Below are positions 1 through 64,000 of a stretch of 64,000 bases of DNA, in pieces. The notes under the pieces were generated by a model. It had not been told where the DNA came from. It saw only the letters and a list, made by a program, of their open reading frames with translations, and did not search any database. The position numbers and the translations under genes are program-made. Source of the stretch: Arcobacteraceae bacterium (GTDB taxonomy: Bacteria > Campylobacterota > Campylobacteria > Campylobacterales > Arcobacteraceae); contig JALNYH010000002.1 of assembly GCA_023229945.1 (NCBI GenBank), positions 21,548-85,547 of the forward strand. The letters run 5' to 3'. The number at the start of each line of letters is the position of its first letter. Positions within the stretch are counted from its first letter, which is position 1.

Positions 1-91
1 TTTTTGAATATTTTTGTAGCAATCTATTTAATAAAAACCTTATTTCTTCTTCATCATCTACAATTAAAAGATTAAGTTTTGATAAATACAT
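1..91 (-). CDS. response regulator receiver domain, N-terminal fragment (gene runs off the left edge)
   Basis: Minus-strand ATG at 91..89 preceded by GAGG. Translation MYLSKLNLLIVDDEEEIRFLLNRLLQKYSK has the LLIVDDE acidic pocket of CheY-like receivers. Only 30 codons are visible. Confidence 0.5.
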   Translation of the reverse strand, partial: MYLSKLNLLIVDDEEEIRFLLNRLLQKYSK

Positions 92-159
92 ATTTTACCT
101 CATTTGTATATAACTTTATAAAATTGATTTAATTATACACAAAAATTTAAATTATAATT

Positions 160-173
160 TTGACATTCATCAA
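160..173 (-). promoter_or_regulatory. FNR/DNR-type box TTGAC-ATTC-ATCAA
   Basis: Dyad centre 166.5. Minus-strand TATAAT (rc of 132..137) lies exactly 29.5 nt from the centre. About 70 nt upstream of the receiver-gene ATG at 91. Confidence 0.6.
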
Positions 174-253
174 ATTAAGAATAAAAATTTCTAATAGATA
201 AATATAAGTATTTGATATGTAGTAAAGGAAAGGAATATTTGATTTTTTCTAAA

Positions 254-658
254 TTAAAGATTTTTTTCTAAATTAATTTCATAAAAAGTTTTCTCTAAAA
301 AACTATTTTTTATTGCGGTTTTTGGCTTTTGCCAACTATCATGAAGTTGACATTTTTTATCATTATTACATAATCCATTACCAAGTACACATAACTTATA
401 ACTATTATCTGCAAGTGCATTTAGTACATCTTTGATTATAAGTTCTTTTGTATCTTTTGATAAAATAAACCCACCATATCTACCTTTAATGGAAGCTATT
501 ATATTGCTCTTGGATAGTTTTGTCATTACTTTAGTGAGATATTTGTAAGGTATATCTAAAGTATCGGATAAATATTTGGCACTATATAATTCTTGTGGTT
601 TTAAAGACATAAGACCTACCACTTTTAGGGCATATTGTGAAGTAGTATTAAGTGTCAC
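254..658 (-). CDS. Rrf2-family transcriptional regulator (NsrR/IscR-like)
   Basis: 134 aa. N-terminal wHTH (SQYALKVVGLM...DIPYKYLTKVMTKL...GRYGGF) and three clustered Cys (CVLGNGLCNNDKKC) as in Fe-S Rrf2 regulators. Last gene of the nor-operon strand. Confidence 0.8.
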   Translation of the reverse strand: MTLNTTSQYALKVVGLMSLKPQELYSAKYLSDTLDIPYKYLTKVMTKLSKSNIIASIKGRYGGFILSKDTKELIIKDVLNALADNSYKLCVLGNGLCNNDKKCQLHDSWQKPKTAIKNSFLEKTFYEINLEKNL

Positions 659-751
659 ATAGATTCCTTTAAAATTTTTTCAATTCTAACAAATTTTTCT
701 TTCTTTGTCAATAATACCATCTTTAAATCGTATATAAAAACTCACTCTACT

Positions 752-994
752 TTAGTGTAAAATAGCTATTAAAGATAATACAACTAAAAGCCAAATAAGA
801 GGTATAAGTCTATATTTAAATCTAACATTTTTCAAATCCATAAAATAATCAATAACCAACTGCCCTTTTATCAGTGTACTAAGAAGTAAAATTCCAACAA
901 GTAAATTTGGTATAAAGTCTAAATTTCCCAATACAAAAGCAAAAATAGTAAGTGCCAACAAAACTATCCAAACAATTTCTAAAGTTTTTTTCAT
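752..994 (-). CDS. small 3-TM membrane protein in the NorF / oxidase subunit IV-like position
   Basis: Start moved to MKKTLEIVWIV (ATG 994, ATGA-type overlap with the upstream gene end at 991). Hydrophobic throughout. Follows the NorE-like gene as norF does in norCBQDEF clusters. Confidence 0.45.
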   Translation of the reverse strand: MKKTLEIVWIVLLALTIFAFVLGNLDFIPNLLVGILLLSTLIKGQLVIDYFMDLKNVRFKYRLIPLIWLLVVLSLIAILH

Positions 995-1584
995 ATTATA
1001 TACACCAAAGGAAAAAGTACAATCCACAACAAATCAACCATATGCCAATATGAAGCTCCAGTTTCCAAACCACTACAATTATCTGGCGTATATCCTTGAA
1101 GTCTAGTTTTTTGATAGAGAGTAAACAATATTACCATACCCAAAATAACATGTAAAAAATGAAAAACAGTCAAAAACAGATAAAACATAAAAAACTTATT
1201 GGTACTTAGTGTAATACCTTGAGCAAATAGATGGTTAAACTCATAAATCTTAAATACCAAAAATCCTCCACCCAAAAGCATAGCTCCTAAAAGCCATTTT
1301 GATGATAGAAGACTAGTTTTGAGCAAAGAGTTTTTTGATAGTTTTATCGTGTGTACAGCTTTTGCTACAAAATAACTGCTTGTTATCAAAAGTATTGTGT
1401 TTACAAAACCTATGGTTTGATTTACCAAAACTTGCGAATCAATAAAAACTTCTAAATCTTGCTTTCTTGAATACGCATATCCCAAAAACAACAACCCAAA
1501 AGTCAACAACTCTATATAAATAATCACCCAAATTGCAAAATCCCCAGGTGGATACTGCTCTTCTACATAACTATTTTTTGACAT
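991..1584 (-). CDS. norE: cytochrome c oxidase subunit III-like protein (NorE-like)
   Basis: 197 aa, multi-TM. C-terminal HMVDLLWIVLFPLVYI and FHFLHVILG motifs are typical of CoxIII/NorE. Embedded in the nor operon. Confidence 0.7.
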   Translation of the reverse strand: MSKNSYVEEQYPPGDFAIWVIIYIELLTFGLLFLGYAYSRKQDLEVFIDSQVLVNQTIGFVNTILLITSSYFVAKAVHTIKLSKNSLLKTSLLSSKWLLGAMLLGGGFLVFKIYEFNHLFAQGITLSTNKFFMFYLFLTVFHFLHVILGMVILFTLYQKTRLQGYTPDNCSGLETGASYWHMVDLLWIVLFPLVYII

Positions 1585-2368
1585 CTAAACTCTTTGGAAA
1601 GTGCAATAGTATCAGTTTTTCAAGTACTCCTAAAACTTCACTTTCATCACTTAATGACTCTACAACTGTGTGCATACAAGCTTGGTATGGGTCAAATCCT
1701 TTGACTATAAGTTTTCCTGCATAAATAAGAAGTCTTGTTGAAACTGCTTCTTGAATATCCACATCACTAAGCTGTCTCACTTCTTTTGCTATATTGACTA
1801 GTTTTTGAGCTATTGTATCATCTATACCGCTTTCTTTTTTGATAACTTCTTTTTCTATTTCTTCTTTTGGATAATCAAAACTTAGTGAAATAAATCTTTG
1901 TTTTGTACTTGGTTTCATCCCTTTTAAAACATTTTGATACCCTGGATTATAAGATACCACAAGCATAAAATCAGGATGAGCTTCTATTGTCTCACCTGTT
2001 CTATCTATACTCAAAACCCTCCTATAATCTGCAAGAGAATGAAGCACTACTGTAGTATCTTTTCTAGCTTCTATTATCTCATCAAGATAGCAAATACCGC
2101 CATATCTAACAGCTTTTGTCAAAGGTCCATCTTGCCAATAAGTACCATTTTCACCAATAAGATGTCGCCCTATCAAATCAGCTGCACTCAAATCATCATG
2201 GCAAACAACCGTATACACATCTCTTTTTAGCTCTTCTCCCATATATTCTATAAATCTTGTTTTTCCACATCCAGTAGGTCCTTTGATAAGCACTGGCAAG
2301 TTCATCTGTGCAGCAGTTGTAAAAAGTTCCACTTCATTTGATTGGGCTAGGTAATAGTTTTTTGACAT
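1571..2368 (-). CDS. norQ: NorQ/CbbQ MoxR-type AAA+ ATPase
   Basis: 265 aa. Walker A GPTGCGKT, Walker B YLDEI. Sits between norD and norE. Confidence 0.85.
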   Translation of the reverse strand: MSKNYYLAQSNEVELFTTAAQMNLPVLIKGPTGCGKTRFIEYMGEELKRDVYTVVCHDDLSAADLIGRHLIGENGTYWQDGPLTKAVRYGGICYLDEIIEARKDTTVVLHSLADYRRVLSIDRTGETIEAHPDFMLVVSYNPGYQNVLKGMKPSTKQRFISLSFDYPKEEIEKEVIKKESGIDDTIAQKLVNIAKEVRQLSDVDIQEAVSTRLLIYAGKLIVKGFDPYQACMHTVVESLSDESEVLGVLEKLILLHFPKSLDVKK

Positions 2369-2378
2369 TTTTTTCCTT

Positions 2379-5538
<3,160 letters not shown>

Positions 5539-5541
5539 CTA

Positions 5542-5988
5542 CTATCCTTCAATTGTCGGTGGCCATTCATTGGCATTTACTTTTGATGTCCAAATCAAGA
5601 AATCAGATAAAAAATCTACTTGTTCTTGTGTCAAATTAAACTGTGGCATTTTTCTTCTATGAGGTGTATCCAAAGGCTGTGCAGCCATCCAACCTTGCAT
5701 ATAGTCTTTAAATGCCACTTCATCAGAACCGCCTCTTCTTTGAAATACATTCATAAGCTCAGGTGCATAATATGCTCCCTCTCCTATAATTGTATGACAA
5801 CCAACACAGTTATTATCTTCCCATATTTTCTTACCAGCTACAACACTTGCAGTCATATCTTGCTGATTTGATCTATGTGGTATCTGATTTACTGTATCAA
5901 ATGTAAGGGCAAAAAATATCAATAATGCAAATGCTCCACCACCATAATAAATATTTTTTGCCATACTTTTCGTTATACGCTCAGTCAT
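5542..5988 (-). CDS. norC: nitric oxide reductase cytochrome c subunit NorC
   Basis: 148 aa. N-terminal TM anchor, CVGCH heme c motif followed by GEGAYYAPEL. Confidence 0.9.
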   Translation of the reverse strand: MTERITKSMAKNIYYGGGAFALLIFFALTFDTVNQIPHRSNQQDMTASVVAGKKIWEDNNCVGCHTIIGEGAYYAPELMNVFQRRGGSDEVAFKDYMQGWMAAQPLDTPHRRKMPQFNLTQEQVDFLSDFLIWTSKVNANEWPPTIEG

Positions 5989-6099
5989 TTATAATCCTTT
6001 TTTAAATTCTACCTAGAAGTAGTATTTGGAATCATATCAAAAAAATATTAAATATTTCTTAAGCCAAGTTTTTAATACTTACAAACAAATATTTGAGTA

Positions 6100-6113
6100 T
6101 TGATATCAATCAA
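6100..6113. promoter_or_regulatory. FNR/DNR-type box TTGAT-ATCA-ATCAA shared by divergent norC and peroxidase promoters
   Basis: Centre 6106.5. Plus-strand TATAAT at 6135..6140 and minus-strand TATTAA (rc of 6072..6077), each about 29 nt from the centre. Confidence 0.6.
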
Positions 6114-6168
6114 TGGAATATTTTGTGAAATAAGTTATAATACTACCAATTACATATTGGAGTTGAAT

Positions 6169-7152
6169 ATGAAAAAGATTTTCTTATTAATAGCTATTGT
6201 AATCAATTTGTTAGTTGCAGATAATATATTGCTAGAAAAAGCTCAAAAAGCCAACCTTTTACCAATACCTTCAAGCACATCTGAACTCCTAAAGCTTATC
6301 GATGAGCCACAAAATCCGATAACAGATGCAAAAATAGAACTTGGTAAAAAGCTTTTTTTTGATCCAAGACTATCCAAAAGTAATCTTATAAGTTGTAATA
6401 CTTGTCATAATCTAGGACTTGCTGGTGTAGATGGTGTAAGTACAGCTATTGGAGACAACTGGCAAGCAAATCCACAACATTTAAACTCACCTACAGTATA
6501 TAACTCTGTATTTTTGACTTTTCAATTTTGGGATGGGAGAAGTCCACATTTAGCTGACCAAGCCAAAGGTCCACTAACTGCACCTTTTGAAATGGCATCG
6601 AAGCCAGAAGATTTAGCCAAAAAAATTTCATCTATAAAAGGGTATCAAGAGCTTTTTGACCAAACTTATGGACAAAATACACAAATCACATTTGAGCTTA
6701 TTGCCGATACCATTGCTATTTTTGAAAAAACTCTTGTTACACCATCAAAATTTGATAAGTTTTTAGAAGGTGATATGGATATCTTAAGTGAAAAAGAAAA
6801 AAAAGGATTACATACATTTATAGATAAAAGATGTGTTAGTTGTCACAATGGTGTAGCACTTGGTGGTATGATGAAATATTTTGTAATGAAAAATTTTACA
6901 TACAAAGATATAGGCTCTTTTAGTGGAAATGATAATTTTTTAGTTAAAGTTCCAACTTTGAGAAATATATCAAAAACTGCACCATATTTTCATAATGGTA
7001 GTGTATGGTCTTTAAATGAAGCTGTTTTAGAAATGGCTAGAATACAATTAAAACTTAAAATCACAGATGAAGAAGCTCAAAGTATTGTTGATTTTCTAAA
7101 ATCACTTGATGGAGATATGCCCAATATTACATACCCTACACTACCATATTAA
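6169..7152 (+). CDS. di-heme cytochrome c peroxidase (CCP/MauG family)
   Basis: Start moved to MKKIFLLIAIV (ATG 6169, GGAG 8 nt upstream). Signal peptide, two heme motifs CNTCH and CVSCH, PTLRN motif. Confidence 0.85.
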   Translation: MKKIFLLIAIVINLLVADNILLEKAQKANLLPIPSSTSELLKLIDEPQNPITDAKIELGKKLFFDPRLSKSNLISCNTCHNLGLAGVDGVSTAIGDNWQANPQHLNSPTVYNSVFLTFQFWDGRSPHLADQAKGPLTAPFEMASKPEDLAKKISSIKGYQELFDQTYGQNTQITFELIADTIAIFEKTLVTPSKFDKFLEGDMDILSEKEKKGLHTFIDKRCVSCHNGVALGGMMKYFVMKNFTYKDIGSFSGNDNFLVKVPTLRNISKTAPYFHNGSVWSLNEAVLEMARIQLKLKITDEEAQSIVDFLKSLDGDMPNITYPTLPY

Positions 7153-7212
7153 TCTTGGTTTCATTATATTTTGATATTTTAAAGAATAATTTAAATATTT
7201 AATCTAATTTTC

Positions 7213-7226
7213 TTGACTTAGGTCAA
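7213..7226 (+). promoter_or_regulatory. FNR/DNR-type box TTGAC-TTAG-GTCAA
   Basis: Centre 7219.5. Extended -10 TGtTAAACT at 7246..7254 (hexamer starts 29.5 nt from the centre). Upstream of the Crp/Fnr gene at 7293. Confidence 0.7.
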
Positions 7227-7292
7227 ATTCTTTTTCTTAATTTTTTGTTAAACTTTAAAATTCAAGAAAATAATTAAGAAAGAGGTTTTAAT

Positions 7293-7931
7293 ATGAAGAA
7301 TATTTTACAAAATATTAAATATTTTGCTTCATTTGATGACTATAGTTTTGAAAGGTTGTCATCAATATCTTTTACAAAAAGATTGGTTAATGGTGAGATA
7401 TTATTTTATGAAGGTGATGAACCTAGATATATATATTATCTAATCAAAGGACATCTAAAGGTACTCAAAAGCCAAGGTGATTTAAAACAAGTTTATATTC
7501 ATACTATGTGTCCAGGTATGCTAGTCGCTGAAATCACAATGTTTGATGATATACTTTATCCAGCTACTTCAGAAGCTATAGGTGAATGTGAAGTATTAGC
7601 TATAAATAAAAATGATTTTATAAAAGATTTTCTAAATGACCCTTCACTTCTTAGAGAAATGTTAAAATCTCTGAGTATCAAAGTCAAATATTTGATGATG
7701 TCTATTGAATTTGAAACTACACTCACTACAGAAGTAAAAATAGCAAAATTTATCATCAATCATCAAAATGAAATTTCAAAAATCAAACATAAAGATATTG
7801 CTATGGAGCTAAATAGTACACCAGAGACAATCTCAAGAATTCTAAAAAAATTTGTAACAAATAGTTTCCTAGAAAAATCCAACCCAATCACTATCAAAAA
7901 CTTACAAGGATTAAGAATATTATGCAACTAA
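7293..7931 (+). CDS. Crp/Fnr-family transcriptional regulator (DNR/NnrR/NssR-like, no FNR Cys cluster)
   Basis: 212 aa. cNMP-binding-like beta-roll plus C-terminal HTH with PETISR (E--SR recognition motif). No N-terminal Cys cluster. Confidence 0.85.
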   Translation: MKNILQNIKYFASFDDYSFERLSSISFTKRLVNGEILFYEGDEPRYIYYLIKGHLKVLKSQGDLKQVYIHTMCPGMLVAEITMFDDILYPATSEAIGECEVLAINKNDFIKDFLNDPSLLREMLKSLSIKVKYLMMSIEFETTLTTEVKIAKFIINHQNEISKIKHKDIAMELNSTPETISRILKKFVTNSFLEKSNPITIKNLQGLRILCN

Positions 7932-8128
7932 CAGATATCACAAATATAGTAGTTTATTTAGTTTTTGTTGGAGCATTAATGATATTTTCTTTATATCCAG
8001 CAATTTGGATAAGTGAAAAATTATCTTTAAAATCACAATTATTTGCAAATAATTCTAGAACTATTACTATTATTCTCACTATAACTTTTGCTAGTATTGC
8101 TTCTTTATTCTTATATTCTTCAAGATAG
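7922..8128 (+). CDS. hypothetical small 2-TM membrane protein
   Basis: 68-aa ORF overlapping the regulator stop by 10 nt. Two hydrophobic helices. No recognisable family. Confidence 0.3.
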   Translation: MQLTDITNIVVYLVFVGALMIFSLYPAIWISEKLSLKSQLFANNSRTITIILTITFASIASLFLYSSR

Positions 8129-8221
8129 ACTATTTCTCTTTATATCTTTTATCTATTAAAAAACTGAACTATTAATTTAAATAAAATATTAATTTAATTT
8201 AATCAAATACTATTAAAAAAG

Positions 8222-8235
8222 TTGATGATTGTCAA
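8222..8235 (+). promoter_or_regulatory. FNR/DNR-type box TTGAT-GATT-GTCAA
   Basis: Centre 8228.5. TACAAT at 8258..8263, 29.5 nt from the centre. Upstream of the membrane protein / second norCB operon. Confidence 0.7.
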
Positions 8236-8296
8236 TTGTAAAACTTTTATTTTGTTCTACAATTGCTCAAGGTAAAAATTTGATAAGGAGTCAGAA

Positions 8297-8626
8297 ATGT
8301 TAAATGAAATTGTTAGGTCAAGACCAGAGATTGCATTGAATGATTTTTTACCTATATTTTTATCATCATCACTTGTGCTTATTTTTGGAGTCTTTTTTGT
8401 AGCTATTTACACATTAGTCAAAATGGGTTTGCTTAGAGGTTTTTTTATGCCTTTTGCATATTTATTTTGGGGACTTCAAACATATTGTATGTATTTTATG
8501 GCTGTAACCATTCAAGTAGAACCATTTACGCAAAATGCACTTATGCTAGCAATGCTAGCATATCTTACTTTGCCTCATTTGTACTTCTATTTGAATGAAA
8601 AAGCAGACGAAAAATACGAAAATTAA
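8297..8626 (+). CDS. hypothetical 3-TM membrane protein, first gene of the second NOR operon
   Basis: 109 aa, AGGAG RBS. Hydrophobic, no family recognised. Confidence 0.5.
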   Translation: MLNEIVRSRPEIALNDFLPIFLSSSLVLIFGVFFVAIYTLVKMGLLRGFFMPFAYLFWGLQTYCMYFMAVTIQVEPFTQNALMLAMLAYLTLPHLYFYLNEKADEKYEN

Positions 8627-8644
8627 AGAAAGGGAGGTAGCAAA

Positions 8645-9292
8645 GTGTCTAAAAAAGTTTCTGTCTGGGCAGACAACAAATTTTGGCAACGATCAGCTGC
8701 ATGGGTCACAGGTTTTGCTGCGATGTTGTTAATTTGGCTTACTTTTGATAGTATGGGTCAAATTTCAATGGGAACAGCAACTGAACTAAATAATGGTGTA
8801 ACAAAAAGAGTTCCATCACCAACAGTTATAAATCATAAGGTAACTTATGAGATGAGTGAAAAAAGAGGACACGAGGTGCCAGTAATTGGTGGTAAAGAAT
8901 TGTTTTTTGGAAGAGATGATTATAGTGAAGAAGAAGCTGGTGCATTACTTCGTCTTGGAAAGCTAGGCATACAGGCAAAAAACTGTATGAATTGTCATAC
9001 ACTTCTTGGAAATGGTGCATATTATGCTCCAGATTTGACAAAAGCTTGGCTTGACCCTATGTGGGAAAGCTATATAGCAAGAACTGAAAAATCTACAAAA
9101 GAAGAGGCTATTGCAGAGTTTTTACAAAACCCTTCAATGTATCCATCACATGAAAGAATGATGCCAAATCTTGGCATAACTGCTGAAGAAGCAAAAGGAA
9201 TCGTAGCCTTTTTGAAACATATGTCTTCAATTGATACAAATGGTTTCCCTAGAAACTTCGGAAGAATGCAAGGAGCTATCCATGGTAAATAG
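8645..9292 (+). CDS. NorC-like membrane-anchored monoheme cytochrome c (second copy, extended)
   Basis: GTG start after GGGAGG. 215 aa, TM anchor, CMNCH followed by GNGAYYAPDL (same context as NorC at 5542..5988), but about 65 aa longer. Confidence 0.75.
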   Translation: MSKKVSVWADNKFWQRSAAWVTGFAAMLLIWLTFDSMGQISMGTATELNNGVTKRVPSPTVINHKVTYEMSEKRGHEVPVIGGKELFFGRDDYSEEEAGALLRLGKLGIQAKNCMNCHTLLGNGAYYAPDLTKAWLDPMWESYIARTEKSTKEEAIAEFLQNPSMYPSHERMMPNLGITAEEAKGIVAFLKHMSSIDTNGFPRNFGRMQGAIHGK

Positions 9293-10709
9293 TTTTAATA
9301 CTTTACAATATGAATCAAAAAAATTAGGTGTTATGTATTTTACAGTAGCAGCTATACTTTTAGGGGCTCAATTATTACTAGGACTAGTTGCTGCAATTCA
9401 GTTTATTTATCCAAGTTTTTTATTTGAAATTTTAGATTTTAATGTTGCTAGAATGGTACATATTAATGCTCTTGTAGTTTGGTTACTTTATGCGATGATT
9501 GGTTCTGTTTACTTTTTGATGCCAGATGAAACTGGGATTGAAACTGTAGGAATTGGTCTTGGCAAACTTGGATTTTATGTCTTAACTGCAGCTGTTACTG
9601 TTGTTGTTTTGGTATATATTTTGGTACAAGTTGGACCTGCTAGTGAATCTACAATATGGCTTATTAATGAAGGTAGAGAATATATAGAAGCTCCAAGATG
9701 GGCTGATATTGGTATCGTTGTAGTTGTTTTAGTTTTTTTAGCAAATGTTTATCTAACTGCTATAAAAGGTGAAAGAACAGGAATTATGACTGTATTGATG
9801 GCTGACCTTATGGCTCTTGCTGGGCTTTATTTAGCTGGTATGTTTTATACAGACAATATTTCTATGGATCAATACTGGTGGTGGTGGGTTATCCACTTAT
9901 GGGTTGAAGCAACTTGGGAAGTATTCGTAGCTTCTATTATTGGATGGGCGTTAATCAAGATTATTGGTGCAAACAGAGAAATAGTAGAAATGTGGTTATG
10001 GATTGAAGTTGCAATGCTTTTTGGTTCTGGAATTTTGGGTATAGGACACCATTATTTTTGGATTGGAACACCTGAATATTGGTGGGAAATTGGGGCATTA
10101 TTTAGTGCTTTAGAGCCTATTCCATTGGTTGCTATGTTTGTACATGTTATGTATGACTGGGGTAAAGAAGCTGGAGTCAAAAAAGCTCATGGTGAAGAAG
10201 CTGTTATGAACAACAACCCTGCATTTTTATGGTTTGTTGGGAGTGCATTTGGAAACTTCCTTGGTGCTGGTGTATGGGGCTTTTTCCACACATTACCACA
10301 AGTAAATATTTATACACATGGTACTCAGTTTACTGCAGCTCATGGTCACCTTGCATTTTTCGGTGCTTTTGCGATGGCGATGATTGCTATGTTTTATATG
10401 GGTGTTCAAGCTACCAACGGTATAGAAAGAATGAAAATGACATTTGCATCAAAAATGGGATTTGCATTGATTTGTATCGGTGTTGTAGGGATGACTGTAG
10501 CTCTTACAATAGCAGGTTATGGACAAGTTCTTGTTGAAAGAGCTCAAATGGGTGCTACTTGGGAAGCTTACTTTATCTCTCAAAATGGTCATTGGTTCCT
10601 TCAAGCGATGGGCTGGAGACTTGTAATGGGTATTGTAACACTTGTTGGTTTTGCTTATTTGGTTTATGATTTGCTAACAATTGGTAAATCTAAAGTTCAA
10701 AACGGTTAA
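9282..10709 (+). CDS. NorB-like nitric oxide reductase large subunit (second copy)
   Basis: Start moved to MVNSFNTLQY (ATG 9282, 11-nt overlap with the upstream stop). [19 protein letters not shown] and [12 protein letters not shown] conserved as in cNOR NorB. Confidence 0.8.
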   Translation: MVNSFNTLQYESKKLGVMYFTVAAILLGAQLLLGLVAAIQFIYPSFLFEILDFNVARMVHINALVVWLLYAMIGSVYFLMPDETGIETVGIGLGKLGFYVLTAAVTVVVLVYILVQVGPASESTIWLINEGREYIEAPRWADIGIVVVVLVFLANVYLTAIKGERTGIMTVLMADLMALAGLYLAGMFYTDNISMDQYWWWWVIHLWVEATWEVFVASIIGWALIKIIGANREIVEMWLWIEVAMLFGSGILGIGHHYFWIGTPEYWWEIGALFSALEPIPLVAMFVHVMYDWGKEAGVKKAHGEEAVMNNNPAFLWFVGSAFGNFLGAGVWGFFHTLPQVNIYTHGTQFTAAHGHLAFFGAFAMAMIAMFYMGVQATNGIERMKMTFASKMGFALICIGVVGMTVALTIAGYGQVLVERAQMGATWEAYFISQNGHWFLQAMGWRLVMGIVTLVGFAYLVYDLLTIGKSKVQNG

Positions 10710-10719
10710 GGAGTAAATT

Positions 10720-10878
10720 ATGATAGAACCATTTACAGATATTGTACCAAGTTTTTTTGGTATGTTAAATCAAGGTCCATTGACATTGACATTATTCTTG
10801 CATACGGTGATTATATTACCTATGTTTTGGATATATGCTCAAGAAAAGAAAAGATTGGAAGAAGAAAACCAAGATTAA
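10720..10878 (+). CDS. possible 52-aa single-TM protein downstream of the second norB
   Basis: Hand-translated MIEPFTDIVPSFFGMLNQGPLTLTLFLHTVIILPMFWIYAQEKKRLEEENQD. AAGGAG 7 nt upstream of the ATG. Below the ORF-track size cutoff. Confidence 0.4.
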   Translation: MIEPFTDIVPSFFGMLNQGPLTLTLFLHTVIILPMFWIYAQEKKRLEEENQD

Positions 10879-10886
10879 AAAAAGTT

Positions 10887-10916
10887 ATATAGAAGAGAGG
10901 AAAGTCTCTTCTATAT
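10887..10916 (+). terminator. 12-bp perfect hairpin after the second NOR operon
   Basis: atatagaagaga / tctcttctatat arms with loop ggaaag. No clear T-tract, so possibly only a partial terminator ahead of nirS. Confidence 0.45.
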
Positions 10917-11007
10917 GTAAGTTTGAGAAAACTTGTCGGGATGATAACTTATTTTTTATAAATCTAAGTTTAATCCAAATAAATGATTTTTTATATAAGG
11001 AGAAAGT

Positions 11008-12660
11008 ATGAAATTATCAAGATTTTTAAGCGTAGCAGCAATTGCTTGCATAGGTTTTGTTGGTACGGCTCAAGCAGAGGTTAAATTATCAGTTGCAGAA
11101 ATGGAACATGCTACACAAATTTATTTCGATAGATGTGCAGGATGCCATGGTATGCTTAGAAAAGGGGCTTTAGGACCTGCACTAACACCTGAAAAACTTA
11201 AAGAAAAAGGTTATGATTCAGCATCACTGAAACATATTATTCATGAAGGTACACCTGGTGGTATGCCAGAGTGGGGAAAATCTGGAGAGATTACAGCTGC
11301 TGAGACTGATTTGATGGCTAAATATATCCAGCTTCCAGCACCTCAACCACCTGAAAAATCTCTAAAAGATATGAAAGATACACACAAAGTATTGATACCT
11401 GTAAAAGATAGACCAAAAGCTCCTGAAATGAAAAACTGGAAAGACTATTTTGCAGTAATTTTAAGAGATGTTGGGCAAATTGCTATTATTGATGGTGTTA
11501 CTAAAGATATAATGTCTGTTGTTCCATCAGGTTATGCAACACACATTACTAGAACTGGTGCATCTGGAAGATATATGTATGTAATTGGTAGAGATGGTAA
11601 AGCATCTGTTATCGACCTTTGGATGAAAGAGCCAAAGAATGTTGCTGAAATTAGAGTTTGTAACGATGCAAGAGCTATTGATACATCAAAACACAAAGAT
11701 TTCCTAGATAAATATGCGGTTGTTGGTTGTTATTGGCCACCATCTATTGTAACACTAGAAGCTGAAACACTAGAACCTCTCAAAATCGTATCAACTGCAA
11801 GTTATACTTGGGATACTGGTGAATATACAAGAGAAGCAAGAGTTGCAGCTATTATAGCATCACACGACAAACCTGAGTGGGTTATCAATATCAAAGAAAC
11901 TGGACAAGTTTGGCTATATGATTATTCAAATATTATGAATCCAAAAATTACAATGGTTAATGCTGAAAGATTCTTGCATGATGGTGGTTGGGATTTATCA
12001 AAAAGATATTTCATGACTGCAGCTAATTCAAGACATATTATTTCTGTTATTGATACAAAAGAGGGAAAACTAGTTGCTAATATCCCATCTCAAGGGAATA
12101 TTCCACATCCAGGAAGAGGTGTGAATGTAGACCATCCTAAATTTGGTCCAGTTTGGGGAACAGGTCATATTGGCTCTGCTGATATAGTGTTCATTGGAAC
12201 TGACCCAAAAAATCATCCAAAAAATGCGTGGAAAGTTGTTAAAAAAATCAAACTTCCAGGTGATGGCGGAGGAAATCTATTTATCAAAGGTCATCCAAAT
12301 TCAAAATATATATTTGTTGATAGACCAGTGAATCCAGATAGAGAGCTACAAACTCAAATTTATGTAATCGATAGAGATACACTAGAGTTTGTAAAAACTA
12401 TCAAAATAGATCCAAAATACCTAGAACCAGCAAAAACTGCTGATGGTAAAGAGATTCAAGCAAGAGGACCAGTGCATTTTGAATTTAATGCTGATGGTTC
12501 AGAAGTTTGGACAAGTATTTGGGGTAATAAGCTTAAAGCATCTCCTATTTTAATTTATGATACAAAAACATTAGAACTTAAAAAAGTAATTAATGACGAA
12601 AGACTTAAAACACCAACTGGTAAATTTAATGTAACCAACACAATGACGGATACTTATTAA
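11008..12660 (+). CDS. nirS: cytochrome cd1 nitrite reductase NirS
   Basis: 550 aa. Signal peptide, CAGCH heme c domain, long d1 beta-propeller domain. AGGAG RBS. Confidence 0.92.
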   Translation: MKLSRFLSVAAIACIGFVGTAQAEVKLSVAEMEHATQIYFDRCAGCHGMLRKGALGPALTPEKLKEKGYDSASLKHIIHEGTPGGMPEWGKSGEITAAETDLMAKYIQLPAPQPPEKSLKDMKDTHKVLIPVKDRPKAPEMKNWKDYFAVILRDVGQIAIIDGVTKDIMSVVPSGYATHITRTGASGRYMYVIGRDGKASVIDLWMKEPKNVAEIRVCNDARAIDTSKHKDFLDKYAVVGCYWPPSIVTLEAETLEPLKIVSTASYTWDTGEYTREARVAAIIASHDKPEWVINIKETGQVWLYDYSNIMNPKITMVNAERFLHDGGWDLSKRYFMTAANSRHIISVIDTKEGKLVANIPSQGNIPHPGRGVNVDHPKFGPVWGTGHIGSADIVFIGTDPKNHPKNAWKVVKKIKLPGDGGGNLFIKGHPNSKYIFVDRPVNPDRELQTQIYVIDRDTLEFVKTIKIDPKYLEPAKTADGKEIQARGPVHFEFNADGSEVWTSIWGNKLKASPILIYDTKTLELKKVINDERLKTPTGKFNVTNTMTDTY

Positions 12661-12683
12661 TTTTACAAATTTATTTTAAATAT

Positions 12684-12710
12684 CAAGCCTTTGGGCTTGG
12701 TATTTTTTTT
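12684..12710 (+). terminator. intrinsic terminator/attenuator after nirS
   Basis: caagcc-tttg-ggcttg stem-loop followed by an 8-T run, then the GGAGG RBS of nirN. Confidence 0.7.
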
Positions 12711-12720
12711 GGAGGAATTT

Positions 12721-14289
12721 ATGAAAACAACGATTTTATATACTATGGTTTTGACTCTTTTTTTAAGTAATGCAAATGCTATTGATAGTGCGGCTGGGCA
12801 TATGGTAGAAGCATTGCCTAAAAAAGAAGTTGGGAAAGAGCTTTATAATCAATATTGCTCATCATGTCACCATACCAAAAGAGTAGGAAAAGATGGGCCA
12901 CCTTTACTACCAGACAATCTAAAAAAATATACCATCAATGACCTAGCTTCAAAAATCAAAGATGGCTTTCCTCAAACACTTATGCCAAAATATGATTTTC
13001 TAAATCCATATGAGCTTTTGAAAATTGCTCAATATATCAAGTCTGATTCGGATGTAGATACTACATGGAATAGTGAAGATATCACAAAATCTATTGTGAC
13101 ATTTGATGACCCATATTCACCACTTGATATCAAAGACAAAGAGCAAATTTTGCCAGTTGTAGAAAGAGATGGCAATAAAGTTTGGATTATGGAAGATACG
13201 AGAGTTTTGAGTAAATTTGAATTAGCCAATGTACATGGCGGAATCAAATACACAATGGATGCAAAAAACATATATGTACCTACTAGAGATGGATATATAC
13301 AAAGATATTCACTACAAAGTGGACAAAGACTCAACAAAACTAGAGCTTGTATAAATCTACGCAATATTTCTCTTAGTCGAGATGGAGAAAAAATATTTGC
13401 CACATGCCTCTTACCAGAGCAACTCGTAATTCTAGATTCTCAAACAATGCTACCAAGTCATATAGAAAAGCTTGATGGCAAAGTTTCGGCACTGTATGAG
13501 TTTTATTCCAAAGATGAAGCTGTATTTACTTTTAGAAATAAACCATTGTTAGCTACAATCAACACAAACACTTTTGAAATCAAATATCAAACAATAAAAG
13601 AGCCAATTGAGGACTTTTTCATAGACCCATTTGAGGATTTTTTGATAGGAACAGCAAGAAGAGGTGATATATTGAGTGTGTATGACCTCAATAAAAATAA
13701 GTATGTTTTTGAACATGCAATGAAAGGTATGCCACATCTTTTTTCTGCTACTTATTGGTATGAAAATGGTAACTTTTATTTTGCAACTCCACATATCAAA
13801 AAACCTTATTTGACTATATGGAAAATGTATGACTGGGAATTTACAAAACAAGTTGAAATAGGTGGCGATGGTTTTTTTGTCAAAACACATCCAAATACTC
13901 CTTATCTTTGGACGGATAATGGAAGTGACGAGCTAGTATTGATATCAAAAAAAGATTATCAAATCAAAAAAATAGTACCTAGAAAAGGGAAACAATATAT
14001 CCATACAGAATATAGTGGAGATGGTAAATATGCCTATTTGAGTATATACGAAAAAGATGGAGAGATTATGGTCTTGGATACTCAAAATTTCAAAGAATTA
14101 GCTTCATATGATGCAAATATGCCAGTTGGTAAATATAATTTTATCAATAAAAACAGAGAATTTTATCCAAGGCTTTTTGGGATTGATATTTTTAAAGAAA
14201 AATGCAACAATACTCTACCTTGTAATACAAATGGGCTAAACAAATATGAAAGCCAAAGTTTAAGTGACTTTCTTGAGTCAATCAAATAA
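12721..14289 (+). CDS. nirN: NirN-like cd1-family protein (c-heme + beta-propeller; dihydro-heme d1 dehydrogenase family)
   Basis: Start moved to MKTTILYTMV (ATG 12721 after GGAGG). CSSCH heme c motif plus cd1-type propeller length. Follows nirS. Confidence 0.75.
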   Translation: MKTTILYTMVLTLFLSNANAIDSAAGHMVEALPKKEVGKELYNQYCSSCHHTKRVGKDGPPLLPDNLKKYTINDLASKIKDGFPQTLMPKYDFLNPYELLKIAQYIKSDSDVDTTWNSEDITKSIVTFDDPYSPLDIKDKEQILPVVERDGNKVWIMEDTRVLSKFELANVHGGIKYTMDAKNIYVPTRDGYIQRYSLQSGQRLNKTRACINLRNISLSRDGEKIFATCLLPEQLVILDSQTMLPSHIEKLDGKVSALYEFYSKDEAVFTFRNKPLLATINTNTFEIKYQTIKEPIEDFFIDPFEDFLIGTARRGDILSVYDLNKNKYVFEHAMKGMPHLFSATYWYENGNFYFATPHIKKPYLTIWKMYDWEFTKQVEIGGDGFFVKTHPNTPYLWTDNGSDELVLISKKDYQIKKIVPRKGKQYIHTEYSGDGKYAYLSIYEKDGEIMVLDTQNFKELASYDANMPVGKYNFINKNREFYPRLFGIDIFKEKCNNTLPCNTNGLNKYESQSLSDFLESIK

Positions 14290-14321
14290 TGATAAATTAA
14301 AAACATAAAATAAGGAAAACA

Positions 14322-15134
14322 ATGAAAACTTTTAAAACATTACTAATACTACTATTTTGCGGAATAAGCCTAAATGGTCAGAGTTTTGCCACGGTAAATG
14401 GTGAAAATGTCACAATAGAAGATATAAACATAGTGCTAAAATCATACGAACAAGCACCAGCTTTTAGTGAATTATCAAAAGTAGATAAAGAGTTTGTAAT
14501 CAATCAAGCAATAGAAGCAAAACTAATACAACAAATTGCAAAAAAAGAAAAAATCCAAAATAGAGATGATTATACGAGTGCCTTGAGCGATATACAAAAT
14601 CAACTTTTGATAGAAATATGGATGAAAACAAATTTGGAAAAAATTACTATCACAAAAGAAGAAGTTGAAACTTCTTATAAGCAAAATATAGCTGATTACA
14701 AACAGCCTTTACAAGTAAAAGCTAGGCATATTATAGTAGAAACTCAAAAAGAAGCCCAAGATATAATAAATGAGCTAAACAACACAAAAACAGATATTCA
14801 AGGAAAATTCATAGAACTTGCAAACACAAAATCCATAGAACCTACAGCCAATACAAGAGGTGGGGATTTGGGATGGTTCAAACAAGGTGATATGCTAGAA
14901 GAATTTTGGCAAGAATCTTTGTCTTTAGAGGTAGAAAGCTACTCCAATAAACCTTTGCAAACCCCTTTTGGATACCATATAGTATTTCTTGATGGCAAAA
15001 AAGAACCATACACTATCAGCCTAGAAAATGTATATACAGCTATAGAAAACAAACTAAAAATGGACAAACTACAACTAAGTGTTGGCAAAAGACTAGAAGA
15101 AATCAAGAAAAATGCAAAGATTTCTATAAATTAG
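14322..15134 (+). CDS. parvulin-type peptidyl-prolyl cis-trans isomerase (PpiC/SurA-like), periplasmic
   Basis: 270 aa. Signal peptide, ARHIIV...GGDLGWF...FGYHIV parvulin motifs. Confidence 0.8.
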   Translation: MKTFKTLLILLFCGISLNGQSFATVNGENVTIEDINIVLKSYEQAPAFSELSKVDKEFVINQAIEAKLIQQIAKKEKIQNRDDYTSALSDIQNQLLIEIWMKTNLEKITITKEEVETSYKQNIADYKQPLQVKARHIIVETQKEAQDIINELNNTKTDIQGKFIELANTKSIEPTANTRGGDLGWFKQGDMLEEFWQESLSLEVESYSNKPLQTPFGYHIVFLDGKKEPYTISLENVYTAIENKLKMDKLQLSVGKRLEEIKKNAKISIN

Positions 15135-15188
15135 CTTCAAAATTTATTTGAGATAGATATTTATATGACCACACTGCTAGTATAAAAA

Positions 15189-15944
15189 TTAAAATAAACT
15201 AGCTTGTTGTGGTTTTTTTTCTTCTTTAATATGCTTTTCAATCCAAGTTATAAATTCATTTTTAAACTTAATACCTTTGATTTTTCCATGGTATTTATCA
15301 ATAATAAATAAATCTTTATATTTATTAGTTGGTGTATAAGTTTTATCTTCTTTTTGTATCACGGCTTCATGGATTAAATATTTATTCAAATCTTGTGTTT
15401 TTTGAAATAAATCTTCTGCTTCATCTTTTAAATATTGCACTACCTCAGAAGCTGTATAGCCATTATTTTCTCTATAGATGAACTCTATTTCATCTTTTTT
15501 TATCTTACTTTGTTCCATAAATAAATTTTTATTAGATAAATAAACTTTTATTTTTTTATTGTTGTCTACCCCTCGAAGTATATTGTCATAACTTCCTTTA
15601 CTCATGCCATCCCATATAACAAAAGTAAACTCACTATCTATTGTCATAGCTTTATCTTTTTCTTGTTGTCGTTCTCGTTCTTTTTTAATGCTATTTGAAA
15701 CTTCAATATACTTTGTCTTAAAACTTTCATTTGCTTTATATCTAGGACACATAGAAATGGAATAAACCGTTATCTTACAATAATTTAATGATGCACAATA
15801 ATCTTGTACTAATGTATCAACTCCAGAAGCATCACCAATTATTATTTCAAAATTTTGTTCAATTATTTTATTAATACTTGTTTTAACCTCTTGAGGAAGT
15901 TCTTTAATTGATATAGAACCACTTATAAAAACTTTATTTTTCAT
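15189..15944 (-). CDS. SLOG/DUF2493/DprA-like Rossmannoid domain protein with an unknown C-terminal domain
   Basis: 251 aa. KVFISGSISI...EIIIGDASGVDTLVQDY...FVIWDGMSKGSYDNI pattern. ATGA overlap with the upstream PRTase gene. Family call is by eye only. Confidence 0.45.
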   Translation of the reverse strand: MKNKVFISGSISIKELPQEVKTSINKIIEQNFEIIIGDASGVDTLVQDYCASLNYCKITVYSISMCPRYKANESFKTKYIEVSNSIKKERERQQEKDKAMTIDSEFTFVIWDGMSKGSYDNILRGVDNNKKIKVYLSNKNLFMEQSKIKKDEIEFIYRENNGYTASEVVQYLKDEAEDLFQKTQDLNKYLIHEAVIQKEDKTYTPTNKYKDLFIIDKYHGKIKGIKFKNEFITWIEKHIKEEKKPQQASLF

Positions 15945-16663
15945 CTTTTAACATCCTTGAGTGGAATGAAAAAGAAATTTACTTTTTTATTGAAATCATA
16001 TAACTTATACATGCTTTCACATATTGAAGCAGTTGTACCCATTACATCATCAATAAGTACAAAAGTATCACTAATATTTGATTGACTTAAATCTATAGAA
16101 TATTTATTAAACTGTTGTGTTGATAAATTTATCATGCTTTTGCTTGATACTTGAGTATTTTTAGAAATAATTGTTTTTAGCGGGATGCTATTTATCGCTG
16201 ATAATTTGGTTGCAATTTCATCAGGTATTTGAGAACTTGAAGGTATAAAAACAATCTTTAAATCAGTATAATTTTCTTTTAGATACTTAATATATCCATT
16301 AAAATGAGAAATTATTTCATCAACATAAGTTTCTCTTATTTCTTGTTTTATTGGGTCTCTCTTTAAATACTTCATCTCATACAATTTTTTTCCAAAATAT
16401 GTGTATTTTTGATATTCTTGACCCTTATATTCAAATGTTAAAATATGAGTAAAAAGATTTTGATTAAAATCTTGAAGGATCTCAAACTCTTTGTAAAAGT
16501 CTAGAATAACACCCTGTGCAATTAGAGTTTTTTGAAAAAATATTTTACATTGTAAATGATTATTTTGTAAAGAAGTATCTTGTATATATTCAATGATTTC
16601 ATTATTAATATTTACGGGTACTTTTTTAGCTTTAATTACAATTTTAAAATCATTTACAACCAT
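15941..16663 (-). CDS. ComF-like type I phosphoribosyltransferase-domain protein with a novel N-domain
   Basis: C-terminal PRPP loop FVLIDDVMGTTASI and IVFIPSS strand. No ComF Cys4 finger. Start placed at MVVNDFKIV (ATG 16663). The track start 16738 lies inside the conserved leader repeat. Confidence 0.6.
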   Translation of the reverse strand: MVVNDFKIVIKAKKVPVNINNEIIEYIQDTSLQNNHLQCKIFFQKTLIAQGVILDFYKEFEILQDFNQNLFTHILTFEYKGQEYQKYTYFGKKLYEMKYLKRDPIKQEIRETYVDEIISHFNGYIKYLKENYTDLKIVFIPSSSQIPDEIATKLSAINSIPLKTIISKNTQVSSKSMINLSTQQFNKYSIDLSQSNISDTFVLIDDVMGTTASICESMYKLYDFNKKVNFFFIPLKDVKR

Positions 16664-16745
16664 CCTAACCCTTTTAAACTTTATACTATATTTGATATAA
16701 ACTTTTAACTTAAATACAAATAATACAACATAGTTCATCGATAGA

Positions 16746-16890
16746 CTAACTATTTATTCAACCTACATTATACACAAAATACCCTAAAAATAAATAAATG
16801 CCATACATACAAAATATTAGATAATCCAACAATTATAAATACATTAAATAAAGCAATTATAAAACTTTTTACTAAGAAATATTGCAAAAG
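16746..16890. repeat. copy A of a ~140-nt promoter/leader repeat (partner at 17882..18018)
   Basis: Direct repeat, roughly three-quarters identical by eye. Identical blocks aactatttattcaacc, acattata, actaagaaa and attgcaaaag. Minus-strand TGTGTATAAT -10 lies inside. Confidence 0.7.
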
Positions 16891-17123
16891 CCTATTTAAT
16901 GGTACCTGTACTTTTTTTAACCCTTATCTTTAAAAAAGACATTCATATAGAGCAACGCACCTATTTTAGTTATATAATAGGGTGTATTTGGTATCATAAT
17001 TCTTCTTATTCTTACCATTTTTATCTCTAATATTTAGATATTAAAAATGTTACAAAAATAAAATCCATTTATTTAAGCATATTATAATCTGGAATTAATT
17101 AGTATACTGTCTTTAGATTTAGA

Positions 17124-17285
17124 TTAAATTTCATAGCAAGATATAATTTCATCAACATTATATCCAGATGCAAGTAACACACTTTTTACATCTTTTTTAG
17201 ATAGTGCCTTAATTGTTTGCACTTTTACAGGTATTTCTCCTTGTAAAGTAAAACTAACTCTATATGTTCTCATAATATTTGACAT
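17124..17285 (-). CDS. possible 53-aa protein downstream of the P-loop gene
   Basis: Hand-translated MSNIMRTYRVSFTLQGEIPVKVQTIKALSKKDVKSVLLASGYNVDEIISCYEI. AAAGGAAAAG RBS. No family recognised. Confidence 0.35.
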   Translation of the reverse strand: MSNIMRTYRVSFTLQGEIPVKVQTIKALSKKDVKSVLLASGYNVDEIISCYEI

Positions 17286-17387
17286 TAAACTTTTCCTTTA
17301 TATTATAAATATTTAATCACTAACGATTAAAATAAGTCAATCAATTATCCATGAAGAAATTGATTGACTCCACTTATTTGTTATCTT

Positions 17388-17864
17388 TTAGACTAAGTCA
17401 TATATCTTTTGTTTAACTACCTGAGCTTTTTTCTTTGGGTCTTTTTCACTAATAGTTATAATTTGTAAATTTTTTAGACTCGAATAATAATTTTGAAGTT
17501 CACTTATATTTAATTGTGCATGTAAACACCACTTATTCTCTAATGCAATTAAATATACATCTGAATCTTTGTATAAATCTTTAAGAATTTTTATTGAATC
17601 ATTGGAAGGTTCTTTTGTTGGACAAAAAGCACTGATAATATAATCTGGTTTTGAACTGAGTTGATTTAATCTACTATTTATCTCATTAATATATCCTGCT
17701 TCTCCCCAATCATCATTTGATTGCGACTGAACACAAAACTTCTTATTACATAGTTCATAAAACTTATTTTTATAAAATCTTTCTCTACCATTAAATAGTT
17801 CTTTGATAATAAAACTTTTACCCCAATTTTGGAAACCTGTGATTAAAAAAACTTTTTGTTTCAT
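17388..17864 (-). CDS. small P-loop NTPase-like protein
   Basis: Start moved to MKQKVFLITG (ATG 17864, AAGGA RBS). Walker A-like GFQNWGKS. 158 aa, otherwise unassigned. Confidence 0.45.
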   Translation of the reverse strand: MKQKVFLITGFQNWGKSFIIKELFNGRERFYKNKFYELCNKKFCVQSQSNDDWGEAGYINEINSRLNQLSSKPDYIISAFCPTKEPSNDSIKILKDLYKDSDVYLIALENKWCLHAQLNISELQNYYSSLKNLQIITISEKDPKKKAQVVKQKIYDLV

Positions 17865-17881
17865 ATATATCCTTTTATAAG

Positions 17882-18018
17882 CCAACTATTTATTCAACCC
17901 ACATTATATAAAACACAACCTTCGAATAAACAAATAACATACATTAAAAATATCATATAACAAAACAACTATAAATAAAACAATTAGAAAACTTTTAACT
18001 AAGAAAACATTGCAAAAG
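17882..18018. repeat. copy B of the promoter/leader repeat (partner at 16746..16890)
   Basis: Immediately upstream (minus strand) of the P-loop gene. Contains a TATATAAT -10-like element at the position matching copy A. Confidence 0.7.
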
Positions 18019-18149
18019 TTCTGTAAATCTTACTTACCCGTAACTTCAAATACGATAAAACTTAGTAAAAACTCAACATATCTTTTAGTAAACTTTCTTT
18101 TTTTTGTTATAATTTACACTAAATTTAATATATTTGAGGAATATCGCCA

Positions 18150-18461
18150 ATGGGAACAAAACTTGTATTAGAGAGATTGAAAACTATAAAATCAAAGTAT
18201 CAACAAGATGGTTTCAATATCATAGCACTTTTTGGCTCTTATGCTACAAATTCTCAAAATGACACGAGTGATATAGATTTGCTATATGATGTTGATAAGT
18301 CATTTTTAGACAAATACAAAGGTTTTCGTTCTGTATCAAAAGTTATGGAAATACAAAATGAATTATCTAGCTTACTCCATACAAAAGTGGATTTAACATC
18401 TCCATCAGGTCTAAATCAAAAAATAAAAGATGATATAACTTCAAAGGCTATATATTTCTAA
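18150..18461 (+). CDS. MNT-type nucleotidyltransferase (MntA antitoxin family of HepT/MNT type VII TA modules)
   Basis: 103 aa. LFGSYATNSQNDTSDIDLLYDV = GSx10-11(D/E)xD pol-beta NTase motif. Confidence 0.8.
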   Translation: MGTKLVLERLKTIKSKYQQDGFNIIALFGSYATNSQNDTSDIDLLYDVDKSFLDKYKGFRSVSKVMEIQNELSSLLHTKVDLTSPSGLNQKIKDDITSKAIYF

Positions 18462-18578
18462 AGATATAAAAACATTCATAGCCATGATTATGATGGTGTA
18501 AATCAAACAGCTATCAGATACGGTTTACCTGAACTGTTGCGTATATATAATAGTATACTTGATAAGCAAGTCAGATAG
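18462..18578 (+). pseudogene. C-terminal remnant of a HepT (DUF86) toxin gene
   Basis: No start codon. The frame after the MNT stop reads RYKNIHSHDYDGVNQTAIRYGLPELLRIYNSILDKQVR*, i.e. a HepT Rx4HxY-like motif (K-NIHS-H-D-Y) plus the C-terminal helix. About 75 N-terminal residues are missing. Confidence 0.5.
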
Positions 18579-18769
18579 AGGAAATGAGAAAAGCAAAGCC
18601 TAATAGAATTTAAAAAAGTTCCATTTTGTAAACTTAGCACCTTCCTTTATTCGTGCCATTTATATATCTTATATTTTGATATAAAATAATACAAAAATAA
18701 AACATATCTTATTGAAAATATTACAATTTATGATTATTTGTTATCTATTAGATATCCTGCTCCCCAGAA

Positions 18770-19333
18770 TTATCTAACCTTCCGTCTTTCTTTCCACTTA
18801 TAATCCGTATCTTTTGTGACATAACTAAAAAACATCGTTCCAGAATTTCTCCATGCGTCAAGTAAGATTCCTTCATCAAATGGTCTTCCTTTGGCGGTGA
18901 TGCTTATGGCGTGATGTTCGTGGAAGTAGCTTCCTTGATTGGCTACTACTTCGTAGATACCGAGGGTGGGGTATTCTTCTGTTTTGAGATATGATACTAT
19001 ATCACTTACCCAATGATGACACAATCCTCTTTCTCTTTGATTTTGATTTACCAAAAAGTTTTGAAATGATGGTGGGGCTACTAAATTATAACTATTGGCT
19101 AGATACATTGCATAGTAGATACTTTTATTTGCTACATCTCGTGCTTCTTGTTTTGTGATTTGAGGGGAAAGATTTTGAATCATTTGGGAAAGTAGCTCAA
19201 TATTTTGTACTGTTTTGGGGTCGGTTTTGGTCACTTCGATAGTGTTATTGGAATTAAGTGCTACGCTATCATATTTGACACTACATCCTGTGAATATAAA
19301 AAAAGATAGTAAAGATAAGATAATGGTTTTCAT
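18770..19333 (-). CDS. hypothetical lipoprotein
   Basis: 187 aa. Lipobox LSFFIFTGC. No family recognised. Confidence 0.6.
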   Translation of the reverse strand: MKTIILSLLSFFIFTGCSVKYDSVALNSNNTIEVTKTDPKTVQNIELLSQMIQNLSPQITKQEARDVANKSIYYAMYLANSYNLVAPPSFQNFLVNQNQRERGLCHHWVSDIVSYLKTEEYPTLGIYEVVANQGSYFHEHHAISITAKGRPFDEGILLDAWRNSGTMFFSYVTKDTDYKWKERRKVR

Positions 19334-19449
19334 TGGGTGATTTTATCAAATTTTTGCTGTAGATGTGATTTGAGGACAAGAATCACCGGATGAATCCGGC
19401 GTTCCGTAAGAAGCATATGAATCTGGTGTTCCAAACAATATATTTGGGA

Positions 19450-19812
19450 TTACTCCACTATACACCTTGAAGTGTGAAAAATTCTCTCATAATCACTAGA
19501 TTTGAATACATCTTCTACGATTTCCCAACCCAGTTTTTGGTTGATAACCAAACTTTGGGCTACTTTTCTCACGGCTCTACTTTCGCAAAGGATATTTTGT
19601 CCGTTGTAAAATGCAGTTTTTACATCATCCATCCTATCTGTAGTGATAAGATAATGTGCGGATATTGCCATTACCAAAACCACAATCACAGCAGGTAAAC
19701 CTATTTTGAAACTACCTTTTGGCATAAAAGGTCTTGTTGTGACATATATTGCCACAATAATTATAAATGCAGCTATTGCTAGATAGCCTCCTTCTAGTTC
19801 AAGAAATCTCAT
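19450..19812 (-). CDS. hypothetical 2-TM membrane protein, last gene of the heme d1 operon
   Basis: 120 aa. Overlaps the nirDL-like stop by 14 nt. A ccgga-tgaa-tccgg hairpin lies downstream at about 19392..19405. Confidence 0.5.
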   Translation of the reverse strand: MRFLELEGGYLAIAAFIIIVAIYVTTRPFMPKGSFKIGLPAVIVVLVMAISAHYLITTDRMDDVKTAFYNGQNILCESRAVRKVAQSLVINQKLGWEIVEDVFKSSDYERIFHTSRCIVE

Positions 19813-20806
19813 TCAAAATCCTTTGTTCAAATTTGTCAAATTCATTACTAAAATATACGATTCTTACTTTCTTGAACTCTTTTAAAGAGTGCAAAATCAT
19901 ATTTGATTTAAACTCTATTTCATTTGCAATTGTCTCTATAATCTTTTGTAATTCTTGGCTACTTTGGGCATGAATCATAGTAAATAAATTGTATTTCCAC
20001 TCTTTATATACAGGTCTTAAATAACAATGGCTAACACTACTAAAACTGGCTGCTTTTTTGCCTATTTCCCCAGCCATATTTTCATCTATTTCCCATACTA
20101 CCATAGCATTTGAGCCAAAACCTGCTTTTTTGTGGTTTAAAATAGATGCAAATCTTCTCATGACTCCAGAGCTTAATAACTCTCCACAAACAGTAAATAA
20201 TCTTTCATAGCTAATCCCCAGAGTATCTATAATATATCTAAAAGGCTCTTTAGTAAACTCAATATCTTTTTGCAAAACTTCTATTATTTTATAATACTCA
20301 TCATTTAGCTCAATAGTTGTATAAGTTTTTTGTACTACTTCTTCTTTGATACTTTTGTTTTTGGTGGTGTCTAGTTTGACAGCTATTTTAAACATCTTAA
20401 TAGTAGGCAAGATAAGATAGTTTTTTGCTTTTGTTTTTGTAGCTAAAAAATCTATGGTTTTGTCTAAAGTAAGCTTTGAATTTGGTGGTAAAGCTATGGT
20501 AAACCATACATTAAACTTATGACTTCTTAGATAATTGTGTGAAATTCCTGGGTGGGAGTTTATAATCATTATTGCATCTTCTATATCTTTTTCATCAATT
20601 TCAAATGCCACTAAAGATGATTTGTATCCTAGTTTTTTGGTATCAAATATAGCTGAAGTTTGGCGTATTATACCTTCACTTTTTTGCTTATTCAATATCT
20701 CTATCACCTCATCTTCACTAATTCCAAATTTATTCCCAATATCCAAAAATGGTCTTGAAGTAAGTGGAAAGTTGTGTTGAATTTCAAGCAAGATTTCATC
20801 TGTCAT
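19799..20806 (-). CDS. fused two-module Lrp/AsnC-like siroheme decarboxylase (NirDL/NirGH, AhbAB-like)
   Basis: 335 aa, equal to two about 165-aa AsnC-like modules. Lies in an operon with nirE/nirF/nirJ. Confidence 0.7.
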   Translation of the reverse strand: MTDEILLEIQHNFPLTSRPFLDIGNKFGISEDEVIEILNKQKSEGIIRQTSAIFDTKKLGYKSSLVAFEIDEKDIEDAIMIINSHPGISHNYLRSHKFNVWFTIALPPNSKLTLDKTIDFLATKTKAKNYLILPTIKMFKIAVKLDTTKNKSIKEEVVQKTYTTIELNDEYYKIIEVLQKDIEFTKEPFRYIIDTLGISYERLFTVCGELLSSGVMRRFASILNHKKAGFGSNAMVVWEIDENMAGEIGKKAASFSSVSHCYLRPVYKEWKYNLFTMIHAQSSQELQKIIETIANEIEFKSNMILHSLKEFKKVRIVYFSNEFDKFEQRILNEIS

Positions 20807-21204
20807 TTGATATCTCCCGTACTAATTCCTTCAAAAAAATAGCTAATCACAAACTCTTTTTCTTTTTGAGTTTCAAGTGCTATAGTTTTGATTATATTTT
20901 GTGAGTCATCTAAGATTTGTACGCTATTGTTTGTCACTTTTAAGTGAGTTTTACCCCAGTTCTTATCTATAGTTTCTACCATTTTGAAGACTTCTTCATT
21001 TGATGGTTTGAGCTTTTCATCACCATTTTTAAACACTATACTAAAGCCACCTACCCTTTTTTCTAATGTATAAGGCATTTCTTGCTGAATTAGAGAATAT
21101 ATCCTTTCTTCTTTGGGTGAAGGTAATGCACTTTTCAAAGCAAAAAAGCCAAAACCAAAAAATACAACTATCAATATCACAAAAACTAAATTATTTGGTT
21201 TCAT
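20803..21204 (-). CDS. hypothetical N-terminally anchored protein within the d1 operon
   Basis: 133 aa, one N-terminal TM. Stop/start overlaps with both neighbours. Confidence 0.5.
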   Translation of the reverse strand: MKPNNLVFVILIVVFFGFGFFALKSALPSPKEERIYSLIQQEMPYTLEKRVGGFSIVFKNGDEKLKPSNEEVFKMVETIDKNWGKTHLKVTNNSVQILDDSQNIIKTIALETQKEKEFVISYFFEGISTGDIK

Positions 21205-21767
21205 TTTTTGACCTTTTCAAAATATTTAAGTGCTTCATTACTCAAAAACTCCATTCTTTCTTTCCCTTTTGGCAAACCATTTCTTAGACTATCCATATAA
21301 TCCAAAAAATCACTTATATCTTCTGGTAGTGCAGTTTGAAGATATTTTTTTAGATGTTTTGCAACTGCTGGTGATTTGCCACTTGTGGAAATAGAAACAA
21401 TCAAATCCCCTTTTTTGATATATGCTGGAAAAATAAAATTACAAAAATCAACACTATCTACACTATTGCATAGCTTATTACTCCTAGTACACTCATCAAA
21501 AATCTCTTTTTGCAAATCCAAATCATCAACAGCCACTACAATAATATCAAAATCATTGATATCACCGTCACAATAGCTTCTTTGCTCAAACTCAATATCA
21601 AACTTATCAATAAAATCTTTTGTATCTTCACAAATTCTTGGTGAAATAATCTTAATATCCAAAGTAAAATCTTTTATTTTATCAAGTTTTTCATACGCAA
21701 TATGTCCGCCACCCACTACCAAAACTTTGATTTTATCCATTTTTAGATATATAGGGAAATAGCTCAT
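21201..21767 (-). CDS. precorrin-2 dehydrogenase / sirohydrochlorin ferrochelatase (SirC/Met8/CysG-N like)
   Basis: 188 aa. NAD-binding VLVVGGGHIAYEKL. Confidence 0.75.
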   Translation of the reverse strand: MSYFPIYLKMDKIKVLVVGGGHIAYEKLDKIKDFTLDIKIISPRICEDTKDFIDKFDIEFEQRSYCDGDINDFDIIVVAVDDLDLQKEIFDECTRSNKLCNSVDSVDFCNFIFPAYIKKGDLIVSISTSGKSPAVAKHLKKYLQTALPEDISDFLDYMDSLRNGLPKGKERMEFLSNEALKYFEKVKK

Positions 21768-22504
21768 TTTGTTCCTTCAAACCATTGTAGCTGTTCTCTC
21801 AAATTCACAACTTCTCCAACCACAAACATCACAGGCGATTCCAACCCTCCAACTTTGCCATAAATATCTTCCAAAGTTCCAGTAATGCACTTTTGATCTT
21901 TTGTAGTACCCTTGCTTATCACTGCTATTGGTGTGGCTGGGTCTTTACCAACTTTGATAAGGTTTGAACAGATTTGTTTTAGCTTATGAAAACCCATCAA
22001 AAATATCAATGTATTTTCATTTTTCATACACTCCCAGTCAATCTGAGATACTTTTTTGTGAGCTGATTCATGACCAGTTACTACCTTGAAAGAAACTGCC
22101 ATATTTCTTTGAGTTACAGGAATACCAGCATATGCAGGAGCTGCTATAGATGAGCTGATTCCTGGTACTATCTCAAACTTTGCCCCTTTTTCATACAAAT
22201 GCAAAGCCTCTTCCCCTCCCCTTCCAAAAACAAAAGGGTCACCCCCTTTTAGTCTTACTACACATTCATATTTTTGAGATAATTGGTATAAAATTTCATT
22301 TATTTCTTCTTGAGGGACTAGATGATTTCCATCTTCTTTGCCAACATTTACAAACTCACACCCCTTAGAAGCCAAATCCAAAATCGCTGGGTTTGCAAGT
22401 CTGTCATATACTATTGCATCTGCACACTGTACCAATCTATAAGCTTTTATTGTCATCAATTCTATATCCCCAGGACCTGCTCCAGTTAAATATACTTTTC
22501 CCAT
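21764..22504 (-). CDS. nirE: uroporphyrinogen-III C-methyltransferase (NirE/CobA)
   Basis: 246 aa. GKVYLTGAGPGD, VVRLKGGDPFVFGRGGEE. Confidence 0.88.
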   Translation of the reverse strand: MGKVYLTGAGPGDIELMTIKAYRLVQCADAIVYDRLANPAILDLASKGCEFVNVGKEDGNHLVPQEEINEILYQLSQKYECVVRLKGGDPFVFGRGGEEALHLYEKGAKFEIVPGISSSIAAPAYAGIPVTQRNMAVSFKVVTGHESAHKKVSQIDWECMKNENTLIFLMGFHKLKQICSNLIKVGKDPATPIAVISKGTTKDQKCITGTLEDIYGKVGGLESPVMFVVGEVVNLREQLQWFEGTK

Positions 22505-22508
22505 AATT

Positions 22509-23585
22509 TCAACTCCTATTATATAAAAATATACCAGATGGTTTTTTTATATTTTGTATTTCTTCTTTTATTGTCCAATTTGATGTATTTAGTACCATTA
22601 CTTTATTTGTATCATTGACAGACACATATAAAATTGGCTCTTTTGAACTCCACCTTACATGCAACACTTTCCCATCAAATTGATACTTTTTGATAACTTC
22701 TAAGGTTGAAGTATCTATGATTTCAATATATGGAAATTCTTTGCCACTGTATGTTACTGCTAGATATTTATTATCAGGGCTAAGTGATGTAAATACTGGC
22801 AAACCAACCGTATCAATATTTTTTACAAAATTGAACTTTTGGTCATAAACTAATACTTTTTTATCACCAACGGCTGGAATATATATAAGCTCACTTCCCA
22901 AGCTCCAAAATCCAAAATGTGGAACTTTTAAAACTGGGAGATTGTTTTGGGCAGTAATAGATATTTTGCTAAATTGCATACTATCCAAATCAACTACACC
23001 AAAATAATCACTTTGAAAAAATCCTACAATATAGTTCTGATTCTCAACCATAGCATCAAAAGGCATTTCGCCTACATTGCTAAAACTATGATGAAATACA
23101 AAAAATGGCTCTTTTGATGGGTTTCTTCGTAGAACTGTCAATCTATCATTATCCATCTCAGCAAAAATCAAAAGATTTTTATATGTTCTTATCCCTACAT
23201 TTCTAGAATTTGTACCTATTTTTTGTATAGGATTCAAATCTCTATCTAATATATCTACACTTTTATCATCATAATTAGCCACAGCTACAAAATCATCTTC
23301 CACCACAAATCCGATAGCACTTTTGCTTGTTTTATATTCTGCTACTATTTCCAAAGTCTTTGGGTTTATTTTGATTACATAGCCATCTCGTGTGATAGCA
23401 TATCCGTCGTTTTTATAAAATTTCACAATACCATGATTCATATCACGCATATTTTCTATTCGACCTACTAGCTTTTGATTATCAATAACTGCTAAAGAGG
23501 AGCTTTCCCTCTCTACAACAAATACTCTCTCATCAGCAACCAAACTTGCAAATGCACATAAAATCAAAAAGAATAATCTATTCAC
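22509..23585 (-). CDS. nirF: NirF, cd1-like beta-propeller protein without heme c
   Basis: 358 aa. Signal peptide, no CxxCH, propeller-length protein between nirJ and nirE. Confidence 0.75.
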   Translation of the reverse strand: MNRLFFLILCAFASLVADERVFVVERESSSLAVIDNQKLVGRIENMRDMNHGIVKFYKNDGYAITRDGYVIKINPKTLEIVAEYKTSKSAIGFVVEDDFVAVANYDDKSVDILDRDLNPIQKIGTNSRNVGIRTYKNLLIFAEMDNDRLTVLRRNPSKEPFFVFHHSFSNVGEMPFDAMVENQNYIVGFFQSDYFGVVDLDSMQFSKISITAQNNLPVLKVPHFGFWSLGSELIYIPAVGDKKVLVYDQKFNFVKNIDTVGLPVFTSLSPDNKYLAVTYSGKEFPYIEIIDTSTLEVIKKYQFDGKVLHVRWSSKEPILYVSVNDTNKVMVLNTSNWTIKEEIQNIKKPSGIFLYNRS

Positions 23586-24697
23586 GCTATCTCCTTTTCA
23601 CTCAAATAACAACTAGGGTCTTCACCCCACAAATCACCACTTACGGCAAATGCCCTACTTCTACTACCACCATTACAAATAAACATATATTTGCAATCAG
23701 TACATTTACCTGAAATTTGTCGCTCACTTCTTAGCCTATCTAGAAGTAAACTTTTTTTATCATTCCAAATATCACTAAAACTTTGTTCTTGAATATTACC
23801 AAGTCTAAAAGGGAAAAACGGGTCAGGCTTGACATATCCAAAACTATCAATATTTACAAGTTTTCTACCAGCACTGTTCCCTCCCCAAGCGCTAAGTCGT
23901 GAGACTAATTTAGATACAAGATGAGGATATCTTTTCTTAACCATTTTTAAAAACATTATCGCATCACACTCCATATTTCCTGTAACTATCTCTATATCTT
24001 TGCCATTTTCTTGATATTCAAATGTTTTATTCAATATATATTCAACAGATTTCATTCTCTCTTCTTTAGACAAATCCATCTCAAGATTTTCTAATCCTCT
24101 ACCACTATATACAAAATGTGAGATATAAATCTTACTAAAATTCTCTTTTTCACTGAGTGCAAAAATATGTTCTAGACTATCAATAGTAGTTTTGGTGATA
24201 GTAAATCTAATACCAACTTTTCCACCTTTTGATTGAACTAGTTTCATAGCATCTATTGATTTGCGGTATGAGCCTTTTAGCCCTCTAAAATAATCATGTG
24301 TTATCTCATCACCATCTATACTAATGCCTATATAATCAAATGTATCAACTATTCTTTGAGCATTGGAGTGATTGATGTATAAACCATTAGTAGATAAATA
24401 GGTGATAATTCCTTTGTCTTTGGCATATTGTGCTATTTCAAAAATATCTTTTCTTACCAATGGCTCTCCACCAGAAAAAATGATAAACTTAATCTTATTT
24501 TCAATAAATTCATCAATAGTTGATTTGATTATTTCAATATCAAGTGTGTCATTTGAATCAATATCGGCTTTTGAATAACAATGCAAACATGAAAGATTAC
24601 ATCTATTTGTAAAATTCCAAATCACAATACTCCCATCAAGTACCCTTGAAGGTGTATCATTTATGATAGTTTTTAATAAATTTGATGCTCTAAACAT
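23582..24697 (-). CDS. nirJ: radical SAM heme d1 biosynthesis protein NirJ
   Basis: 371 aa. CNLSCLHCY (CxxxCxxC) and a C-terminal Cys-rich SPASM-like region. Confidence 0.85.
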   Translation of the reverse strand: MFRASNLLKTIINDTPSRVLDGSIVIWNFTNRCNLSCLHCYSKADIDSNDTLDIEIIKSTIDEFIENKIKFIIFSGGEPLVRKDIFEIAQYAKDKGIITYLSTNGLYINHSNAQRIVDTFDYIGISIDGDEITHDYFRGLKGSYRKSIDAMKLVQSKGGKVGIRFTITKTTIDSLEHIFALSEKENFSKIYISHFVYSGRGLENLEMDLSKEERMKSVEYILNKTFEYQENGKDIEIVTGNMECDAIMFLKMVKKRYPHLVSKLVSRLSAWGGNSAGRKLVNIDSFGYVKPDPFFPFRLGNIQEQSFSDIWNDKKSLLLDRLRSERQISGKCTDCKYMFICNGGSRSRAFAVSGDLWGEDPSCYLSEKEIA

Positions 24698-25008
24698 TAG
24701 TTATTTCCTTTTGTTGGCTTAAAAGATAAAATATACTGAGAGATTGATAGATATTCTTCTTGAGTTAAACTAAATGATGGCATTACACTTCTTCTGTAAC
24801 TAAAAGATTTATATGATAATTTTGGATTAAATATATAAGAGATAATTTCACTTTCAGTTCTTTTTGAGGCGATTTCACTAAAAGATGGACCAAATGCCAA
24901 AGATGTTTGATGATGACAACCCCAGCAATATTTTTCAAAAACTTTTTTACCATCTATTTGTCCAAAAAGTCCAGAAAATAAAACTAATATTAAAAAAAAT
25001 ATCTTCAT
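24697..25008 (-). CDS. nirC: monoheme cytochrome c (NirC / c55X-like)
   Basis: Start moved to MKIFFLILVLF (ATG 25008). Signal peptide, CWGCH. Confidence 0.7.
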   Translation of the reverse strand: MKIFFLILVLFSGLFGQIDGKKVFEKYCWGCHHQTSLAFGPSFSEIASKRTESEIISYIFNPKLSYKSFSYRRSVMPSFSLTQEEYLSISQYILSFKPTKGNN

Positions 25009-25063
25009 ATTATCCCCCACCTTTTGATTAAGCCAATAGTAACATCTTTTAAAAAATTCTAAA

Positions 25064-25077
25064 TTGATGTATATCAA
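25064..25077. promoter_or_regulatory. FNR/DNR-type box TTGAT-GTAT-ATCAA shared by the divergent d1 operon and trpD2-like gene
   Basis: Centre 25070.5. Plus TATTAT at 25100..25105 and minus TACTAT (rc of 25036..25041), both 29.5 nt from the centre. Confidence 0.65.
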
Positions 25078-25129
25078 GTTGAAAATAGTTATTTTAAAGT
25101 ATTATTTTATTTAACATAAAAGGGATAAA

Positions 25130-26023
25130 ATGAGTTTTACACAATATATAAAAGCTGTTGGAACCGGTCCAAAACACAATCATGATTTAACCCAAGAACA
25201 AATCACTGATGCCCTTTCTTTGATTTTTGATTCCAAAGTTTCAAAAGAAGAAATTGGAGCTTTTTTGCTAGGATGGAGAGTAAAGGGAGAAAGCATAGAT
25301 GAGTTTATTGGGGCATTAAATGCTTTTGATAAATATATACAAAAAGTAGATTTACCAAACTCCATAGAACTTGGCTATCCCTATGATGGGAAAGCTGATA
25401 ATCCGTATCTTTTCCCTATTATTGCCAAATATTTAAAACCATTTGATATCAACTTGGCATTATGTTTTGATAGTCTAAGCCATGCAAAAAAAGGTATTAC
25501 TCTAAAGCAAATTTGTGACAATATAATCCTATCATCCAATATTAAAATCTACGATAGAAAAACGATATTCCCCCAATTGTCTAGTTTAAATCAATTAAGA
25601 GAAAATCTATCCATAAGAACATCACTTAATGCTTTGGAAAAATTAACAGGTTTTGCTCAAAGTAAAGTTGGGATTTTGGGTGTTTTTCATAAGCCTTATG
25701 TGGATAAATATTTACAATGTTATAAAAATCGATATGAAACTCTTGCTATTATCAAAGGAAATGAAGGTAGTTTTGAGATATTTAGTAAGGTAAAAGTATG
25801 GATTTATAAAAATAATACCTTAGAAGAACTTATAATTGACCCAAAAGATTTTGATATAAATTACATTAAATCTTGGGATAGAATTAGTGATACAGAATCT
25901 TTCCAAATGACTCAAAACCCATCACTAGAGTTGGAGAAACTCGCTAAATTAAATGCTGCTTTATTCTTATACATTTATACAGACTTATTTGATTCAATAA
26001 GTAATGCTTATAATAATTTATAA
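25130..26023 (+). CDS. TrpD2/YbiB-like glycosyl transferase family 3 protein
   Basis: 297 aa. The N-terminal helical bundle pattern (DLTQEQITDALSLIF...EEIGAFLLGWRVKGES) resembles anthranilate PRTase paralogues. Confidence 0.55.
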   Translation: MSFTQYIKAVGTGPKHNHDLTQEQITDALSLIFDSKVSKEEIGAFLLGWRVKGESIDEFIGALNAFDKYIQKVDLPNSIELGYPYDGKADNPYLFPIIAKYLKPFDINLALCFDSLSHAKKGITLKQICDNIILSSNIKIYDRKTIFPQLSSLNQLRENLSIRTSLNALEKLTGFAQSKVGILGVFHKPYVDKYLQCYKNRYETLAIIKGNEGSFEIFSKVKVWIYKNNTLEELIIDPKDFDINYIKSWDRISDTESFQMTQNPSLELEKLAKLNAALFLYIYTDLFDSISNAYNNL

Positions 26024-26061
26024 GTATTACTAAATTTCAATATTACATTAAGTTGTAATTT

Positions 26062-26075
26062 ATGACTTAAGTCAA
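26062..26075 (+). promoter_or_regulatory. FNR/DNR-type box aTGAC-TTAA-GTCAA (nosZ promoter)
   Basis: Centre 26068.5. TGtTAAACT at 26095..26103. The 42 nt from the box to the -10 are about 90% identical to 7214..7256. Confidence 0.7.
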
Positions 26076-26133
26076 ATTCTCTTCGTTAATTTTTTGTTAA
26101 ACTTCGCTTACATTTCAAAATTAGGAGAGAGAC

Positions 26134-28728
26134 ATGAAGTGGAATTTAAAGAAAATATCGGTTATCAGTGCGATGCTTCTATTTTCTGCACAATCTGTAT
26201 TGGGCTCAACAGCTTTACAGAAAGTAATGAAAGATAGAGGATTATCAGAAAGAGATGTTCTTGCTGCTGCAAAAACTTTCGTTCCAACTGGTATGAAAGA
26301 TGAATACTATGTATTTAGTTCAGGTGGTCAATCAGGACAAGTAATTGTTTATGGTGTCCCATCTATGAGAATCCTTAAATATATTGGTGTATTTACACCT
26401 GAGCCTTGGCAAGGATATGGTTTTGATGAAGAATCAAAAAAAGTTCTTGAAAGTGGCTATATTAGAGGTCAAGAGATTAAATGGGGAGATACACACCATC
26501 CAAACTTTAGTGAAAAAAATGGTGAGTATGCAGGTGATTATTTATTTATCAACGACAAAGCAAATCCTAGAGTTGCTGTCATTAACTTACACGATTTTGA
26601 AACTACACAAATAGTTGTAAATCCTGTTTTAAGAAGTACTCATGGTGGTAGCTTTGTTACTCCAAATACTGAATATATAATTGATGCATCTCAATATGCA
26701 GCTCCTTATGAAAATGATTGGGTTCCTATTGAAATGTATGAAGAAAAATATCGTGGTGGGGTTACTCTTTGGAAATTTGACTATGAAAAAGGTAAAATCA
26801 ATGAAAAAGCATCTTTTACATTAGAACTTCCTCCATATATGCAAGATTTAAGTGATGCTGGTAAAGGTGTATCTATGGGATGGGGCTTTACAAATAGCTT
26901 TAACTCAGAAATGTACACTGGTGGTATCGAAAAAGGATTACCTCCTTTTGAAGCTGGTATGAGTAGAAATGATACTGACTATATGCATGTATATAACTGG
27001 CAAATTTTGGAAAAACTTGCAAAAGATTCAAAAAACTATAAAGTTATCAATGGACATAAAGTTGTAACTATTGAAGCAGCGGTAAAAGCTGGGGCATTAT
27101 TTTTGATTCCTGAAGCAAAATCACCTCATGGTGCTGATGTTACACCTGATGGAAGATATATTATTGTTGGTGGAAAGCTTGATACTCATGCTTCAGTTTA
27201 TGATTTCCAAAAAATCAAAAAACAAATCGACAACAAAGAGTTTATTGGAAAAGACCCTTATGGTATTCCTATCTTAGATATGAAAAAATCACTACATGGT
27301 CAACTTGAACTTGGACTTGGGCCATTGCATCATACTTTTGATGAAAAAACAGGGATTATTTATACATCATTATATGTTGATTCACAAATCGTTAAATGGG
27401 ATTATCAAAACCTAAAATTACTTGATAGAGTAAATGTACACTATAACATTGGACACTTAGATTCAATGGAAGGTAAATCTGCTAAACCAAAAGGTAAATA
27501 TGCTATTGCACTAAATAAACTATCAATTGATAGATTCTTACCAGTTGGTCCACTTCATCCACAAAATCATCAGTTGATTGATATTGCTGGTGATAAAATG
27601 GAGCTAATTTATGATATGCCTATAGGTCTTGGTGAGCCACATGATGTTATTTCTATTCATGCGAGCAAAATCAAACCAGCTGTTAGATATAAAATCGGAA
27701 CAAACAGTAGAACAGGTGAAGTTCACGAAGGTGCAACACTAGCAGGGCAAGAAAGAATTGAAAGAGATGGAAACAAAGTCAAAGTTTATATGACAGCTAT
27801 TAGAAGTCACTTAAACCCAGAACATATTGAAGTCAAAAAAGGTGATGAAGTTACAATTTATGTGACAAACCTTGAGCGTGCTGTGGATGAAACTCATGCA
27901 TTTGGGGTATCTGGATTAAATGTACATGCTTCAGTAGAACCTGGTAAAACATCTTCTGTAACATTTACAGCTGATCAAGAAGGGGTTTTCCCATACTATT
28001 GTACAGAGTTTTGTTCTGCACTTCACCTAGAGATGATGGGTTATTTGTATGTTAAAGATGGAGACAAAAAATATCCAGATTTCAAAGCTGCAAAAGTAGC
28101 GAAAATGAGCCCAGCTGAACTAGAAAAAGAATACAAAAAAGTTGTTGCAACAAACAAAGCGACAGATGATGTAATCCAAAGTGTTGTGAAATTCCTTAAA
28201 GAAAAAGGATTTGATAAACACGCTGATGTTGCTGCTCTTGTAACTGATGCACTTGATCAATATGGAAAAATTCCAGAAGAAAAAGCAAAAGCGGACAAAG
28301 CATATAAAGCAGGTGATTTGAACACTGCTATTCTTTGGGAAAACCAAATATGGCAATATATGGTAAAAACTGCTGATGTTGGTTTGAGAGCTAAAAATAT
28401 GCTTTCTCGTAAACTTGCTACTCCTATGAGTGAAAAAGCAAGACTTGGAGAAGAAGCTTATTTAAGAGGCGGTTGTAATGGTTGCCATGTGGTTGGTAAA
28501 GTAAGTTCTGGTCCAGATATTACAGGGGCTCTTATGAGACATGAAAATGCTGAAGAGTTTTTACATAACTTTATATTAAACCCAGAAAAATACTATACCC
28601 ATCCATATATCGATGCAATGATTAAAGCATTCAACTTAAGAATGCCAAATCAAAATATGAAATCTGAAGAGGTTAAAAATATTATCGAATATATGAAATG
28701 GATTGATGAAAACGCTGGTCTTCATTAA
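26134..28728 (+). CDS. nosZ: nitrous oxide reductase NosZ, clade II with a C-terminal cytochrome c domain (cNosZ)
   Basis: 864 aa. Sec-type signal peptide (no twin Arg), GDTHHP, CuA site CTEFCSALHLEMMG, C-terminal CNGCH domain. Confidence 0.93.
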   Translation: MKWNLKKISVISAMLLFSAQSVLGSTALQKVMKDRGLSERDVLAAAKTFVPTGMKDEYYVFSSGGQSGQVIVYGVPSMRILKYIGVFTPEPWQGYGFDEESKKVLESGYIRGQEIKWGDTHHPNFSEKNGEYAGDYLFINDKANPRVAVINLHDFETTQIVVNPVLRSTHGGSFVTPNTEYIIDASQYAAPYENDWVPIEMYEEKYRGGVTLWKFDYEKGKINEKASFTLELPPYMQDLSDAGKGVSMGWGFTNSFNSEMYTGGIEKGLPPFEAGMSRNDTDYMHVYNWQILEKLAKDSKNYKVINGHKVVTIEAAVKAGALFLIPEAKSPHGADVTPDGRYIIVGGKLDTHASVYDFQKIKKQIDNKEFIGKDPYGIPILDMKKSLHGQLELGLGPLHHTFDEKTGIIYTSLYVDSQIVKWDYQNLKLLDRVNVHYNIGHLDSMEGKSAKPKGKYAIALNKLSIDRFLPVGPLHPQNHQLIDIAGDKMELIYDMPIGLGEPHDVISIHASKIKPAVRYKIGTNSRTGEVHEGATLAGQERIERDGNKVKVYMTAIRSHLNPEHIEVKKGDEVTIYVTNLERAVDETHAFGVSGLNVHASVEPGKTSSVTFTADQEGVFPYYCTEFCSALHLEMMGYLYVKDGDKKYPDFKAAKVAKMSPAELEKEYKKVVATNKATDDVIQSVVKFLKEKGFDKHADVAALVTDALDQYGKIPEEKAKADKAYKAGDLNTAILWENQIWQYMVKTADVGLRAKNMLSRKLATPMSEKARLGEEAYLRGGCNGCHVVGKVSSGPDITGALMRHENAEEFLHNFILNPEKYYTHPYIDAMIKAFNLRMPNQNMKSEEVKNIIEYMKWIDENAGLH

Positions 28729-28737
28729 TGGATTAAT

Positions 28738-28761
28738 TTAGTAGGGATTTTTCCCTGCTAA
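28738..28761 (+). terminator. hairpin after nosZ (attenuator)
   Basis: ttagtaggga / tccctgctaa arms (one G-U) with loop tttt. No T-tract. Followed by a new box/promoter for nosB. Confidence 0.5.
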
Positions 28762-28784
28762 ATTATCACTTACCCTAGTAATCA

Positions 28785-28798
28785 TTGATTTAAGTCAA
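28785..28798 (+). promoter_or_regulatory. FNR/DNR-type box TTGAT-TTAA-GTCAA (nosB promoter)
   Basis: Centre 28791.5. TACAAT at 28821..28826, 29.5 nt from the centre. Confidence 0.7.
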
Positions 28799-28857
28799 TG
28801 TTATTAATTACAAAACACACTACAATTAATTAGTTTTTTATCGTTAGGAGATTTATA

Positions 28858-29625
28858 ATGAAAAAATATCAAATATTTACAGTACTTGCTTTATTGTTGC
28901 TTACTTTTGGTTTTACAATACCTATTATTGGCTTTCATGGGGTTATTGATAAAATCAAAAATCATCAAACAGATGAAATCCCAGCTCATTCATATGCTAT
29001 TTGGGATTTTTATAATAAATTCCAATATCAAAGCCCATATATACCTCAAGGAGCTGATGGTTCTTTAGAAAAAATGATAGAAACAAAAGCAGAGATTGGA
29101 TCTGCTAGTGTTCCTGTATGGAGAGTTTCACTAGAAGCACCAAATTATCCAAAAGAAGCATTCCCAGATGGAATACCTGTATATTTTCACTTTGATGGAT
29201 ATAGTGGAGATGTAGAAGAAATGAATACAATTAACCATTATATTGGTATGTATCCTATGGAGTACGGCGGACAATTTGAAAGAGTTTTAGTTCCATACTT
29301 TTTCTTAGCACTTACACTTATGATGATTGGTTATTTATATTGGGAAAGCAAACATTCATGGCTATTGATGGCTATACCTATAGCTTTACCTATTGGATTT
29401 TTGATTGATTATGCTGGATGGCTTTATTGGTACGGGCATAATATGCAAGATTGGGGTGCATTTACTATAAAACCCTTTATGCCAACAGTATTTGGACAAG
29501 GTAAAGTAGCACAATTTACTACACACTCTTATCCTACTATTGGTTATTATATCATACTAATAGCGAGTGTTTTGAGTATTTTGGCAGTATTTTCAAAACT
29601 AAAAGACCAAAAAGTTCAAGATTAA
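28858..29625 (+). CDS. nosB: NosB-like integral membrane protein
   Basis: 255 aa, multi-TM. Occupies the position after nosZ as in the Wolinella-type nos cluster. Confidence 0.65.
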   Translation: MKKYQIFTVLALLLLTFGFTIPIIGFHGVIDKIKNHQTDEIPAHSYAIWDFYNKFQYQSPYIPQGADGSLEKMIETKAEIGSASVPVWRVSLEAPNYPKEAFPDGIPVYFHFDGYSGDVEEMNTINHYIGMYPMEYGGQFERVLVPYFFLALTLMMIGYLYWESKHSWLLMAIPIALPIGFLIDYAGWLYWYGHNMQDWGAFTIKPFMPTVFGQGKVAQFTTHSYPTIGYYIILIASVLSILAVFSKLKDQKVQD

Positions 29626-29629
29626 TATA

Positions 29630-30859
29630 ATGAAACATTTAATCCTTTTTATGATTTTTTGTACTGCTATATTTGCATCACCTTTGCAAGAAGCTATCAA
29701 CAAAGCTCCAAGTGGGGCAAAGATTGTACTTCAAAGTGGTGAATATCATGGCAATATTGTTATTGATAAACCTCTAACTATTGATGGCATTGACAAAAGT
29801 GCTCATATAGTAGGTGATGGAACAGCATCAGTGATAACCATAAAAAGTTCAAATGTTGTTATAGAAAATCTTACTATTCGAGGAAGCGGTGAGAGTTACG
29901 AAAAAATTGATAGTGCAATAGTTGCACTTGATTCAAGTAATCTAACGATAAAAAACAATCATATTGAAGATGCTCTTTTTGGAATAGATTTCCAACAAGT
30001 GAATAGATCAATAATAATAGATAACTATATTACATCTAAAAAGTTTGATTTAGGATTAAGAGGTGATGGTATTAGACTGTGGTATGCACATGATAATCAA
30101 ATATTAAAAAATCATATCCATAAATCAAGAGACTTTGTTGTGTGGTATTCTAGTGGAAATATTATTGAAGATAACCATGGTAGCTACAATAGATACTCTT
30201 TACATTTTATGTATGCTGGTAGAAATATGGTGAGAAACAACCTTTTTGAACATAGTTCTGTTGGAATATTTTTTATGTATAGTAGTGGTACTACCGCTAT
30301 TAATAATACTATTAGAAATTCTATTGGTGCGTTTGGAGTTGGGATTGGTATGAAAGATAGTTCAAATTTTACACTTTTGGATAATACTATCATTTACAAT
30401 GCTAGAGGTCTTTATATAGACCAATCACCTTTTCAACCAGGTACTATAAATAGATACGAAAGAAATAAAATTTTGTATAACTCAAGTGGTGTTCAATTTC
30501 AAGTTTCAAGAGAAAAAAGTATATTTCATGAAAATATCATACAAGGCAATATGGAGCCAATTGTAAATGATTCTCCTAGAAATAACTTAGAATTGAATGT
30601 TTGGAATAGAAACTATTGGGATACATATGAAGGCTTTGATAGAAATTCAGATGGTGTAGGAGATATTCCATTTGAACACTATGCATATGCTGATAAATTA
30701 TGGCTTTATAATCCAAATATAAAGTTCTTTTATGGTTCAGTAGTTATGGATTTGTTAAATTTTTTATCAAAAATAGCACCATTCTCACAGCCTGATTTAT
30801 TGGCTCGTGATAATAAACCCTTAATGGAGTGGAAACTTGAAAACAACGAACAATACTAG
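29630..30859 (+). CDS. nosD: NosD, periplasmic parallel beta-helix protein
   Basis: 409 aa. Signal peptide and repeated beta-helix motifs (NLTI.NN.I, G...). Cluster context. Confidence 0.85.
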   Translation: MKHLILFMIFCTAIFASPLQEAINKAPSGAKIVLQSGEYHGNIVIDKPLTIDGIDKSAHIVGDGTASVITIKSSNVVIENLTIRGSGESYEKIDSAIVALDSSNLTIKNNHIEDALFGIDFQQVNRSIIIDNYITSKKFDLGLRGDGIRLWYAHDNQILKNHIHKSRDFVVWYSSGNIIEDNHGSYNRYSLHFMYAGRNMVRNNLFEHSSVGIFFMYSSGTTAINNTIRNSIGAFGVGIGMKDSSNFTLLDNTIIYNARGLYIDQSPFQPGTINRYERNKILYNSSGVQFQVSREKSIFHENIIQGNMEPIVNDSPRNNLELNVWNRNYWDTYEGFDRNSDGVGDIPFEHYAYADKLWLYNPNIKFFYGSVVMDLLNFLSKIAPFSQPDLLARDNKPLMEWKLENNEQY

Positions 30860-31562
30860 AAGAAAATTTATAAAAATTAGTGCTGGAACACTTTTTTTTG
30901 GATCACTTCTTGGTGGTGGTGCATATTTAGCACCAAAGCTAAATTCGAATTCATTGCTATTGAGACCACCTGGAGCTATTGATGAAAAAGACTTTTTGGC
31001 GACTTGTATAAAATGTGGACAATGTGTTCAAGTATGTCCTTATCATTCTTTACATCTTTTGGATATAGGCAATGGTAATAGTGTAGGTACGCCATATCTT
31101 GACGCAAGAGATAGAGGATGTTATCTTTGTGACTTACTTCCTTGTGTACTAGCTTGTCCTAGTGGCTCACTAAATCATGATATTACAGAAGCTCATCAAG
31201 TCGAGATGGGAATGGCAATACTAAAAAGACCAGATAGATGTCTAGCAATGCTTGGTAAAAATGTAGAAATTGAAGATATTGAAGGAATTTTAACCCATTC
31301 AAACAAAAATGAAAGAGAAGCAAAGGTTTTGGATGATTTAAAAAGTTATGTTGGAAAACCATGTACTATATGTGCAGACCTTTGTCCTTACCCAGAAAAC
31401 GAAAAAGCAATAGGTATGGTTCAAGATAAAAATGGCAAATGGTATCCAGAAGTTAGAAGTGAATGTGTAGGGTGTGGAGTTTGTGAAGAACTTTGCCCTG
31501 CAAAAGGAGAAGCTGCAATTGTGATAGTACCAAGAGCAACTTATACGGAGGTGTATGGATGA
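30837..31562 (+). CDS. nosG: NosG, NapG-like Tat-exported poly-ferredoxin
   Basis: TTG start. Twin-arginine TRRKFIK. Four Fe-S motifs (CIKCGQCVQVCP, CYLCDLLPCVLACP, CTICADLCP, CVGCGVCEELCP). Confidence 0.8.
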   Translation: MKTTNNTRRKFIKISAGTLFFGSLLGGGAYLAPKLNSNSLLLRPPGAIDEKDFLATCIKCGQCVQVCPYHSLHLLDIGNGNSVGTPYLDARDRGCYLCDLLPCVLACPSGSLNHDITEAHQVEMGMAILKRPDRCLAMLGKNVEIEDIEGILTHSNKNEREAKVLDDLKSYVGKPCTICADLCPYPENEKAIGMVQDKNGKWYPEVRSECVGCGVCEELCPAKGEAAIVIVPRATYTEVYG

Positions 31563-32101
31563 GATATTTTATTTTTTTAACAGCATTAATATTGTTGATA
31601 AGTGGTTGTGGCGAGAAAGAGAAAAAAGAAGAAACTAAAGTTGTAGAACAACCAAAAGTTACTCCACAAATTGAGATTATTGAAAATGGTACAAAAATTG
31701 AGACTGAAAGCCCTTTTGTATCATATGATATAGATGGAAATAGAGTCATTAGGATAGCACCAGATGGGGAAGAAACAGCACTTACAAAACAAATAGGTGC
31801 ATTAGCAACTATCAAAAATAATTATGAAAACTTAAATGCTAAGATTTTGTCACAAAGACTTAGTAAAAACTATATAGTTAAATGTTCAGCTTGTCATGAT
31901 GACTATGCAAATGGAGTAGTTGGACCATCGTTATTAGATAAAAGTGCTGAAGAAATATTTGATAAAATAAAAGCATATCAAGACTTAACAAAAGTAAATG
32001 TTTTGATGAAATATTTAGTTTCACAAATGGAAGATGAAGAGATAAAATCTTTAGCAAAAGAAATAGCAGATTTAAATTCAGAAGTAAGGGAGAACAGATG
32101 A
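31559..32101 (+). CDS. nosC1: NosC1, lipoprotein-type monoheme cytochrome c
   Basis: Start moved to MRYFIFLTALILLISGC (ATGA overlap with nosG, GGAGG RBS). CSACH. Confidence 0.7.
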   Translation: MRYFIFLTALILLISGCGEKEKKEETKVVEQPKVTPQIEIIENGTKIETESPFVSYDIDGNRVIRIAPDGEETALTKQIGALATIKNNYENLNAKILSQRLSKNYIVKCSACHDDYANGVVGPSLLDKSAEEIFDKIKAYQDLTKVNVLMKYLVSQMEDEEIKSLAKEIADLNSEVRENR

Positions 32102-32541
32102 GTATAGGAAAAATTATTGGACTTGTATTAGGCGGTTTGGTTGTAGTTTTAATGGTTTATGTTATGTCTCAAGGAGGTAGCAAAACACCAGTTACAAGTA
32201 AGTTTGAAGAACAGGTAAAACCAAAAGTTCAAGAAGTAAAAGTTGAAGAAAAAAGCGAAGAAGAAGTAGTTTTAGATGATCTAAAAAAACAAGCTGGAGT
32301 TAATCTAGACCAAAAAGTTAGCCAACTTTATACACTTAGATGTTCTTCTTGTCATGGAAAAGTTGGAGAAGGTACCAAAGTAGGACCTAGTATCAGCGGT
32401 AAATCACAAGATTATATATTATCAAAACTTGATGATTATAAAAATGACCGTGTAGTAAATTCTTTGATGAAAGGTTTATTAAATAATATTTCAGATGAAG
32501 AAGTCAAGTCACTAGCAGAAGAAATCTCAAAATTTAATTAG
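32098..32541 (+). CDS. nosC2: NosC2, membrane-anchored monoheme cytochrome c
   Basis: 147 aa, TM anchor, CSSCH. The C-terminal region is paralogous to NosC1 (EE(I/V)KSLA(K/E)EI). Confidence 0.7.
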   Translation: MSIGKIIGLVLGGLVVVLMVYVMSQGGSKTPVTSKFEEQVKPKVQEVKVEEKSEEEVVLDDLKKQAGVNLDQKVSQLYTLRCSSCHGKVGEGTKVGPSISGKSQDYILSKLDDYKNDRVVNSLMKGLLNNISDEEVKSLAEEISKFN

Positions 32542-32549
32542 AGGCAAAA

Positions 32550-33443
32550 ATGGATAAATATAATACAAGAGCTACAATAGAAGCAACACCATTTTTTGAT
32601 ACTTTTGTCACAACCACAAAAGATGGAAAGAAGAAATTGGGCATAAGATTTTATAGATGGGCTAGTGTCATCTCTATACATTTACTGTTTTTTTTATCTT
32701 ATTATATTGACTTACAAATGCTAGAAGGGACTCTTAGTGGCTCAAGGTTTTTAGGGTTTCATCTAATTGACCCTTTTATGACATTTCAAGTATTTGCAGC
32801 TCATCATCAAATGCCTATCAATTTACTTATAGGTACTATTACAATTGTTGTTGTCTACCTTTTGATTGGTGGGAGAGCTTATTGTTCGTGGGTTTGTCCA
32901 TATACGATAATAGGTGAAATTGGTGAGAAAATTCATAGAAAACTGGCAAAAGCCAATATTATCAAATCATATGAATTTGACCATAGAATTAAATATATTT
33001 TTTGGTCAATATTCTTAGCTTTGGCATTTATTAGTGGATATTTGATTTTTGAGATATTCAATATTGTAGGAATCATCAGCCGTGCTATCATCTATGGATG
33101 GAGTGTTGCTTTGTCTTTGGTTTTGGCAGTTTTTTTGGTAGAAGTATTTTTTTCTCAAAGAGCATGGTGTAGATATGTATGCCCTATTGGTACAACTTAT
33201 GGTTTTATTGGATGGCCTAGTGCAACAAAAGTTGTTTGGGATGATAGTTGTGACCACTGTAGGGTATGTATTGATGTATGTATAGTTCCTCATGTACTAG
33301 AAATTGTGAAGAAAAATGCTGATACTCAAGGTAAAAGTGAACTAGCAATTATCTCAGGTGATTGTACACTTTGTGGAAGATGTATAGAGGTGTGTCATCA
33401 AGATGCACTTAGATATGATACTAAATTAAAGAAGTTAATATGA
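32550..33443 (+). CDS. nosH: NosH, NapH-like membrane-bound Fe-S protein
   Basis: 297 aa. TM helices with CSWVCP and CRYVCP, C-terminal CDHCRVCIDVC and CTLCGRCIEVC. Confidence 0.8.
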   Translation: MDKYNTRATIEATPFFDTFVTTTKDGKKKLGIRFYRWASVISIHLLFFLSYYIDLQMLEGTLSGSRFLGFHLIDPFMTFQVFAAHHQMPINLLIGTITIVVVYLLIGGRAYCSWVCPYTIIGEIGEKIHRKLAKANIIKSYEFDHRIKYIFWSIFLALAFISGYLIFEIFNIVGIISRAIIYGWSVALSLVLAVFLVEVFFSQRAWCRYVCPIGTTYGFIGWPSATKVVWDDSCDHCRVCIDVCIVPHVLEIVKKNADTQGKSELAIISGDCTLCGRCIEVCHQDALRYDTKLKKLI

Positions 33444-34078
33444 TAGAAGTAAAAGAACTAACCAAAAAATTTGGAGATCAAATCTCATTGGATAGCGTTT
33501 CACTAAAGTTTGAAGAAAATGATAGTGCGATAGTAATGGGACAAAATGGTGCTGGTAAAACTACACTTGTAAGATCTATTTTAGGAGAATATATACCATC
33601 AAGTGGTAGCGTATCTATAGATGGTTATAATCCTTTCAAAAATAGAGAAGAAGCTCTCAAAAATATTGGATTTGTTCCTCAACTTCCACCACCTATTAAA
33701 CTAAGTGTTAGAGAATTAATCCACTATGCAGTCGTTTCAAGTGGCTCAAACAAAGACACAATAGTAAATCTTTGTGAAAAAATGGATTTAGATATAAAAT
33801 CAAACTTTAATAAGTTGTTTTTCAAACTCTCTGGTGGTATGAAACAAAAACTTCTTATTTCTATTGCTTTATCAAGAAATCCAAAGATTTTTATCTTTGA
33901 TGAACCAACGGCAAACTTAGACCCAAAAGGGAGAGAAAGTTTTTATTCATTATTAGATGACTTCAAACATGACAGAATTATGATTTTTATAAGTCATAGG
34001 ATTGAAGAAGTAAATCATATTGTAAATCGTAGGATTGAGATGGATTTAGGAAAGGTGATATTAGATGAAAAAATTTAG
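33440..34078 (+). CDS. nosF: NosF ABC transporter ATPase
   Basis: 212 aa. GQNGAGKTT, LSGGMKQK, IFIFDEPT. Confidence 0.85.
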   Translation: MIEVKELTKKFGDQISLDSVSLKFEENDSAIVMGQNGAGKTTLVRSILGEYIPSSGSVSIDGYNPFKNREEALKNIGFVPQLPPPIKLSVRELIHYAVVSSGSNKDTIVNLCEKMDLDIKSNFNKLFFKLSGGMKQKLLISIALSRNPKIFIFDEPTANLDPKGRESFYSLLDDFKHDRIMIFISHRIEEVNHIVNRRIEMDLGKVILDEKI

Positions 34079-34496
34079 TTTATTAGCACTTATTTTTGCT
34101 TTATTCTTTATAGGGTGTGATAGCAAAATTGATTTATCCCCAAAAGAAGTAAAATGGGATAGAGAAATTTGTGAAAGATGCAAAATGATTATTAGTGATA
34201 GATTATATGCAGCTCAAATAATCAATCCACAAAATGGCAAAAGATACTATTATGATGATATCGGATGTACTATTTTATGGTTTGACGAAGAAAAAATCAC
34301 TTGGGAAAAAGAAGCTGTAATATATGTAACAGATGCAAGTAGTGGAAAATGGATAGATGCAAAAAAAGCTTATTGGACTTATGGCAAAGTAACTCCAATG
34401 GATTTTGGTTTTTCAGCATATGAGACAGAACAAGCTGGAACAACAAACCATAAATATGACTATGTAAGAGACCATGTACTAGGAAAACCACAATGA
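34065..34496 (+). CDS. nosL: NosL copper chaperone lipoprotein
   Basis: 143 aa. Lipobox LFFIGC, CERCKM metal motif. Lies between nosF and nosY. Confidence 0.75.
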   Translation: MKKFSLLALIFALFFIGCDSKIDLSPKEVKWDREICERCKMIISDRLYAAQIINPQNGKRYYYDDIGCTILWFDEEKITWEKEAVIYVTDASSGKWIDAKKAYWTYGKVTPMDFGFSAYETEQAGTTNHKYDYVRDHVLGKPQ

Positions 34497-35320
34497 AAAA
34501 CTTATTTCTAATTTTTACAACAGATATCAAAGAGTCCTTGAGATCAAAATGGTTTTTATCATACAGCCTTATTTTTGGTGGTATTGTGGCACTATTTTTT
34601 ATCTCAGGTATCACAGAATCAAGGATACAAGGCTTTAGTGGACTAAGTAGACTTTTACTTATATTTATAGAAATTTGTATTGTAATATTACCTATTTTTA
34701 TCCTTGTAAGTACTGTACGAACCATAGCAGCAGATAGAGATAGTAATGTCTTGGAATATCTTTTGTCATTTCCAATTTCGCTAAAGGATTATTTCTTTGG
34801 GAGATTTTTGGGAAGATTATTTAGTGTAACCATACCTATATTTGGAGCATTAATTTTGGCTCTTGTTTGGGGAGTTATAAAAGGTGTAGATGTTCCTTGG
34901 GGTATCTTTTTTTACTATATGGCTTTGATTTTTGCTATAAATGTGAATTTCTTAGGATTTAGTTTCTTTATATCTTCAATTGTCAAAACACAAGAAGTTG
35001 CACTTGGATTCGCTTTTTTCCTATGGCTAGCCCTTTTGGCTTTTATTGATATTTTACTAATAGGTTTGCTTACAAAAGAGTTTGCAAATGCAGAATTGAT
35101 TTTTTCTATAGCACTTAGCAATCCTTTACAAGTTTTTAGACTTGGTGCAATATCACTATTTGACCCAGAACTAGCTGTAATTGGACCATCGGCATATTTT
35201 ATTTTGGATGAATTTGGAAAAGAGTTTTTCTCTTATTATGCAGTGATATATCCTATTATATTAGGTGTTATTTTTGCACTTTTAGGATTTTTAGCATTTA
35301 AAAAGAAAGATTTAGTGTAA
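34493..35320 (+). CDS. nosY: NosY ABC-2 type permease
   Basis: 275 aa, six TM. Overlaps the nosL stop. Confidence 0.8.
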   Translation: MKNLFLIFTTDIKESLRSKWFLSYSLIFGGIVALFFISGITESRIQGFSGLSRLLLIFIEICIVILPIFILVSTVRTIAADRDSNVLEYLLSFPISLKDYFFGRFLGRLFSVTIPIFGALILALVWGVIKGVDVPWGIFFYYMALIFAINVNFLGFSFFISSIVKTQEVALGFAFFLWLALLAFIDILLIGLLTKEFANAELIFSIALSNPLQVFRLGAISLFDPELAVIGPSAYFILDEFGKEFFSYYAVIYPIILGVIFALLGFLAFKKKDLV

Positions 35321-35328
35321 AAGAAGTT

Positions 35329-35363
35329 CTGAGGTACTGAGCAAGAAAAACTCAGCACCTCAG
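35329..35363 (+). terminator. 13-bp hairpin after nosY
   Basis: ctgaggtactgag / ctcagcacctcag (one mismatch), loop caagaaaaa. The left arm can alternatively pair with gtacctca at 35363..35370. Confidence 0.5.
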
Positions 35364-35393
35364 TACCTCAAATAATTAAAAAGGAGTTTTAAG

Positions 35394-35867
35394 ATGAGAA
35401 TTTTAGTTGTATTGGCGTTAGTTGCAAGTTTTGTTTTTTCAGCTATTACCAATTTTGTAGGGCTTGGATATGATGATTTGAATATCAAATCAACTACTGT
35501 TTGCCCAGTCAAAGGGGTAACATTAGAAAAAAATAGAGATTTTATAGGTGTAGTTTTATATACAGATGGTGCTTATGAAATAGCAAGTTCACCAAAATAT
35601 ACATTTCAAACTTCTTTTGTAGCTATAAAAGAAGGTAAAACTGTAAAAGATATATTTTTGACTGATTACAAAACCAAAAAATTAATAAATGCAAAAGATG
35701 CGTATTATGTTTTTGGAAGTACTCTTATGAGTGTAGGTGGAGATGATATTATCCCTTTTATTAGTGAAAATGATGCAAATGAGTTTTTCGCAAAGAACAA
35801 AGGTAAAAAAATCTTCAGAATCGATAGAATGAATGAAAACTTTATTAACTATTTAGATATGAGATGA
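35394..35867 (+). CDS. NosL-family-like periplasmic protein (second copy, lacks the CxxC-M motif)
   Basis: 157 aa. Signal peptide. The YYVFGSTLMSVGGDDIIPFISENDANEFFAKNKGK region resembles the NosL C-terminal fold. CPVKG replaces a metal motif. Confidence 0.5.
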   Translation: MRILVVLALVASFVFSAITNFVGLGYDDLNIKSTTVCPVKGVTLEKNRDFIGVVLYTDGAYEIASSPKYTFQTSFVAIKEGKTVKDIFLTDYKTKKLINAKDAYYVFGSTLMSVGGDDIIPFISENDANEFFAKNKGKKIFRIDRMNENFINYLDMR

Positions 35868-36133
35868 AAACAGTAACAAATTTTTTTAGATTAAATATCG
35901 CATTTTTATTGCTAATAGTTGTGTTGATTGGGCATAGTATATATTTATCAAATACTATGCCTCGTCTTACACACCTTACACAACAAACAGGTTTGATAGG
36001 CAATGCCTACCAAAATAATACACTTTACTTTAGACATTTTGAATATAGTGATTATTTTAGTGGCCATTTTTACTATCCATCAAGTCCTTTGCTAGAAAGC
36101 GAAGCATTTATTTATAAAGGTGTTTTAAAATGA
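35864..36133 (+). CDS. hypothetical single-TM protein
   Basis: 89 aa. Overlapping stops/starts with neighbours suggest operon membership. Confidence 0.4.
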   Translation: MKTVTNFFRLNIAFLLLIVVLIGHSIYLSNTMPRLTHLTQQTGLIGNAYQNNTLYFRHFEYSDYFSGHFYYPSSPLLESEAFIYKGVLK

Positions 36134-37314
36134 ATTTAAAGCTTTTAAATTATTCACTAACTTCTATTTTAAGAAAAAAGAACAAAAATTTAATCCTCTT
36201 TTTTGGGTTATTATTTTCATTGACTTTGCTTATATCATCACTTTTTACATCTTTTTCTATCAAATCTATGGTATTAAGTGATATTTCGTCTCTACCAGAA
36301 ATTACTGTCCAAAAAGTCTTAGGTGGAAGAACTGAACAAATAGAAATTGATAGAATTTATGAAATCCAAAAAATAAGAGGAATAAGTAGCGTAAAAGAAA
36401 GAGTCTGGGGATATTACTTTTTCCCACATAGACGACTAAGCAATGGTGGGGTAAATTTTTCTATAGTTGGCGTTGATTTGTATTTGGATGAATACAATCA
36501 AACACTCACAAACCTAACCCAAAAATATCATGATATCTTAAATAGCGACAAGCTACTTCTTGGTAAAGAAGCTATGGAGACTATTAAACTAGGCTATTTT
36601 GAAGATTTTTTTGATTTTTATACCCCTGATGGCAAAAAAACAAGAGTCCCAATAGGGGAAGTTGTAGAAGAATTAGTAGGATTTGAAGCTAGTAGTACTT
36701 TGATAGTTTCTCAAGATTTAGGTAGAGAAATTCTGGGTTTAAATGATGGCTATGCTACGGATATTGTAGTAAAAGTCCCAAATGATGCTGAAATAGACAA
36801 TATAAAAGACCAAATTATAAGACTTTATCCTGATACTAGAGTGATCACAAAAGATGATATCCATTCAGCTTATAATGCTATGTTTGACTTCAAAGGTGGT
36901 TTTTTCTTGGCACTTTTTGTCATCTCTTCATTTGCTCTATTTTTGCTTATTTTTGAAAAATCAAGTGGTTTGGGTGAACTAGAAAAAAGAGAAATTGCAA
37001 CTTTGAGAGCTATTGGCTGGAGAATCAATGATATTATCAAAGTCAAATTTATAGAACATTTTATTTTAGTTTTTAGTGCCACGATTAGCTCTATTATTGC
37101 TTCGTATATAATAGTATTTATTTTTGATGCACCGCTTATAAAAGAGATATTTTTCAGTTCAAATGAAGCATCACCTCCTTTTACTATGATACCAAATATA
37201 GAACTTCTAAGTATTTTGGGAATCATCGCAATTACTTTGATTTTATACCTTGCATTAGTTCTTATTCCAATTTGGAAAAGTGCAATAATTGACCCAAGTG
37301 AGAGTTTAAAATGA
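36130..37314 (+). CDS. FtsX/MacB-like ABC transporter permease
   Basis: 394 aa. N-terminal TM, large periplasmic domain, C-terminal 3-TM FtsX-like block. Confidence 0.7.
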   Translation: MNLKLLNYSLTSILRKKNKNLILFFGLLFSLTLLISSLFTSFSIKSMVLSDISSLPEITVQKVLGGRTEQIEIDRIYEIQKIRGISSVKERVWGYYFFPHRRLSNGGVNFSIVGVDLYLDEYNQTLTNLTQKYHDILNSDKLLLGKEAMETIKLGYFEDFFDFYTPDGKKTRVPIGEVVEELVGFEASSTLIVSQDLGREILGLNDGYATDIVVKVPNDAEIDNIKDQIIRLYPDTRVITKDDIHSAYNAMFDFKGGFFLALFVISSFALFLLIFEKSSGLGELEKREIATLRAIGWRINDIIKVKFIEHFILVFSATISSIIASYIIVFIFDAPLIKEIFFSSNEASPPFTMIPNIELLSILGIIAITLILYLALVLIPIWKSAIIDPSESLK

Positions 37315-37985
37315 TAAAACTACAACATATTTACAAAATTTACGAAGATGAACATGCAAAACATGATGCGTTAAATGATATCAATTTAGAAATACTTGAA
37401 GGTGAATGTGTACTCTTAAGAGGACATAGTGGAAGTGGCAAAAGTACACTTTTATCACTAATTGCTGGTATTTTAAAGCCAACAAAAGGATTATTAGAAG
37501 TTGATGGAGTAAGTCTTTCAAAAGTACCTGATGATGCAGCTACACTTTTTCGAAGAGAACACATTGGAAATATATTCCAAAAATACAACTTAATAGAAGA
37601 TTTGACAGTTTTGGACAATATCATTACCCCTTTGATTCCTACAGATTTATCATACTCAGATGTGTTGAAACTAGCAGATGAAGCACTAGAAATTGCAAAT
37701 ATATCACACAAGAAATATAATCTTGCCAAAAAGCTTTCAGGTGGAGAGCAACAAAGATGTGCGATAGCCAGAGCCATAGTAAACAAACCAAAAATTATCC
37801 TAGCAGATGAACCAAGTGCAAATTTGGATTTAAATCTTACTATGGAGTTTATTGAAGAGATGAAAAAACTAAAAAGCCATAATAAAACAATCATCATAGC
37901 AAGTCATGATGATTTACTTTTTCAGAGTAAAATTTTTACAAAAATCATAGTATTAGACAAAGGAAAAATAAGTGATATTAACTAG
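37311..37985 (+). CDS. ABC transporter ATP-binding protein (LolD/MacB-type)
   Basis: 224 aa. GHSGSGKST, LSGGEQQR, ILADEPS. Confidence 0.88.
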   Translation: MIKLQHIYKIYEDEHAKHDALNDINLEILEGECVLLRGHSGSGKSTLLSLIAGILKPTKGLLEVDGVSLSKVPDDAATLFRREHIGNIFQKYNLIEDLTVLDNIITPLIPTDLSYSDVLKLADEALEIANISHKKYNLAKKLSGGEQQRCAIARAIVNKPKIILADEPSANLDLNLTMEFIEEMKKLKSHNKTIIIASHDDLLFQSKIFTKIIVLDKGKISDIN

Positions 37986-38943
37986 TGGTACTATATCGTA
38001 CTTAGGGAGCAATATTGCCCTTTTTGCACTTTCTAGTGTGGCTTTTATTGGTGCATTGAAAATACTAAAAAGTTGGAATTTTGACTCAACTACCAATTTA
38101 CAATACTCCAATGAAAAACAAAGCTTTTTAATCTCCACAATAATCAATTTTTTGCTTATTGTCAAAATCATACTATCTTTTTATCTTCTTTATTTGATAG
38201 ATTCTCTTGTCCCTTTTATTAAAGCTGCTATGTGTGGAGTAGGAGTTATCAATGCCACACATTTTGGTTGGGAACTTTTGACATTAAAAATAGTTTTACT
38301 TATACTCTTTGGTCTTTGGATTGGTACAGATAAAACAGATATGAAAGCATCAAACTATCCATATTTGAAATTCAAATTCAAATTTTTTATTCTAATCTAT
38401 ATTTTGATGATAGTAGAGCTTATCTTAGATTTAAATACAGTTGTAGGACTTGACACCCAAAAAGTGGTAAGTTGCTGTTCTATAACTTTTTCAAATACAA
38501 ATCAAGTTGGCTCTTTATTCTCACTATCTCCACAAAGTGTTGGGCTAGTACTTGCTATTGTTTTTAGTTTATACCTCATATCTGGTATTTTTGCATTATT
38601 CAAAGAAAAAGCAACAATCTTTTTTGGTGCTATATCTATTATATTGATTTATGTTGGATTACTAGCTCTTATTTATACATTTTCCCCTTATGTGTATGAA
38701 TTACCAACTCATACTTGCCCTTTTTGTTTGATACAAAAAGAATATCACTATATTGGGTATTTTTTCTATATTTCTCTTATTTTTGGGTGTTTCTTTGGTA
38801 TCAAAAGTGGCTTTAGTTATTTATTTCTAAATACAAGAAATAAAAAAGATATTTTGATTTCAATAATCCTAATTTCAATCTTCCTACTTCTAGGACTTTA
38901 CTATGTTCTTGGCTATTTTCTCAAAAATGGTGTTTGGCTATAA
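37972..38943 (+). CDS. polytopic membrane protein with conserved-looking Cys motifs
   Basis: 323 aa (GTG start, uncertain), about 8 TM. Cys motifs MCGVG, SCCS and HTCPFC. No family recognised. Confidence 0.45.
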   Translation: MILTSGTISYLGSNIALFALSSVAFIGALKILKSWNFDSTTNLQYSNEKQSFLISTIINFLLIVKIILSFYLLYLIDSLVPFIKAAMCGVGVINATHFGWELLTLKIVLLILFGLWIGTDKTDMKASNYPYLKFKFKFFILIYILMIVELILDLNTVVGLDTQKVVSCCSITFSNTNQVGSLFSLSPQSVGLVLAIVFSLYLISGIFALFKEKATIFFGAISIILIYVGLLALIYTFSPYVYELPTHTCPFCLIQKEYHYIGYFFYISLIFGCFFGIKSGFSYLFLNTRNKKDILISIILISIFLLLGLYYVLGYFLKNGVWL

Positions 38944-38973
38944 TCCTTATTTATAAATTCATTTTATAATTCA

Positions 38974-38987
38974 TTGACTATTGTCAA
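38974..38987 (+). promoter_or_regulatory. FNR/DNR-type box TTGAC-TATT-GTCAA (autoregulatory position)
   Basis: Centre 38980.5. TAGAAT at 39010..39015, 29.5 nt from the centre. The palindrome extends to ttcattgac...gtcaatgaa. Confidence 0.7.
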
Positions 38988-39096
38988 TGAATTTAAGAAA
39001 TAATTACTGTAGAATTCAATATGGTTTTTAAGAGGTGTTGCAATAGTTATAAATTTATTTGTAATTATTATTGGCTTATACATGGAGGTGTTTGAA

Positions 39097-39768
39097 ATGT
39101 TGCGTAAATATTTAAAAGAGTTTTTTACAAGCTTCTCATCAGAAATGATTGACAAAGTTATTGACATGTCTTATTTTAGTAAACTAAATAAAGATAATAT
39201 CTTATTTTACGAAGGTGATGAACCAAAATACCTATATCTAATAGTTGAAGGGGTTGCATCAGTATACAAAACATACGAAGATGGCTCAACCCAAGTATTA
39301 AAATATTTTTATCCACTAAGTCTAATAGCAGAACTTGCAAATATCCAGAATATTCCATATCCAGCAAGTTGTAGATGTGAAGAAGACTCTAAATTTGTTG
39401 TTATAGATTATGAAAAATACCAAAAGAACTTTTCAACCAATCCACTAACTTCCAATAATGCCGCAACACTATTACTTCATTCTATTGCATCAAAGCTATA
39501 TTTTCATATCAATGAAAACAACCTAAGACCTATGAAGAATATCTCCATTATACAAAGAATTTCTGGTATGTTACTACAAGATTGTGACTACCTAAATCGC
39601 ACAAAAAGGTGGAAAGTTGCACAAGATTTATGTATATCTTCTGAGACACTCTCAAGAAATCTAAAAAAACTAAAATCCTTAAAAGCCATCAAAATTGAAA
39701 AAACTAAAATAACTGTTTTAGATGAAAATATTTTAGAAGCCATCATACAAGGGAATACTATAGAATAA
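39097..39768 (+). CDS. Crp/Fnr-family transcriptional regulator (second paralogue)
   Basis: Start moved to MLRKYLKEFF (ATG 39097, GGAGG 8 nt upstream). HTH with SETLSR. No FNR Cys cluster. Confidence 0.8.
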   Translation: MLRKYLKEFFTSFSSEMIDKVIDMSYFSKLNKDNILFYEGDEPKYLYLIVEGVASVYKTYEDGSTQVLKYFYPLSLIAELANIQNIPYPASCRCEEDSKFVVIDYEKYQKNFSTNPLTSNNAATLLLHSIASKLYFHINENNLRPMKNISIIQRISGMLLQDCDYLNRTKRWKVAQDLCISSETLSRNLKKLKSLKAIKIEKTKITVLDENILEAIIQGNTIE

Positions 39769-39780
39769 CAAATCATAAAG

Positions 39781-39794
39781 TTGACTCCCATCAA
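39781..39794 (+). promoter_or_regulatory. FNR/DNR-type box TTGAC-TCCC-ATCAA (MCP promoter)
   Basis: Centre 39787.5. TATAGT at 39817..39822, 29.5 nt from the centre. Confidence 0.7.
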
Positions 39795-39872
39795 TTTTAT
39801 TTATTTTCAATTTAAGTATAGTGTCGAACTAATAAGAATAAATATATATCATATTAGTTTGGAGGCTTTTGT

Positions 39873-42071
39873 ATGTTTAAAAATTTTTATATTAAGACTA
39901 AGTTACTTATTCTTTTTATTATCCCATTGTTGGCTGTCTTAATTCTTCTTGTGGTTAAGTTTATAGAATTAAACCAAAGCCTTTCCAATGCAACCAAAGC
40001 AGCTTCTATTGAAGAGATTAGAGGAATTGGTGACATCATACACAATTTACAAGTTGAAAGAGGCTTAAGTGCTAGATATATAGCTTCAAATGGAACAAAT
40101 TTTAAAGATGTATTGCAAGAACAAAGAACTCTATCAGCGAGTTCTATCAATAAGTTAATAAATTTCCAAACACAACAAAACAATATCATAGCTTCTCAAA
40201 TTGTTAAAGATTTAGACACAAAAAGAAATCTTATAGATACATTATCATATAATTTAAATCAAAGTGGCAGTTACTATAGTGATATGATATCTCAACTTCT
40301 AAATTACTATCGAACCATTTTACTAAAATCAAAATTACCACAAATTAAAAATGATTTACTAGCTCACTATTGGCTTTTACTAGCAAAAGAAAACTTTGGT
40401 CAATTAAGAGCAAATTTAGCAATAACTTTTCGACAAAAATATTTTTCTGATGATATATTACAAAAATCTAGTGCTAATCAAGCTACTATAATACTTGGCT
40501 TTCAAAACTTTGAATCAGATGCAAATATCGATATTGTCAATTATTTCAAAAAAACTTTTCAAGGAGAAAGTGTAGATACTACAAACAATATGATTCAAAT
40601 TGCTTTTGAAAAGCAAAAAGATGATTGTGGGAATATTGAACCATCTTTATGGTTTGACACAGCCACAAAAAGTATTGATATTCTAAAAAATATTGAAGAT
40701 TATAGTATAGCACATATAGAATCAACTATGAAAAAAACAATCTCTTCTATTTATTTTGAGATTATGAAAGACTTAATCATCAGCTTGGTTCTAATCATTG
40801 TAGTAATATTTTTATATCTTCAAATCTCAAAAGATATTCTTACATCTTTAGAGTCATTTAAAAATGGGTTATCACTATTTTTTGATTTCTTAAATAAAAA
40901 ATCAAATAATGCCAACAGTATTGATATAAATAATAAAGATGAATTTGGTCAAATGGCTAAATTAATAAATGAAAATATAGAAAAAACTCAAGTCATGATT
41001 TCACTAGATAATGAAGTAATAGCTGATGCAAAAAATGTTGTTGCAAGGGTAAATAATGGATGGTATAGCCAATGTATTGAAGCAACAACTACAAATGAAT
41101 CACTAGAACAATTTAAAGAAAGTGTTAATGAAATGATAGTAAATACAAAAAATAGATTTTTAGATGTAAATAATATCTTAAATCTCTATACAAAACATGA
41201 CTACACAAAAACTCTTCACCTAAAGCCTACAGATGAAAAAGGTGGGGTTTTAGAATCATTAATTTTAGGTGTTAACTCTTTACAAAATTCTATTACACAG
41301 ATGCTTATCCAAAACCAAACAAATGGAACTACACTTGATAAAAGCTCAAATATTTTACTTCAAAATGTAAATACCCTAAGTCATAGTGCAAATTCCGCTG
41401 CAGCTGCATTAGAAGAAACTGCTGCGGCACTTGAAGAAATTACTGCCACAGTTGTCAGTAATTCATCAAATATTCTTCAAATGTCACAATATTCAAAAGA
41501 AGTTATAAACTCAGCAAAAAAAGGGCAAGAATTAGCCAAAAACACATCAACAGCTATGGATGAAATAACAACTCAAGTTCATACTATAAATGAAGCTATA
41601 GCTGTAATCGATCAAATATCATTTCAAACAAATATTCTATCCTTAAACGCTGCAGTTGAAGCAGCAACTGCTGGAGAAGCTGGAAAAGGATTTGCAGTAG
41701 TTGCTGCAGAAGTGCGAAACCTAGCATCAAGAAGTGCTGAAGCTGCCAAGGAGATAAAGTATATTGTAGAGATAGCTACATCCAAAGCCAATTTAGGTAA
41801 ATCAATAAGTAGTGAAATGATAAAAGGATATGATGAACTTTTGCAAAATATTGATAAAACTACAGCAACAATTTCAGAAATTGCAAATGCTTCCAAAGAA
41901 CAAGAAGCTGGTATTACACAAATAAATGATGCAGTAACTGGACTTGATCGCCAAACTCAAGAAAATGCCTCCATAGCATCTCAAACACATGATATTGCAA
42001 TACAAACTGACAATATTGCAAAAGCAATAGTATCTGATGTCATAAATAAGCAATTTATTGGCAAAAGTTGA
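39873..42071 (+). CDS. methyl-accepting chemotaxis protein with a NIT-like (nitrate/nitrite-sensing) periplasmic domain
   Basis: 732 aa. TM1, large helical sensor with IIHNLQVERGLSARYIASNG (NIT-like motif), TM2, HAMP, conserved MCP signalling hairpin ([34 protein letters not shown]). Confidence 0.8.
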   Translation: MFKNFYIKTKLLILFIIPLLAVLILLVVKFIELNQSLSNATKAASIEEIRGIGDIIHNLQVERGLSARYIASNGTNFKDVLQEQRTLSASSINKLINFQTQQNNIIASQIVKDLDTKRNLIDTLSYNLNQSGSYYSDMISQLLNYYRTILLKSKLPQIKNDLLAHYWLLLAKENFGQLRANLAITFRQKYFSDDILQKSSANQATIILGFQNFESDANIDIVNYFKKTFQGESVDTTNNMIQIAFEKQKDDCGNIEPSLWFDTATKSIDILKNIEDYSIAHIESTMKKTISSIYFEIMKDLIISLVLIIVVIFLYLQISKDILTSLESFKNGLSLFFDFLNKKSNNANSIDINNKDEFGQMAKLINENIEKTQVMISLDNEVIADAKNVVARVNNGWYSQCIEATTTNESLEQFKESVNEMIVNTKNRFLDVNNILNLYTKHDYTKTLHLKPTDEKGGVLESLILGVNSLQNSITQMLIQNQTNGTTLDKSSNILLQNVNTLSHSANSAAAALEETAAALEEITATVVSNSSNILQMSQYSKEVINSAKKGQELAKNTSTAMDEITTQVHTINEAIAVIDQISFQTNILSLNAAVEAATAGEAGKGFAVVAAEVRNLASRSAEAAKEIKYIVEIATSKANLGKSISSEMIKGYDELLQNIDKTTATISEIANASKEQEAGITQINDAVTGLDRQTQENASIASQTHDIAIQTDNIAKAIVSDVINKQFIGKS

Positions 42072-42142
42072 TTTGTATCAATGATAATAATTATGAAAGC
42101 TGTTAATATTCACCTAATTTCATAAGTAATTAAGGAGAAAAA

Positions 42143-42439
42143 ATGCCTATCCCTACAAATTCTACCGAAGTAAATGTTGTTGGTGCTACTGTACCGTTTT
42201 TTAAAGAAACTATTGATGGTATCGATATTTATTATTTTGATACATCCGCTACAGAACCACCAGTTCCTATGATAAATGCTATGGCAGGATTAAATCTTGT
42301 CACAAAAACATCCAAGCTTATTATGATAAATCATAAAATGCCAACAAAACTTTTGGAAAATCTTGAAAATACATATAAGATTACAAAAGAAACACTAACA
42401 AATGGGAATGCAAAAGTTACATTTGAAACCAAAATATAA
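42143..42439 (+). CDS. DUF2249-like small protein
   Basis: 98 aa. The TEPPVPMINAMAGLN...LIMINHKMPTKLLENL pattern parallels the 75-aa protein at 56385. Confidence 0.5.
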   Translation: MPIPTNSTEVNVVGATVPFFKETIDGIDIYYFDTSATEPPVPMINAMAGLNLVTKTSKLIMINHKMPTKLLENLENTYKITKETLTNGNAKVTFETKI

Positions 42440-42454
42440 CTTAGGTTAAATTAT

Positions 42455-43672
42455 ATGAATAATTTAGCCACAGATATGTCACCCCCTTTTGTATCAGTAG
42501 CAATATTTTTCTTTAGTGGGGTAATATTTCTTATAATCTCACTTTTAGTACTTCTTGGCTCATTTGAAAACCTAATTGGTCACTACCAATTGCAGTCAAA
42601 TATCGGTCTTGCACATCTATTTTTAGTAGGTTTTGTAATGAGTGTTATTTTTGGAGCTTCATATCAACTTCTTCCTGTAGCTCTTGAAGTTCCTATGTTT
42701 TCAAAAGACTTTTCATATATTCACTCAATTTTACATATTATAGCAACTATCCTATTTTGTAGTGGATTTTTTATCAATATTGAACTTATAAGATTTGGAA
42801 GTTTACTACTTTATGTATCAATGATGATTTTTATAATAAATGCGTTGATAACCTTTATAAAAAACAAAAAATATGATATTCAAAGTAGATTTATTTTTTG
42901 GGGTATTATATTTTTAACAATCGGTGTTTTGATTGGCTTTTTATTAGCTCTTAATTACTTCTACCCACTTTTGGGTAATTTGAGCCAAAAACTGCTTTAT
43001 TCCCATATTATTTTAGTACTTTTTGGTTTCGTATTTTTTATAATTATTGGTATTTCTATGACTTTAGTACCTATGTTTATGATTTCACACAATTTCAACC
43101 AAACTCCAATAGAAAACTCATTTTATATAGCAACTTTGGGTATTAGTTTATTGATTATAGGTGTTTTTACAAACTCATATTTTATTATCTTTGGATTAAT
43201 ATTAATCTTTATTGTATTTTTTGCATATTTATATCAAATGTATATTATTTACAAAGTCCGAGCTAGAAAAAAAATAGATAGCTGGGCTTTACATCTAATA
43301 TTTTCATTTTGGGGATTATTTGGATTTTTGGCACTATTTTTTATAGATACCAAGAGTGCTTTTCTTGTTTTATTTTTTTTAGTATTCATACCATTTATCA
43401 ATGGACACCTTACCAAAATAATTCCATTTTTAAGATGGTTTGACAAATTCTCACCACTTGTAGGCAAACAAAAAGTTCCTATGTTACATGAAATGATAAA
43501 TGAAAAAGTTGCTATTTACGAAACATACACTAGTTTCATAGGGGCAATCTTACTAATAAGCGGTATATTATTGCATATTAAATCAATCTATATTATCGGC
43601 GTTTGTTTTCTAATCATAGGTGCTTTTATGGTAGTTTATAACATATTTCATACAATGAAATTCAAAGTTTAA
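42455..43672 (+). CDS. 12-TM membrane protein (NnrS-like / heme-copper-oxidase-like helix motif; family uncertain)
   Basis: 405 aa. Paralogue of 56649..57860. The motif AHLFLVGFVMSVIFGASYQLLPV resembles helix II of NorB. Confidence 0.5.
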   Translation: MNNLATDMSPPFVSVAIFFFSGVIFLIISLLVLLGSFENLIGHYQLQSNIGLAHLFLVGFVMSVIFGASYQLLPVALEVPMFSKDFSYIHSILHIIATILFCSGFFINIELIRFGSLLLYVSMMIFIINALITFIKNKKYDIQSRFIFWGIIFLTIGVLIGFLLALNYFYPLLGNLSQKLLYSHIILVLFGFVFFIIIGISMTLVPMFMISHNFNQTPIENSFYIATLGISLLIIGVFTNSYFIIFGLILIFIVFFAYLYQMYIIYKVRARKKIDSWALHLIFSFWGLFGFLALFFIDTKSAFLVLFFLVFIPFINGHLTKIIPFLRWFDKFSPLVGKQKVPMLHEMINEKVAIYETYTSFIGAILLISGILLHIKSIYIIGVCFLIIGAFMVVYNIFHTMKFKV

Positions 43673-43681
43673 GGATTCAAA

Positions 43682-43990
43682 ATGACAACAAAAGAAGAAG
43701 TATTACAACAAATTTCTACAATCATAGACCCAGAAGTAGGATATAACTTAGTAGATTTAGGGTTGATTTATGAAGTTGATATTAGTGATGATGGCACTAT
43801 GGTCATAGTAACCATGACTTTATCTACAAGAGGATGCCCACTTCACCAAATGATGGTAGAATGGGTAGAAGCAGCAGTTCTTAGATGTGAAGGGGTAATA
43901 AAATGTATGGTACAAGTAGTATGGGAACCAGCTTGGACTATCGAAAAATCAGCCCCACATGTACAAAAAGCCCTTAGTAGCTGGATGTAA
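43682..43990 (+). CDS. DUF59 (SufT/MIP18-like) Fe-S assembly-related protein
   Basis: 102 aa. IIDPEVGYNLVDLGLIYEV and TRGCP motifs. Confidence 0.8.
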   Translation: MTTKEEVLQQISTIIDPEVGYNLVDLGLIYEVDISDDGTMVIVTMTLSTRGCPLHQMMVEWVEAAVLRCEGVIKCMVQVVWEPAWTIEKSAPHVQKALSSWM

Positions 43991-44037
43991 GTAAGCCTCC
44001 TGAATCTACATATCCCGTCATCTCGAACTCGCATATC

Positions 44038-44068
44038 CTGTCATCCTGAACTTGATTCAGGATCTCAT
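44038..44068. repeat. 31-nt REP-like hairpin unit, copy 1
   Basis: ctgtcatCctgaActtgaTtcagGatctcat. 8-bp stem atcctgaa/ttcaggat, loop cttga. Confidence 0.7.
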
Positions 44069-44136
44069 CCCAACTAAATTCCGTCTCAAGCACAGAATGA
44101 CAAATCCCACGCCATTATCTCTCAAACCTGCAAAAT

Positions 44137-44167
44137 CTGTCATGCTGAGCTTGACTCAGCATCTCAT
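44137..44167. repeat. 31-nt REP-like hairpin unit, copy 2
   Basis: ctgtcatGctgaGcttgaCtcagCatctcat. All four differences from copy 1 form two compensatory base pairs. Abuts the stop of the minus-strand gene at 44169. Confidence 0.7.
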
Positions 44168-44168
44168 T

Positions 44169-44762
44169 CTAATGAATCTTGATAGCTTTTTCTTTATGAC
44201 TCAATAAAATCTCTTTTACCCTAGCTTGCCATTGTTTCCCAAAAAGTTCAGTTTCTTCTTTTGTGGCACGATTTTGTAATGCTTTTTGCATCAAAGTAGA
44301 GTCTAATTCAGGTAGATACAAATTCCCAAGATCATAGCTTACATCTACAATTTTGCCAGTGTCAAGTCTTGTAAATCTAATTTCACCTTTGCTCTTTGCA
44401 TTAAAAAACAATAAATTGTTTCTTGCAAAAACTCCACCAAGCCCTTTGAATCCATCTTCTTCTTTAGCCCCTGTAATATATGAGACAACATTTGCTATCA
44501 CACCTACTACTCCATCACTTTTTTTGCCACGCATCTCAACTTTGATATTTCCTCTTATTGGTGTTTCATTACCATTATGAAGTGCTTTCAAAGCATATAA
44601 ACTCATCAAATAAGCTCCAGTTACCGTAGGACAAGAATGACCACTAAGCTTTACCACATCTGCAAAACCAATCTCACACACTCCACCAGAACCCAAAAAC
44701 TCACCCAAAGGCTCATATAAAACTATTTTTTCAACACTATCAAAAAATTCTGGATACAACAT
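44169..44762 (-). CDS. hypothetical protein, possibly FmdE-domain-like
   Basis: 197 aa. The LSGHSCPTVTGAYL motif resembles the FmdE-family H-x-CPG region. Weak call. Confidence 0.35.
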   Translation of the reverse strand: MLYPEFFDSVEKIVLYEPLGEFLGSGGVCEIGFADVVKLSGHSCPTVTGAYLMSLYALKALHNGNETPIRGNIKVEMRGKKSDGVVGVIANVVSYITGAKEEDGFKGLGGVFARNNLLFFNAKSKGEIRFTRLDTGKIVDVSYDLGNLYLPELDSTLMQKALQNRATKEETELFGKQWQARVKEILLSHKEKAIKIH

Positions 44763-44825
44763 AGCACAATCCTTTTCTATTATTTTTATTTTGTGTTATT
44801 TTAGACTAATATATGGATTTTTGCA

Positions 44826-44839
44826 TTGATTTATATCAA
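44826..44839 (-). promoter_or_regulatory. FNR/DNR-type box TTGAT-TTAT-ATCAA
   Basis: Centre 44832.5. Minus-strand TAAAAT (rc of 44798..44803) 29.5 nt from the centre. Serves the gene starting at 44762. Confidence 0.65.
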
Positions 44840-45055
44840 TATTCAAGAAATATTAAAAAAACTTTAGGTATAATTTAGGTGAGATGTTATCAAAGGACTT
44901 ATTCTATACATAACCGGCAAACTTGTATCTTCTTTTAGCACAAAGGAGGTGTTGTTGCTTGTTGTTGAGGTGTTATAAAAAGTCAAATTCACTTTTTTTT
45001 ATGTACTCGTCGCCGGTTACTTCTGAAATATTAACACAAATCAAAACCCATTTCC

Positions 45056-45069
45056 TTGACTTTTGTCAA
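45056..45069. promoter_or_regulatory. orphan FNR/DNR-type box TTGAC-TTTT-GTCAA with no CDS nearby
   Basis: Centre 45062.5. Minus-strand TGtTAATAT (rc of 45028..45036) at the canonical 29.5 nt; plus-strand ATTAAT at 45092..45097. The 17-nt core cttgacttttgtcaaat is identical to the nrdD box. Confidence 0.55.
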
Positions 45070-45222
45070 ATTATTCAAACTTTTTATTTAAATTAATACA
45101 TTTTGTAATTTTTGTTTACAAATCTCAAAACTACGGTTACAATGTTTATCAGTTTTAGGAGGAGGATTCATGTGTGTGTAACCGCAGTTTTCAGATTATG
45201 GAAGTGGGACTTTAGTCCCGCA

Positions 45223-45248
45223 CAAAAAAGTGAGGCATTAGCCTCACT
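45223..45248 (-). terminator. intrinsic terminator of ahpC
   Basis: Minus strand: agtgaggc-taat-gcctcact followed by TTTTTT. Confidence 0.8.
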
Positions 45249-45282
45249 TCCAATTATATGACAATAATATGTATCAATTAAA

Positions 45283-45897
45283 TTATGACAATATCTCTTC
45301 GATAGTGATATAATCCCCTACTCTTCCAGTCATTTGCTCTACATCAGTATTTACTGGTAGTGTTTTTTTACCTGGTCTCCAACCTGCTGGGCATACTTCA
45401 CCCGTAGCAGTTGCATGTTGCCATGCTCTTACTTGTCTTAAAAATTCATTTACATTTCTTCCAACAGAGTCCGCTTGTACTTCTTGAGCTACACAAACAC
45501 CGTTTGGATTGAACAAAAATCTTCCTCTAAGTGCAACACCCTCTTCTTCGATAAGTACACCAAAAGACTCTGCAACTGATTTAGTTGTATCAGCTCCAAT
45601 TGTAAGTTTCAAACCTTTTAAAATAGGCTCAGTTTCTACAAATCTTTTGTGAGAAAATTTTGTGTCTGTTGAAATAGGTAATATCTCAACTCCTAGTTCT
45701 TGAAACTCATCATATTTAGCATTCATAGCCGCAATCTCTGTTGGGCAAACAAATGTAAAATCCGCTGGATAAAAACAAACTACTGTCCATTTACCTACAT
45801 AATCTTCACTTGATACTGTTGTATAGTGACCAGTTGCTGCATTATATGCACTCATTTTAAATTCTGGCATTTTTCTTAGAACCATTGTTGAACTCAT
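45283..45897 (-). CDS. ahpC: 2-Cys peroxiredoxin (AhpC/TsaA family)
   Basis: Start moved to MSSTMVLRKMPEF (ATG 45897, AAGGA RBS). FYPADFTFVCPTE peroxidatic Cys and GEVCPAGW resolving Cys. Confidence 0.88.
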   Translation of the reverse strand: MSSTMVLRKMPEFKMSAYNAATGHYTTVSSEDYVGKWTVVCFYPADFTFVCPTEIAAMNAKYDEFQELGVEILPISTDTKFSHKRFVETEPILKGLKLTIGADTTKSVAESFGVLIEEEGVALRGRFLFNPNGVCVAQEVQADSVGRNVNEFLRQVRAWQHATATGEVCPAGWRPGKKTLPVNTDVEQMTGRVGDYITIEEILS

Positions 45898-46144
45898 TTT
45901 CTTTTCCTTTGTTATTTCTGTTTTATTATTTTCGACGATTTCTTTTTTTTCGTCTCTAGCTTTTATTCCTGCATCGCAAGCCATTTTATCTCCTTTTTCA
46001 AAATATTGTTTTTGAATGAAAGAATTATATCAGAGTAAAATAAAATCTATTATTGGATAAAAATTATCGTTTAGTTTTTTAAGAATAATTTAAGTTATAT
46101 AATTGGATTATATTAGCATCATAAGTTTATATTATGATTTTAAG

Positions 46145-46855
46145 TTAAAAGTTTCTATATTCTATTTTAAATTTATCTGTATGCAATTTCTTTAGGTCAA
46201 TATAAGATAGTTTTTTTGTTAGATTACCAAAGTTTTCTTTGGATTCAAGGAAGTTTTGTAGATAATAAGTACCATTGTAATCTATATTTTCAAGAGTTTT
46301 TATCATCATTTGTATATCATAAGTATCCAATAAATCTGGATGAATTGTAGAGCGTATCTCAAAGTTAACACCACTTTTTACGAGCATGATTACTGAATTG
46401 ATAAAAAACTCAAAATATTTTGATGGGTTTTTTGTCACAAGTTCAAATTTATCTTTTGGTGCTTTGAAATCAACCGCCACAAAATCCAAAAGACCCATAT
46501 CCAAAAGCTCTTGCAAACTTTCATGATGCACACCATTTGTATCAAGTTTTACCATAAATCCCATATTTTTGACTTTTACAATAAAACTAAGCATTGCATT
46601 ATCATAGCCAAATAAAGGCTCTCCACCACAAAGAACTACCCCTTGAAGTAGCCCTTTGCGAGTCTCTAAAAACTCAAGAACCTCATCATAGCTATAATTT
46701 CCACTTCCAGTTACAATCTCAGTATTATAACAATACCCACACCTCATCCCACATCCACATATCCATACAATACATGCTACATGTGATGGAAAGTCCAGCA
46801 ATGTAAATGGCGTAATATTATAAACTTGCTTCTTTTTGACAATATGTTTGTTCAT
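46145..46855 (-). CDS. nrdG: anaerobic ribonucleotide reductase activase NrdG (radical SAM)
   Basis: Start moved to MNKHIVKKK (ATG 46855). CGCGMRCGYCYN cluster motif. Confidence 0.8.
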   Translation of the reverse strand: MNKHIVKKKQVYNITPFTLLDFPSHVACIVWICGCGMRCGYCYNTEIVTGSGNYSYDEVLEFLETRKGLLQGVVLCGGEPLFGYDNAMLSFIVKVKNMGFMVKLDTNGVHHESLQELLDMGLLDFVAVDFKAPKDKFELVTKNPSKYFEFFINSVIMLVKSGVNFEIRSTIHPDLLDTYDIQMMIKTLENIDYNGTYYLQNFLESKENFGNLTKKLSYIDLKKLHTDKFKIEYRNF

Positions 46856-46997
46856 GAAAATATGTTCTTTGTCTATGCTCACCAATTTTTCCTATATTAA
46901 AGCTTTCCACTGGTCTATGATACCCCATAACTCTAGTATAAACCATACATTTCGTTCTTTTTTCTTTGTTTTGCTCTAAAACTTCATTTTTACTCAT
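46818..46997 (-). CDS. stand-alone NrdD glycyl-radical domain (59 aa)
   Basis: Hand-translated MSKNEVLEQNKEKRTKCMVYTRVMGYHRPVESFNIGKIGEHRQRTYFHEQTYCQKEASL. It carries the class III RNR C-terminal pattern (V)Y(S/T)R(V)xGY..PV..(W/F)N.GK..E...R. AAGGAG sits 6 nt upstream. Same frame as nrdD. Confidence 0.65.
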   Translation of the reverse strand: MSKNEVLEQNKEKRTKCMVYTRVMGYHRPVESFNIGKIGEHRQRTYFHEQTYCQKEASL

Positions 46998-47012
46998 TTT
47001 TTACTCCTTTTC

Positions 47013-47136
47013 TTTAGTTTTTAGTTTGTAGAGGGTAGAGAAGATAATGAAGAAATAATTTTCCGTTACCACCTACCACCTACCACCTACCACCTACCAC
47101 CTACCACCTACCACCTACCACCTACCACCTACCACC
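47013..47136. repeat. heptad-repeat hairpin element, copy 1: conserved 54-nt core + (TACCACC)x10
   Basis: tttagtttttagtttgtagagggtagagaagataatgaagaaataattttccg, then ten exact TACCACC units (47067..47136). Homologous to 60822..60931. Confidence 0.85.
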
Positions 47137-49217
47137 TAAGCACCTAAAATCTCCTCATCACACTTCGGACAATACTCATGCTCACCACTTATATACCCAT
47201 GCACTGGACACACACTAAAAAGTGGAGTGATAGTCACATAAGGAAGTCTGAAATTTGTAATAACAGATTTCAAAAACTCCCTACAGCTATCACCACTTTC
47301 TAGTTTTTCATTCATATAAAGGTGAAGTACAGTTCCCCCTGTATATTTGCACTGCAAATCATCTTGATGAAGAAGTGCAGCAAATGGATCAGCAGAAAAA
47401 TCCACTTGAAGTTGAGATGAGTTGGTATAATATATATTTTCCCCCATTCCAGCTTGCAAAATATCTGGATATCTTTTGATATCTTCTTTTGCAAAACGAT
47501 AAGTAGTTCCTTCAGCTGGTGTTGCTTCAAGATTATACAAGTTTCCAGTTTGTTCTTGATAGCTAGTCATTAGCTCTCGTATAAAGTCCAAAATCTCCAA
47601 AGAGAGTTGTTTCCCAAATTCACTAGCAATATCATGCTTATCACTTGTAAAATTTCTCACCATTTCATTAAGCCCATTTACTCCAATAGTAGAGAAGTGA
47701 TTATTGAAGTTTTTTAGATACCTTTTCGTATATGGATAAAGTCCTCTATCAAACATTGTATTGACAAAAACTCTTTTCTTTTCCAAAGTCTCTTGAGCAA
47801 TATCGCAAAGTTCCTTGACTCTTAGCAACAGCTTCTTTTTATCCCCACTATAAAGATACCCAAGTCTTGCCATATTAAGTGTCACCACACCAATACTTCC
47901 AGTCATCTCAGCACTCCCAAAAAGCCCACCACCTCGCTTTAGAAGCTCTCTCAAATCAAGCTGAAGCCTACAACACATACTTCTTACATGACCTGGTTTA
48001 TAAGCATTTGGATTTTCACAAAGATTTCCAAATTCATCTTTTGTATATTGACTACCTATAAAGTTTTGGAAATAACTAGAACCTATTTTTGCACTATTTT
48101 CAAACAACACATCAGTATTTTCACCATACCAATCAAAATCTTCTGTGATATTTACCGTAGGAATCGGGAAAGTAAAAGGTTGTCCATTTTGGTCACCTTC
48201 TGTCATCACCTCATAATATGCTTTATTGATTAGATTCATCTCTTTTTGAAAATATTTATAAGTCATATCACTTAGATTTGATACCCCTCTAGCTCTTGCT
48301 TCTTCAATCAAATCATCATCGCTCACACCACTTAATAAATGTCTTTGATTTTTAGTAGGAATTTGGTCTTTTAGGTCACTTGGTACAGTCCAATCAATTG
48401 TCACATTTGTAAAAGGACTCTGACCCCAACGAGCAGGAACATTTAGATTATAAATAAAACTCCGAACTGCCTTTTTGACATCATTATATTCAAGCTTATC
48501 TTTGAAAACATAAGGAGCTAGATATGTATCAAAAGAGCTAAAAGCCTGAGCTCCAGCCCATTCACTTTGAAGTATCCCCAAAAAGTTTGCCATCTGACCA
48601 AGAGCCTCCCTAAAATGGCTCGGAGCTGAGCTTTCAACCCTACCTCTTATACCATTGAACCCCTCATCAAGAAGCACTCTCAAACTCCACCCAGCACAAT
48701 ATCCTGTTAGACAATCAAGGTCATGTATATGAATATCCCCATTTCTATGGGCGTATCCTTGAGTTTTGGTGTATATTTTATCAAGCCAATAGTTTGCTAT
48801 TAGTTTTCCAGCTAGATTATTGACAAGCCCAGCATTAGAATATCCAGTATTTGCATTGGCATTTATTCTCCAATCAGATTTGTTTATATATTCTTCTATA
48901 GAGCTTGTAGAGTTTACATAAGTAGTATCTTCATTAAGCCCCAAGATATGTTCTCTTTGCATCTTATGCAAGAATCTATATGTGATAAAAGATTTTGCCA
49001 CATCAAAATATTTAGCTTCAAAAAGTCTTTTTTCGATTGTATCTTGTATCTCTTCTACAGTTTGAAGATTGTTTTTTTCAATATCACCCATAACTTGTTT
49101 GAATATTTGTCCATCATATCTTGATATCACACTATCAAATGCCTTTTTTATAGCATCTTCTATCTTGAAAGCACGAAATTCTTCTTTACTTCCATCTCTT
49201 TTAAATATAAATTGCAT
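47136..49217 (-). CDS. nrdD: anaerobic ribonucleoside-triphosphate reductase NrdD, large fragment lacking the glycyl-radical domain
   Basis: Start at MQFIFKRDG (ATG 49217, GAGGG RBS). ATP-cone, class III RNR core, ends just after the Zn-ribbon CPVHGYISGEHEYCPKC. The stop TAG is formed at the edge of the heptad repeat. Confidence 0.85.
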   Translation of the reverse strand: MQFIFKRDGSKEEFRAFKIEDAIKKAFDSVISRYDGQIFKQVMGDIEKNNLQTVEEIQDTIEKRLFEAKYFDVAKSFITYRFLHKMQREHILGLNEDTTYVNSTSSIEEYINKSDWRINANANTGYSNAGLVNNLAGKLIANYWLDKIYTKTQGYAHRNGDIHIHDLDCLTGYCAGWSLRVLLDEGFNGIRGRVESSAPSHFREALGQMANFLGILQSEWAGAQAFSSFDTYLAPYVFKDKLEYNDVKKAVRSFIYNLNVPARWGQSPFTNVTIDWTVPSDLKDQIPTKNQRHLLSGVSDDDLIEEARARGVSNLSDMTYKYFQKEMNLINKAYYEVMTEGDQNGQPFTFPIPTVNITEDFDWYGENTDVLFENSAKIGSSYFQNFIGSQYTKDEFGNLCENPNAYKPGHVRSMCCRLQLDLRELLKRGGGLFGSAEMTGSIGVVTLNMARLGYLYSGDKKKLLLRVKELCDIAQETLEKKRVFVNTMFDRGLYPYTKRYLKNFNNHFSTIGVNGLNEMVRNFTSDKHDIASEFGKQLSLEILDFIRELMTSYQEQTGNLYNLEATPAEGTTYRFAKEDIKRYPDILQAGMGENIYYTNSSQLQVDFSADPFAALLHQDDLQCKYTGGTVLHLYMNEKLESGDSCREFLKSVITNFRLPYVTITPLFSVCPVHGYISGEHEYCPKCDEEILGA

Positions 49218-49273
49218 AATCACACCCTCAAAAATCGTTTTGTGTATATTAGCAAAAAGGGAAAAGGATTGTC

Positions 49274-49287
49274 TTGACTTTTGTCAA
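49274..49287 (-). promoter_or_regulatory. FNR/DNR-type box TTGAC-TTTT-GTCAA (nrdD promoter)
   Basis: Centre 49280.5. Minus-strand TGcTAATAT (rc of 49246..49254), hexamer 29.5 nt from the centre. Confidence 0.7.
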
Positions 49288-49295
49288 ATCAAAAG

Positions 49296-49317
49296 AGCCC
49301 AAGCTTAAACTTGGGCT
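49296..49317 (-). terminator. intrinsic terminator of the TsdA-like gene
   Basis: agcccaag / cttgggct 8-bp stem, 6-nt loop, followed on the minus strand by CTTTTGATTT. Confidence 0.65.
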
Positions 49318-49327
49318 ATAGAGAAGA

Positions 49328-50314
49328 TTAATTTTTTATAATATTGCCATATGGACCGAATTTATGAGTAGTTTCACTCTCTTTATCCATATATGGTCCT
49401 TTTGGTACATCAGCAGCTTTTACCCTTACATCAGAAAAATCAGAACTTCTATTGATTTTTTCTGGTCTATAATGAGAATCCAGATTCATAAATGCAGCCA
49501 CATCATAAGCCTCAGCATCTGTTAAAATTGGATGTTCATTTGTAGCACCTAAAGGCATATTGCTTTTTATAAAATCAGCTGCTTTTAAAAGTCTAAACAT
49601 TCCAGCACCTCTATTATAGCTATCTTCTCCCCAAAGTGGTGGATACATATATCCATTTGCAAGTCCTTCATTTTTTATACCCTCACCATTAGCACCATGA
49701 CAAGCCACGCAATGCACTTCATACACTTTTTCACCTGCTTTTGGGTCAGCTGCTCTTTGTTTTACCATTTTTCTATCAATTTTAGCCAAACCTCTACCTT
49801 CCATCTTAGCACCACCTACAGGAACTCCTTGGCTTAACCAATGAATATAAGCTTCAAATGCTTTCATCTCTTTAGAGTTTGGTGGTAGTGGATAGCCATT
49901 CATACTTCTTTGCATACATCCATTTACTCTTTCACTAAGAGTTCCTATAGTATCTTCTCTTGGTCTATATTGTGGAAATTCTGCTGCAGTACCAACAAAA
50001 GGTGCTGAATAAGCTTTTGTTCCAGCATCAAGGTGACAACTTTGACATGAAAGATTATTCCCTGCAAATCTCATTTTAGGATCTTCAACTTCAGGTCCAA
50101 TATATTTAAATGTATTTACAGTTAGCTCTTTACCATATTTTACCAAATCACCATATTGGTTGTTTGGAATAGTGCTTTCATCTGGTATTTTGTACTCCAT
50201 TGTAGGTTTTTTAATACCTTTGTCACTTCTTTTTGCAAGTTCTTTTAAATCTATTGCAAAAAGTGTTGTCACACACACAGCAGCTGCAGTTGATAGTAAT
50301 ATTACTTTTTTCAT
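49328..50314 (-). CDS. di-heme cytochrome c, TsdA-like (thiosulfate dehydrogenase / tetrathionate reductase family)
   Basis: 328 aa. Signal peptide, CQSCH and CVACH, RVNGCMQRSMNG...EMKAFEAYIHWLS pattern. Confidence 0.6.
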   Translation of the reverse strand: MKKVILLSTAAAVCVTTLFAIDLKELAKRSDKGIKKPTMEYKIPDESTIPNNQYGDLVKYGKELTVNTFKYIGPEVEDPKMRFAGNNLSCQSCHLDAGTKAYSAPFVGTAAEFPQYRPREDTIGTLSERVNGCMQRSMNGYPLPPNSKEMKAFEAYIHWLSQGVPVGGAKMEGRGLAKIDRKMVKQRAADPKAGEKVYEVHCVACHGANGEGIKNEGLANGYMYPPLWGEDSYNRGAGMFRLLKAADFIKSNMPLGATNEHPILTDAEAYDVAAFMNLDSHYRPEKINRSSDFSDVRVKAADVPKGPYMDKESETTHKFGPYGNIIKN

Positions 50315-50401
50315 ATTTGACTCCTCTTTTATGATTTGTCAAATTATACAAATACAAAGTAAATTGAAAGTAATTTTTAAAAAGTTTCTTTTAAGTATTA
50401 T

Positions 50402-51544
50402 TTAAGATTTGAAGCTATACAAGAAAGTAGAGCCTTGTGATACTTGTGTTTGTACTTTTATATCTACTTCGTTTTTGTCACATATAGCTTTTACTATACT
50501 AAGCCCCAGTCCAAAGCCCCCTTTGATGGAGTCTTCTTTGACATACCTTCTAAATATAGCCACTTTATCTTTTATCCCTATTCCAAAATCTTGTACACTA
50601 AATACTATTTCTTGAGAGTTTTGGCTCAGTTTTACGATTACTTCACCTTTTTTGTGAGAATATTTAATAGCATTTGATATGGTATTATCTACTATCCTTT
50701 GAAGCTCTATTTTATTGAAATTTATTACTATATCTTTATCAATATTTGAGAGGATAACTATCTCTTTTGTATATGCAACATCTTCAAAAAACTCTATCCT
50801 TTGCTGTAAAAACATAGAAAAATCTATCTCTTCTTTTAAATACTCTACCCTTTTGTGTTTGATAAGATATTCTATATCATCATATATAGTATTAAGCCCT
50901 TTTACACCATTTAAAGCTCTTCTTATCTCTTTAGTTTTGCCTATTTTTTCTTCAAGCATCTCAAGATTTATACTGATTACCCCAAGCGGAGTTTTCAGCT
51001 CGTGCATAGCATCATTGAAAAACCTATCAAGATACCTATTTGCTTTTTGCAAAGGCTCAATAGTAGCTTTGAAAACAAAATAAAGGGAAATAAATACAAA
51101 AAGTATCAAAGTCAAACATATGATATATATTTTTATCAATATTTCTTGGTCTTGAAACTCTTTTGAAACCACCAAATACTCACCTTCTAGTCTATTTGGT
51201 ATAAGATGAGATATCTGATAAAACTTACCATCTTTAAAATATTCAAACCTTTCAAAACTAACTTTTTCTTGTTTATTTGTGCCAAAAATTAGCTTTTTAC
51301 TCTTATCATATATAAAATAGTCATAATTGAAAGATAAAGGCAGTTGATGAAGTTGCTCTTTATTTATACTAGCAATTTTCTTTTCCAATATCAATATATA
51401 ATTAACAAGTTCTAGTTTTTGATTGGTTGTATATTTATCATATTCACTTTGAAGATAAAAATAAGTAGGCACTCCAATAAGCAACAAAATAAATAAAGAG
51501 TAAAGAAAAGTAGTCTTTAATATATAATTATTTGCTTTTAACAA
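50402..51544 (-). CDS. sensor histidine kinase
   Basis: 380 aa, two TM. H-box HELKTPL, G-box GFGLGLSIV. Confidence 0.85.
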   Translation of the reverse strand: MLKANNYILKTTFLYSLFILLLIGVPTYFYLQSEYDKYTTNQKLELVNYILILEKKIASINKEQLHQLPLSFNYDYFIYDKSKKLIFGTNKQEKVSFERFEYFKDGKFYQISHLIPNRLEGEYLVVSKEFQDQEILIKIYIICLTLILFVFISLYFVFKATIEPLQKANRYLDRFFNDAMHELKTPLGVISINLEMLEEKIGKTKEIRRALNGVKGLNTIYDDIEYLIKHKRVEYLKEEIDFSMFLQQRIEFFEDVAYTKEIVILSNIDKDIVINFNKIELQRIVDNTISNAIKYSHKKGEVIVKLSQNSQEIVFSVQDFGIGIKDKVAIFRRYVKEDSIKGGFGLGLSIVKAICDKNEVDIKVQTQVSQGSTFLYSFKS

Positions 51545-52196
51545 CTCTATACCCTACCCCACGCTGTGATACTATGAAATCTTTTGAAGTTTTTTTTCGT
51601 ATATTCTTGATGCACATTCTCACATCTACATCATTTACATAGCTATCATTCCAAACCTCATCTTTTATCCTATCTATTGATACATAATTATTGATATTTG
51701 ATACTAGAAGCAAAACTAGCTGTTTTTCTTTATTGGTCAAATCCACTACAATATCTGAGTTGTCATATAAAAGCTCATTTTTCACATCATAGCTATACCC
51801 CTCAAAAAGCAAAACTTTATCACTATTTGTATGAAAATAATAAAGTTTCAATATCTGCTCTACTCTGTATTTCAGCTCTTTGAGTGCAAAAGGTTTTTTT
51901 ATATAATCACTACATCCAAGCTCATAGCCAATACTAAGATTGTTTATATCAGTCAATGATGTTATGAAAATCACAGGTGTATCTTTGTTATCAGCTTTTA
52001 GCTTTTTCATCAGCTCATATCCATCAAGCCCAGGTACTCTAATATCTAGTAACAACAAATGATAAGATTTCTCATATATGGCATAATAAGCATCCATCCC
52101 ATCTTCAAAAGCATCTACTTGATACCCCAAAGATTCCAAATACTCTTTTATACTTTGATTGTATGCCACATCATCTTCAAGTAAAAGGATTTTCAT
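51528..52196 (-). CDS. OmpR-family response regulator
   Basis: 222 aa. ILLLEDD...LLLDIRVPGLDG receiver and a winged-helix C-terminus (GVGYRV). Confidence 0.88.
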   Translation of the reverse strand: MKILLLEDDVAYNQSIKEYLESLGYQVDAFEDGMDAYYAIYEKSYHLLLLDIRVPGLDGYELMKKLKADNKDTPVIFITSLTDINNLSIGYELGCSDYIKKPFALKELKYRVEQILKLYYFHTNSDKVLLFEGYSYDVKNELLYDNSDIVVDLTNKEKQLVLLLVSNINNYVSIDRIKDEVWNDSYVNDVDVRMCIKNIRKKTSKDFIVSQRGVGYRVVKSK

Positions 52197-53062
52197 TTTA
52201 TCCCCTTTTTCTCAAGATTTATAGGTAGATTGGAATTTGTAGCAGTTATTATATATCCCAAATGTACATTATCCAAATCATAAATACTAAAATACCCAAA
52301 TGAGATATGATTATTTACCACATACCCATATTCTCCAAGATTATCAATATCCACATTTTCCAAACTATTCAAAAGAGTCAAATTATCAACCACATTACAA
52401 ACTACAAAATTCTTAATCTTCTTATTAGTCACCAAATCTGTTGCAATAGACAAAAACTCATCATCCAACAAAACAAAAAGTTCATATCCTCTTTGTTGTA
52501 AAATAAAAGACAATGTTTCAAACTCAGTGATAACTTCTATAGAACCAATAAACTCTTTATTATCCAAAATAGGCACTATTGCTTTGATATTCAGTCTTTT
52601 TCCAAGCTCTATAGATGCTATAGGTTTTTTGGTATTTTTTGCCACCACCAAACCTTTTCTAAAACTCTCCAAAGGCTCTCCACTAAGCTCAAAATTCCAG
52701 CTTCTTATATAAGTATTAAGTTTTTTATCATGTATTTGTATTCTAAATTTATCTGGTTGGACAAAAGAGAGCTGTTCAAGCTTTGTTTGAATTATTTCAT
52801 AAGCTTTTTTTCTATCGTTTTTTTGAAATGCGTCTAGGAATTCTTTATCCCCACCAAGCAATATAGCAAATGAAAGTGCTTGTTTTTTCTCTTCTTCAAG
52901 TAGATTTTTTGCCATCAACAAGGCATTTTCAAGATTATTGATTACCAACTTTTCTTTTTCTATATTGTTTAGATTATAAAACAAATATACCAAGACAATT
53001 GTTATCAAAACTATAAAACCAAAAGTGATTTGTTTAAGATTTATCATAAGAAATTGTAACAT
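52193..53062 (-). CDS. membrane-anchored periplasmic Cache/PDC-like sensor protein co-transcribed with the RR/HK
   Basis: 289 aa. One N-terminal TM, then an alpha/beta sensor-like domain. Overlaps the RR start. Confidence 0.5.
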   Translation of the reverse strand: MLQFLMINLKQITFGFIVLITIVLVYLFYNLNNIEKEKLVINNLENALLMAKNLLEEEKKQALSFAILLGGDKEFLDAFQKNDRKKAYEIIQTKLEQLSFVQPDKFRIQIHDKKLNTYIRSWNFELSGEPLESFRKGLVVAKNTKKPIASIELGKRLNIKAIVPILDNKEFIGSIEVITEFETLSFILQQRGYELFVLLDDEFLSIATDLVTNKKIKNFVVCNVVDNLTLLNSLENVDIDNLGEYGYVVNNHISFGYFSIYDLDNVHLGYIITATNSNLPINLEKKGIK

Positions 53063-53165
53063 ATAGTTACTTCACAACTCTTCAAATAAAACAAAAAATA
53101 TTATTCTTATCATACTTTTGCATTATTTAGGTAAAATATAAGAAATATATATTAGGTTTTATAAT

Positions 53166-54002
53166 ATGAGCAAACAACATTTAAAAGAATTCATAGGTTT
53201 TGGAATAGCAGGCAATTTTGCACATCATCTTGACCAAGCAGGTGAAGCAATAGACTTTATAGATATCAAAACAGAAGAAGAAAATGCTCCAAAAGGGATA
53301 TTTCCTTTTTATTTACCTCACAGTGAGAGTTTTTTGGGTACATATCCACTATCTTCTCAGGAGTTAATATCTCCAGTAGGAATCGATGGCAACTTACAGC
53401 TTGAACCTGAAATGGCACTAATTGGTGAGATTATTTATGATGATAAAATACAAGTTAGTGATTTGAAATTCAATTTTTTCACAGCTTATAATGATTGTTC
53501 TATCAGAAAAGAGGGAGCAAAAAAAATAAGTGAAAAGAAAAACTGGGGAGAAAATACCAAAGGAATTTCTAGCCAAATCATAGAACTAGACCGTTTTGAA
53601 AAAGGTGGCAAACTTGATAGTTACCATATAGCATCATTTATGAAGCGTGATGGAGTAGTACATGAATACGGAGAAGATAGCCCAGTGATTACTTACAACT
53701 ACTTTTATGGCAAATTAAAAACTTGGATTATAAACAAACTAAACACCCAACAAAACGAAGGTCCACTAGAAGATTTGAGCTTGCACCTCAAAAACTCATC
53801 TTACCCAAAAGGATTTGTGATAAGTGTAGGAGCTACTAGCTATACAAGCTTTGGTGAAAGTACATTTTTACAAGCTGGTGATGAAGTTTTTGTATATGTT
53901 TATGACTCACAGTTTTACACACCAAGCGATATCTTCTATCTTGCAAAAAATAGTATTATAGATATTCCAAACAGCTCTACATTACATCAAGTGATAATCT
54001 AA
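53166..54002 (+). CDS. hypothetical protein (possible FAH-fold)
   Basis: 278 aa, soluble. Weak resemblance (EPEMALIGEI, NDCSIR) to fumarylacetoacetate-hydrolase-fold proteins. Confidence 0.3.
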   Translation: MSKQHLKEFIGFGIAGNFAHHLDQAGEAIDFIDIKTEEENAPKGIFPFYLPHSESFLGTYPLSSQELISPVGIDGNLQLEPEMALIGEIIYDDKIQVSDLKFNFFTAYNDCSIRKEGAKKISEKKNWGENTKGISSQIIELDRFEKGGKLDSYHIASFMKRDGVVHEYGEDSPVITYNYFYGKLKTWIINKLNTQQNEGPLEDLSLHLKNSSYPKGFVISVGATSYTSFGESTFLQAGDEVFVYVYDSQFYTPSDIFYLAKNSIIDIPNSSTLHQVII

Positions 54003-54011
54003 TTTTAGAAT

Positions 54012-54035
54012 CCTTTGGGTATAATAACCCAAAGG
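54012..54035 (+). promoter_or_regulatory. 9-bp perfect hairpin overlapping the RBS of the third Crp/Fnr gene
   Basis: cctttgggt-ataata-acccaaagg. The right arm contains the AAAGG Shine-Dalgarno for ATG 54036/54042. Confidence 0.5.
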
Positions 54036-54041
54036 ATGTAT

Positions 54042-54668
54042 ATGTACAAAATTCTCAAACAAATTGATTTCTTCGCAAACTTTAGTGATGAAGATTTTGC
54101 AAAACTAGAACAACATATAAGTTTCAAAAAATACAATCAAGATAATATCGTATTTTACGAATCAGATACCCCAAAATATTTTTATATACTAATAAGTGGA
54201 GAAGTAAACGCCACCAAATCAAACTTCAAAAACAATCCAGTTTTGATAAATACATTTAGAGCTGTATCTTTTATAGCAGAAATGGCAGTAATAGAAAACA
54301 TCCCTTTCCCTGCAACTGCCACTTGTGCCAATGAATGTGAAATCATCCAAATCACAAAAGAACCATTACTAGATTTAATAAAATCAGATACAAATATAGC
54401 CTTTGGTATCATCAAATCCCTCACCAAAAAGATAAAAACCCTAGAACATACCATAAATATAAATATATTATTTGATGCCACCCAAAAAGTTATGTCCCAC
54501 ATACTAAACAACCCCGACTCCCTAAAAACATCAAAACACACCCACATAGCAAAAATCCTAAACACCACTCCAGAAACCCTATCAAGAACAATAAAAAAAC
54601 TAAAAGACCAAAACATAATAGACGACAACTACAATGTTGATATTGAGAAATTAAAGATGTTGATATAA
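54042..54668 (+). CDS. Crp/Fnr-family transcriptional regulator (third paralogue)
   Basis: Start at MYKILKQIDFF (ATG 54042; 54036 also possible). HTH with PETLSR. No FNR Cys cluster. Confidence 0.8.
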   Translation: MYKILKQIDFFANFSDEDFAKLEQHISFKKYNQDNIVFYESDTPKYFYILISGEVNATKSNFKNNPVLINTFRAVSFIAEMAVIENIPFPATATCANECEIIQITKEPLLDLIKSDTNIAFGIIKSLTKKIKTLEHTININILFDATQKVMSHILNNPDSLKTSKHTHIAKILNTTPETLSRTIKKLKDQNIIDDNYNVDIEKLKMLI

Positions 54669-54747
54669 AACCAAAACAATAATTTTTGTCTTTATTAAGT
54701 AATATTATGATATAAATTAAAATTACTTTTACAAAAGAGGTAGCATA

Positions 54748-55734
54748 ATGCAAAATAAAATAGAATTATTCCAATCATCAAATGGAATGATAGAATTTAA
54801 AAGTGATAGTGAACACGAAACTATTTGGGCAAGCTTAGACCAAATTGCACAGCTTTTTGGAAGAGACAAATCAGGTATTTCACGACATATCAAAAATATT
54901 TTTAAAAGTGGTGAGTTAGATGAGTTTTCAACTGTTGCAAAAATTGCAACAGCTCAAACAGAGGGTAAAAGAGAAGTTGTGAGAGAAATTGAATATTTCA
55001 ATCTTGATATGATTTTATCGATTGGATATAGAGTTGATTCAAAAGAAGCGACACACTTTCGTAAATGGGCGACATCTGTCCTCAAAAAATACCTCACAGA
55101 TGGATATGCCATAAATGAATCAAAAATATCACAAACCAAAACAATACTTCAAAACCTAAAGCAAACAATAGAGTTTTTGACCACTAAACAAATAGGTGAA
55201 GAAAAAGAGATACTTTCCTTACTTCAAAACTACACCAAAACTCTTTCACTACTTGAGAGTTATGATAAAGCAAATATTGAAGATTTTGATGGAAGAACTA
55301 CAGCTTATGAGCTCACTTACGATGAAGTGAAAAATGTATTAGCACAACTCAAAAATAGTCTCATCACGAAAAAAGAAGCAACAGAACTTTTTGCAAATGA
55401 AAAGGATGACCAATTAGCTGGAATCATAGGGAACCTTTACCAAACATTCGCAGGAGTAGAACTATACCCAAGCATAGAAGACAAGGCTTCAAATCTACTA
55501 TATTTTATCATCAAAGACCATCCTTTTAATGACGGCAACAAAAGAAGTGCAAGTTTCTTGTTTGTTTATTTTCTTGATAAGTGCGATTACCTCTACAAAG
55601 AAAATGGTGAAAAAAAGATAAATGACAATGCTTTGACTACATTAACCCTACTTGTAGCATCAAGTGATCCAAAGGAAAAAGATATTTTGATAAAACTCAT
55701 CAAACATCTGATTTTTGAAAAAGAGGTTATCTAA
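54748..55734 (+). CDS. RhuM-like N-domain + Fic/DOC domain protein
   Basis: 328 aa. Fic core motif HPFNDGNKRSA. N-terminal region typical of RhuM-type virulence-protein annotations. Confidence 0.7.
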   Translation: MQNKIELFQSSNGMIEFKSDSEHETIWASLDQIAQLFGRDKSGISRHIKNIFKSGELDEFSTVAKIATAQTEGKREVVREIEYFNLDMILSIGYRVDSKEATHFRKWATSVLKKYLTDGYAINESKISQTKTILQNLKQTIEFLTTKQIGEEKEILSLLQNYTKTLSLLESYDKANIEDFDGRTTAYELTYDEVKNVLAQLKNSLITKKEATELFANEKDDQLAGIIGNLYQTFAGVELYPSIEDKASNLLYFIIKDHPFNDGNKRSASFLFVYFLDKCDYLYKENGEKKINDNALTTLTLLVASSDPKEKDILIKLIKHLIFEKEVI

Positions 55735-55800
55735 AATATGGTCTTTTGCATATTTGTTTGAAGTAACTCAGCATACATATTGTCCTAATTTCACCGTATA

Positions 55801-55814
55801 TTGATATAAATCAA
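55801..55814 (+). promoter_or_regulatory. FNR/DNR-type box TTGAT-ATAA-ATCAA (hemerythrin operon)
   Basis: Centre 55807.5. TAAACT at 55837..55842, 29.5 nt from the centre. Confidence 0.7.
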
Positions 55815-55866
55815 TGAAAAAACCTAAAAAAGAGTATAAACTTACACAAAAAATACGGAGAATCTT

Positions 55867-56295
55867 ATGACAATCAATACTTTTATGACAGGTGAACACA
55901 GAAGATGTGATGAAAATTTTGCAAATTTGGAAAGTGTTATCGATAGTGGTGATTTTGAAAATGCAAAAAAAGTTTTTGAAGAATTTAAAAATGATATGCT
56001 AACACATTTCAAACAAGAAGAAAGCGTAATGTTTGCAGAGTTTAATTCATGTAGTGGTGGAGGATGTAATCCTACAAGTGTAATGCTTGCCGAACACGAC
56101 CAAATAAGAATTACTCTAGATCAAATCAAAACAGCCCTTGAAAATAGTGACAAAAATAGAGCATTAGGACTTTGTGAAAATTTACTTTTTATTATGCAAC
56201 AACACAATATGAAAGAAGAGCAAATTATGTACAACCTTGCAGATAATACACTAGATTCAGATGATATTATAGAAAAAATGAAATTAGTTTCGTAA
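55867..56295 (+). CDS. hemerythrin-like (HHE cation-binding) protein
   Basis: 142 aa. H/E pairs in HFKQEE, EHDQI and QHNMKEEQI. Confidence 0.75.
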   Translation: MTINTFMTGEHRRCDENFANLESVIDSGDFENAKKVFEEFKNDMLTHFKQEESVMFAEFNSCSGGGCNPTSVMLAEHDQIRITLDQIKTALENSDKNRALGLCENLLFIMQQHNMKEEQIMYNLADNTLDSDDIIEKMKLVS

Positions 56296-56384
56296 TTAGT
56301 TATTGGTATATTAGTAATTGGGAAGAATAAAATCCTACCAATATACTAATACACTAATATACCAATTACCAAAAAGGTAACACA

Positions 56385-56612
56385 ATGTTTGAAAATATGA
56401 CCCAAATAACCGTTGATGTAAGCGAAGATGAAGCACCTATTCCTTTACAAAAGGCTATTAATTCACTCTCATCTATCAATCCATCAACATATGTGAAATT
56501 CATCCATCGTATGAGACCATGTATGCTATTTGATGTATTAGACAAAGGTGGGTATTCTTATGAGATAGATGATAGTGGTGAACAATTTATAGTTTATATT
56601 TATAGGAAGTGA
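56385..56612 (+). CDS. DUF2249-like small protein
   Basis: 75 aa. DEAPIPLQKAINSL...FIHRMRPCMLFDVLDKGGY pattern. Confidence 0.6.
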   Translation: MFENMTQITVDVSEDEAPIPLQKAINSLSSINPSTYVKFIHRMRPCMLFDVLDKGGYSYEIDDSGEQFIVYIYRK

Positions 56613-56648
56613 CTGAGGTACTCATCAGCTCTAAAAAAAAGGATTCCA

Positions 56649-57860
56649 ATGAATTTTTCAGGACTTAGCCTAGACCAAGCACCGCCTATTTTCGTACCTT
56701 TTGGATTTTTTATCACAGCTTCTATTTTAGGTATTTTTGGAAGTTTTCATATCGCTTTTTTTGACTACAGCTATGTATATTTTCACTTTATCACCATAGG
56801 TTTTTTTGGTTTTGTGATGATTGGGGCTTTGTTTCAGATGTTCCCTGTTATGATTGGTATTGGGGTCAAAAAAGTACTTCCCACATTTTATATAGTCTTT
56901 TTTTCTCTACTTTTGGGACTTATTTGCTTTTACTTAGGATACACACTAGATAATCATATCTTTATGGCACTTACATCACTTTTTTTAATAAGTGGTTTTT
57001 TGAGTTTTTGTCTTGTTTTCCTATACTCTCTTTTTAGCTCATCCACTCACCACGATGCCACAAGCATTGCCATGGCAATATCACTCATCTTCCTAACCCT
57101 TGGTACACTTTTTGGAGCATATATACTAGCTCAATATTATATAATTCAAAATTCAACATTCATAATTCAACATTCACTCCACATCAACACCCTCTTCTTT
57201 GGAACAATATTCATCCTTATTATGGGTATTAGCTTCAAGATTATCCCTATGTTTTGGGTAGCCAAAGATTACCCAATTTATTGCAAAAAGTTCATACTTC
57301 CACTTATTACTTTTCTTGTAACTAGTTTTATTTTCTTACAACTTTTTGGAATAAATTTTGATGAGAATATCTATTATGCTCTATTTGCATTGCCTTTACT
57401 AGCTTTTTATTCCATTACTATAAGAAGACTCAAAGATAGAAAAAGAAGGCTCACAGACTACAGCATATATTTCTTATACACAGGACTAAGCTTAGGCTTC
57501 ATTGGGGCATTACTTCTAATTAGCAAAAACTTTATTACCATAGATTCTCATATATTTCTGACTTTATTTGGATTTGGTTGTGTTTTATCTTATATATTTG
57601 GATTATTATACAAAATAGTCCCTTTTTTGTGTTGGTTTCATCTCACATCAAAAGGCTTGTTTGATATTCCCACTATCAAAGAATTTATTGAACTAAAATA
57701 CATAAAAGCCCATTTTATCACACATATATTATTTATAGCAGTATCATTTTTTAGTATCCAACTTGCCTCATTTTTGCTTATTGTATCTTTTGCCTTACTT
57801 TTATACAATATTTCAAAAGCTTATTTGATTTATCAAGGTATTACCAAAAAACTGCTATGA
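56649..57860 (+). CDS. 12-TM membrane protein, paralogue of 42455..43672
   Basis: 403 aa. FHFITIGFFGFVMIGALFQMFPV motif aligned with its paralogue. Same position after a DUF2249-like gene. Confidence 0.5.
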   Translation: MNFSGLSLDQAPPIFVPFGFFITASILGIFGSFHIAFFDYSYVYFHFITIGFFGFVMIGALFQMFPVMIGIGVKKVLPTFYIVFFSLLLGLICFYLGYTLDNHIFMALTSLFLISGFLSFCLVFLYSLFSSSTHHDATSIAMAISLIFLTLGTLFGAYILAQYYIIQNSTFIIQHSLHINTLFFGTIFILIMGISFKIIPMFWVAKDYPIYCKKFILPLITFLVTSFIFLQLFGINFDENIYYALFALPLLAFYSITIRRLKDRKRRLTDYSIYFLYTGLSLGFIGALLLISKNFITIDSHIFLTLFGFGCVLSYIFGLLYKIVPFLCWFHLTSKGLFDIPTIKEFIELKYIKAHFITHILFIAVSFFSIQLASFLLIVSFALLLYNISKAYLIYQGITKKLL

Positions 57861-57866
57861 TACCAT

Positions 57867-58628
57867 ATGACTTTACAACAACATATTGAGCAACTTCTAG
57901 CACAACCTCAAAAAAACAGAGCCTTTTCTACCACTTACAATGGTGAAAAGATTTGGATTAAACTCCCTGCTATGGGAGAATCTAATATGTGGCATAGTGT
58001 TTTAAAAATACTATTCAAAATAACCCACAATCCTCTTCTAGCCCCAACAGTAGTGACAAACCCAAAACAATCTCTCAAAGATGAAGGACTAAAGCTAAAA
58101 CATCTTGATTCTTTGGGTATAAATGTACCAAAAGTGTTGTTAGCTACAGATGAATATTTAGCCCTTAGTGATTGTGGTACTCCACTTAGTATATTAATCA
58201 AAAAAGACAATATTACCAAAGAAGATAAATCTCAAATTTTTGCAAAACTAGCAACTACCCTAGCATCAATGCACAACAATCAAATGTATCATTCAAGACC
58301 AGCCTTAAGAGATATCACATATCATAATGGGAATATATACTTTATGGATTTTGAAGAAAACCTTGAAGGGATTTTGACTACAGAAGAAGCTATTTTGAGA
58401 GATGCAATGATTTTCATACATGCACTATATAGAAAAGTCCCAGATGAAAAGTTGATAAATCAAACACTATTGATATACACAAACTCACTACACCCAAACA
58501 TACTACAAAACCTCAAAAATGAAGCTCAAAAATATAAAATTTTGTACTTTTTATTACAAATTTGCTACAAAATATTAGGAAAAGATGCCAAAGCAATATT
58601 CAAAACTCTAAATTTTTTAATTTTTTAA
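57867..58628 (+). CDS. protein-kinase-like fold protein (Kdo/WaaP/RIO-like)
   Basis: 253 aa. HSRPALRDI catalytic-loop-like segment and a FMDFE (DFG-like) segment. Weak family call. Confidence 0.4.
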   Translation: MTLQQHIEQLLAQPQKNRAFSTTYNGEKIWIKLPAMGESNMWHSVLKILFKITHNPLLAPTVVTNPKQSLKDEGLKLKHLDSLGINVPKVLLATDEYLALSDCGTPLSILIKKDNITKEDKSQIFAKLATTLASMHNNQMYHSRPALRDITYHNGNIYFMDFEENLEGILTTEEAILRDAMIFIHALYRKVPDEKLINQTLLIYTNSLHPNILQNLKNEAQKYKILYFLLQICYKILGKDAKAIFKTLNFLIF

Positions 58629-58753
58629 TAAAATTATTTTATTCACACTATCTCACTTCATAGTATTTGTTTAAAGTTATTTATTTTATATTTATAATAT
58701 TAATTTATTATTATATTAAACATTGTATATAATTAATTTTAACTTCACATATA

Positions 58754-60826
58754 ATGAGATATAATAATACAAATTTTTTACAAAAAGATAGGGGATATTT
58801 AGTGTTAAATTCATTGACGGTAAAAGGTAAGTTACAAGTTGTAACTGCGTTGGTAGTTTTAGGTTTTGTGCTAATTGCATTGTTTAGTTATATAAGACTT
58901 AGTGCTCTAGATAAAGAATATAAAGATACAGTGGTAATAAGTGAAATAAAACAGCTTGTTAGTAATACTTTAATAAGTAATATAGAAGGGGCTTCAGCTA
59001 TTAGAATGATGATTTTAGCTCCAAATGATACACAAGCTCCGAAAACATTAGAAACAAATGTAGCTTCTGTTGAAGAAGCTATAAAAACTTTACAATCACC
59101 AAAGTATGCTAAAGCATCACAAGGGTTTACTAAGTTTAATATTGGTGAGTTACATACAAATTATGCAAATGTACTTCAATCAATTTTAATAAAAAGAGCA
59201 AAAGGTGAAGAAATTACTCCTGAAGATAATAAAAAAGTTGCAAAAAATCTTCGTCCTTACAAAGCAGCCCTAAATGAATGGTTAAAAGCAAATGATACAA
59301 AACAAATATCTCTTAGTGGTAAATTTGAAACTACAATAGCTTCTACTATTACTATATCTATTTTAATATCTTTGGTTATTATAATCTCAATATTTGTGAT
59401 TATATTGTTGATTGGCGGAAGTATAGTGAATTCTCTTCATACATTTAGTAATGGTTTAAAAGATTTCTTCAACTACTTAAATAAAACAACCAAAACAATA
59501 CAACTAATTCATATTGATGGTAAGGATGAGTTTAGTGTGATGGCTGATATGACAAATACAAATATCAAACATATTGAATCTCAAATCATAGAAGATGATA
59601 TGTTTGTATCTGATGTTAATAGATTTGCGAAAGAAATAGCTTCTGGAAATATGCTAGCAAAAATAGAAAAAAACACATCAACTCAAAACTTAGCAGAACT
59701 AAAAGAAATTCTTACTCAAATGCAAAAAAATTTAGAACATTCTATAGCAAGAAGTATCCCTATGCTTATAGAAATATTAGAAAGTTATACAAAACAAGAT
59801 TTTACAAAAAAATTCCCAGATGCTTATGGTAAAGTAGCCCTTAGTGTAAATTCTCTTGGTGAAAATATGTCAAAACTTCTTATGCAAAACTTACAAGATG
59901 GTATGGCACTAGATTATAGTACTGATGTTTTACTAGAAAATGTAGATGTACTAAGTCGTAGTGCAAACTCAGCTGCTGCATCTTTAGAAGAAACTGCTGC
60001 TGCATTAGAAGAAATCACAGCTACAGTTGTAAGTAATTCAAACAATGTAGCCCAAATGTCACAGTATTCAAATCAAGTAAGTAATTCAGCAAAAAAAGGA
60101 CAAGAGCAAGCTAGAAATACAACAACTGCTATGGATGAGATTACGGCTCAAGTAGCATTGATAAATGAAGCAATCACAGTAATAGACCAAATTGCATTCC
60201 AAACAAATATTCTATCCTTAAACGCTGCGGTTGAAGCTGCAACTGCTGGTGAGGCTGGAAAAGGATTTGCAGTAGTTGCTGCTGAAGTGCGAAATCTAGC
60301 ATCAAGAAGTGCTGAAGCTGCAAAAGAAATCAAAAACATAGTTGCAAATGCAACAAATAAAGCAAATGAAGGTAAATCTATAAGTAATGATATGATAAAA
60401 GGTTATGATGAGCTTTTAGGTAATATCAATAAAACTACAGCCGTTATTGCTGAAATTGCAAATGCTTCAAATGAACAACAAGCTGGTATCACCCAAATCA
60501 ATGATGCCGTAACAGGACTAGATCGTCAAACTCAAGAAAATGCGTCAATTGCATCACTTGTAAGAGAGATAGCAAGCGAAGCTGACCAATTATCAAAAAG
60601 AATGGTTGTTGATGCTTCTAGTAAAGAATTTTTTGGTAAAAACGAATTTCTAAAAGAATCAAAAAACAAAATCCCAACAAAAAATACACAAACAGTAGCT
60701 GTGAATAAATCAGTAGCAAAACCTCAAATAAAACATACCCATAATGAGAGCGTTAAACCTAAAACTCCACTAAAAACAATAACCCCAACCAAATCATCAA
60801 AAGATGACGAATGGGAGTCATTTTAG
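58754..60826 (+). CDS. methyl-accepting chemotaxis protein (helical-bundle sensor) with a C-terminal xWxxF tail
   Basis: 690 aa (start uncertain; GTG at LVLNS is possible). TM-sensor-TM-HAMP-MA. The signalling hairpin is nearly identical to the MCP at 39873. Ends DDEWESF. Confidence 0.85.
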
Positions 60827-60931
60827 TTTTTAGTTTGTAGGTGGTAGGTGGTAGAGGGTAGAGAAGATAACGAAGAAATAATTTTCCGCTACCACCTACC
60901 ACCTACCACCTACCACCTACCACCTACCACC
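60822..60931. repeat. heptad-repeat hairpin element, copy 2: core with (GTGGTAG)x2 left arm and (TACCACC)x6 right arm
   Basis: Same core as 47013..47066 (two substitutions) plus 14 extra nt in the left arm. The arms form a perfect long hairpin. Fills the entire MCP-dnaX spacer. Confidence 0.85.
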
Positions 60932-62715
60932 TACACTCTACTCTTAACAATAATCTTAGTTGGAGCAAATAGTTCTTTTGCAGTATTTACAAAACTTGAG
61001 TTTAAAATATCATTTACTTCAAGCTCTTTAGAAGCTGGTTTGGGATTGCTCGTTTGTGTCATATCTGCTACACATCCACTACCAAAAGATTCTTCTTCTA
61101 TCATAGAAGAGATATTTTCGCTATCCTCACTACACTCTTGAGGAACATTATCTACTTTTTTTTTTAGCTCTTCTTCGGTAGGTTTATAAAATTCTATTAT
61201 AGTATCATTTCCAAAACACTCTTCTACTACAGTTCTAATATAAGCAAAGTTTTTCCACAAAAGTTTTTTATCATCACCATCAGCAATACTCCAAATATTG
61301 AGTATTTTTGTCATATTATCAAAACTTTTGAATATAAAATTCTTCTCCAAACAAGTACCAAGTTCATAGCTTCTTTCAGATACTTTACTTATTACCAATT
61401 CATAAATATTAGTTTGAGGCTCTATTATTGGCTCTTCTTGGATTTGTTCTAATTGTGGCATTTCTTCCATATTTTCATGTTGGCTCATATTCATATCAAA
61501 ACTTTGAGCTTGTTCTATCTCTTCTTGTATAGGATGTTGCTGTTGAGCTACATCTATAGTAGTTGTTTTTGCTTGAGATATTGTTGGAGTAGTTGGAATT
61601 GGAGTTGGAGTTGAAGAAAGCTCATCTTGGGCTTTTGCTATCATATCACAAGTAGTTTTTTCAAGCTCATTTATAAGTGCATCAATAGTTTTTAGTTTTG
61701 TAGCTTCTACCATCTTAGAAACCATCAAAATAAGTACAAAATCACTATCACTATTAAGGGCTAGTAAATGTTTGCTATCTCCCAAAATCCTAAACATCCT
61801 ATCTATCAAAATAGTATTAAATTTATTGTTTTTGCTAAGCAATTGATTTTTGAGATATATCGCCATCTCATCTATTATCAAATCTGTTTCATAATCTTGC
61901 AATATATTTGAAATATCCAAAACCGTAGCATTTTTGAGTATCATATCAAATATATTATCCATCAAAGTAGGATCAATAAGTCCCAACATATCAGTAACAC
62001 AGCTAGTTGTGATATGCCCTTTTGAGTAAATAATAGCTTGGTCAAGCAATGTCAAAGTATCTCTCAAAGACCCATGCCCACTTCTTGCTATTAGCTCTAT
62101 CGCTTTTGGCTCATAATTTATATGTTCTATATTCAAAATATGTTCTATATGGTGAATTATATCTTTTAGTGCAATAGCTTTGAATCTAAAGTGTTGTGTA
62201 CGGCTCAGTATTGTAGCTGGTAGTTTCAAAGGATCAGTAGTAGCTAATATAAATTTTACAAAAGGTGGCGGCTCTTCTAGAGTTTTAAGAAGTGCATTAA
62301 ATGCTTGAGTTGTAAGCATATGTACCTCATCTATGATAAATACTTTGTATCTACCGCTTGATGGTTGGTATTTTGTATGCTCTATCAAATCTTTGATATC
62401 TTCAATACCACGATTACTAGCTGCATCCATCTCCACAACATCAAGATGTCTTCCACTATTAGAACTAAGACAATTTTGACACACTTCACAAGGTTTTGAA
62501 GTAGGACCTTGCTCACAAAGGAGTGACTTAGCCATAATCCGTGCAGTACTAGTCTTTCCACTTCCTCTAAGTCCACTGAAAAGATAAGCATGAGGCAATC
62601 TTTTCATATCAAGAGCCAAAGATAAAGTTTGAGAAACAGTTTGTTGTCCAACTAAATCTTCAAACCTTCTTGGTCGGTATTTAAGTGCTAATACTTTATC
62701 ACTACTATTCATCAA
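60931..62715 (-). CDS. dnaX: DNA polymerase III subunit tau/gamma DnaX
   Basis: 594 aa. GLRGSGKTS Walker A, IIDEVHML, clamp-loader domains. Confidence 0.9.
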   Translation of the reverse strand: MMNSSDKVLALKYRPRRFEDLVGQQTVSQTLSLALDMKRLPHAYLFSGLRGSGKTSTARIMAKSLLCEQGPTSKPCEVCQNCLSSNSGRHLDVVEMDAASNRGIEDIKDLIEHTKYQPSSGRYKVFIIDEVHMLTTQAFNALLKTLEEPPPFVKFILATTDPLKLPATILSRTQHFRFKAIALKDIIHHIEHILNIEHINYEPKAIELIARSGHGSLRDTLTLLDQAIIYSKGHITTSCVTDMLGLIDPTLMDNIFDMILKNATVLDISNILQDYETDLIIDEMAIYLKNQLLSKNNKFNTILIDRMFRILGDSKHLLALNSDSDFVLILMVSKMVEATKLKTIDALINELEKTTCDMIAKAQDELSSTPTPIPTTPTISQAKTTTIDVAQQQHPIQEEIEQAQSFDMNMSQHENMEEMPQLEQIQEEPIIEPQTNIYELVISKVSERSYELGTCLEKNFIFKSFDNMTKILNIWSIADGDDKKLLWKNFAYIRTVVEECFGNDTIIEFYKPTEEELKKKVDNVPQECSEDSENISSMIEEESFGSGCVADMTQTSNPKPASKELEVNDILNSSFVNTAKELFAPTKIIVKSRV

Positions 62716-63457
62716 TCAAACCTTTTAGCCAATCACTAGCAACATTTTTCAACCCATCAGGATTATCTGAAGCAAAGAATTGTACTTTTGTTTTTTCAAA
62801 ATTCTTGTCACAATGATAGTTTTTTTGCAAATACTCTACTATCGCATCTCCACTATGAATCACTTTCGCACCACCAAGATATGCTTGTATTTTATCTTGG
62901 ATTAGTGGGAAATGAGTACACCCTAGAATCACTGCATCAATTGAATTTAAATCTTTAAAATAAAAATCCATCACACTATCCAAGACAGCACCCTCAAAAA
63001 TCCCCTCTTCAACTACTGGCACAAAAAGCCCAGTAGGAATAGAGATAATATTTTTGTAGCCATCTTCAAAAAGTTGCGTTTCATAAGCTTTTGACTTAAC
63101 TGTAGCTTTCGTACCAATTACAAGTATATTGGCATCTTTATCTTTCACACCATTTTTGAGAGCTATTACACCTGGGTTTATTACACCAACTACAGGAATA
63201 TCAGCATCTGCTTGTAATTTATCCAAAGCATAAGCACTTACAGTATTACAAGCTATTATCAATATATCTATATCAAAATTCTTGAAAAACTCCAAAGCCT
63301 CTACGGCATATCTGACAATAGTATTTTTATCTTTTACACCATAAGGAACTCTAGCAGTATCCCCAAAGTATATAATTTCTTTAAAAAGTTTTTGTTCCAA
63401 AAGTGATTTTACAACAGTAAGTCCACCTATTCCACTATCAAATACACCAACTCTCAA
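62705..63457 (-). CDS. murI: glutamate racemase MurI
   Basis: 250 aa. GVFDSGIGGLTV, ACNT and GCTHFP catalytic Cys motifs. Confidence 0.9.
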   Translation of the reverse strand: MRVGVFDSGIGGLTVVKSLLEQKLFKEIIYFGDTARVPYGVKDKNTIVRYAVEALEFFKNFDIDILIIACNTVSAYALDKLQADADIPVVGVINPGVIALKNGVKDKDANILVIGTKATVKSKAYETQLFEDGYKNIISIPTGLFVPVVEEGIFEGAVLDSVMDFYFKDLNSIDAVILGCTHFPLIQDKIQAYLGGAKVIHSGDAIVEYLQKNYHCDKNFEKTKVQFFASDNPDGLKNVASDWLKGLIDE

Positions 63458-63469
63458 ATGATTCCTTTA

Positions 63470-64000
63470 CTACTCGTTCATTGAGTTAAAAAACTCTTCA
63501 TTGTTTGCAGTTTTTTGCATTTTTGAATATAAGAATTTCAATGCTTCCACATCGTCCATAGTAGCTATTGCATTTCTTAATATCCATATTTTTTGTAATC
63601 TATCTGCACTTATTAGTAACTCTTCTTTTCTTGTTCCAGATTTGATGATATCAAGGGCTGGATATACTCTTCTATCAGCTGCATTTCTACTCAATACTAC
63701 CTCAGAGTTTCCAGTACCTTTGAACTCTTCAAAAATTACCTCATCCATTCTACTTCCAGTATCTACAAGGGCAGTTGAGATGATAGTAAGACTTCCACCT
63801 TCTTCTATATTTCTAGCAGCTCCAAAAAATCTTTTTGGTTTGTGTAGTGCATTTGCATCCACACCACCACTTAGTACTTTTCCACTACTTGGTGTTACTG
63901 TATTATAAGCACGAGCTAGTCTTGTGATAGAGTCAAGTAATATTACTACATCTTTACCCATTTCTACCATTCTTTTTGCTTTTTCTATCACAAGCTCAGC
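63470..64000 (-). CDS. rho: transcription termination factor Rho, C-terminal part (gene continues past the right edge)
   Basis: [15 protein letters not shown] and SGGVD...[31 protein letters not shown] are hallmark Rho ATPase motifs. The ORF is open at the window end. Confidence 0.9.

Follow-up and report, generated by a model that had tools for sequence, protein, structure and literature searches.

A 64,000-nt stretch of DNA (the window) carries a set of palindromic boxes that are very probably binding sites of dimeric Crp/Fnr-family activators at the class II promoters of a denitrification regulon. The consensus TTGAYNNNNRTCAA (TTGAY-N4-RTCAA) has 13 exact matches in the window, which together with a one-mismatch site before nosZ (26062) give 14 sites and 16 promoters. 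A sequence-only reading had proposed such FNR/DNR-type boxes with readers free of the FNR cysteine cluster, and every computational test came out in favor of this core: intergenic enrichment, rigid spacing, cross-genome conservation, the recognition-helix match and the transcription starts of Nitrosophilus labii. Twelve of its 13 box coordinates were exact; the thirteenth, 26062, carries one mismatch, and the exact box at 42068 was missing from its list.

In the mechanism we infer, the palindrome TTGA(T/C)-N4-(A/G)TCAA would have its center about 41.5 bp ahead of the start of transcription, taking the place of the −35 element, and the bound dimer would recruit RNA polymerase to a TANNNT −10 hexamer beginning 29.5 nt from the dyad. 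Of four paralogues encoded in the island (three in the window, one to its left), at least one most likely reads the boxes, whichever of them is paired with a given promoter. Low oxygen and/or N-oxide signals would then switch on the whole nitrate-to-N2 pathway, i.e., nap, nirS and heme d1 synthesis, two NOR-type oxidases, and nosZ with the nos accessory genes. Predicted accessory targets comprise anaerobic and NO-stress genes (nrdD, ccp, a hemerythrin/DnrN-like gene and YgbA_NO), a NIT chemoreceptor, and a response regulator with an HD(-GYP-type) domain.

Box positions and predicted targets

160..173, minus strand: TTGACATTCATCAA, exact; TATAAT 132-137, 29.5 nt from the dyad; leader ~34 nt; HD(-GYP-type) response regulator, leftward, start near 91, extending past the window edge
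6100..6113, divergent: TTGATATCAATCAA, exact; between norC and cytochrome c peroxidase (ccp); plus side TATAAT 6136-6141, 29.5 nt, ccp start 6169; minus side TATTAA 6072-6077, 29.5 nt, norC start 5988
7213..7226, plus strand: TTGACTTAGGTCAA, exact; TAAACT 7249-7254; leader ~32 nt; Crp/Fnr paralogue 1
8222..8235, plus strand: TTGATGATTGTCAA, exact; TACAAT 8258-8263; 109aa-cytC-COX1 (second NOR-like) operon
25064..25077, divergent: TTGATGTATATCAA, exact; plus side TATTAT 25100-25105, 29.5 nt, TrpD2/YbiB-like gene from 25130; minus side TACTAT 25036-25041, 29.5 nt, heme d1 biosynthesis operon start 25008
26062..26075, plus strand: ATGACTTAAGTCAA, one mismatch; TAAACT 26098-26103; nosZ
28785..28798, plus strand: TTGATTTAAGTCAA, exact; TACAAT 28821-28826; nosB and nos accessory operon (28858-38943)
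38974..38987, plus strand: TTGACTATTGTCAA, exact; TAGAAT 39010-39015; leader ~75 nt; Crp/Fnr paralogue 2
39781..39794, plus strand: TTGACTCCCATCAA, exact; TATAGT 39817-39822; NIT-domain chemoreceptor gene (NIT-MCP)
42068..42081, plus strand: TTGATTTGTATCAA, exact; TAATAT 42104-42109; operon of DUF2249-like 98aa / 405aa membrane protein / FeS_assembly_P
44826..44839, minus strand: TTGATTTATATCAA, exact; TAAAAT 44798-44803; leader ~29 nt; FmdE-like gene (44169-44762, minus strand)
45056..45069, minus strand: TTGACTTTTGTCAA, exact; TAATAT 45028-45033; orphan
49274..49287, minus strand: TTGACTTTTGTCAA, exact; TAATAT 49246-49251; leader ~22 nt; nrdD (anaerobic ribonucleotide reductase)
55801..55814, plus strand: TTGATATAAATCAA, exact; TAAACT 55837-55842; hemerythrin-domain (DnrN/YtfE-like) gene, followed by 75aa/403aa/253aa genes

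Pfam annotates the genes flanking box 6100 as COX1, Cytochrom_C, VWA, CbbQ_C and CCP_MauG and nrdD as ATP-cone plus NRDD; the flanks of box 25064 are likewise annotated from Pfam, with a YbiB-like model match for the TrpD2 gene at 25130. The hemerythrin gene has the Pfam domain Hemerythrin and weak matches to the YtfE, DnrN and RIC models. Box 42068 shares 4 nt with the NIT-MCP stop codon, and the 98-aa ORF (42143) begins 61 nt downstream of the box end at 42081. The orphan box 45056 precedes box 44826 of the FmdE-like gene by 230 nt. We found no convincing ORF downstream of it and no Rfam match, and the predicted RNA folds no better than shuffles (z = −0.75); it may provide FmdE with a second promoter farther away, or else start a non-coding transcript. 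Three more boxes and the fourth paralogue adjoin napA, YgbA_NO and MOSC just left of the window.

Candidate readers encoded in the island

7293..7931, plus strand: Crp/Fnr paralogue 1 (crp1), 212 aa, PETISR recognition helix, Pfam cNMP_binding and HTH_Crp_2
39097..39768, plus strand: Crp/Fnr paralogue 2 (crp2), 223 aa, SETLSR recognition helix, Pfam cNMP_binding
54042..54668, plus strand: Crp/Fnr paralogue 3, 208 aa, PETLSR recognition helix, from Pfam and alignment

The HTH of paralogue 2 is visible only by alignment and by full-length matches to the FtrB and CRP models. With a fourth paralogue (crp4) ~5.4 kb left of the window, the family of three counted earlier has at least four members. 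All four carry a (P/S)-E-T-(I/L)-S-R recognition helix and lack the FNR cysteine cluster, and the alignment thereby bears out the ET(I/L)SR helix and missing N-terminal cluster noted for the three window paralogues; E-T-x-S-R is invariant across the four and 20 crp1 orthologues. Boxes precede crp1, crp2 and crp4, which suggests autoregulation or a cascade. Within the window, boxes 7213 and 38974 stand before paralogues 1 and 2, i.e., two of three genes as first described, while no site with up to two mismatches plus a −10 was found upstream of paralogue 3.

According to Rodionov et al. 2005 (PMC1274295), Pro or Ser at position 180 of CRP combined with Glu-181 is linked to TTGAC-N4-GTCAA motifs, and the paralogues fit this combination, having Pro/Ser at the CRP-180 position and the E-T-x-S-R helix. 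The island regulators are only distant Crp/Fnr members: they fall below the cut-offs of every NCBIfam equivalog model, and they match DNR in the PDB with an E of about 1e-5, so that a DNR/Nss label would hold by analogy, not orthology. FNR was not matched in the PDB search at E <= 1e-3; given this and the absent cysteine cluster, oxygen sensing through an Fe-S cluster is improbable as the signal.

The box is also the canonical FNR consensus, and the boxed genes include nrdD and ccp, classical FNR/ANR targets in other bacteria. The sequence examined, window plus left flank, covers only ~82 kb of the genome, so the main reader could be encoded elsewhere as a true O2-sensing FNR with a [4Fe-4S] cysteine cluster, leaving minor or different roles to the island paralogues. 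We consider this very unlikely: according to a review, Campylobacterota genomes do not encode an FNR orthologue (PMC6682613), the island itself holds four regulators with a matching recognition helix, three of them boxed, and across genomes crp1 keeps its place immediately ahead of the box-driven 109aa-cytC-COX1-nirS genes (68aa/109aa/cytC/COX1/nirS in loci L055-L059).

A fixed distance between box and −10 hexamer

All 14 sites have, on a gene-facing side, a TANNNT hexamer whose first base is exactly 29.5 nt away from the dyad. Counted per promoter this holds for 15/16, the sole imperfect −10 being the norC-side TATTAA of box 6100, which is without the final T, whereas at all other offsets from 7.5 to 52.5 nt TANNNT occurs in 0-4 of the 16 promoters (base rate in the window's intergenic DNA, 4.8%). 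Boxes 6100 and 25064 indeed lie between divergent genes, with gene-facing hexamers at 29.5 nt on both sides; this includes the ccp-side TATAAT, for which 28.5 nt had been given in error. The spacing had been called invariant, which fits the window with its 15 of 16 promoters but is not strictly true, as the distance is 30.5 nt at two promoters just beyond the window edge. Leaders are 18-77 nt long in the 16 promoters, and the start codons after them are preceded by AG-rich ribosome-binding sequences (AGGAG/GGAG-like).

In the related N. labii the first base of exact boxes lies 48-49 nt from RNA-seq-derived transcription starts (PMC11539149), placing the box center at −41.5 or −42.5. Together with the rigid box-to-(−10) distance, this agrees with the class II geometry originally proposed.

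Read from the sequence, the box itself would fill −48 to −35, so that a separate −35 element is impossible. A box covering the −35 position could also be a repressor operator, at which a Crp/Fnr protein blocks RNA polymerase until a signal arrives, and there are precedents: some Dnr paralogues of Dinoroseobacter shibae repress nap and nos via a similar site (PMC5398030), and one Crp/Fnr gene of N. labii is negatively correlated with nosZ expression (PMC11539149). However, these promoters lack a separate −35, and their −10 distance keeps to the optimal class II spacing with single-nucleotide precision, which a pure roadblock would not need. Like a true FNR encoded elsewhere, repression is very unlikely.

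Intergenic enrichment and conservation in other genomes

The 13 exact boxes compare with 0.85 expected in the whole window, and in 100 shuffles the window never gave more than 3. All 13, and 26062 as well, are intergenic as had been claimed, although intergenic DNA makes up only 7.6% of the window (~4.8 kb); within it, composition-preserving shuffles predict 0.04 sites, and the largest count in any of 5000 shuffles was 2. The comparison of coding with intergenic frequency suggested earlier gave no exact box in the 59 kb of coding DNA in the window against 13 intergenic ones. One-mismatch matches within genes (n=12 in the window) are at chance level, and all 12 lack a correctly spaced −10. Flanks and box-to-(−10) spacers are unrelated among sites, with the exception of one pair.

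Conservation analysis showed a matching box and spacing ahead of the orthologues in eight other genomes, with diverged box-to-(−10) spacers. The conserving loci come from Arcobacteraceae and other Campylobacterota and, for nosZ, also from Mucispirillum and Deferribacterales. Orthologues of box 8222 in L006, L038, L055, L057 and L059 are followed by a −10 at 29.5 nt and by leaders of 24-28 nt, and the divergent arrangement of box 25064 recurs in L055. At nosZ, L054 has the same T1-to-A mismatch, −10 and 24-nt leader as 26062, while L006, L038, L037, L026 and L027 carry exact boxes. Sites orthologous to that of nosB (28785) in L006 and L038 have one mismatch and the −10 at 29.5 nt; a NIT-MCP gene in L057 likewise has an upstream box with this spacing. 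Boxes also precede the crp1 homologues and the box-42068 operon in both L054 and L059. Although TA-rich hexamers are common because the intergenic DNA is 75% A+T, an origin of the motif by chance or as a repeat element without regulatory role is refuted by its absence from coding DNA, the 29.5-nt spacing, the orthologous sites and the shuffles; the unrelated flanks also speak against it, and its probability is close to nil.

nirS as a probable part of the box-8222 operon

8297..15134, plus strand: inferred operon 109aa-cytC-COX1-52aa-nirS-second cytochrome cd1-like gene-PpiC, from gene order and Pfam

The first remark that nirS itself lacks a box is literally true, but the gene lies in a conserved 109aa-cytC-COX1-small ORF-nirS cluster headed by box 8222 and is probably a distal gene of that operon. 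A 130-nt gap with a hairpin (10888-10917) precedes nirS in the window; in L055, L057 and L059, where the gene order matches, nirS either follows a gap of 53-60 nt or overlaps the gene in front of it.

Relation to known regulons

Class II FNR promoters of Escherichia coli have TTGAT-N4-ATCAA centered at −41.5. The boxes described here share with them the palindrome in place of the −35, the 29.5 nt from dyad to first hexamer base, and nrdD and ccp among the targets; in contrast to E. coli FNR, the candidate regulators lack the N-terminal cysteine cluster. In this they resemble the DNR/NnrR/HcpR regulons (PMC1274295; Pseudomonas DNR), where Crp/Fnr activators without the cluster act with FNR-like boxes before nir, nor, nos and dnrN-like accessory genes, and where HcpR1-type proteins that combine Ser-180 or Pro-180 with Glu-181 recognize TTGAC-N4-GTCAA (PMC1274295). 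The island differs in its Campylobacterota host and its at least four paralogues, and the likeness falls short of established orthology.

Within the same phylum, Wolinella succinogenes has NssA, NssB and NssC (Kern and Simon 2016, as relayed in PMC6682613 and PMC11539149). In these accounts nap and nos are under the joint control of several Crp/Fnr paralogues, the signals are nitrate, NO or N2O, and the consensus used is TTGA-N6-TCAA. Unlike the island's host, Wolinella ammonifies nitrite and is without nirS. Campylobacter jejuni NssR, with Ala-180, Gln-181 and TTAAC-N4-GTTAA, also differs from the Glu-181 and TTGA boxes seen here. In N. labii HRV44, napA, norE and nosB are preceded by exact TTGA-N6-TCAA boxes (PMC11539149), in a geometry matching that inferred here and with Crp/Fnr genes adjoining nap and nor, but two regulators instead of four, fewer exact sites and only degenerate ones at nosZ; −10s lay outside that study's analysis.

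D. shibae, with its FnrL and DnrD/DnrE/DnrF cascade (PMC5398030), offers four Crp/Fnr paralogues for one common box type, bidirectional boxes between divergent denitrification operons (there at −39.5/−41.5) and regulator genes that are themselves box-controlled. However, it is an alphaproteobacterium, its four regulators include a genuine Fe-S FNR, and box degeneracy is higher there than among the island's all-or-none exact sites.

The 14 near-identical boxes mark a real but conventional switch of FNR/DNR type, which most likely activates nitrate-to-N2 respiration in this uncultured Arcobacter-family bacterium, its architecture matching FNR class II promoters, the DNR/NnrR/HcpR regulons, Wolinella NssA/B/C and N. 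labii.

Exact FNR-type boxes are confined to intergenic DNA

The FNR-type palindrome TTGAY-N4-RTCAA (TTGAYNNNNRTCAA) has 13 exact matches in the 64-kb window, compared with 0.85 expected from 100 dinucleotide-preserving shuffles, none of which contained more than 3. Shuffling the intergenic regions one by one lowered the expectation to an average of 0.04 sites; none of 5000 trials gave more than 2. On a gene map assembled from contig look-ups, 7.6% of the window is intergenic, and this fraction holds all 13 exact sites as well as the box at 26062; the coding DNA of the window contains no exact site, so that the proposed intergenic location of the boxes holds throughout. One-mismatch matches within genes number 12, as expected by chance, and none of them is accompanied by a −10-like hexamer at the required spacing. 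The pattern is one of all-or-none exactness combined with a fixed geometry, and an over-represented TTGAT-N4-ATCAA-type palindrome in promoter DNA is a feature of class II Crp/Fnr-activated promoters.

The sequence-only reading had listed thirteen boxes. Twelve of these are exact, whereas the box at 26062 (ATGACTTAAGTCAA) carries one mismatch; the thirteenth exact match, at 42068, was missing from that list. The sites and regulator genes referred to by name are as follows, with boxes named by their first coordinate.

6100, box facing norC on one side and the cytochrome c peroxidase gene (ccp, + side) on the other
7293–7931, crp1, Crp/Fnr paralogue
8222, box heading the 109aa–cytC–COX1 operon (second NOR-like operon, NOR2)
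25064, box facing genes both ways
26062, nosZ box
39097–39768, crp2, Crp/Fnr paralogue
42068, box overlapping the NIT-MCP stop codon by 4 bases, upstream of the next gene
45056, orphan box
54042–54668, crp3, Crp/Fnr paralogue
left of the window, crp4, fourth Crp/Fnr paralogue (217 aa)

Box and −10 element are separated by a nearly fixed distance

All 14 sites have, on the gene-facing side, a TANNNT hexamer whose first base lies exactly 29.5 nt from the dyad. Because boxes 6100 and 25064 face genes both ways, the 14 sites correspond to 16 promoters, and TANNNT is found at 29.5 nt in 15 of them, compared with 0–4 at any other offset between 7.5 and 52.5 nt. With a TANNNT base rate of 4.8% in the intergenic DNA of the window, the binomial probability of 15/16 is about 2e-19. 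Only one promoter departs from this: on the norC side of box 6100 the hexamer is TATTAA. Facing ccp, where a spacing of 28.5 nt had been proposed, TATAAT in fact stands at 29.5 nt. Outside the window, however, the −10 elements of crp4 and napA lie at 30.5 nt, and the spacing first described as invariant is therefore nearly, not strictly, so.

These distances suggest that the box centre lies about 41.5 bp before the transcription start and that the box overlaps the −35 position. Since the box would span −48 to −35, there is no space for a −35 hexamer; a G at −14 in 7/16 promoters indicates an extended −10 tendency. Assuming a start about 41.5 nt from the dyad, the leaders are 18–77 nt long. This is a textbook FNR/DNR class II design and involves no new mechanism: the putative Crp/Fnr regulators would bind the boxes and activate transcription.

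The island extends beyond the window

Leftward, the contig (L060 15173–18253, about 4.5–7.6 kb left of window position 1) continues the island with crp4 (recognition helix QPETLSR), YgbA_NO, MOSC, a PilJ-domain protein, napA and three more exact boxes. The MOSC and YgbA_NO promoters have their −10 at 29.5 nt. Towards the other end, no box was found from 55.8 kb to 67.9 kb (MCP, dnaX, murI, rho and Dct genes). Within the portion of the genome covered, about 82 kb, the island comprises at least 17 sites and 20 promoters across about 63 kb.

Box and geometry are conserved in related loci

Homologous loci of other genomes (L handles) were fetched via nosZ and via crp1 orthologues. In five further genomes, the 109aa–cytC–COX1 operon is likewise headed by a box whose −10 lies at 29.5 nt; the leaders there measure 24–28 nt, compared with 27 in the window. 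The same arrangement is found before nosZ in L006, L037, L038, L054, L026 (Mucispirillum) and L027 (Deferribacterales), and before nosB in L006 and L038. In L055 the divergent d1/TrpD2-like pair is boxed, as is the d1 operon of L059; crp1-like genes are boxed in L059 and L054, a NIT-MCP gene in L057, and an operon of a DUF2249-like gene, a 400-aa membrane protein and FeS_assembly_P in L054 and L059. When oriented promoters were aligned by eye, box and −10 were kept and the 22-nt spacers had diverged. In the related loci the flanking housekeeping regions contain no boxes, and the motif is absent from the Campylobacter concisus nos loci. This is the pattern expected for a functional transcription factor site with fixed geometry.

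The regulators are distant Crp/Fnr members with FNR/DNR/HcpR-type DNA-reading heads

Three paralogues had been counted before; with crp4, the island has at least four. The products of crp1, crp3 and crp4 combine a cNMP-binding-like beta-barrel with HTH_Crp_2 (PF00027, PF13545), the N-terminal and C-terminal domains of the Crp/Fnr superfamily, and crp2 matches PF00027, with its HTH recognized by alignment and by full-length matches to the FtrB and CRP models. Mutual identity among crp1, crp2 and crp3 is 25–32%. A search for a named subfamily in NCBIfam, PDB and cluster names returned only generic Crp/Fnr matches, and the database names of the regulators are likewise generic (“Crp/Fnr family”). 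No regulator match comes near an NCBIfam equivalog cut-off (FNR model, 21–26 bits compared with a cut-off of 228); in the PDB the matches are to generic Crp proteins (E about 1e-8), with DNR (3dkw) scoring no better than these at E = 1e-5 to 5e-4. The window regulators are distant members of the superfamily.

In the oxygen sensor FNR of E. coli, Cys20, Cys23 and Cys29 together with Cys122 ligate a [4Fe-4S] cluster. An N-terminal Cys cluster is absent from all four paralogues, as the sequence-only reading had stated for the three in the window: there is no Cys in the first ~50 residues (first Cys of crp4 near 92), and crp1–3 lack Cys in their first 70 residues. Alignment also bore out its E-T-x-S-R recognition helix in all window paralogues; including crp4, (P/S)ET(I/L)SR is found in 4/4. 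Among crp1 orthologues (n=20), the E, T, S and R are invariant, position 180 is Ser or Pro, and His70, Cys99, His166 and Cys211 are nearly invariant. The lack of a Cys cluster together with an E--SR helix (Glu-181/Arg-185 type) that fits the TTGA box is the combination seen in DNR/NnrR/HcpR-type regulators.

Ser/Pro-180 with Glu-181 has been tied to the motif TTGAC-N4-GTCAA, and Ala-180/Gln-181 of C. jejuni NssR to TTAAC-N4-GTTAA (Rodionov et al. 2005, PMC1274295). An NssR-type DNA specificity can be set aside, as the paralogues have Pro/Ser-180 and Glu-181 and the boxes read TTGA, not TTAA; their heads are therefore of the FNR/DNR/HcpR type.

The predicted regulon covers denitrification and accessory functions

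The gene identities previously assigned to the targets were right by Pfam. They include norCBDQ with COX3, COX4_pro and an Rrf2 gene, cytochrome c peroxidase, the second operon 109aa–cytC–COX1, two cytochrome cd1 genes, the heme d1 operon, a TrpD2/YbiB-like gene, nosZ with epsilonproteobacterial-type nos accessory genes, a NIT-MCP chemoreceptor, an FmdE-like gene, nrdD with nrdG, and a hemerythrin-domain protein with weak YtfE/DnrN similarity. To the regulon we add as candidate members nrdD, the NIT chemoreceptor, an HD(-GYP-type)-domain response regulator, the FmdE-like and TrpD2-like genes, YgbA_NO and MOSC, along with a candidate operon of DUF2249, membrane protein and DUF59. Weaker sites ahead of crp3, peroxiredoxin, TsdA-like, a two-component operon, Fic and a second MCP do not pair a box with the −10 geometry. 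NosZ is 84–87% identical to Arcobacteraceae and Aliarcobacter MAG proteins. The window sequence is contained in landfill, oil-facility, hydrocarbon and sediment metagenomes; all matches were DNA metagenomes, and no RNA runs holding it were found.

The orphan box 45056 was considered as a possible sRNA promoter; the downstream 178 nt fold no better than shuffles (z = −0.75). Small ORFs downstream of it are unconvincing, and an Rfam scan of the window at the gathering threshold gave no match.

Several genes of the island have features of their own. The Rrf2-family regulator, last gene of the nor operon (254–658, − strand), has the pattern C-x6-C-x5-C-x2-H, resembling the Fe-S ligands of IscR and NsrR, and may be an NO-sensing repressor alongside the Crp/Fnr activators. 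Left of position 91, the response regulator is a single 346-aa gene in the ENA contig and split into 242-aa and 89-aa ORFs in a Logan assembly of another sample (L002/L061 versus L060), reflecting either strain variation or an assembly frameshift. The nrdD gene seems split (46818–47138, − strand): a 693-aa ORF ends at 47136 past a CPKCDEE zinc-ribbon motif and is followed by a perfect tandem heptamer, TACCACC x 10.3 (47067–47138), with stops in every frame, and then by a second, separate ORF of 59 aa that has a ribosome-binding site of its own and carries the glycyl-radical motif TRVMGYHRPV. Either the anaerobic RNR comes in two pieces, or repeat expansion has broken the gene.

Two paralogous polytopic membrane proteins of ~400 aa (42455–43672 and 56649–57860; 26% identity, E = 4e-10) match no Pfam family. 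Both are encoded in box-driven operons and are candidates for denitrification or NO-stress accessory proteins; in L054 and L059 a homologue occupies the same operon. Between the nir genes and the heme d1 operon, a ~5-kb stretch (14300–19450) of unannotated small genes and a nucleotidyltransferase (NTP_transf_2) gene contains no boxes and looks like an insertion into the island.

nirS probably lies distally in the box-8222 operon

It had been noted that nirS itself has no box. No site of its own was indeed found: the gap at 10879–11007 contains none with up to 2 mismatches and a −10. However, the order crp1–68aa–109aa–cytC–COX1–small ORF–nirS is kept in L055, L057 and L059, with a gap of 53–60 nt or an overlap before nirS. 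The simplest reading is that nirS would be a distal gene of the box-8222 operon; with the conserved gene order accounting for nirS, a separate box for it was set aside. An internal promoter or RNA processing site before nirS is possible.

The second NOR-like cluster (8297–10878) encodes the 109-aa protein, a 215-aa cytochrome c, a 475-aa COX1-family protein and a conserved ~50-aa ORF, and in related genomes it always lies between crp1 and nirS. The 130-nt gap ahead of nirS also holds a perfect 12-bp AT-rich hairpin at 10888–10917 (ATATAGAAGAGA/TCTCTTCTATAT) without a T-run, which could be an RNA processing or stabilizing element or a weak attenuator.

Promoter choice among the paralogues

T versus C at box position 5 was considered as a discriminator between paralogues. 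Across orthologous NOR2 promoters the half-sites switch from TTGAT to TTGAC and back, making this position an unlikely discriminator. Two promoter pairs have identical boxes: FmdE and hemerythrin, and the orphan site and nrdD.

The crp1 and nosZ spacers are identical at 19/22 positions, compared with a mean of 8.5 (SD 2.7) over all pairs. The two promoters have in common the 17-nt element TTAATTTTTTGTTAAAC (crp1, 7237–7253; nosZ, 26086–26102), located between box and −10. The element is also conserved in the nosZ promoter of L054 (9953–9969), as the pattern TTAAT-N5-GTTAAAC (TTAATTATTTGTTAAAC), which turned up at no further place in the window or the compared loci. The shared element hints at a determinant outside the box, and TTAAT-N5-GTTAAAC could be a second-factor site or a paralogue-specific determinant. 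It is a speculative and rather improbable extension of this that the four Crp/Fnr heads share one box type, with promoter choice encoded outside the box, and that TTAATTTTTTGTTAAAC marks a paralogue- or co-regulator-specific circuit, e.g., an N2O- or nitrate-responsive one like Wolinella NssC/NssA. If true, the TTAATTTTTTGTTAAAC circuit would provide a sequence handle on selective induction of N2O reductase.

Comparison with known systems and implications

The promoter architecture is that of FNR class II, and the content resembles DNR/NnrR-type denitrification regulons (PMC1274295). In Nitrosophilus labii, exact boxes lie 48–49 nt from the measured transcription starts of napA, norE and nosB (PMC11539149), the same spacing as proposed for the window. 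Wolinella, of the same phylum, has three Nss regulators for its nitrate, NO and N2O responses (PMC6682613), and Dinoroseobacter shibae has a cascade of four Crp/Fnr paralogues with bidirectional boxes (PMC5398030). How several paralogues act on one box is a question already raised by Wolinella, Paracoccus, Pseudomonas and Dinoroseobacter. According to a review, Arcobacter butzleri has no FNR/CRP homologue (PMC6682613), so that four paralogues in this Arcobacteraceae lineage are mildly notable.

A regulon of an established type is well supported; its binding, activation, signals and transcription starts are inferred. The exact sites and fixed geometry yield unambiguous predictions for transcription starts and for DAP-seq. 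Reviews describe respiratory regulation in Campylobacterota as little known; the 17 sites and 20 promoters provide a predicted map of the complete-denitrification regulon, clade II nosZ included, of an uncultured Arcobacteraceae lineage from landfill and oil-field metagenomes.

Follow-up and report, generated by a model that had tools for sequence, protein, structure and literature searches.

Gene pair and genomic setting

The window (the entire 64,000-nucleotide stretch of Arcobacteraceae DNA that was analysed) contains two overlapping ORFs on the minus strand, gene A (15941..16663) and gene B (15189..15944). The TGA stop of A shares bases with the ATG of B in an ATGA overlap (15941..15944, minus strand) that couples the two genes, and this two-gene operon is as described in the initial annotation. 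Because homologues are numerous (107 in family A, top E-value: 1e-149; 323 in family B, top E-value: 1e-158), A and B are genuine genes. Their products are identical to the "hypothetical proteins" M0P43_01675 and M0P43_01670 of an Arcobacteraceae MAG. Both genes are full length and, in the family alignments, retain every invariant residue. Gene A had previously been extended to 16738, but essentially all of its homologues are ~240 aa long and begin with MVVNDF, and a ribosome-binding site (AAGGG..AGG) lies 5' of the ATG at 16663; the true start is therefore 16663.

The GC content is 0.242 in the gene cassette that carries the pair (discussed below) and 0.246 in the surrounding island (15135-18769), compared with 0.337 and 0.319 in the flanks. 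One flank encodes norC/norB-like genes, nirS, a second cd1 protein and a PPIase. The other encodes a NirDL-like siroheme decarboxylase, sirohaem synthesis enzymes, a NirF-like protein and a NirJ-like radical-SAM protein. These values and the neighbouring nor and nir genes bear out the earlier description of an AT-rich insertion in a denitrification cluster, and the cassette explains the presence of a foreign insertion inside this nir/nor cluster of an Arcobacteraceae genome.

The island also contains an MntA-type nucleotidyltransferase antitoxin gene (18150-18461), 3' of which there is only a short in-frame stretch that by eye resembles the C-terminal remnant of HepT. A toxin-antitoxin (TA) module remnant, as noted initially, is thus plausible. 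Because the mntA gene and the 53-aa and 165-aa genes of the island accompany the A-B pair at no other locus found, these three genes are not considered part of the system. No tRNA was found in the island and no terminator was found by a terminator scan; a scan for sigma-70 promoters was uninformative (26 sites vs 32 expected).

Gene A: a phosphoribosyltransferase

Gene A encodes a 240-aa PRTase-CE-type phosphoribosyltransferase (PRTase) and predicted toxic effector, for which the AF2 model has a pLDDT of 92.4. Residues 1-85 (16409..16663, minus strand) form an all-beta N-terminal domain with the motif GVILDFYKEFE, in which DSSP assigns eight strands from E6 to E85 of the AF2 model; an N-terminal domain of ~130 aa had been proposed before and is replaced by this ~85-residue module. 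Residues P16, L37, I48, G51, Y57 and F60 are invariant. A profile search with this domain alone returned no match among PDB sequences, and the ~190-aa PRTases that stand in for A at other loci lack it.

Residues 89-240 (15944..16399, minus strand) constitute a type I PRTase core. The core includes the IVFIPSSS strand/PPi loop (16232-16255, minus strand) and the PRPP loop FVLIDDVMGTTAS (16025-16063, minus strand). Its invariant columns are S142, K168, S174, K175, Y188, D205, D206, G209, D237 and R240, of which K168/S174/K175 belong to the flexible loop, and the C-terminal KDVKR is also invariant. All of the motifs quoted in the initial annotation, FVLIDDVMGTTASI and IVFIPSS in A and KVFISGSISI, EIIIGDASGVDTLVQDY and FVIWDGMSKGSYDNI in B, are found in the sequences.

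In a Foldseek comparison with solved structures, the model of A is most similar to ComF of H. pylori (7p0h; E-value: 9e-6), with further matches to PurR, PurF, APRT, HGPRT and XPRT (E-values from 9e-6 to 1e-3). The predicted structure of A thus has the type I PRTase fold, in agreement with the original assignment. Profile searches of the A family against PDB sequences gave weak matches to ComF, APRT and PurR through the PRPP loop alone. ShosT, a PRTase toxin discussed below, is absent both from these sequence matches and from the 50 best solved-structure matches.

Per-member scans connect the A family to PRTases of defence systems. The Pfam domain PRTase-CE (PF24390) is matched by 42 of 45 members (best E-value: 2.3e-9), and many A homologues bear a precomputed PF24390 label; the window protein scores 20.1-20.5 bits, under the 27-bit gathering threshold. 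Among the PADLOC models, PRTase_III-A is matched by 41/45 members (best E-value: 4e-9), ShosT by 20/45 (8e-10) and PsyrT by 13/45 (1e-8). The only PADLOC match of the window protein itself is PRTase_III-A (E-value: 2e-4 to 7e-4), and it matches nothing in the ShosT model at E<=1. In hhalign comparisons, the PRTase loops of A are in register with those of the PRTase domain of PsyrT and of a plasmid-encoded "ComF family protein". On these sequence similarities, A is assigned to the "conflict-effector" PRTase clade.

Gene B: a SLOG-fold partner

Gene B encodes a 251-aa SLOG-fold protein, predicted to be an antidote or regulator. The mean column identity across its 323 homologues is 68% and the AF2 model has a pLDDT of 91.6. 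No Pfam, NCBIfam or PADLOC family is matched at significance. Residues 1-145 (15510..15944, minus strand) form a DprA/YAcAr-like Rossmannoid SLOG domain with the motifs VFISGS, GDAxGxD, R68, KDxxM and WDGxSxGS..N, of which SGS and GDAxGxD are nearly invariant in the family. In the PDB, Foldseek matches this protein to H. pylori DprA (4ljl; E-value: 3.6e-4) and ShosA (8zva; E-value: 7.7e-4, TM 0.40 over 152 columns), as well as to the SLOG domain of ThsA, the N-terminal domain of TRPM2/8 and DNPH1/NDT. In BFVD, it matches viral YAcAr/DUF2493 and DprA-like proteins (6e-7 to 1e-5), and the modelled SLOG domain is closest in structure to YAcAr/DUF2493 proteins. Its fold, glycine-rich first loop and GxD/E-type motif place B in the SLOG superfamily, as the initial annotation had suggested in describing a SLOG/DprA-like Rossmannoid opening.

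Sequence comparisons are less productive. Among 69 relatives of B, per-member scans gave weak matches to DNA_processg_A (12/69), YAcAr (9/69), YpsA (3/69) and PADLOC ShosA (7/69, best E-value: 2e-3). B itself has no match to YpsA (PF06908) or YAcAr (PF10686), and profile searches of the B family and the wider B superfamily found no similar chain among PDB sequences.

Residues 146-251 (15192..15509, minus strand) form a C-terminal alpha/beta domain in which DSSP on the AF2 model assigns three helices, a beta-hairpin, further strands and a helix. From this predicted secondary structure the domain looks winged-helix-like. Residues R158, G162, Y163, E167, K198, Y203, P205, G220, G224, F227, F231 and W234 are invariant, and a profile search with the domain alone found nothing significant among PDB sequences. 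In relatives, this position is shorter or is occupied by classical antitoxin HTH modules (HTH_37/XRE or HigA-like HTH) or a SocA_Panacea domain. On conjugative plasmids, RefSeq names relatives of B "addiction module antidote protein" and the neighbouring gene product "ComF family protein"; the B profile aligns with the Agrobacterium "addiction module antidote protein" with an hhalign E-value of 6e-45.

ComFC and DprA both handle incoming ssDNA. Among solved structures, A and B are also matched best by proteins of these kinds (ComF and DprA of H. pylori, respectively), both A and ComFC have an N-terminal helix motif (..G..L..LKY), and the plasmid relatives carry the ComF label, so the pair could in principle encode housekeeping competence proteins or purine/pyrimidine salvage enzymes. 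Curated models effectively refute such orthology. B scores 11.7 bits (E-value: 0.11) against TIGR00732 dprA, which has a 191-bit cut-off, and has an E-value of 0.13 for DNA_processg_A (PF02481), while the NCBIfam scan of A found no ComF or salvage equivalog. A has only two cysteines (positions 39 and 215) and so cannot form the Cys4 zinc finger of ComF, an absence already recorded in the initial annotation. The pair is furthermore mobile, being integron- and plasmid-borne, is patchily distributed across phyla in varying neighbourhoods and lies in an island of 24% GC.

Cassette structure, mobility and neighbourhoods

Nucleotide homology to sister cassettes starts at the 5' boundary GTTAGTCTAT (16750..16741, minus strand), which retains the integron pattern G|TTRRRY, and ends 12 nt past the B stop (15177..15188, minus strand). 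The leader (16664..16750, minus strand; defined by blastn extents, alignments and flanks) contains a -10-like TGnTAAAAT ~35 nt before the ATG that is partly conserved in relatives and degenerate in the window copy. Adjoining the cassette upstream is a 122-nt element (16741..16862, minus strand; direct repeat D1) with the extended -10 TGTGTATAAT (16776..16767, minus strand). A second copy, 74% identical and with a nearly identical 3' end, precedes the 165-aa gene (17877-17998), and the element also lies 5' of the pair at another locus (L002). It is a putative promoter.

In relatives, B is followed by a 57-nt attC that is missing from the window copy; neither an attC match nor an integrase was found in searches of the window. 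An attC follows the A-type pair at L002, L010, L069, L070 and L071, where the boundaries read GTTAGTCT...AGACTAAC...GTT. At L066, where they read GTTAGGTG...CACCTAAC...GTT, the pair is a single cassette of a true integron with IntI, adjoining TIR and AAA_15/21 cassettes. These attC sites were recognised by reading the spacers, and a repeat search in L066 returned no attC family. By this sequence evidence the relatives are bona fide integron cassettes, and the window copy appears to have lost its attC.

The B profile matches 1,699 representative clusters (50% identity). The pair itself occurs in many phyla and one archaeon, patchily and with a different neighbourhood each time. A scan of viral contigs found no relatives of B, and the GenBank phage collection gave weak SLOG-domain matches in Lak megaphages alone; there is thus no evidence of a phage-borne pair. 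Genes found nearby at other loci encode EcoRI with ThsB-TIR, DRT, mads, GajB-like proteins, PsyrTA, SIR2, VapC, ParE and PemK. Asking whether the two genes lie in variable islands had been proposed as a check, and the contexts are indeed variable and often defence-rich or mobile.

Some features of these contexts would suit a pure addiction or stabilisation module of integron arrays and plasmids with no antiphage role. The pair can be a single integron cassette, its conjugative-plasmid copies adjoin other TA pairs, and several loci have housekeeping neighbours exclusively; moreover, TA cassettes make up the most frequent "defence" class in chromosomal integrons, where they stabilise arrays (10.1101/2024.07.02.601686). 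The nearest validated relatives, ShosTA and PsyrTA, nevertheless protect against phages, and bona fide defence genes are among many of the neighbours. A role limited to addiction is unlikely on this evidence. It would be compatible with an antiphage role and differs from the toxin-antidote interpretation developed below in biological role, not in mechanism.

Other distant pairs lie within polysaccharide or teichoic-acid-like operons. Those at L008 and L009 are situated between DUF7033 and Epimerase_2/glycosyltransferase genes, with the B stop overlapping the next gene, and that at L005 adjoins IspD, a short-chain dehydrogenase and Glyphos_transf. As PRPP is a ribofuranose donor in capsules (PMC10299916; PMC12096443), A might function in surface-glycan synthesis, for example by transferring ribofuranose from PRPP in the manner of CriT/Cj1432, and B might assist it as an accessory enzyme. 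CriT-type enzymes, however, have a split D...E in place of the vicinal DD and act with a HAD phosphatase (PMC10299916), whereas A keeps the canonical vicinal DD and no HAD-like phosphatase gene adjoins the pair. Most loci, including the window, lack glycan genes, mobile insertions tend to cluster at glycan loci in any case, and L005 is also flanked by defence-type AAA_21/RloB. Despite the two glycan-operon contexts, a glycan role is judged very unlikely.

Co-conservation, partner exchange and decay

The order A then B and the 4-bp overlap are kept in every related A-type locus that can be read, and in an A-based metagenome search B is found at a -4 overlap wherever an intact A has readable downstream DNA (at L088, B carries an internal stop). 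In a B-based genome search, an intact or decayed PRTase gene precedes full-length B at all loci except L027, where the B-family gene is followed after 15 bp by a complete PsyrT-PsyrA pair with a 695-aa PsyrT. The two genes are therefore co-conserved almost without exception, which answers the co-occurrence check suggested in the initial annotation.

The PRTase is more variable than its partner. B is 54-66% identical across loci that encode either an A-type PRTase or an unrelated ~190-aa PRTase, although the PRTases are <30% identical, and short SLOG-only relatives occur behind the ~190-aa enzymes. This combination of a constant B and a swapped PRTase speaks against close co-evolution of each pair and would suit an antidote that acts indirectly. 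The PRTase gene is frameshifted, truncated or deleted beside an intact B at seven loci (L020, L028, L030, L031, L034, L107 and L108), and the reverse (broken B, intact PRTase) is seen once, at L088, in counts that come from MAG/metagenome assemblies, in which frameshifts may be sequencing errors, and from searches biased to the query gene. One protein, P0349, is a single-chain PRTase-SLOG fusion.

That fusion also suits a rather different proposal in which the proteins form a two-step nucleotide-derivative pathway or signalling pair and not a toxin-antitoxin couple. Here A would make a non-canonical ribonucleotide from PRPP, and the pocket of B would sense or process the product in the manner of a LOG-type phosphoribohydrolase or NDT-type enzyme; the C-terminal domain of B might then act on DNA, and the effector could be B or the product of A. 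The pocket motifs GDAxGxD, WDGxSxGS, R68 and K96-D97 are nearly invariant across the 69 distant and diverse relatives of B, a pattern seen more typically in ligand or catalytic sites, and both ligand sensors (ThsA, TRPM2) and N-glycosidase-type folds (the DNPH1/NDT matches) occur among SLOG relatives. In silico work predicts that SLOG proteins generate or sense nucleotide signals and notes a YpsA-PRTase pair (PMC6459960), and type II retron effectors join an NDT-like domain to a winged helix (PMC7736814). Against this, the PRTase and DprA-like pairs that have been studied experimentally act as toxin and antitoxin (PMC11961720; PMC12961424), it is the PRTase genes that decay while B persists, antitoxin-type HTH and Panacea modules are fused to SLOG relatives, and the LOG signature PGGxGTxxE is not found as such in B. 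A two-step pathway is accordingly regarded as a possible but less favoured explanation.

Comparison with named systems

ShosTA and PsyrTA, each consisting of a PRTase toxin and a DprA-like antitoxin, have been validated experimentally (10.1101/2022.05.11.491447; PMC11961720; PMC12961424). ShosTA is an antiphage type IV TA system of E. coli. Like ShosTA, the pair described here comprises two genes, one for a PRPP-binding PRTase of the defence clade and one for a partner with a SLOG/DprA fold, and defence islands and mobile contexts harbour both systems. A keeps the DD motif that ShosT needs for toxicity, and the fold of B matches ShosA about as well as it matches DprA. The accessory domains differ. 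In ShosT (424 aa), which has long PPi and flexible loops, the PRTase is fused at its N-terminal side to a pyrophosphatase-like Rossmann domain (PMC11961720), whereas A (240 aa) has the 85-residue all-beta domain. ShosA starts with a SAM domain, continues with a DprA domain of nine strands and ends in a disordered tail, whereas in B a smaller YAcAr-like SLOG domain is joined to a structured C-terminal domain; as its SLOG domain begins at residue 3, B has no N-terminal SAM domain. Both window proteins fall below the corresponding PADLOC models, and sequence similarity between B and ShosA is undetectable.

PsyrTA/RqlHI likewise combines a PRTase domain of the same clade with a DprA-like partner. 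The PsyrT PRTase is fused to a RecQ-like SF2 helicase, a region that A lacks, and B and a genuine PsyrA (329 aa) showed no similarity when their profiles were compared. Type III-A retrons provide the best PADLOC match of A, and in them too the PRTase precedes a protein whose C-terminal domain putatively binds DNA (PMC7736814), but a SLOG domain is present in the partner encoded here. No ORF in the island (15135-18770) exceeds 265 aa, so that none is of reverse transcriptase (RT) size, and there is no Rfam match to an ncRNA; none of the related loci examined has an RT adjoining the pair. The absence of an RT had been noted at the outset, and a retron is rejected.

The pair can be compared finally with a SLOG-PRTase gene pair predicted in silico by Burroughs et al. 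(2015) and summarised in PMC6459960. According to that summary, YpsA/YAcAr(DUF2493) SLOG proteins and PRTases are strongly coupled within "nucleotide-centred conflict systems" (PMC6459960), although B falls under the Pfam YpsA and YAcAr thresholds. In the literature searched, with Burroughs et al. (2015) represented by its summary, no description was found of the A N-terminal domain, the B C-terminal domain, PRTase swapping or the integron cassette. The pair is best described as an unnamed compact relative of ShosTA/PsyrTA that falls outside strict ShosTA membership. The initial annotation was right that the pair itself has no name; it overlooked ShosTA and PsyrTA as validated relatives, and the SLOG-PRTase pairing was already known in silico.

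Proposed model

The favoured interpretation (probability of roughly 0.6) is that the locus is a self-contained, horizontally mobile, ShosTA/PsyrTA-like toxin-antidote or abortive-infection module. A, a ComFC-like "conflict-effector" PRTase, would bind PRPP via its intact DD/PRPP loop and, by analogy with ShosT, would be toxic when unchecked, perhaps because PRPP or nucleotide metabolism is diverted onto an acceptor. B, translationally coupled to A and equipped with a conserved SLOG ligand pocket and a putative DNA-binding C-terminal domain, would render this activity harmless, most likely in an indirect (type IV-like) manner via a shared ligand, ssDNA or a host factor and not by tight binding of A. 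The toxin would be set free on infection or if the cassette is lost. The unit moves as one integron-type gene cassette, with a putative promoter of its own, and the window copy would be one stranded in the nir cluster without its attC.

Several lines of evidence point to this module. The A family matches the PRTase_III-A, ShosT and PsyrT models and aligns in register with PsyrT, and the fold of B resembles ShosA, the DprA-like antitoxin of a PRTase toxin. Co-conservation is strict, the PRTase is swapped and decay is asymmetric; relatives of B bear antitoxin C-terminal modules and names, and P0349 unites a PRTase and a SLOG domain in one chain. Integron and plasmid mobility, defence neighbours and the intact window genes are also consistent with it. 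Other observations weigh against the model: the window proteins lie under the ShosT and ShosA models, ShosT is missing from the structure matches of A, B has no profile similarity to PsyrA or any PDB chain, and the accessory domains of both proteins are unlike those of ShosT/ShosA. PRTase-SLOG fusions and the very high conservation of B are atypical of a labile proteic antitoxin, and a two-step nucleotide pathway fits them equally well. The distant pairs in polysaccharide operons, the several housekeeping-only loci and the caveats on the decay counts also count against it. The domains, co-conservation and mobile context nonetheless support the original proposal of a candidate nucleotide-centred conflict system, whose function is predicted.

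In the literature, the acceptor substrate of defence PRTases and the mode of neutralisation by DprA-like proteins are unresolved (PMC12961424; 10.1101/2025.09.30.679545). A more specific and rather improbable version is an enzymatic poison-antidote couple centred on a nucleotide or nucleic-acid adduct, with DarT/DarG-like logic arising from PRPP chemistry. In this scheme, A would phosphoribosylate an unconventional acceptor (possibly ssDNA bases or an essential metabolite) or would merely burn PRPP, and B, as a hydrolase or scavenger of LOG/NDT type, would remove or sequester the product. Since B would act on the product and not on the toxin protein, it could serve interchangeable PRTases such as those observed at these loci.

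Significance

PRTase toxins are a recurring effector of bacterial immunity, found in ShosTA, PsyrTA, type III retrons and Ophion, and the A-B family reduces this theme to ~490 residues in two proteins. The B superfamily extends through many bacterial phyla and an archaeon, on integron cassettes and conjugative plasmids, with the PRTase swapped and the SLOG protein constant. If the toxin-antidote model is validated, an unnamed system that is invisible to PADLOC 2.0 would join the catalogues of defence and TA systems, "hypothetical proteins" that lack a Pfam family would gain a role, and a small, tractable pair would become available for the study of PRTase-toxin chemistry. If the adduct scheme is true, this pair would be the simplest model in which to find the acceptor of all defence PRTases (ShosT, PsyrT, retron III-A and Ophion OpnC).

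Organization of the pair and of its island

The initial annotation described a two-gene operon at 15189-16738; both overlapping minus-strand ORFs are present, with the first starting at 16663 and not at 16738. Because nearly all homologues of protein A, a phosphoribosyltransferase (PRTase), are 240 aa long with the N-terminus MVVNDF, and because AAAAGGGTTAGG lies directly 5' of the ATG at 16663, gene A is assigned to 15941..16663 (minus strand) in place of the ORF first read (15941..16738). No ribosome-binding site was found before the upstream ATG at 16738. Gene B (15189..15944, minus strand), encoding the 251-aa SLOG-fold partner, starts inside the end of A: the ATGA overlap already noted at 15941-15944 is seen in the sequence and is common to the A stop and the B start (...GTT AAA AGA TGA, with ATG AAA AAT in the overlapping frame). 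A 5.8-billion-protein collection contains 107 homologues of A and 323 of B, and the best matches are the identical "hypothetical proteins" M0P43_01675 and M0P43_01670, encoded on a 166,420-bp contig of an Arcobacteraceae MAG. A and B are genuine conserved genes.

The pair is located in an island (15135-18769) with a GC content of 24.6% versus 32-34% in the flanks. One flank encodes cytochrome c with COX1-type NorB, NirS, a second cd1 protein and a PPIase; the other contains genes for a lipoprotein, a NirDL-type siroheme decarboxylase, sirohaem synthesis, a NirF-like protein and a NirJ-like radical-SAM protein. These flanks are a nor/nir denitrification cluster, and the island is the AT-rich insertion reported in it. 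It also carries a plus-strand gene (18150-18461) for an MntA-type nucleotidyltransferase antitoxin (NCBIfam MntA, E-value: 4e-11; PADLOC PDC-S09, E-value: 6e-18), beside which no intact HepT toxin partner was found. The ~38 codons directly after the MntA stop (18462-18575, plus strand) read RYKNIHSHDYDGVNQTAIRYGLPELLRIYNSILDK, which by eye only resembles the C-terminal HEPN (Rx4H) end of HepT.

Protein A

In the AlphaFold2 model of A (pLDDT 92.4, 45-sequence alignment), residues 1-85 make up an all-beta module, which a helical linker joins to a type I PRTase core. Its top PDB match in Foldseek is H. pylori ComF (7p0h; E-value: 9e-6), with PurR, PurF, APRT, HGPRT and XPRT ranked lower. Residues D205-D206, G209, S142 of the IPSS loop, K168/S174/K175 and the C-terminal KDVKR are invariant in the family. 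All motifs quoted in the initial annotation are present, and A does lack the ComF Cys4 finger, having two cysteines in total. Window A alone scores 20 bits against Pfam PRTase-CE (cut-off 27) and matches the PADLOC retron III-A PRTase model marginally. When the family was scanned member by member, PRTase-CE was matched by 42/45 proteins, PRTase_III-A by 41/45, ShosT by 20/45 (best E-value: 8e-10) and PsyrT by 13/45 (best E-value: 1e-8). In hhalign, A and the PRTase domain of a bona fide PsyrT from a Sulfurovaceae locus (L027) align with their loops in register. Based on this alignment, the fold and the family profile matches, A is a member of the defence-associated, ComFC-like PRTase clade. 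This clade has been described as monophyletic (10.1101/2025.09.30.679545) and as having features in common with ComFC (PMC5512222).

Two other identities were rejected: the pair does not make up a retron, as neither an RT nor an ncRNA was found in the island, and it is not ComFC/DprA (two cysteines in A, no significant NCBIfam profile for B).

Protein B

Residues 1-145 of B form a SLOG Rossmannoid domain in the AF2 model (pLDDT 91.6), in agreement with the DprA-type opening domain proposed earlier. The top PDB match is H. pylori DprA (4ljl; E-value: 3.6e-4), and ShosA of E. coli APEC O1 (8zva) is matched with an E-value of 7.7e-4 and a TM of 0.40 over 152 columns. Further PDB matches include the ThsA SLOG domain, the TRPM2/8 N-terminal domain and, more weakly, DNPH1/NDT; the top matches in a viral structure library are YAcAr/DUF2493 and DprA-like proteins (6e-7 to 1e-5). 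B has no significant Pfam, NCBIfam, PADLOC or PDB sequence-profile match. Among 69 diverse relatives, weak matches are to DNA_processg_A (12), YAcAr (9), YpsA (3) and PADLOC ShosA (7). The motifs VFISGS, GDAxGxD, R68, K96-D97-x2-M and WDGxSxGS..N are nearly invariant in relatives down to ~25% identity. The remainder of B (residues 146-251) is a conserved alpha/beta domain in which three helices precede a hairpin, two further strands and a long helix; on secondary structure alone, it looks winged-helix-like.

The nearest experimentally studied systems to the pair are ShosTA and PsyrTA, both antiphage, in which the toxin has a PRTase domain and the antitoxin is homologous to DprA (10.1101/2022.05.11.491447). 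Because the A family is homologous to these toxins and because of the fold of B, the same toxin-antidote logic is proposed for the pair, with a probability of roughly 0.6.

Co-conservation, PRTase exchange and fusions

The pair recurs as adjacent genes elsewhere, whichever gene is used as the query. In an A-based search of 44 metagenome loci, every locus with an intact A and readable downstream DNA has B, starting exactly 4 bp before the A stop; the sole internal stop in B after an intact A is in L088. A B-based search of one-genome-per-species GTDB contigs returned 52 loci from Campylobacterota, Bacteroidota, Chloroflexota, Gammaproteobacteria, Clostridia, Calditrichia, Aquificota, Desulfobacterota and an Archaeoglobaceae MAG. 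An intact or decayed PRTase is found 5' of every full-length B in this search except that of L027. A and B are one unit.

Locus L027 (L027:5992-9852; Sulfurovaceae MAG JADGDQ010000018.1) encodes a full-length B homologue (254 aa, 50% identity) with no PRTase gene or remnant 5' of it. This gene lies 15 bp before complete PsyrT (695 aa, E-value: 2e-295) and PsyrA (329 aa, E-value: 3e-78) genes. It could be part of a three-gene arrangement in which B serves the PRTase domain of PsyrT, or else an orphaned antidote that has ended up in a defence island.

Two PRTase types accompany B: the 240-aa A type, with the loop DDVMGT[GST]A, and a ~190-aa type (<30% identical to A) with the loop DDLYRSG and no beta domain. 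B is 54-66% identical to window B with either type, and in about half of the examined loci a ~190-aa PRTase is followed by a shorter, SLOG-only relative (140-190 aa). Because the PRTase module is swapped while B stays constant, a tight, co-evolving protein-protein interface is disfavoured. The PRTase is frameshifted, truncated or deleted beside an intact B seven times (L020, L028, L030, L031, L034, L107 and L108) and the reverse is seen once (L088), as counted in MAG and metagenome assemblies from searches biased by the query gene. PRTase decay beside intact B and the PRTase swap are two of four independent observations in line with the toxin-antidote reading, the others being the antitoxin-module fusions and the cassette features given below.

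The B profile matches 1,699 clusters among 1.84 billion representatives at E<=1e-3, 76 of them at E<=1e-30. These matches include fusions of B-type SLOG domains to DUF488 (P0274, 450 aa), to the SocA_Panacea antitoxin domain (P0307, 293 aa) and to HTH_37/XRE modules; the repeated fusions to classical antitoxin DNA-binding modules also fit B as an antidote. A 2,134-aa protein (P0291) combines RNase H with a YAcAr-like SLOG domain. P0349 (404 aa) is a single-chain PRTase-SLOG fusion that matches Pfam PF00156 as well as B, and hhalign gives 2e-4 for it against the A profile. Such single-chain proteins, the extreme conservation of B and its invariant pocket would fit equally well a two-step nucleotide pathway in which the product of the PRTase is bound or processed by the SLOG domain, a notion that underlies the in-silico "YpsA-PRTase" pair (PMC6459960).

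Integron cassette carriage

In relatives, the pair travels as an integron cassette. The window and its closest relatives share nucleotide homology from GTTAGTCTAT (16750..16741) to 12 nt past the B stop. In L002, L010, L069, L070 and L071, a conserved 57-nt element is located 3' of the pair; it starts with AGACTAAC, the exact complement of the cassette 5' boundary, and ends with GTT, after which the flanks diverge. As single-stranded DNA it folds with z of -3.2 and -3.9. These elements are attC sites (L002:9487-9543, L010:1797-1853, L069/L070:4487-4543 and L071:4489-4533) in which the inverse core is the exact complement of the cassette 5' end. A true chromosomal integron is seen at L066, where an IntI-like integrase (L066:664-1689) accompanies an array (L066:3919-10903) whose 109-128 nt spacers have the form RYYYAAC...GTTRRRY. 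A ~190-aa PRTase and B make up one cassette of this array (GTTAGGTG...CACCTAAC...GTT), and neighbouring cassettes encode TIR, AAA_15/21 and GNAT proteins. No integrase was found in the 64 kb of the window, in which the copy of the pair has lost its attC.

A 122-nt promoter-like direct repeat (16741-16862 and 17877-17998, minus strand) lies directly 5' of gene A and of a 165-aa gene, respectively. The copies are 74% identical overall, with the last ~35 nt nearly identical (TATAATGTrGGTTGAATAAATAGTTrG); the element holds an extended -10, TGTGTATAAT (16776..16767), and its end coincides with the GTT of the cassette boundary. It is also found 5' of the pair in L002, with similar elements in L072 and L010, and could represent a mobile promoter or a junction resembling attI. 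The 165-aa protein (17388-17885, minus strand) has a P-loop-like GFQNWGKS motif and no family match. Its gene is followed by an attC-like imperfect 26-nt inverted repeat (17321-17383, flanked by ..GATAAC / GTTAGTG) and, beyond that, a 53-aa ORF (17124-17285, minus strand). At all other loci the pair occurs without these two genes, which are probably separate fossil cassettes. Because of the lost attC, the shared 122-nt element and the attC-like palindrome, the island looks like a small group of such fossils.

In L010, a GC-rich, structured-looking insert of ~170 nt (L010:10-230; GAGCCCTGAACGTGCCACC...GAGCGGTGCTCAGCGCGGGC) separates the promoter-like element from the boundary GTTAGTCTAT. Similar sequence recurs past the attC of this cassette, and the insert is probably a neighbouring attC or short cassette.

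The promoter-like leader and the two-gene cassette carriage, which recall TA cassettes (10.1101/2024.07.02.601686), fit a toxin-antidote unit.

Genomic neighbourhoods

The pair is self-contained, with different surroundings at each locus. In A. butzleri it lies between ABC transporter and urease genes, with ParE, PemK, CcdAB and type III R-M nearby; at L068 it adjoins EcoRI and ThsB-TIR genes, and at some other loci the neighbours are housekeeping genes only. At 22 further loci, the immediate neighbours include DRT, mads, GajB-like helicases, PDC candidates, Cas1 and a complete PsyrTA, besides many ordinary genes. On two inspected conjugative Rhizobiaceae plasmids, the pair adjoins VapC, ImmA/IrrE, patatin, SIR2 and HNH genes. 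RefSeq names the plasmid PRTase "ComF family protein" and its SLOG partner "addiction module antidote protein" or "helix-turn-helix transcriptional regulator". The B profile aligns with the Agrobacterium plasmid protein over the SLOG domain (hhalign, 5.7e-45), and the C-terminus of this protein is, by eye, a HigA-like HTH.

B-type SLOG domains occur on 96 records of a plasmid collection, about half of them conjugative, from Klebsiella (21), Mesorhizobium (17), Agrobacterium (12) and also Planktothrix, Listeria and Acinetobacter. GenBank phage matches to B are solely SLOG-domain matches in unannotated regions of nine Prevotella Lak megaphages (MK250020-MK250028, about 366 kb; 30% identity over B residues 6-143, E-value: 4e-5).

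Distant A/B pairs (38-46% identity) at L008:5995-8416, L009 and L005:6001-9539 lie within polysaccharide or teichoic-acid-type operons. At L008, B and a gene of the UDP-GlcNAc 2-epimerase family overlap stop to start; the L005 pair has IspD, short-chain dehydrogenase and Glyphos_transf genes on one side and AAA_21 and RloB on the other. That two distant pairs sit in glycan operons would suit a role in glycan synthesis, which is rated low because A, unlike CriT-type enzymes (PMC10299916), retains a canonical DD motif and lacks a phosphatase partner.

Proposed model and relation to known systems

ShosT binds PRPP and requires its DD motif for toxicity; it perturbs purine metabolism, leading to DNA damage and filamentation, and ShosA binds ssDNA and RecA, not ShosT (PMC11961720; PMC12961424). 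The proposed model for the pair is as follows. A would be a PRPP-dependent toxin, and B a translationally coupled antidote that would act indirectly, with B presumably opposing A. A trigger of the pair and an acceptor for A are likewise presumed parts of this proposal.

The pair would work like ShosTA and PsyrTA yet belongs to neither, because the features that define their architectures were looked for and are absent from it. Three points also count against the proposed model: window A and B fail the ShosT and ShosA models, the accessory domains of both differ from those of ShosTA, and ShosT is not among the 50 best structural matches of A. PADLOC 2.0 does not detect the pair, and Pfam has no family covering B. 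The pair is best placed among systems of the "defence PRTase + DprA-like SLOG" kind, as a compact variant, and probably overlaps a SLOG-PRTase pair predicted in 2015. No paper naming or testing it was found in the literature, and a recent screen may cover it; DefensePredictor lists a validated PRTase-containing system (PMC13092281). The initial interpretation, a candidate nucleotide-centred conflict or defence pair, is thus upheld, although it is less novel than was assumed. As a variant on a known defence theme, the pair is solid, widespread and tractable; its mobility as an integron cassette is an added finding.

Follow-up and report, generated by a model that had tools for sequence, protein, structure and literature searches.

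Described integron platforms, such as attI1 with its cassette promoter Pc in class 1 integrons and attIA in Vibrio cholerae, present an outward promoter followed by a G↓TT point (the arrow marks the crossover) at which cassettes carrying attC sites are inserted. In complete Campylobacterota integrons this head adjoins intI, which encodes the integrase, and cassettes downstream of it end in attC. Integron-finding software detects the integrase and the attC sites. The attI sequence itself is unknown for most integrons (PMC4889954), so that arrays without an integrase have been treated as silent, disconnected cassette stores. The IntegronFinder classes CALIN and SALIN (PMC4889954) comprise clusters of attC sites and single attC sites, respectively, with no integrase nearby; their definitions are silent on attI and Pc, and CALIN cassettes, of which at least two attC sites are required, are regarded as cut off from Pc. 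Sedentary chromosomal integrons, viewed as anti-phage stores, hold large arrays that are mostly silent and have a single Pc in front (bioRxiv 10.1101/2024.07.02.601686), and insertion at attG sites, loosely defined genomic sequences without attI homology, accounts for chromosomal cassettes far from intI (bioRxiv 10.1101/2022.09.11.507474). Delta-attI-type sites are truncated remnants of attI1 or attI2, 11 bp to 238 bp long, in clinical class 1 and 2 integrons with intI; they follow an attC and an ORF in the array and are recombination-proficient for IntI1 (PMC12901181).

The locus described here is a low-GC island in the nir/denitrification locus of an Arcobacteraceae MAG, within a window of 64 kb (the whole stretch of DNA that was analysed). 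The stop codons of two genes bound it, one encoding a PPIase (14322-15134, plus strand) and the other a lipoprotein (18770-19333, minus strand). The original prediction held that two unrelated gene cassettes in it stand behind homologous promoter/leader modules, which might be a shared operator, a cis-acting leader RNA or a modular junction with swappable payloads. Our reading, to which we give a probability of about 80%, is that both repeats are copies of a Campylobacterota-type integron head (attI plus Pc), each heading a separate payload. The resemblance of the two "promoters" is one of shared descent from an integron platform, not of co-regulation or of an RNA element. The parts of the island are as follows.

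15137..18769, minus strand: low-GC island, 3.6 kb (GC 0.24-0.25, flanks 0.30-0.36)
18646..18726, minus strand: fragment 1, located at the left island end and related to fragment 2 as a diverged copy, from sequence comparison
18463..18591, plus strand: remnant of a HEPN (HepT-like) toxin gene, about its last 129 nt, from comparison with the homologous contigs L058/L059
18150..18461, plus strand: intact MNT-type nucleotidyltransferase gene, divergent from module A (PF18765, E 2.5e-11; PF01909, E 6e-9)
17884..18018, minus strand: module A, attI/Pc-like integron head, from the repeat and its homology to cores upstream of intI; in the 12-copy alignment its core GGTTGAATAAATAG ends at G 17886, with the crossover-type G↓TT at 17886↓17885-17884
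17324..17885, minus strand: canonical integron cassette with a P-loop-motif gene, beginning at the TT that follows module A and reaching the G of the attC it carries
17318..17385, minus strand: attC of the P-loop cassette, from nhmmer and a covariance model
17124..17285, minus strand: 53-aa ORF starting after the attC crossover, called as a gene in two assemblies
17005..17100, minus strand: fragment 2, conserved block that precedes module B by about 110 nt and contains the start of a short ORF (MVRIRRIMIPNTPYYIT...)
16748..16890, minus strand: module B, second attI/Pc-like head, from the repeat; core end at G 16750, TT at 16749-16748
15189..16738, minus strand: payload of module B, a two-gene operon (PRTase-like gene, then a 251-aa protein)
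15941-16663 (16738 with an upstream ATG), minus strand: PRTase-like gene (PF24390 PRTase-CE, PADLOC PRTase_III-A)
15189-15944, minus strand: 251-aa protein, SLOG/LOG-like by eye, with no family match

Formal alignment bears out the direct repeat. On the minus strand, 17877-18018 and 16741-16890 match over about 143-151 nt at 78-82% identity, interrupted by one indel region of about 9 nt and one single-base gap, and their Smith-Waterman score of 73 compares with a mean of 19.1 (sd 2.9, maximum 31) in 500 dinucleotide-preserving shuffles of both intergenic regions. The four exact shared blocks that had been picked out by eye are all present on the plus strand (AACTATTTATTCAACC, ACATTATA, ACTAAGAAA and ATTGCAAAAG), and the -10 hexamer TATAAT indeed sits at the same relative position in both copies (minus strand, 17903-17908 in A and 16767-16772 in B), preceded in copy B by a TGTG extension. 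An nhmmer profile of the two modules finds just these two in the window (E 1e-38 and 1e-35). The coding sequences behind them are, as described, unrelated: a blastn self-search gives no cross-match and different protein families are matched. Homologous promoter regions upstream of unrelated genes were reportedly described as putative mobile promoters by Matus-Garcia et al. in 2012. The original prediction saw this same phenomenon; at the present locus the cause of propagation would be an integron recombination site.

What, then, is the repeated unit? In an alignment of 12 module copies, identity stops sharply at ...ATAG↓TT. The invariance of the 21-nt core over these copies is partly ascertainment, as they were recovered with that very pattern; in 11 of the 12, ATAG is followed by a TT that the pattern did not contain, and 10 of these 11 have a purine after it. 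Conservation extends at least 100 nt upstream of the -10 box, which itself stands 15 nt before the attI recombination point GTTGAATAAATAG↓TT. No inverted L-box is recognised in the module, and its sequence is unrelated to attI1, attI2 and attI3, from which it also differs in having the -10 only 15 nt before the crossover and not in or near intI.

The core TATAAT-N9-GTTGAATAAATAG↓TT is nevertheless common to the window copies and to loci linked to an integrase in Sulfurimonas, Arcobacter and Sulfurospirillum, where it precedes confirmed intI genes by 185-260 nt. Nine such loci, recovered through the integrase protein and not the DNA pattern, have a -10-like hexamer and ...(G/C)A(A)TAAATAG↓TT at this distance from intI (L049; L050/L051/L052; L053, S. 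autotrophica; L060, Arcobacter sp.; L061; L062/L063; L066, Sulfurospirillum). A tenth, L045, came from the pattern; against TIGR02249, for which the cut-off is 265, its integrase reaches 408 bits. The core of modules A and B matches the integrase-proximal junction of ten confirmed integron loci, and the block TTGCAAT...TGACATAT of the module recurs in the integrase-linked regions as well. Junctions bear the signature of insertion: L050 reads attI...TAG↓TTGTATCCGAAC, while L051, which has the same integrase and extra cassettes, reads attI...TAG↓TTATGCTC ... attC...CCG↓TTGTATCCGAAC, and L062 and L063 diverge right after G↓TT. This comparative evidence defines the attI/Pc sequence of Campylobacterota integrons. 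The window is not a complete integron, as a tblastn search with the L045 integrase finds no IntI homologue in its 64 kb.

The unit behind module A starts exactly at the junction and is a cassette that ends in attC. Its P-loop gene (17388-17864, 158 aa, motif GFQNWGKS) has an 80%-identical counterpart in Sulfurospirillum sp. 1307 (L066), whose complete integron holds the same cassette flanked by two attC sites. The cassette opens with the same TT in both, reading TTAGCTTACAAAAGGATATGATATG there and TTGGCTTATAAAAGGATATATATG in the window. The attC comprises R'' GATAAC, L'' TGGAGTC..., L' ...GACTTA and R' G↓TTAGTG, with the G at 17324, and matches an nhmmer profile of five foreign attC sites at E 1.8e-6. 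Covariance model R1, in which the attC stems show covariation, gives it 72.7 bits, the site itself being among the nine model-building sequences, and gives 50-85 bits to attC sites of independent, confirmed integrons. The next candidate in the 64 kb (14.6 bits, E about 1) does not rise above noise, and with one detectable attC the locus falls outside the CALIN class. This integron context, attC at 17318-17385 and attI homology alike, was absent from the original prediction.

The remainder of the island is less regular. No attC is detected for the 53-aa ORF, which is followed by fragment 2 and then by module B. Over 154 nt, fragment 2 is 85% identical to a block that precedes the L043 module; with fragment 1 it shares 76-79% identity. 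Its short ORF resembles, we presume, the N-termini of Y1/IS200-like transposases; the short "MARIRRIVIPN..." ORFs have no match in Pfam or, by tblastn, among plasmids. In the payload of module B, the PRTase-like gene (motif VLIDDVMGTTASI) matches PADLOC PRTase_III-A at E 2e-4; its match to PF24390 PRTase-CE, at E 5e-4, falls short of the curated cut-off. No attC is found in the 52 nt scanned after the SLOG-like gene; when the module B payload is compared with L061, a 43%-identical homologue there is followed by an attC at 40.8 bits. Searches of PDB sequences with the three payload proteins give nothing significant. Since the 53-aa ORF and the PRTase/SLOG pair have no attC, part of the island is not built of canonical cassettes.

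Relatives show that both the island and its payload vary. A 97%-identical relative (contigs L055/L056/L057) has no island, with 15136 joined to 18770 through an unrelated 53-nt spacer, and a landfill-metagenome contig joins 15133 to 18770. An 87%-identical relative has head A with another gene after G↓TT, and the L058 ortholog of module A is 94.6% identical up to 17884 and then leads into a different gene. The distal end of the segment replaced in L058 lies inside the SLOG gene, not at an attC, and the distal breakpoint between L005 and L009 is not an attC either; some swaps were therefore not clean integrase events. At module B, one contig of metagenome run X1 matches the core and departs from 16747 downwards, a second departs from 16779 upwards, and JGI contig L002 terminates within the module. 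MNT nucleotidyltransferases, such as the one encoded next to module A, are the antitoxins of HEPN/MNT pairs, and in L058/L059 a HepT-like gene of 119 aa is intact and overlaps the MNT gene. In the window the first ~213 nt of the HEPN gene are missing relative to L058 (the homology skips L058 8886-9099), leaving no intact HEPN-MNT toxin-antitoxin pair beside module A.

The search for further copies called for by the original prediction yields at least about 15 more without an integrase, on chromosomes of Sulfurovaceae and Arcobacteraceae and on Aliarcobacter plasmids, often in tandem. Most have ordinary chromosomal genes and no attC upstream, and the sequence around the core is 72-88% identical for most pairs of copies. 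The genes behind the heads are, where assignable, often defence-like; they include AbiTii, Shedu SduA, TIR, ThiF-like plus methyltransferase, PLD, DUF4917 and an HNH protein. The anticipated junction with swappable payloads holds up in these comparisons and is an attI site with its candidate cassette promoter, the payload changing exactly at G↓TT. L041 and L042, 98% identical upstream, split after G↓TTA and come together again precisely where two different attC sites have their G↓TT. Plasmid pM830MA, from the cultured isolate Aliarcobacter cryaerophilus M830MA, carries three heads that all point the same way. Its elements run head, gene, attC (85 bits), small gene, head, DUF4917, TIR ... PLD, attC, with no intI within 9 kb on either side; no PLSDB plasmid yields a Campylobacterota-type IntI. 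Halarcobacter ebronensis, likewise cultured, combines a diverged head with the P-loop cassette. At L010/L044 the junction is ATAG↓AG instead of G↓TT, with no attC downstream. A recent local tandem duplication as the origin of A and B is rejected, as the two are 82% identical, which is no more than they share with copies in other families (78-86%). Pattern matches in Psychrobacter (L004, L006, L008, L039, L046) and in L047 fall within coding sequence and were set aside as chance or unrelated.

Could the conserved DNA be something other than a recombination site? A structured leader RNA, a small RNA or the end of a mobile element such as a MITE or an invertible promoter has nothing in its favour beyond the repetition itself. 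The conserved DNA lies mostly upstream of the predicted start, an Rfam scan of 14000-20000 gives zero matches at E up to 1, and fold energies of modules and leaders on both strands (z -0.54 to +1.16) are no better than those of shuffles. The 12-copy consensus fold reaches -0.85 kcal/mol with 0 compensatory pairs, so the leader RNA of the original prediction, and with it any riboswitch, is rejected. MITEs, IS ends and invertible promoters are rejected too: the copies have no common terminal or flanking inverted repeats, A and B being flanked by weak AT-rich pairs that differ between them, and no copies occur in GenBank phages or IMG/VR, where a 16-mer scan of viral contigs gave 28 hits, 0 of which extend to the module profile. 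A transcription-factor site co-regulating both operons is very unlikely. The long conservation upstream of the -10 box, including the block shared with the integrase-linked regions, would suit it, but the module lacks any regulator gene as a consistent companion, the similarity between A and B does not exceed that to copies in other families, and the integron context already explains the conservation. Integrase binding sites are themselves a kind of protein-binding operator. There is slightly more, though still little, to be said for a promoter block that belongs to cassettes and spreads by giving expression anywhere in an array. Internal-promoter cassettes are known, for instance with toxin-antitoxin genes (PMC4889954), and an attC of the same orientation stands upstream of module B, of the module in L043 and of module 2 on pM830MA, which places each of them formally inside a cassette-like unit. 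Such a block leaves unexplained the homology over ~100-150 nt to the integrase-proximal region of complete integrons, the stop of conservation at G↓TT and the start of the P-loop cassette exactly there, and most copies have no attC before them.

A more serious, if still doubtful, alternative grants that the modules are integron heads and takes them as relics of two decayed integrons, or of one rearranged, that lost intI and ceased to recombine, kept as promoters or too young to have decayed. The lack of intI in 64 kb, the last genes without attC, the truncated HEPN gene next door, the L010/L044 junction and some payload breakpoints away from att sites speak for decay. Against it, in three independent cases the sequences of two close relatives part precisely where a head without integrase has its G↓TT, and one pair rejoins at an attC crossover, which is hard to get without an integron integrase; the core is also kept in ~15 integrase-less copies over families and replicons amid surroundings at 72-88%. 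That the island has two heads and no integrase gene nearby suggests that such heads are stand-alone, multi-copy gene-swapping slots in this bacterial group, and an integrase from elsewhere in the genome or community may still be using them in trans.

Under the reading of both modules as integron heads, each would combine an outward sigma-70-type promoter with the attI point 15 nt past its -10. In a complete integron, where the head adjoins intI, the integrase would put circular attC-bearing cassettes in at G↓TT, and the newest cassette would thereby be transcribed from Pc with a leader of ~10 nt and its own ribosome-binding site. In the window, head A would drive the canonical cassette of P-loop gene plus attC and then the 53-aa ORF, and head B, in the same orientation, the PRTase-like and SLOG-like pair. 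The candidate Pc activity rests on the consensus -10: TATAAT stands at a fixed distance in all copies, and the -35 is weak in the window copies (TTTATT) and TTGATT with a 17-nt spacer in most others. A sigma-70 consensus scan finds fewer sites than in shuffles and leaves the module promoter uncalled, the simple scan having missed the window promoters because of their weak -35. Going further, we tentatively propose a distributed integron, in which promoter-bearing attI heads would be multi-copy and dispersed on chromosomes and megaplasmids of Arcobacteraceae, Sulfurovaceae and relatives, and one integrase, supplied in trans from elsewhere in the genome or by an incoming element, would load many independently expressed mini-arrays, often with defence-like cassettes, in contrast to one long array that has a single Pc and is mostly silent. 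Heads may travel inside compound cassettes. Should orphan heads be active, integrons would not have to be single loci, expression would not be restricted to the first array positions, and defence genes could be tried out in several expressed slots simultaneously.

How does the locus compare with the systems described above? Whereas integron platforms adjoin intI, the window and ~15 other loci have the head without it, sometimes two or three times per array, and there the head survives, apparently still exchanging cassettes. Each mini-array keeps its own attI/Pc-like head, which sets it apart from CALIN and SALIN, as does its one attC where a CALIN has at least two. The sites are clear attI homologues, unlike attG. 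The delta-attI-type order recurs in the window (attC 17318-17385, ORF 17124-17285, module B 16748-16890, no attC between), in L043 and in pM830MA; compared with the truncated sites described before (PMC12901181), the window site is full length (~150 nt), bears a candidate promoter and has no integrase in 64 kb. A tRNA scan of the window and a comparison of the island with GenBank phages give no match. As in sedentary chromosomal integrons (bioRxiv 10.1101/2024.07.02.601686), the payloads include defence-like genes, but here the arrays are short and have their own candidate promoters; the PRTase-like protein weakly matches a retron type III-A effector model.

Two intergenic stretches of the minus strand, 18018-17877 and 16890-16741, align over ~145 nt at ~78-82% identity, broken by one indel region of ~9 nt and one single-base gap. 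The local alignment score of 73, against a mean of 19.1 (sd 2.9, maximum 31) for 500 dinucleotide-preserving shuffles of both intergenic regions, bears out the original prediction of ~140-nt repeats upstream of two cassettes; its four exact shared blocks are all present, and the -10 elements that it placed at equal relative position are TATAAT boxes in register between the modules (17903-17908 and 16767-16772). A profile built from both copies finds no third within the 64 kb. The modules sit in a low-GC stretch (0.24 vs 0.30-0.36) of an Arcobacteraceae metagenome-assembled genome (MAG), in a denitrification locus with cytochrome cd1 nitrite reductase, nirJ/nirF-type and sirohaem genes. In minus-strand order the island (15137-18769) reads:

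about 18726-18646, minus strand: fragment 1, a conserved non-coding block
next to the MNT gene, strand opposite to the modules: final third of a HEPN toxin gene
18150-18461, strand opposite to the modules: intact MNT antitoxin gene
18018-17884, minus strand: module A
17864-17388, minus strand: 158-aa gene encoding a Walker-A-like motif, GFQNWGKS, behind module A
between the 158-aa gene and fragment 2, minus strand: 53-aa ORF
17100-17005, minus strand: fragment 2
16890-16748, minus strand: module B
behind module B, minus strand: PRTase-like gene and 251-aa gene, the island's last

The PRTase assignment is weak (PF24390, E 5e-4; PADLOC PRTase_III-A, E 2e-4; plus a VLIDDVMGTTASI loop), and the 251-aa protein, which has no match in family searches, looks SLOG-like from its N-terminus. 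At 18150-18591 MNT is intact and its HEPN partner lacks its first ~213 nt; a related contig, L058, has both genes. A contig from a different metagenome (L002, JGI 3300014203) is 100% identical to 16771-18331 and ends inside module B, consistent with an assembly break at multi-copy sequence.

Genome and metagenome collections scanned for TAATGTNGGTTGAATAAATAG, chance matches in Psychrobacter coding sequences being discarded, yielded further copies, for which the original prediction had proposed a search, each preceding different genes. Carriers are the Sulfurovaceae MAGs L007 and L009; L010, an 'Epsilonproteobacteria' MAG identical to L044; L005, a contig of 5 kb that is binned as Thiodiazotropha yet syntenic with L009; and the six metagenome contigs L040-L043, L045 and L048. 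Following genes with a family match are AbiTii, Shedu SduA, TIR, ThiF-like plus methyltransferase, and HNH. Similarity in a 12-copy alignment spans a TTGCAAT block (~125 nt upstream) to ...GGTTGAATAAATAG; TT comes directly after the core in 11 of the 12, both bases lying outside the search pattern, and beyond it the sequences are unrelated. L005 (JARRQF010000288.1, Candidatus Thiodiazotropha MAG) has flanks 94-95% identical to the Sulfurovaceae chromosome of L009 and encodes the same 89-aa protein, and is probably mis-binned. L009 holds an additional inverted head core at 4507-4541 (+; 86% over 36 nt) upstream of an 80-aa gene (4554-4796) that is missing from the otherwise syntenic L005.

Could the shared 3' edge be a recombination site? 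On L045 the core lies 243 nt upstream of a divergent gene scoring 408 bits on the integron-integrase model TIGR02249 (cut-off 265). Hundreds of relatives of this integrase, 77-88% identical, are named from Sulfurimonas, Arcobacter and Campylobacterota; their contigs were retrieved through the protein and thus independently of the DNA pattern. Every contig so retrieved, namely L049, L050, L051, L052, the Sulfurimonas autotrophica genome (L053), an Arcobacter sp. (L060), L061, and L062 with L063, has a -10-like hexamer and then ...GTTGA(A)TAAATAG|TT, or a close variant, ~250-260 nt upstream of the integrase gene intI. In Sulfurospirillum sp. 1307 (L066), whose integron is complete, ...CAATAAATAG|TTAGTC stands 185 nt upstream of intI. 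The junction in L050 and L052 is ...AATAG|TTGTATCCGAAC; L051, with the same integrase, has ...AATAG|TTATGCTCAT, extra cassettes and then an attC ending ...CAACCG|TTGTATCCGAAC, and L062 and L063 are identical to G|TT and different beyond. From these junctions the conserved core can be read as the attI site; 15 nt ahead of the crossover stands a promoter-like -10 box. A TTGCAAT...TG(A/T)CATAT block farther upstream is common to integrase-linked and orphan copies (those with no intI nearby), so the whole ~150-nt module appears to derive from the integron platform. Long inverted repeats, GAACAAAGTGT...ACACTTTGTTC, occupy the intI-attI gap of L050 (about 9925-9990) and L053 (about 9925-9985); such repeats immediately precede intI in complete Sulfurimonas integrons, are absent from orphan modules and are a candidate operator for integrase control.

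Locus-to-locus comparison revealed a second repeat, ~68 nt, at the 3' ends of payload genes. Its parts (R'' ATAAC, spacer, L'' TGGAGCC, variable stem, L' GGCTCA, spacer, R' GTTA), the G left unpaired in L'' and the compensatory stem changes give it the anatomy of an attC site. Stem covariation is 0.211 vs 0.102 for shuffles (0 of 500 as high) and 0.02-0.09 for slid controls. The window's site (17386-17320; E 1.8e-6 with a profile of five foreign sites) directly follows the stop codon of the 158-aa gene, and a covariance model places it at 17385-17318 with 72.7 bits. Every array whose sequence continues past the head (L050-L053, L066) has attC sites of the same family, at 36-85 bits.

In the Sulfurospirillum integron the sixth cassette, flanked by two attC sites, encodes an 80% identical homologue of the 158-aa protein. 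That cassette starts ...CG|TTAGCTTACAAAAGGATATGATATG and the window after module A reads ...ATAG|TTGGCTTATAAAAGGATATATATG; the matching starts indicate that 17885-17324 is one cassette, joined to A exactly at the integrase insertion position; the window's first payload is thus a true cassette inserted at G|TT. In Halarcobacter ebronensis the same cassette, attC included, follows a head that has diverged further (TATAATGTATTACTAATAATTAG|TT); it lies between housekeeping genes, and there is no integrase within 8 kb.

Payloads also turn over where no integrase is nearby. The island is absent from L055-L057 (lipoprotein 97% identical), where 55 nt separate the lipoprotein and PPIase genes, and a landfill-metagenome contig has the same joint. 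In a relative at 87-89% (L058/L059) the same site is occupied by fragment 1, a HEPN-MNT pair with both genes intact, and module A, whose 94.6% identity to the window extends as far as the TT; there follow a different 225-aa gene and the final ~40 nt of the SLOG-like gene. Behind head A, then, a new payload has taken over with G|TT as its exact starting point; the distal breakpoint does not fall at an att site. The integrase-less L041 and L042 are 98% identical upstream, diverge after G|TTA into five and two different cassettes, and rejoin exactly at G|TT of two different attC sites, a pattern that marks cassette turnover by an integrase at an orphan head. Contigs of metagenome run X1 with the module B core depart from the window's sequence at 16747 and below or at 16779 and above.

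Five Aliarcobacter plasmids match the island at the modules only. One of them, pM830MA from a cultured A. cryaerophilus isolate, packs three co-oriented heads into 9 kb (head, gene, attC of 85 bits, small gene, head, DUF4917, TIR, ..., PLD, attC), which is the window's pattern; there is no integrase within 9 kb on either side. PLSDB plasmids hold no Campylobacterota-type IntI, the best match being cyanobacterial and 51% identical. The unusual 'delta-attI-type' cassettes of clinical class 1 and 2 integrons (PMC12901181) correspond to the window in the order attC, ORF, attI-derived site; unlike them, the window's site is full length and promoter-bearing, with no integrase nearby.

Together, these observations suggest, with a probability of about 0.8, that the modules are attI/Pc homologues whose 3' edge is the integron crossover point. 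At the level of sequence, one canonical cassette sits at the crossover, the payloads of close relatives differ there, and the integrase is not nearby. The TATAAT box, if an active promoter, would give each mini-array its own expression, and an integrase encoded elsewhere would work on orphan heads in trans; for such action in trans at the present day we see roughly even odds. The main rival, that the modules are inactive relics, draws on the attC sites missing in part of the array and on several breakpoints away from att sites, and is countered by the clean turnover seen repeatedly at G|TT. A recent local duplication is ruled out, since A and B are no closer to each other (82%) than to copies in other genomes (78-86%). 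The cis-acting leader RNA of the original prediction did not hold up, and is excluded along with an sRNA: there is no Rfam match, stable fold or covariation. Inverted repeats common to both copies are absent, which excludes a MITE or invertible promoter. Viral contigs and phage genomes gave no copies either, which excludes a phage origin.

Integrons, attI, Pc, attC, CALINs and delta-attI cassettes are all already known. The literature searched held no attI/Pc sequence of Campylobacterota integrons, no full-length promoter-bearing attI heads lacking an integrase, and no multi-copy, tandem attI heads on chromosomes and plasmids. IntegronFinder previously scored S. autotrophica as 'In0 + CALIN' (PMC10295459); orphan heads are invisible to it because the attI sequence is unknown for most integrons (PMC4889954).

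Several smaller features accompany these loci. A conserved block upstream of integron heads or beside intI (window 17005-17100 and 18646-18726, minus strand; L043 about 2260-2413; L061 1561-1640) combines a promoter-like stretch with the opening 20-35 codons of an ORF (MVRIRRIMIPNTPYYIT, MARIRRIVIPNVPHHITQRG; in L061 MPRRPRIDMVGYYHIINRGVDRR), truncated in every case. These short ORFs appear to resemble the N-termini of IS200/IS605-type Y1 (COG1943) transposases, but have no match in Pfam. On L061 (1435-2428) the 3' end of a confirmed intI is immediately followed by the truncated ORF, which is fused to the last 23 PRTase codons, 87% identical to the window's PRTase; a homologue of the 251-aa protein (43% identical) and an attC (40.8 bits) follow. 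The PRTase/SLOG-like pair of the window is therefore a cassette elsewhere; on L061 it lies on the 'wrong' side of intI.

Elsewhere in the window, tandem arrays of the heptamer CCACCTA (47070-47138, ~10 copies; about 60824-60941, ~15 copies) stand just past the stop codons of nrdD (47136-49223, minus) and dnaX (60931-62715, minus). A 600-nt direct repeat (41291-41885 and 59866-60460, 75-83% identical) corresponds to the signalling domains of two paralogous methyl-accepting chemotaxis proteins, one of them with a nitrate/nitrite-sensing NIT domain. Intergenic repeats at 7214-7255, 26063-26104, 45028-45071 and 49246-49289 contain the palindromes TGACTTAGGTCA and TTGACTTTTGTCAA, which look like Crp/Fnr-family boxes; the locus that holds them encodes a cNMP-binding/HTH_Crp_2 regulator.
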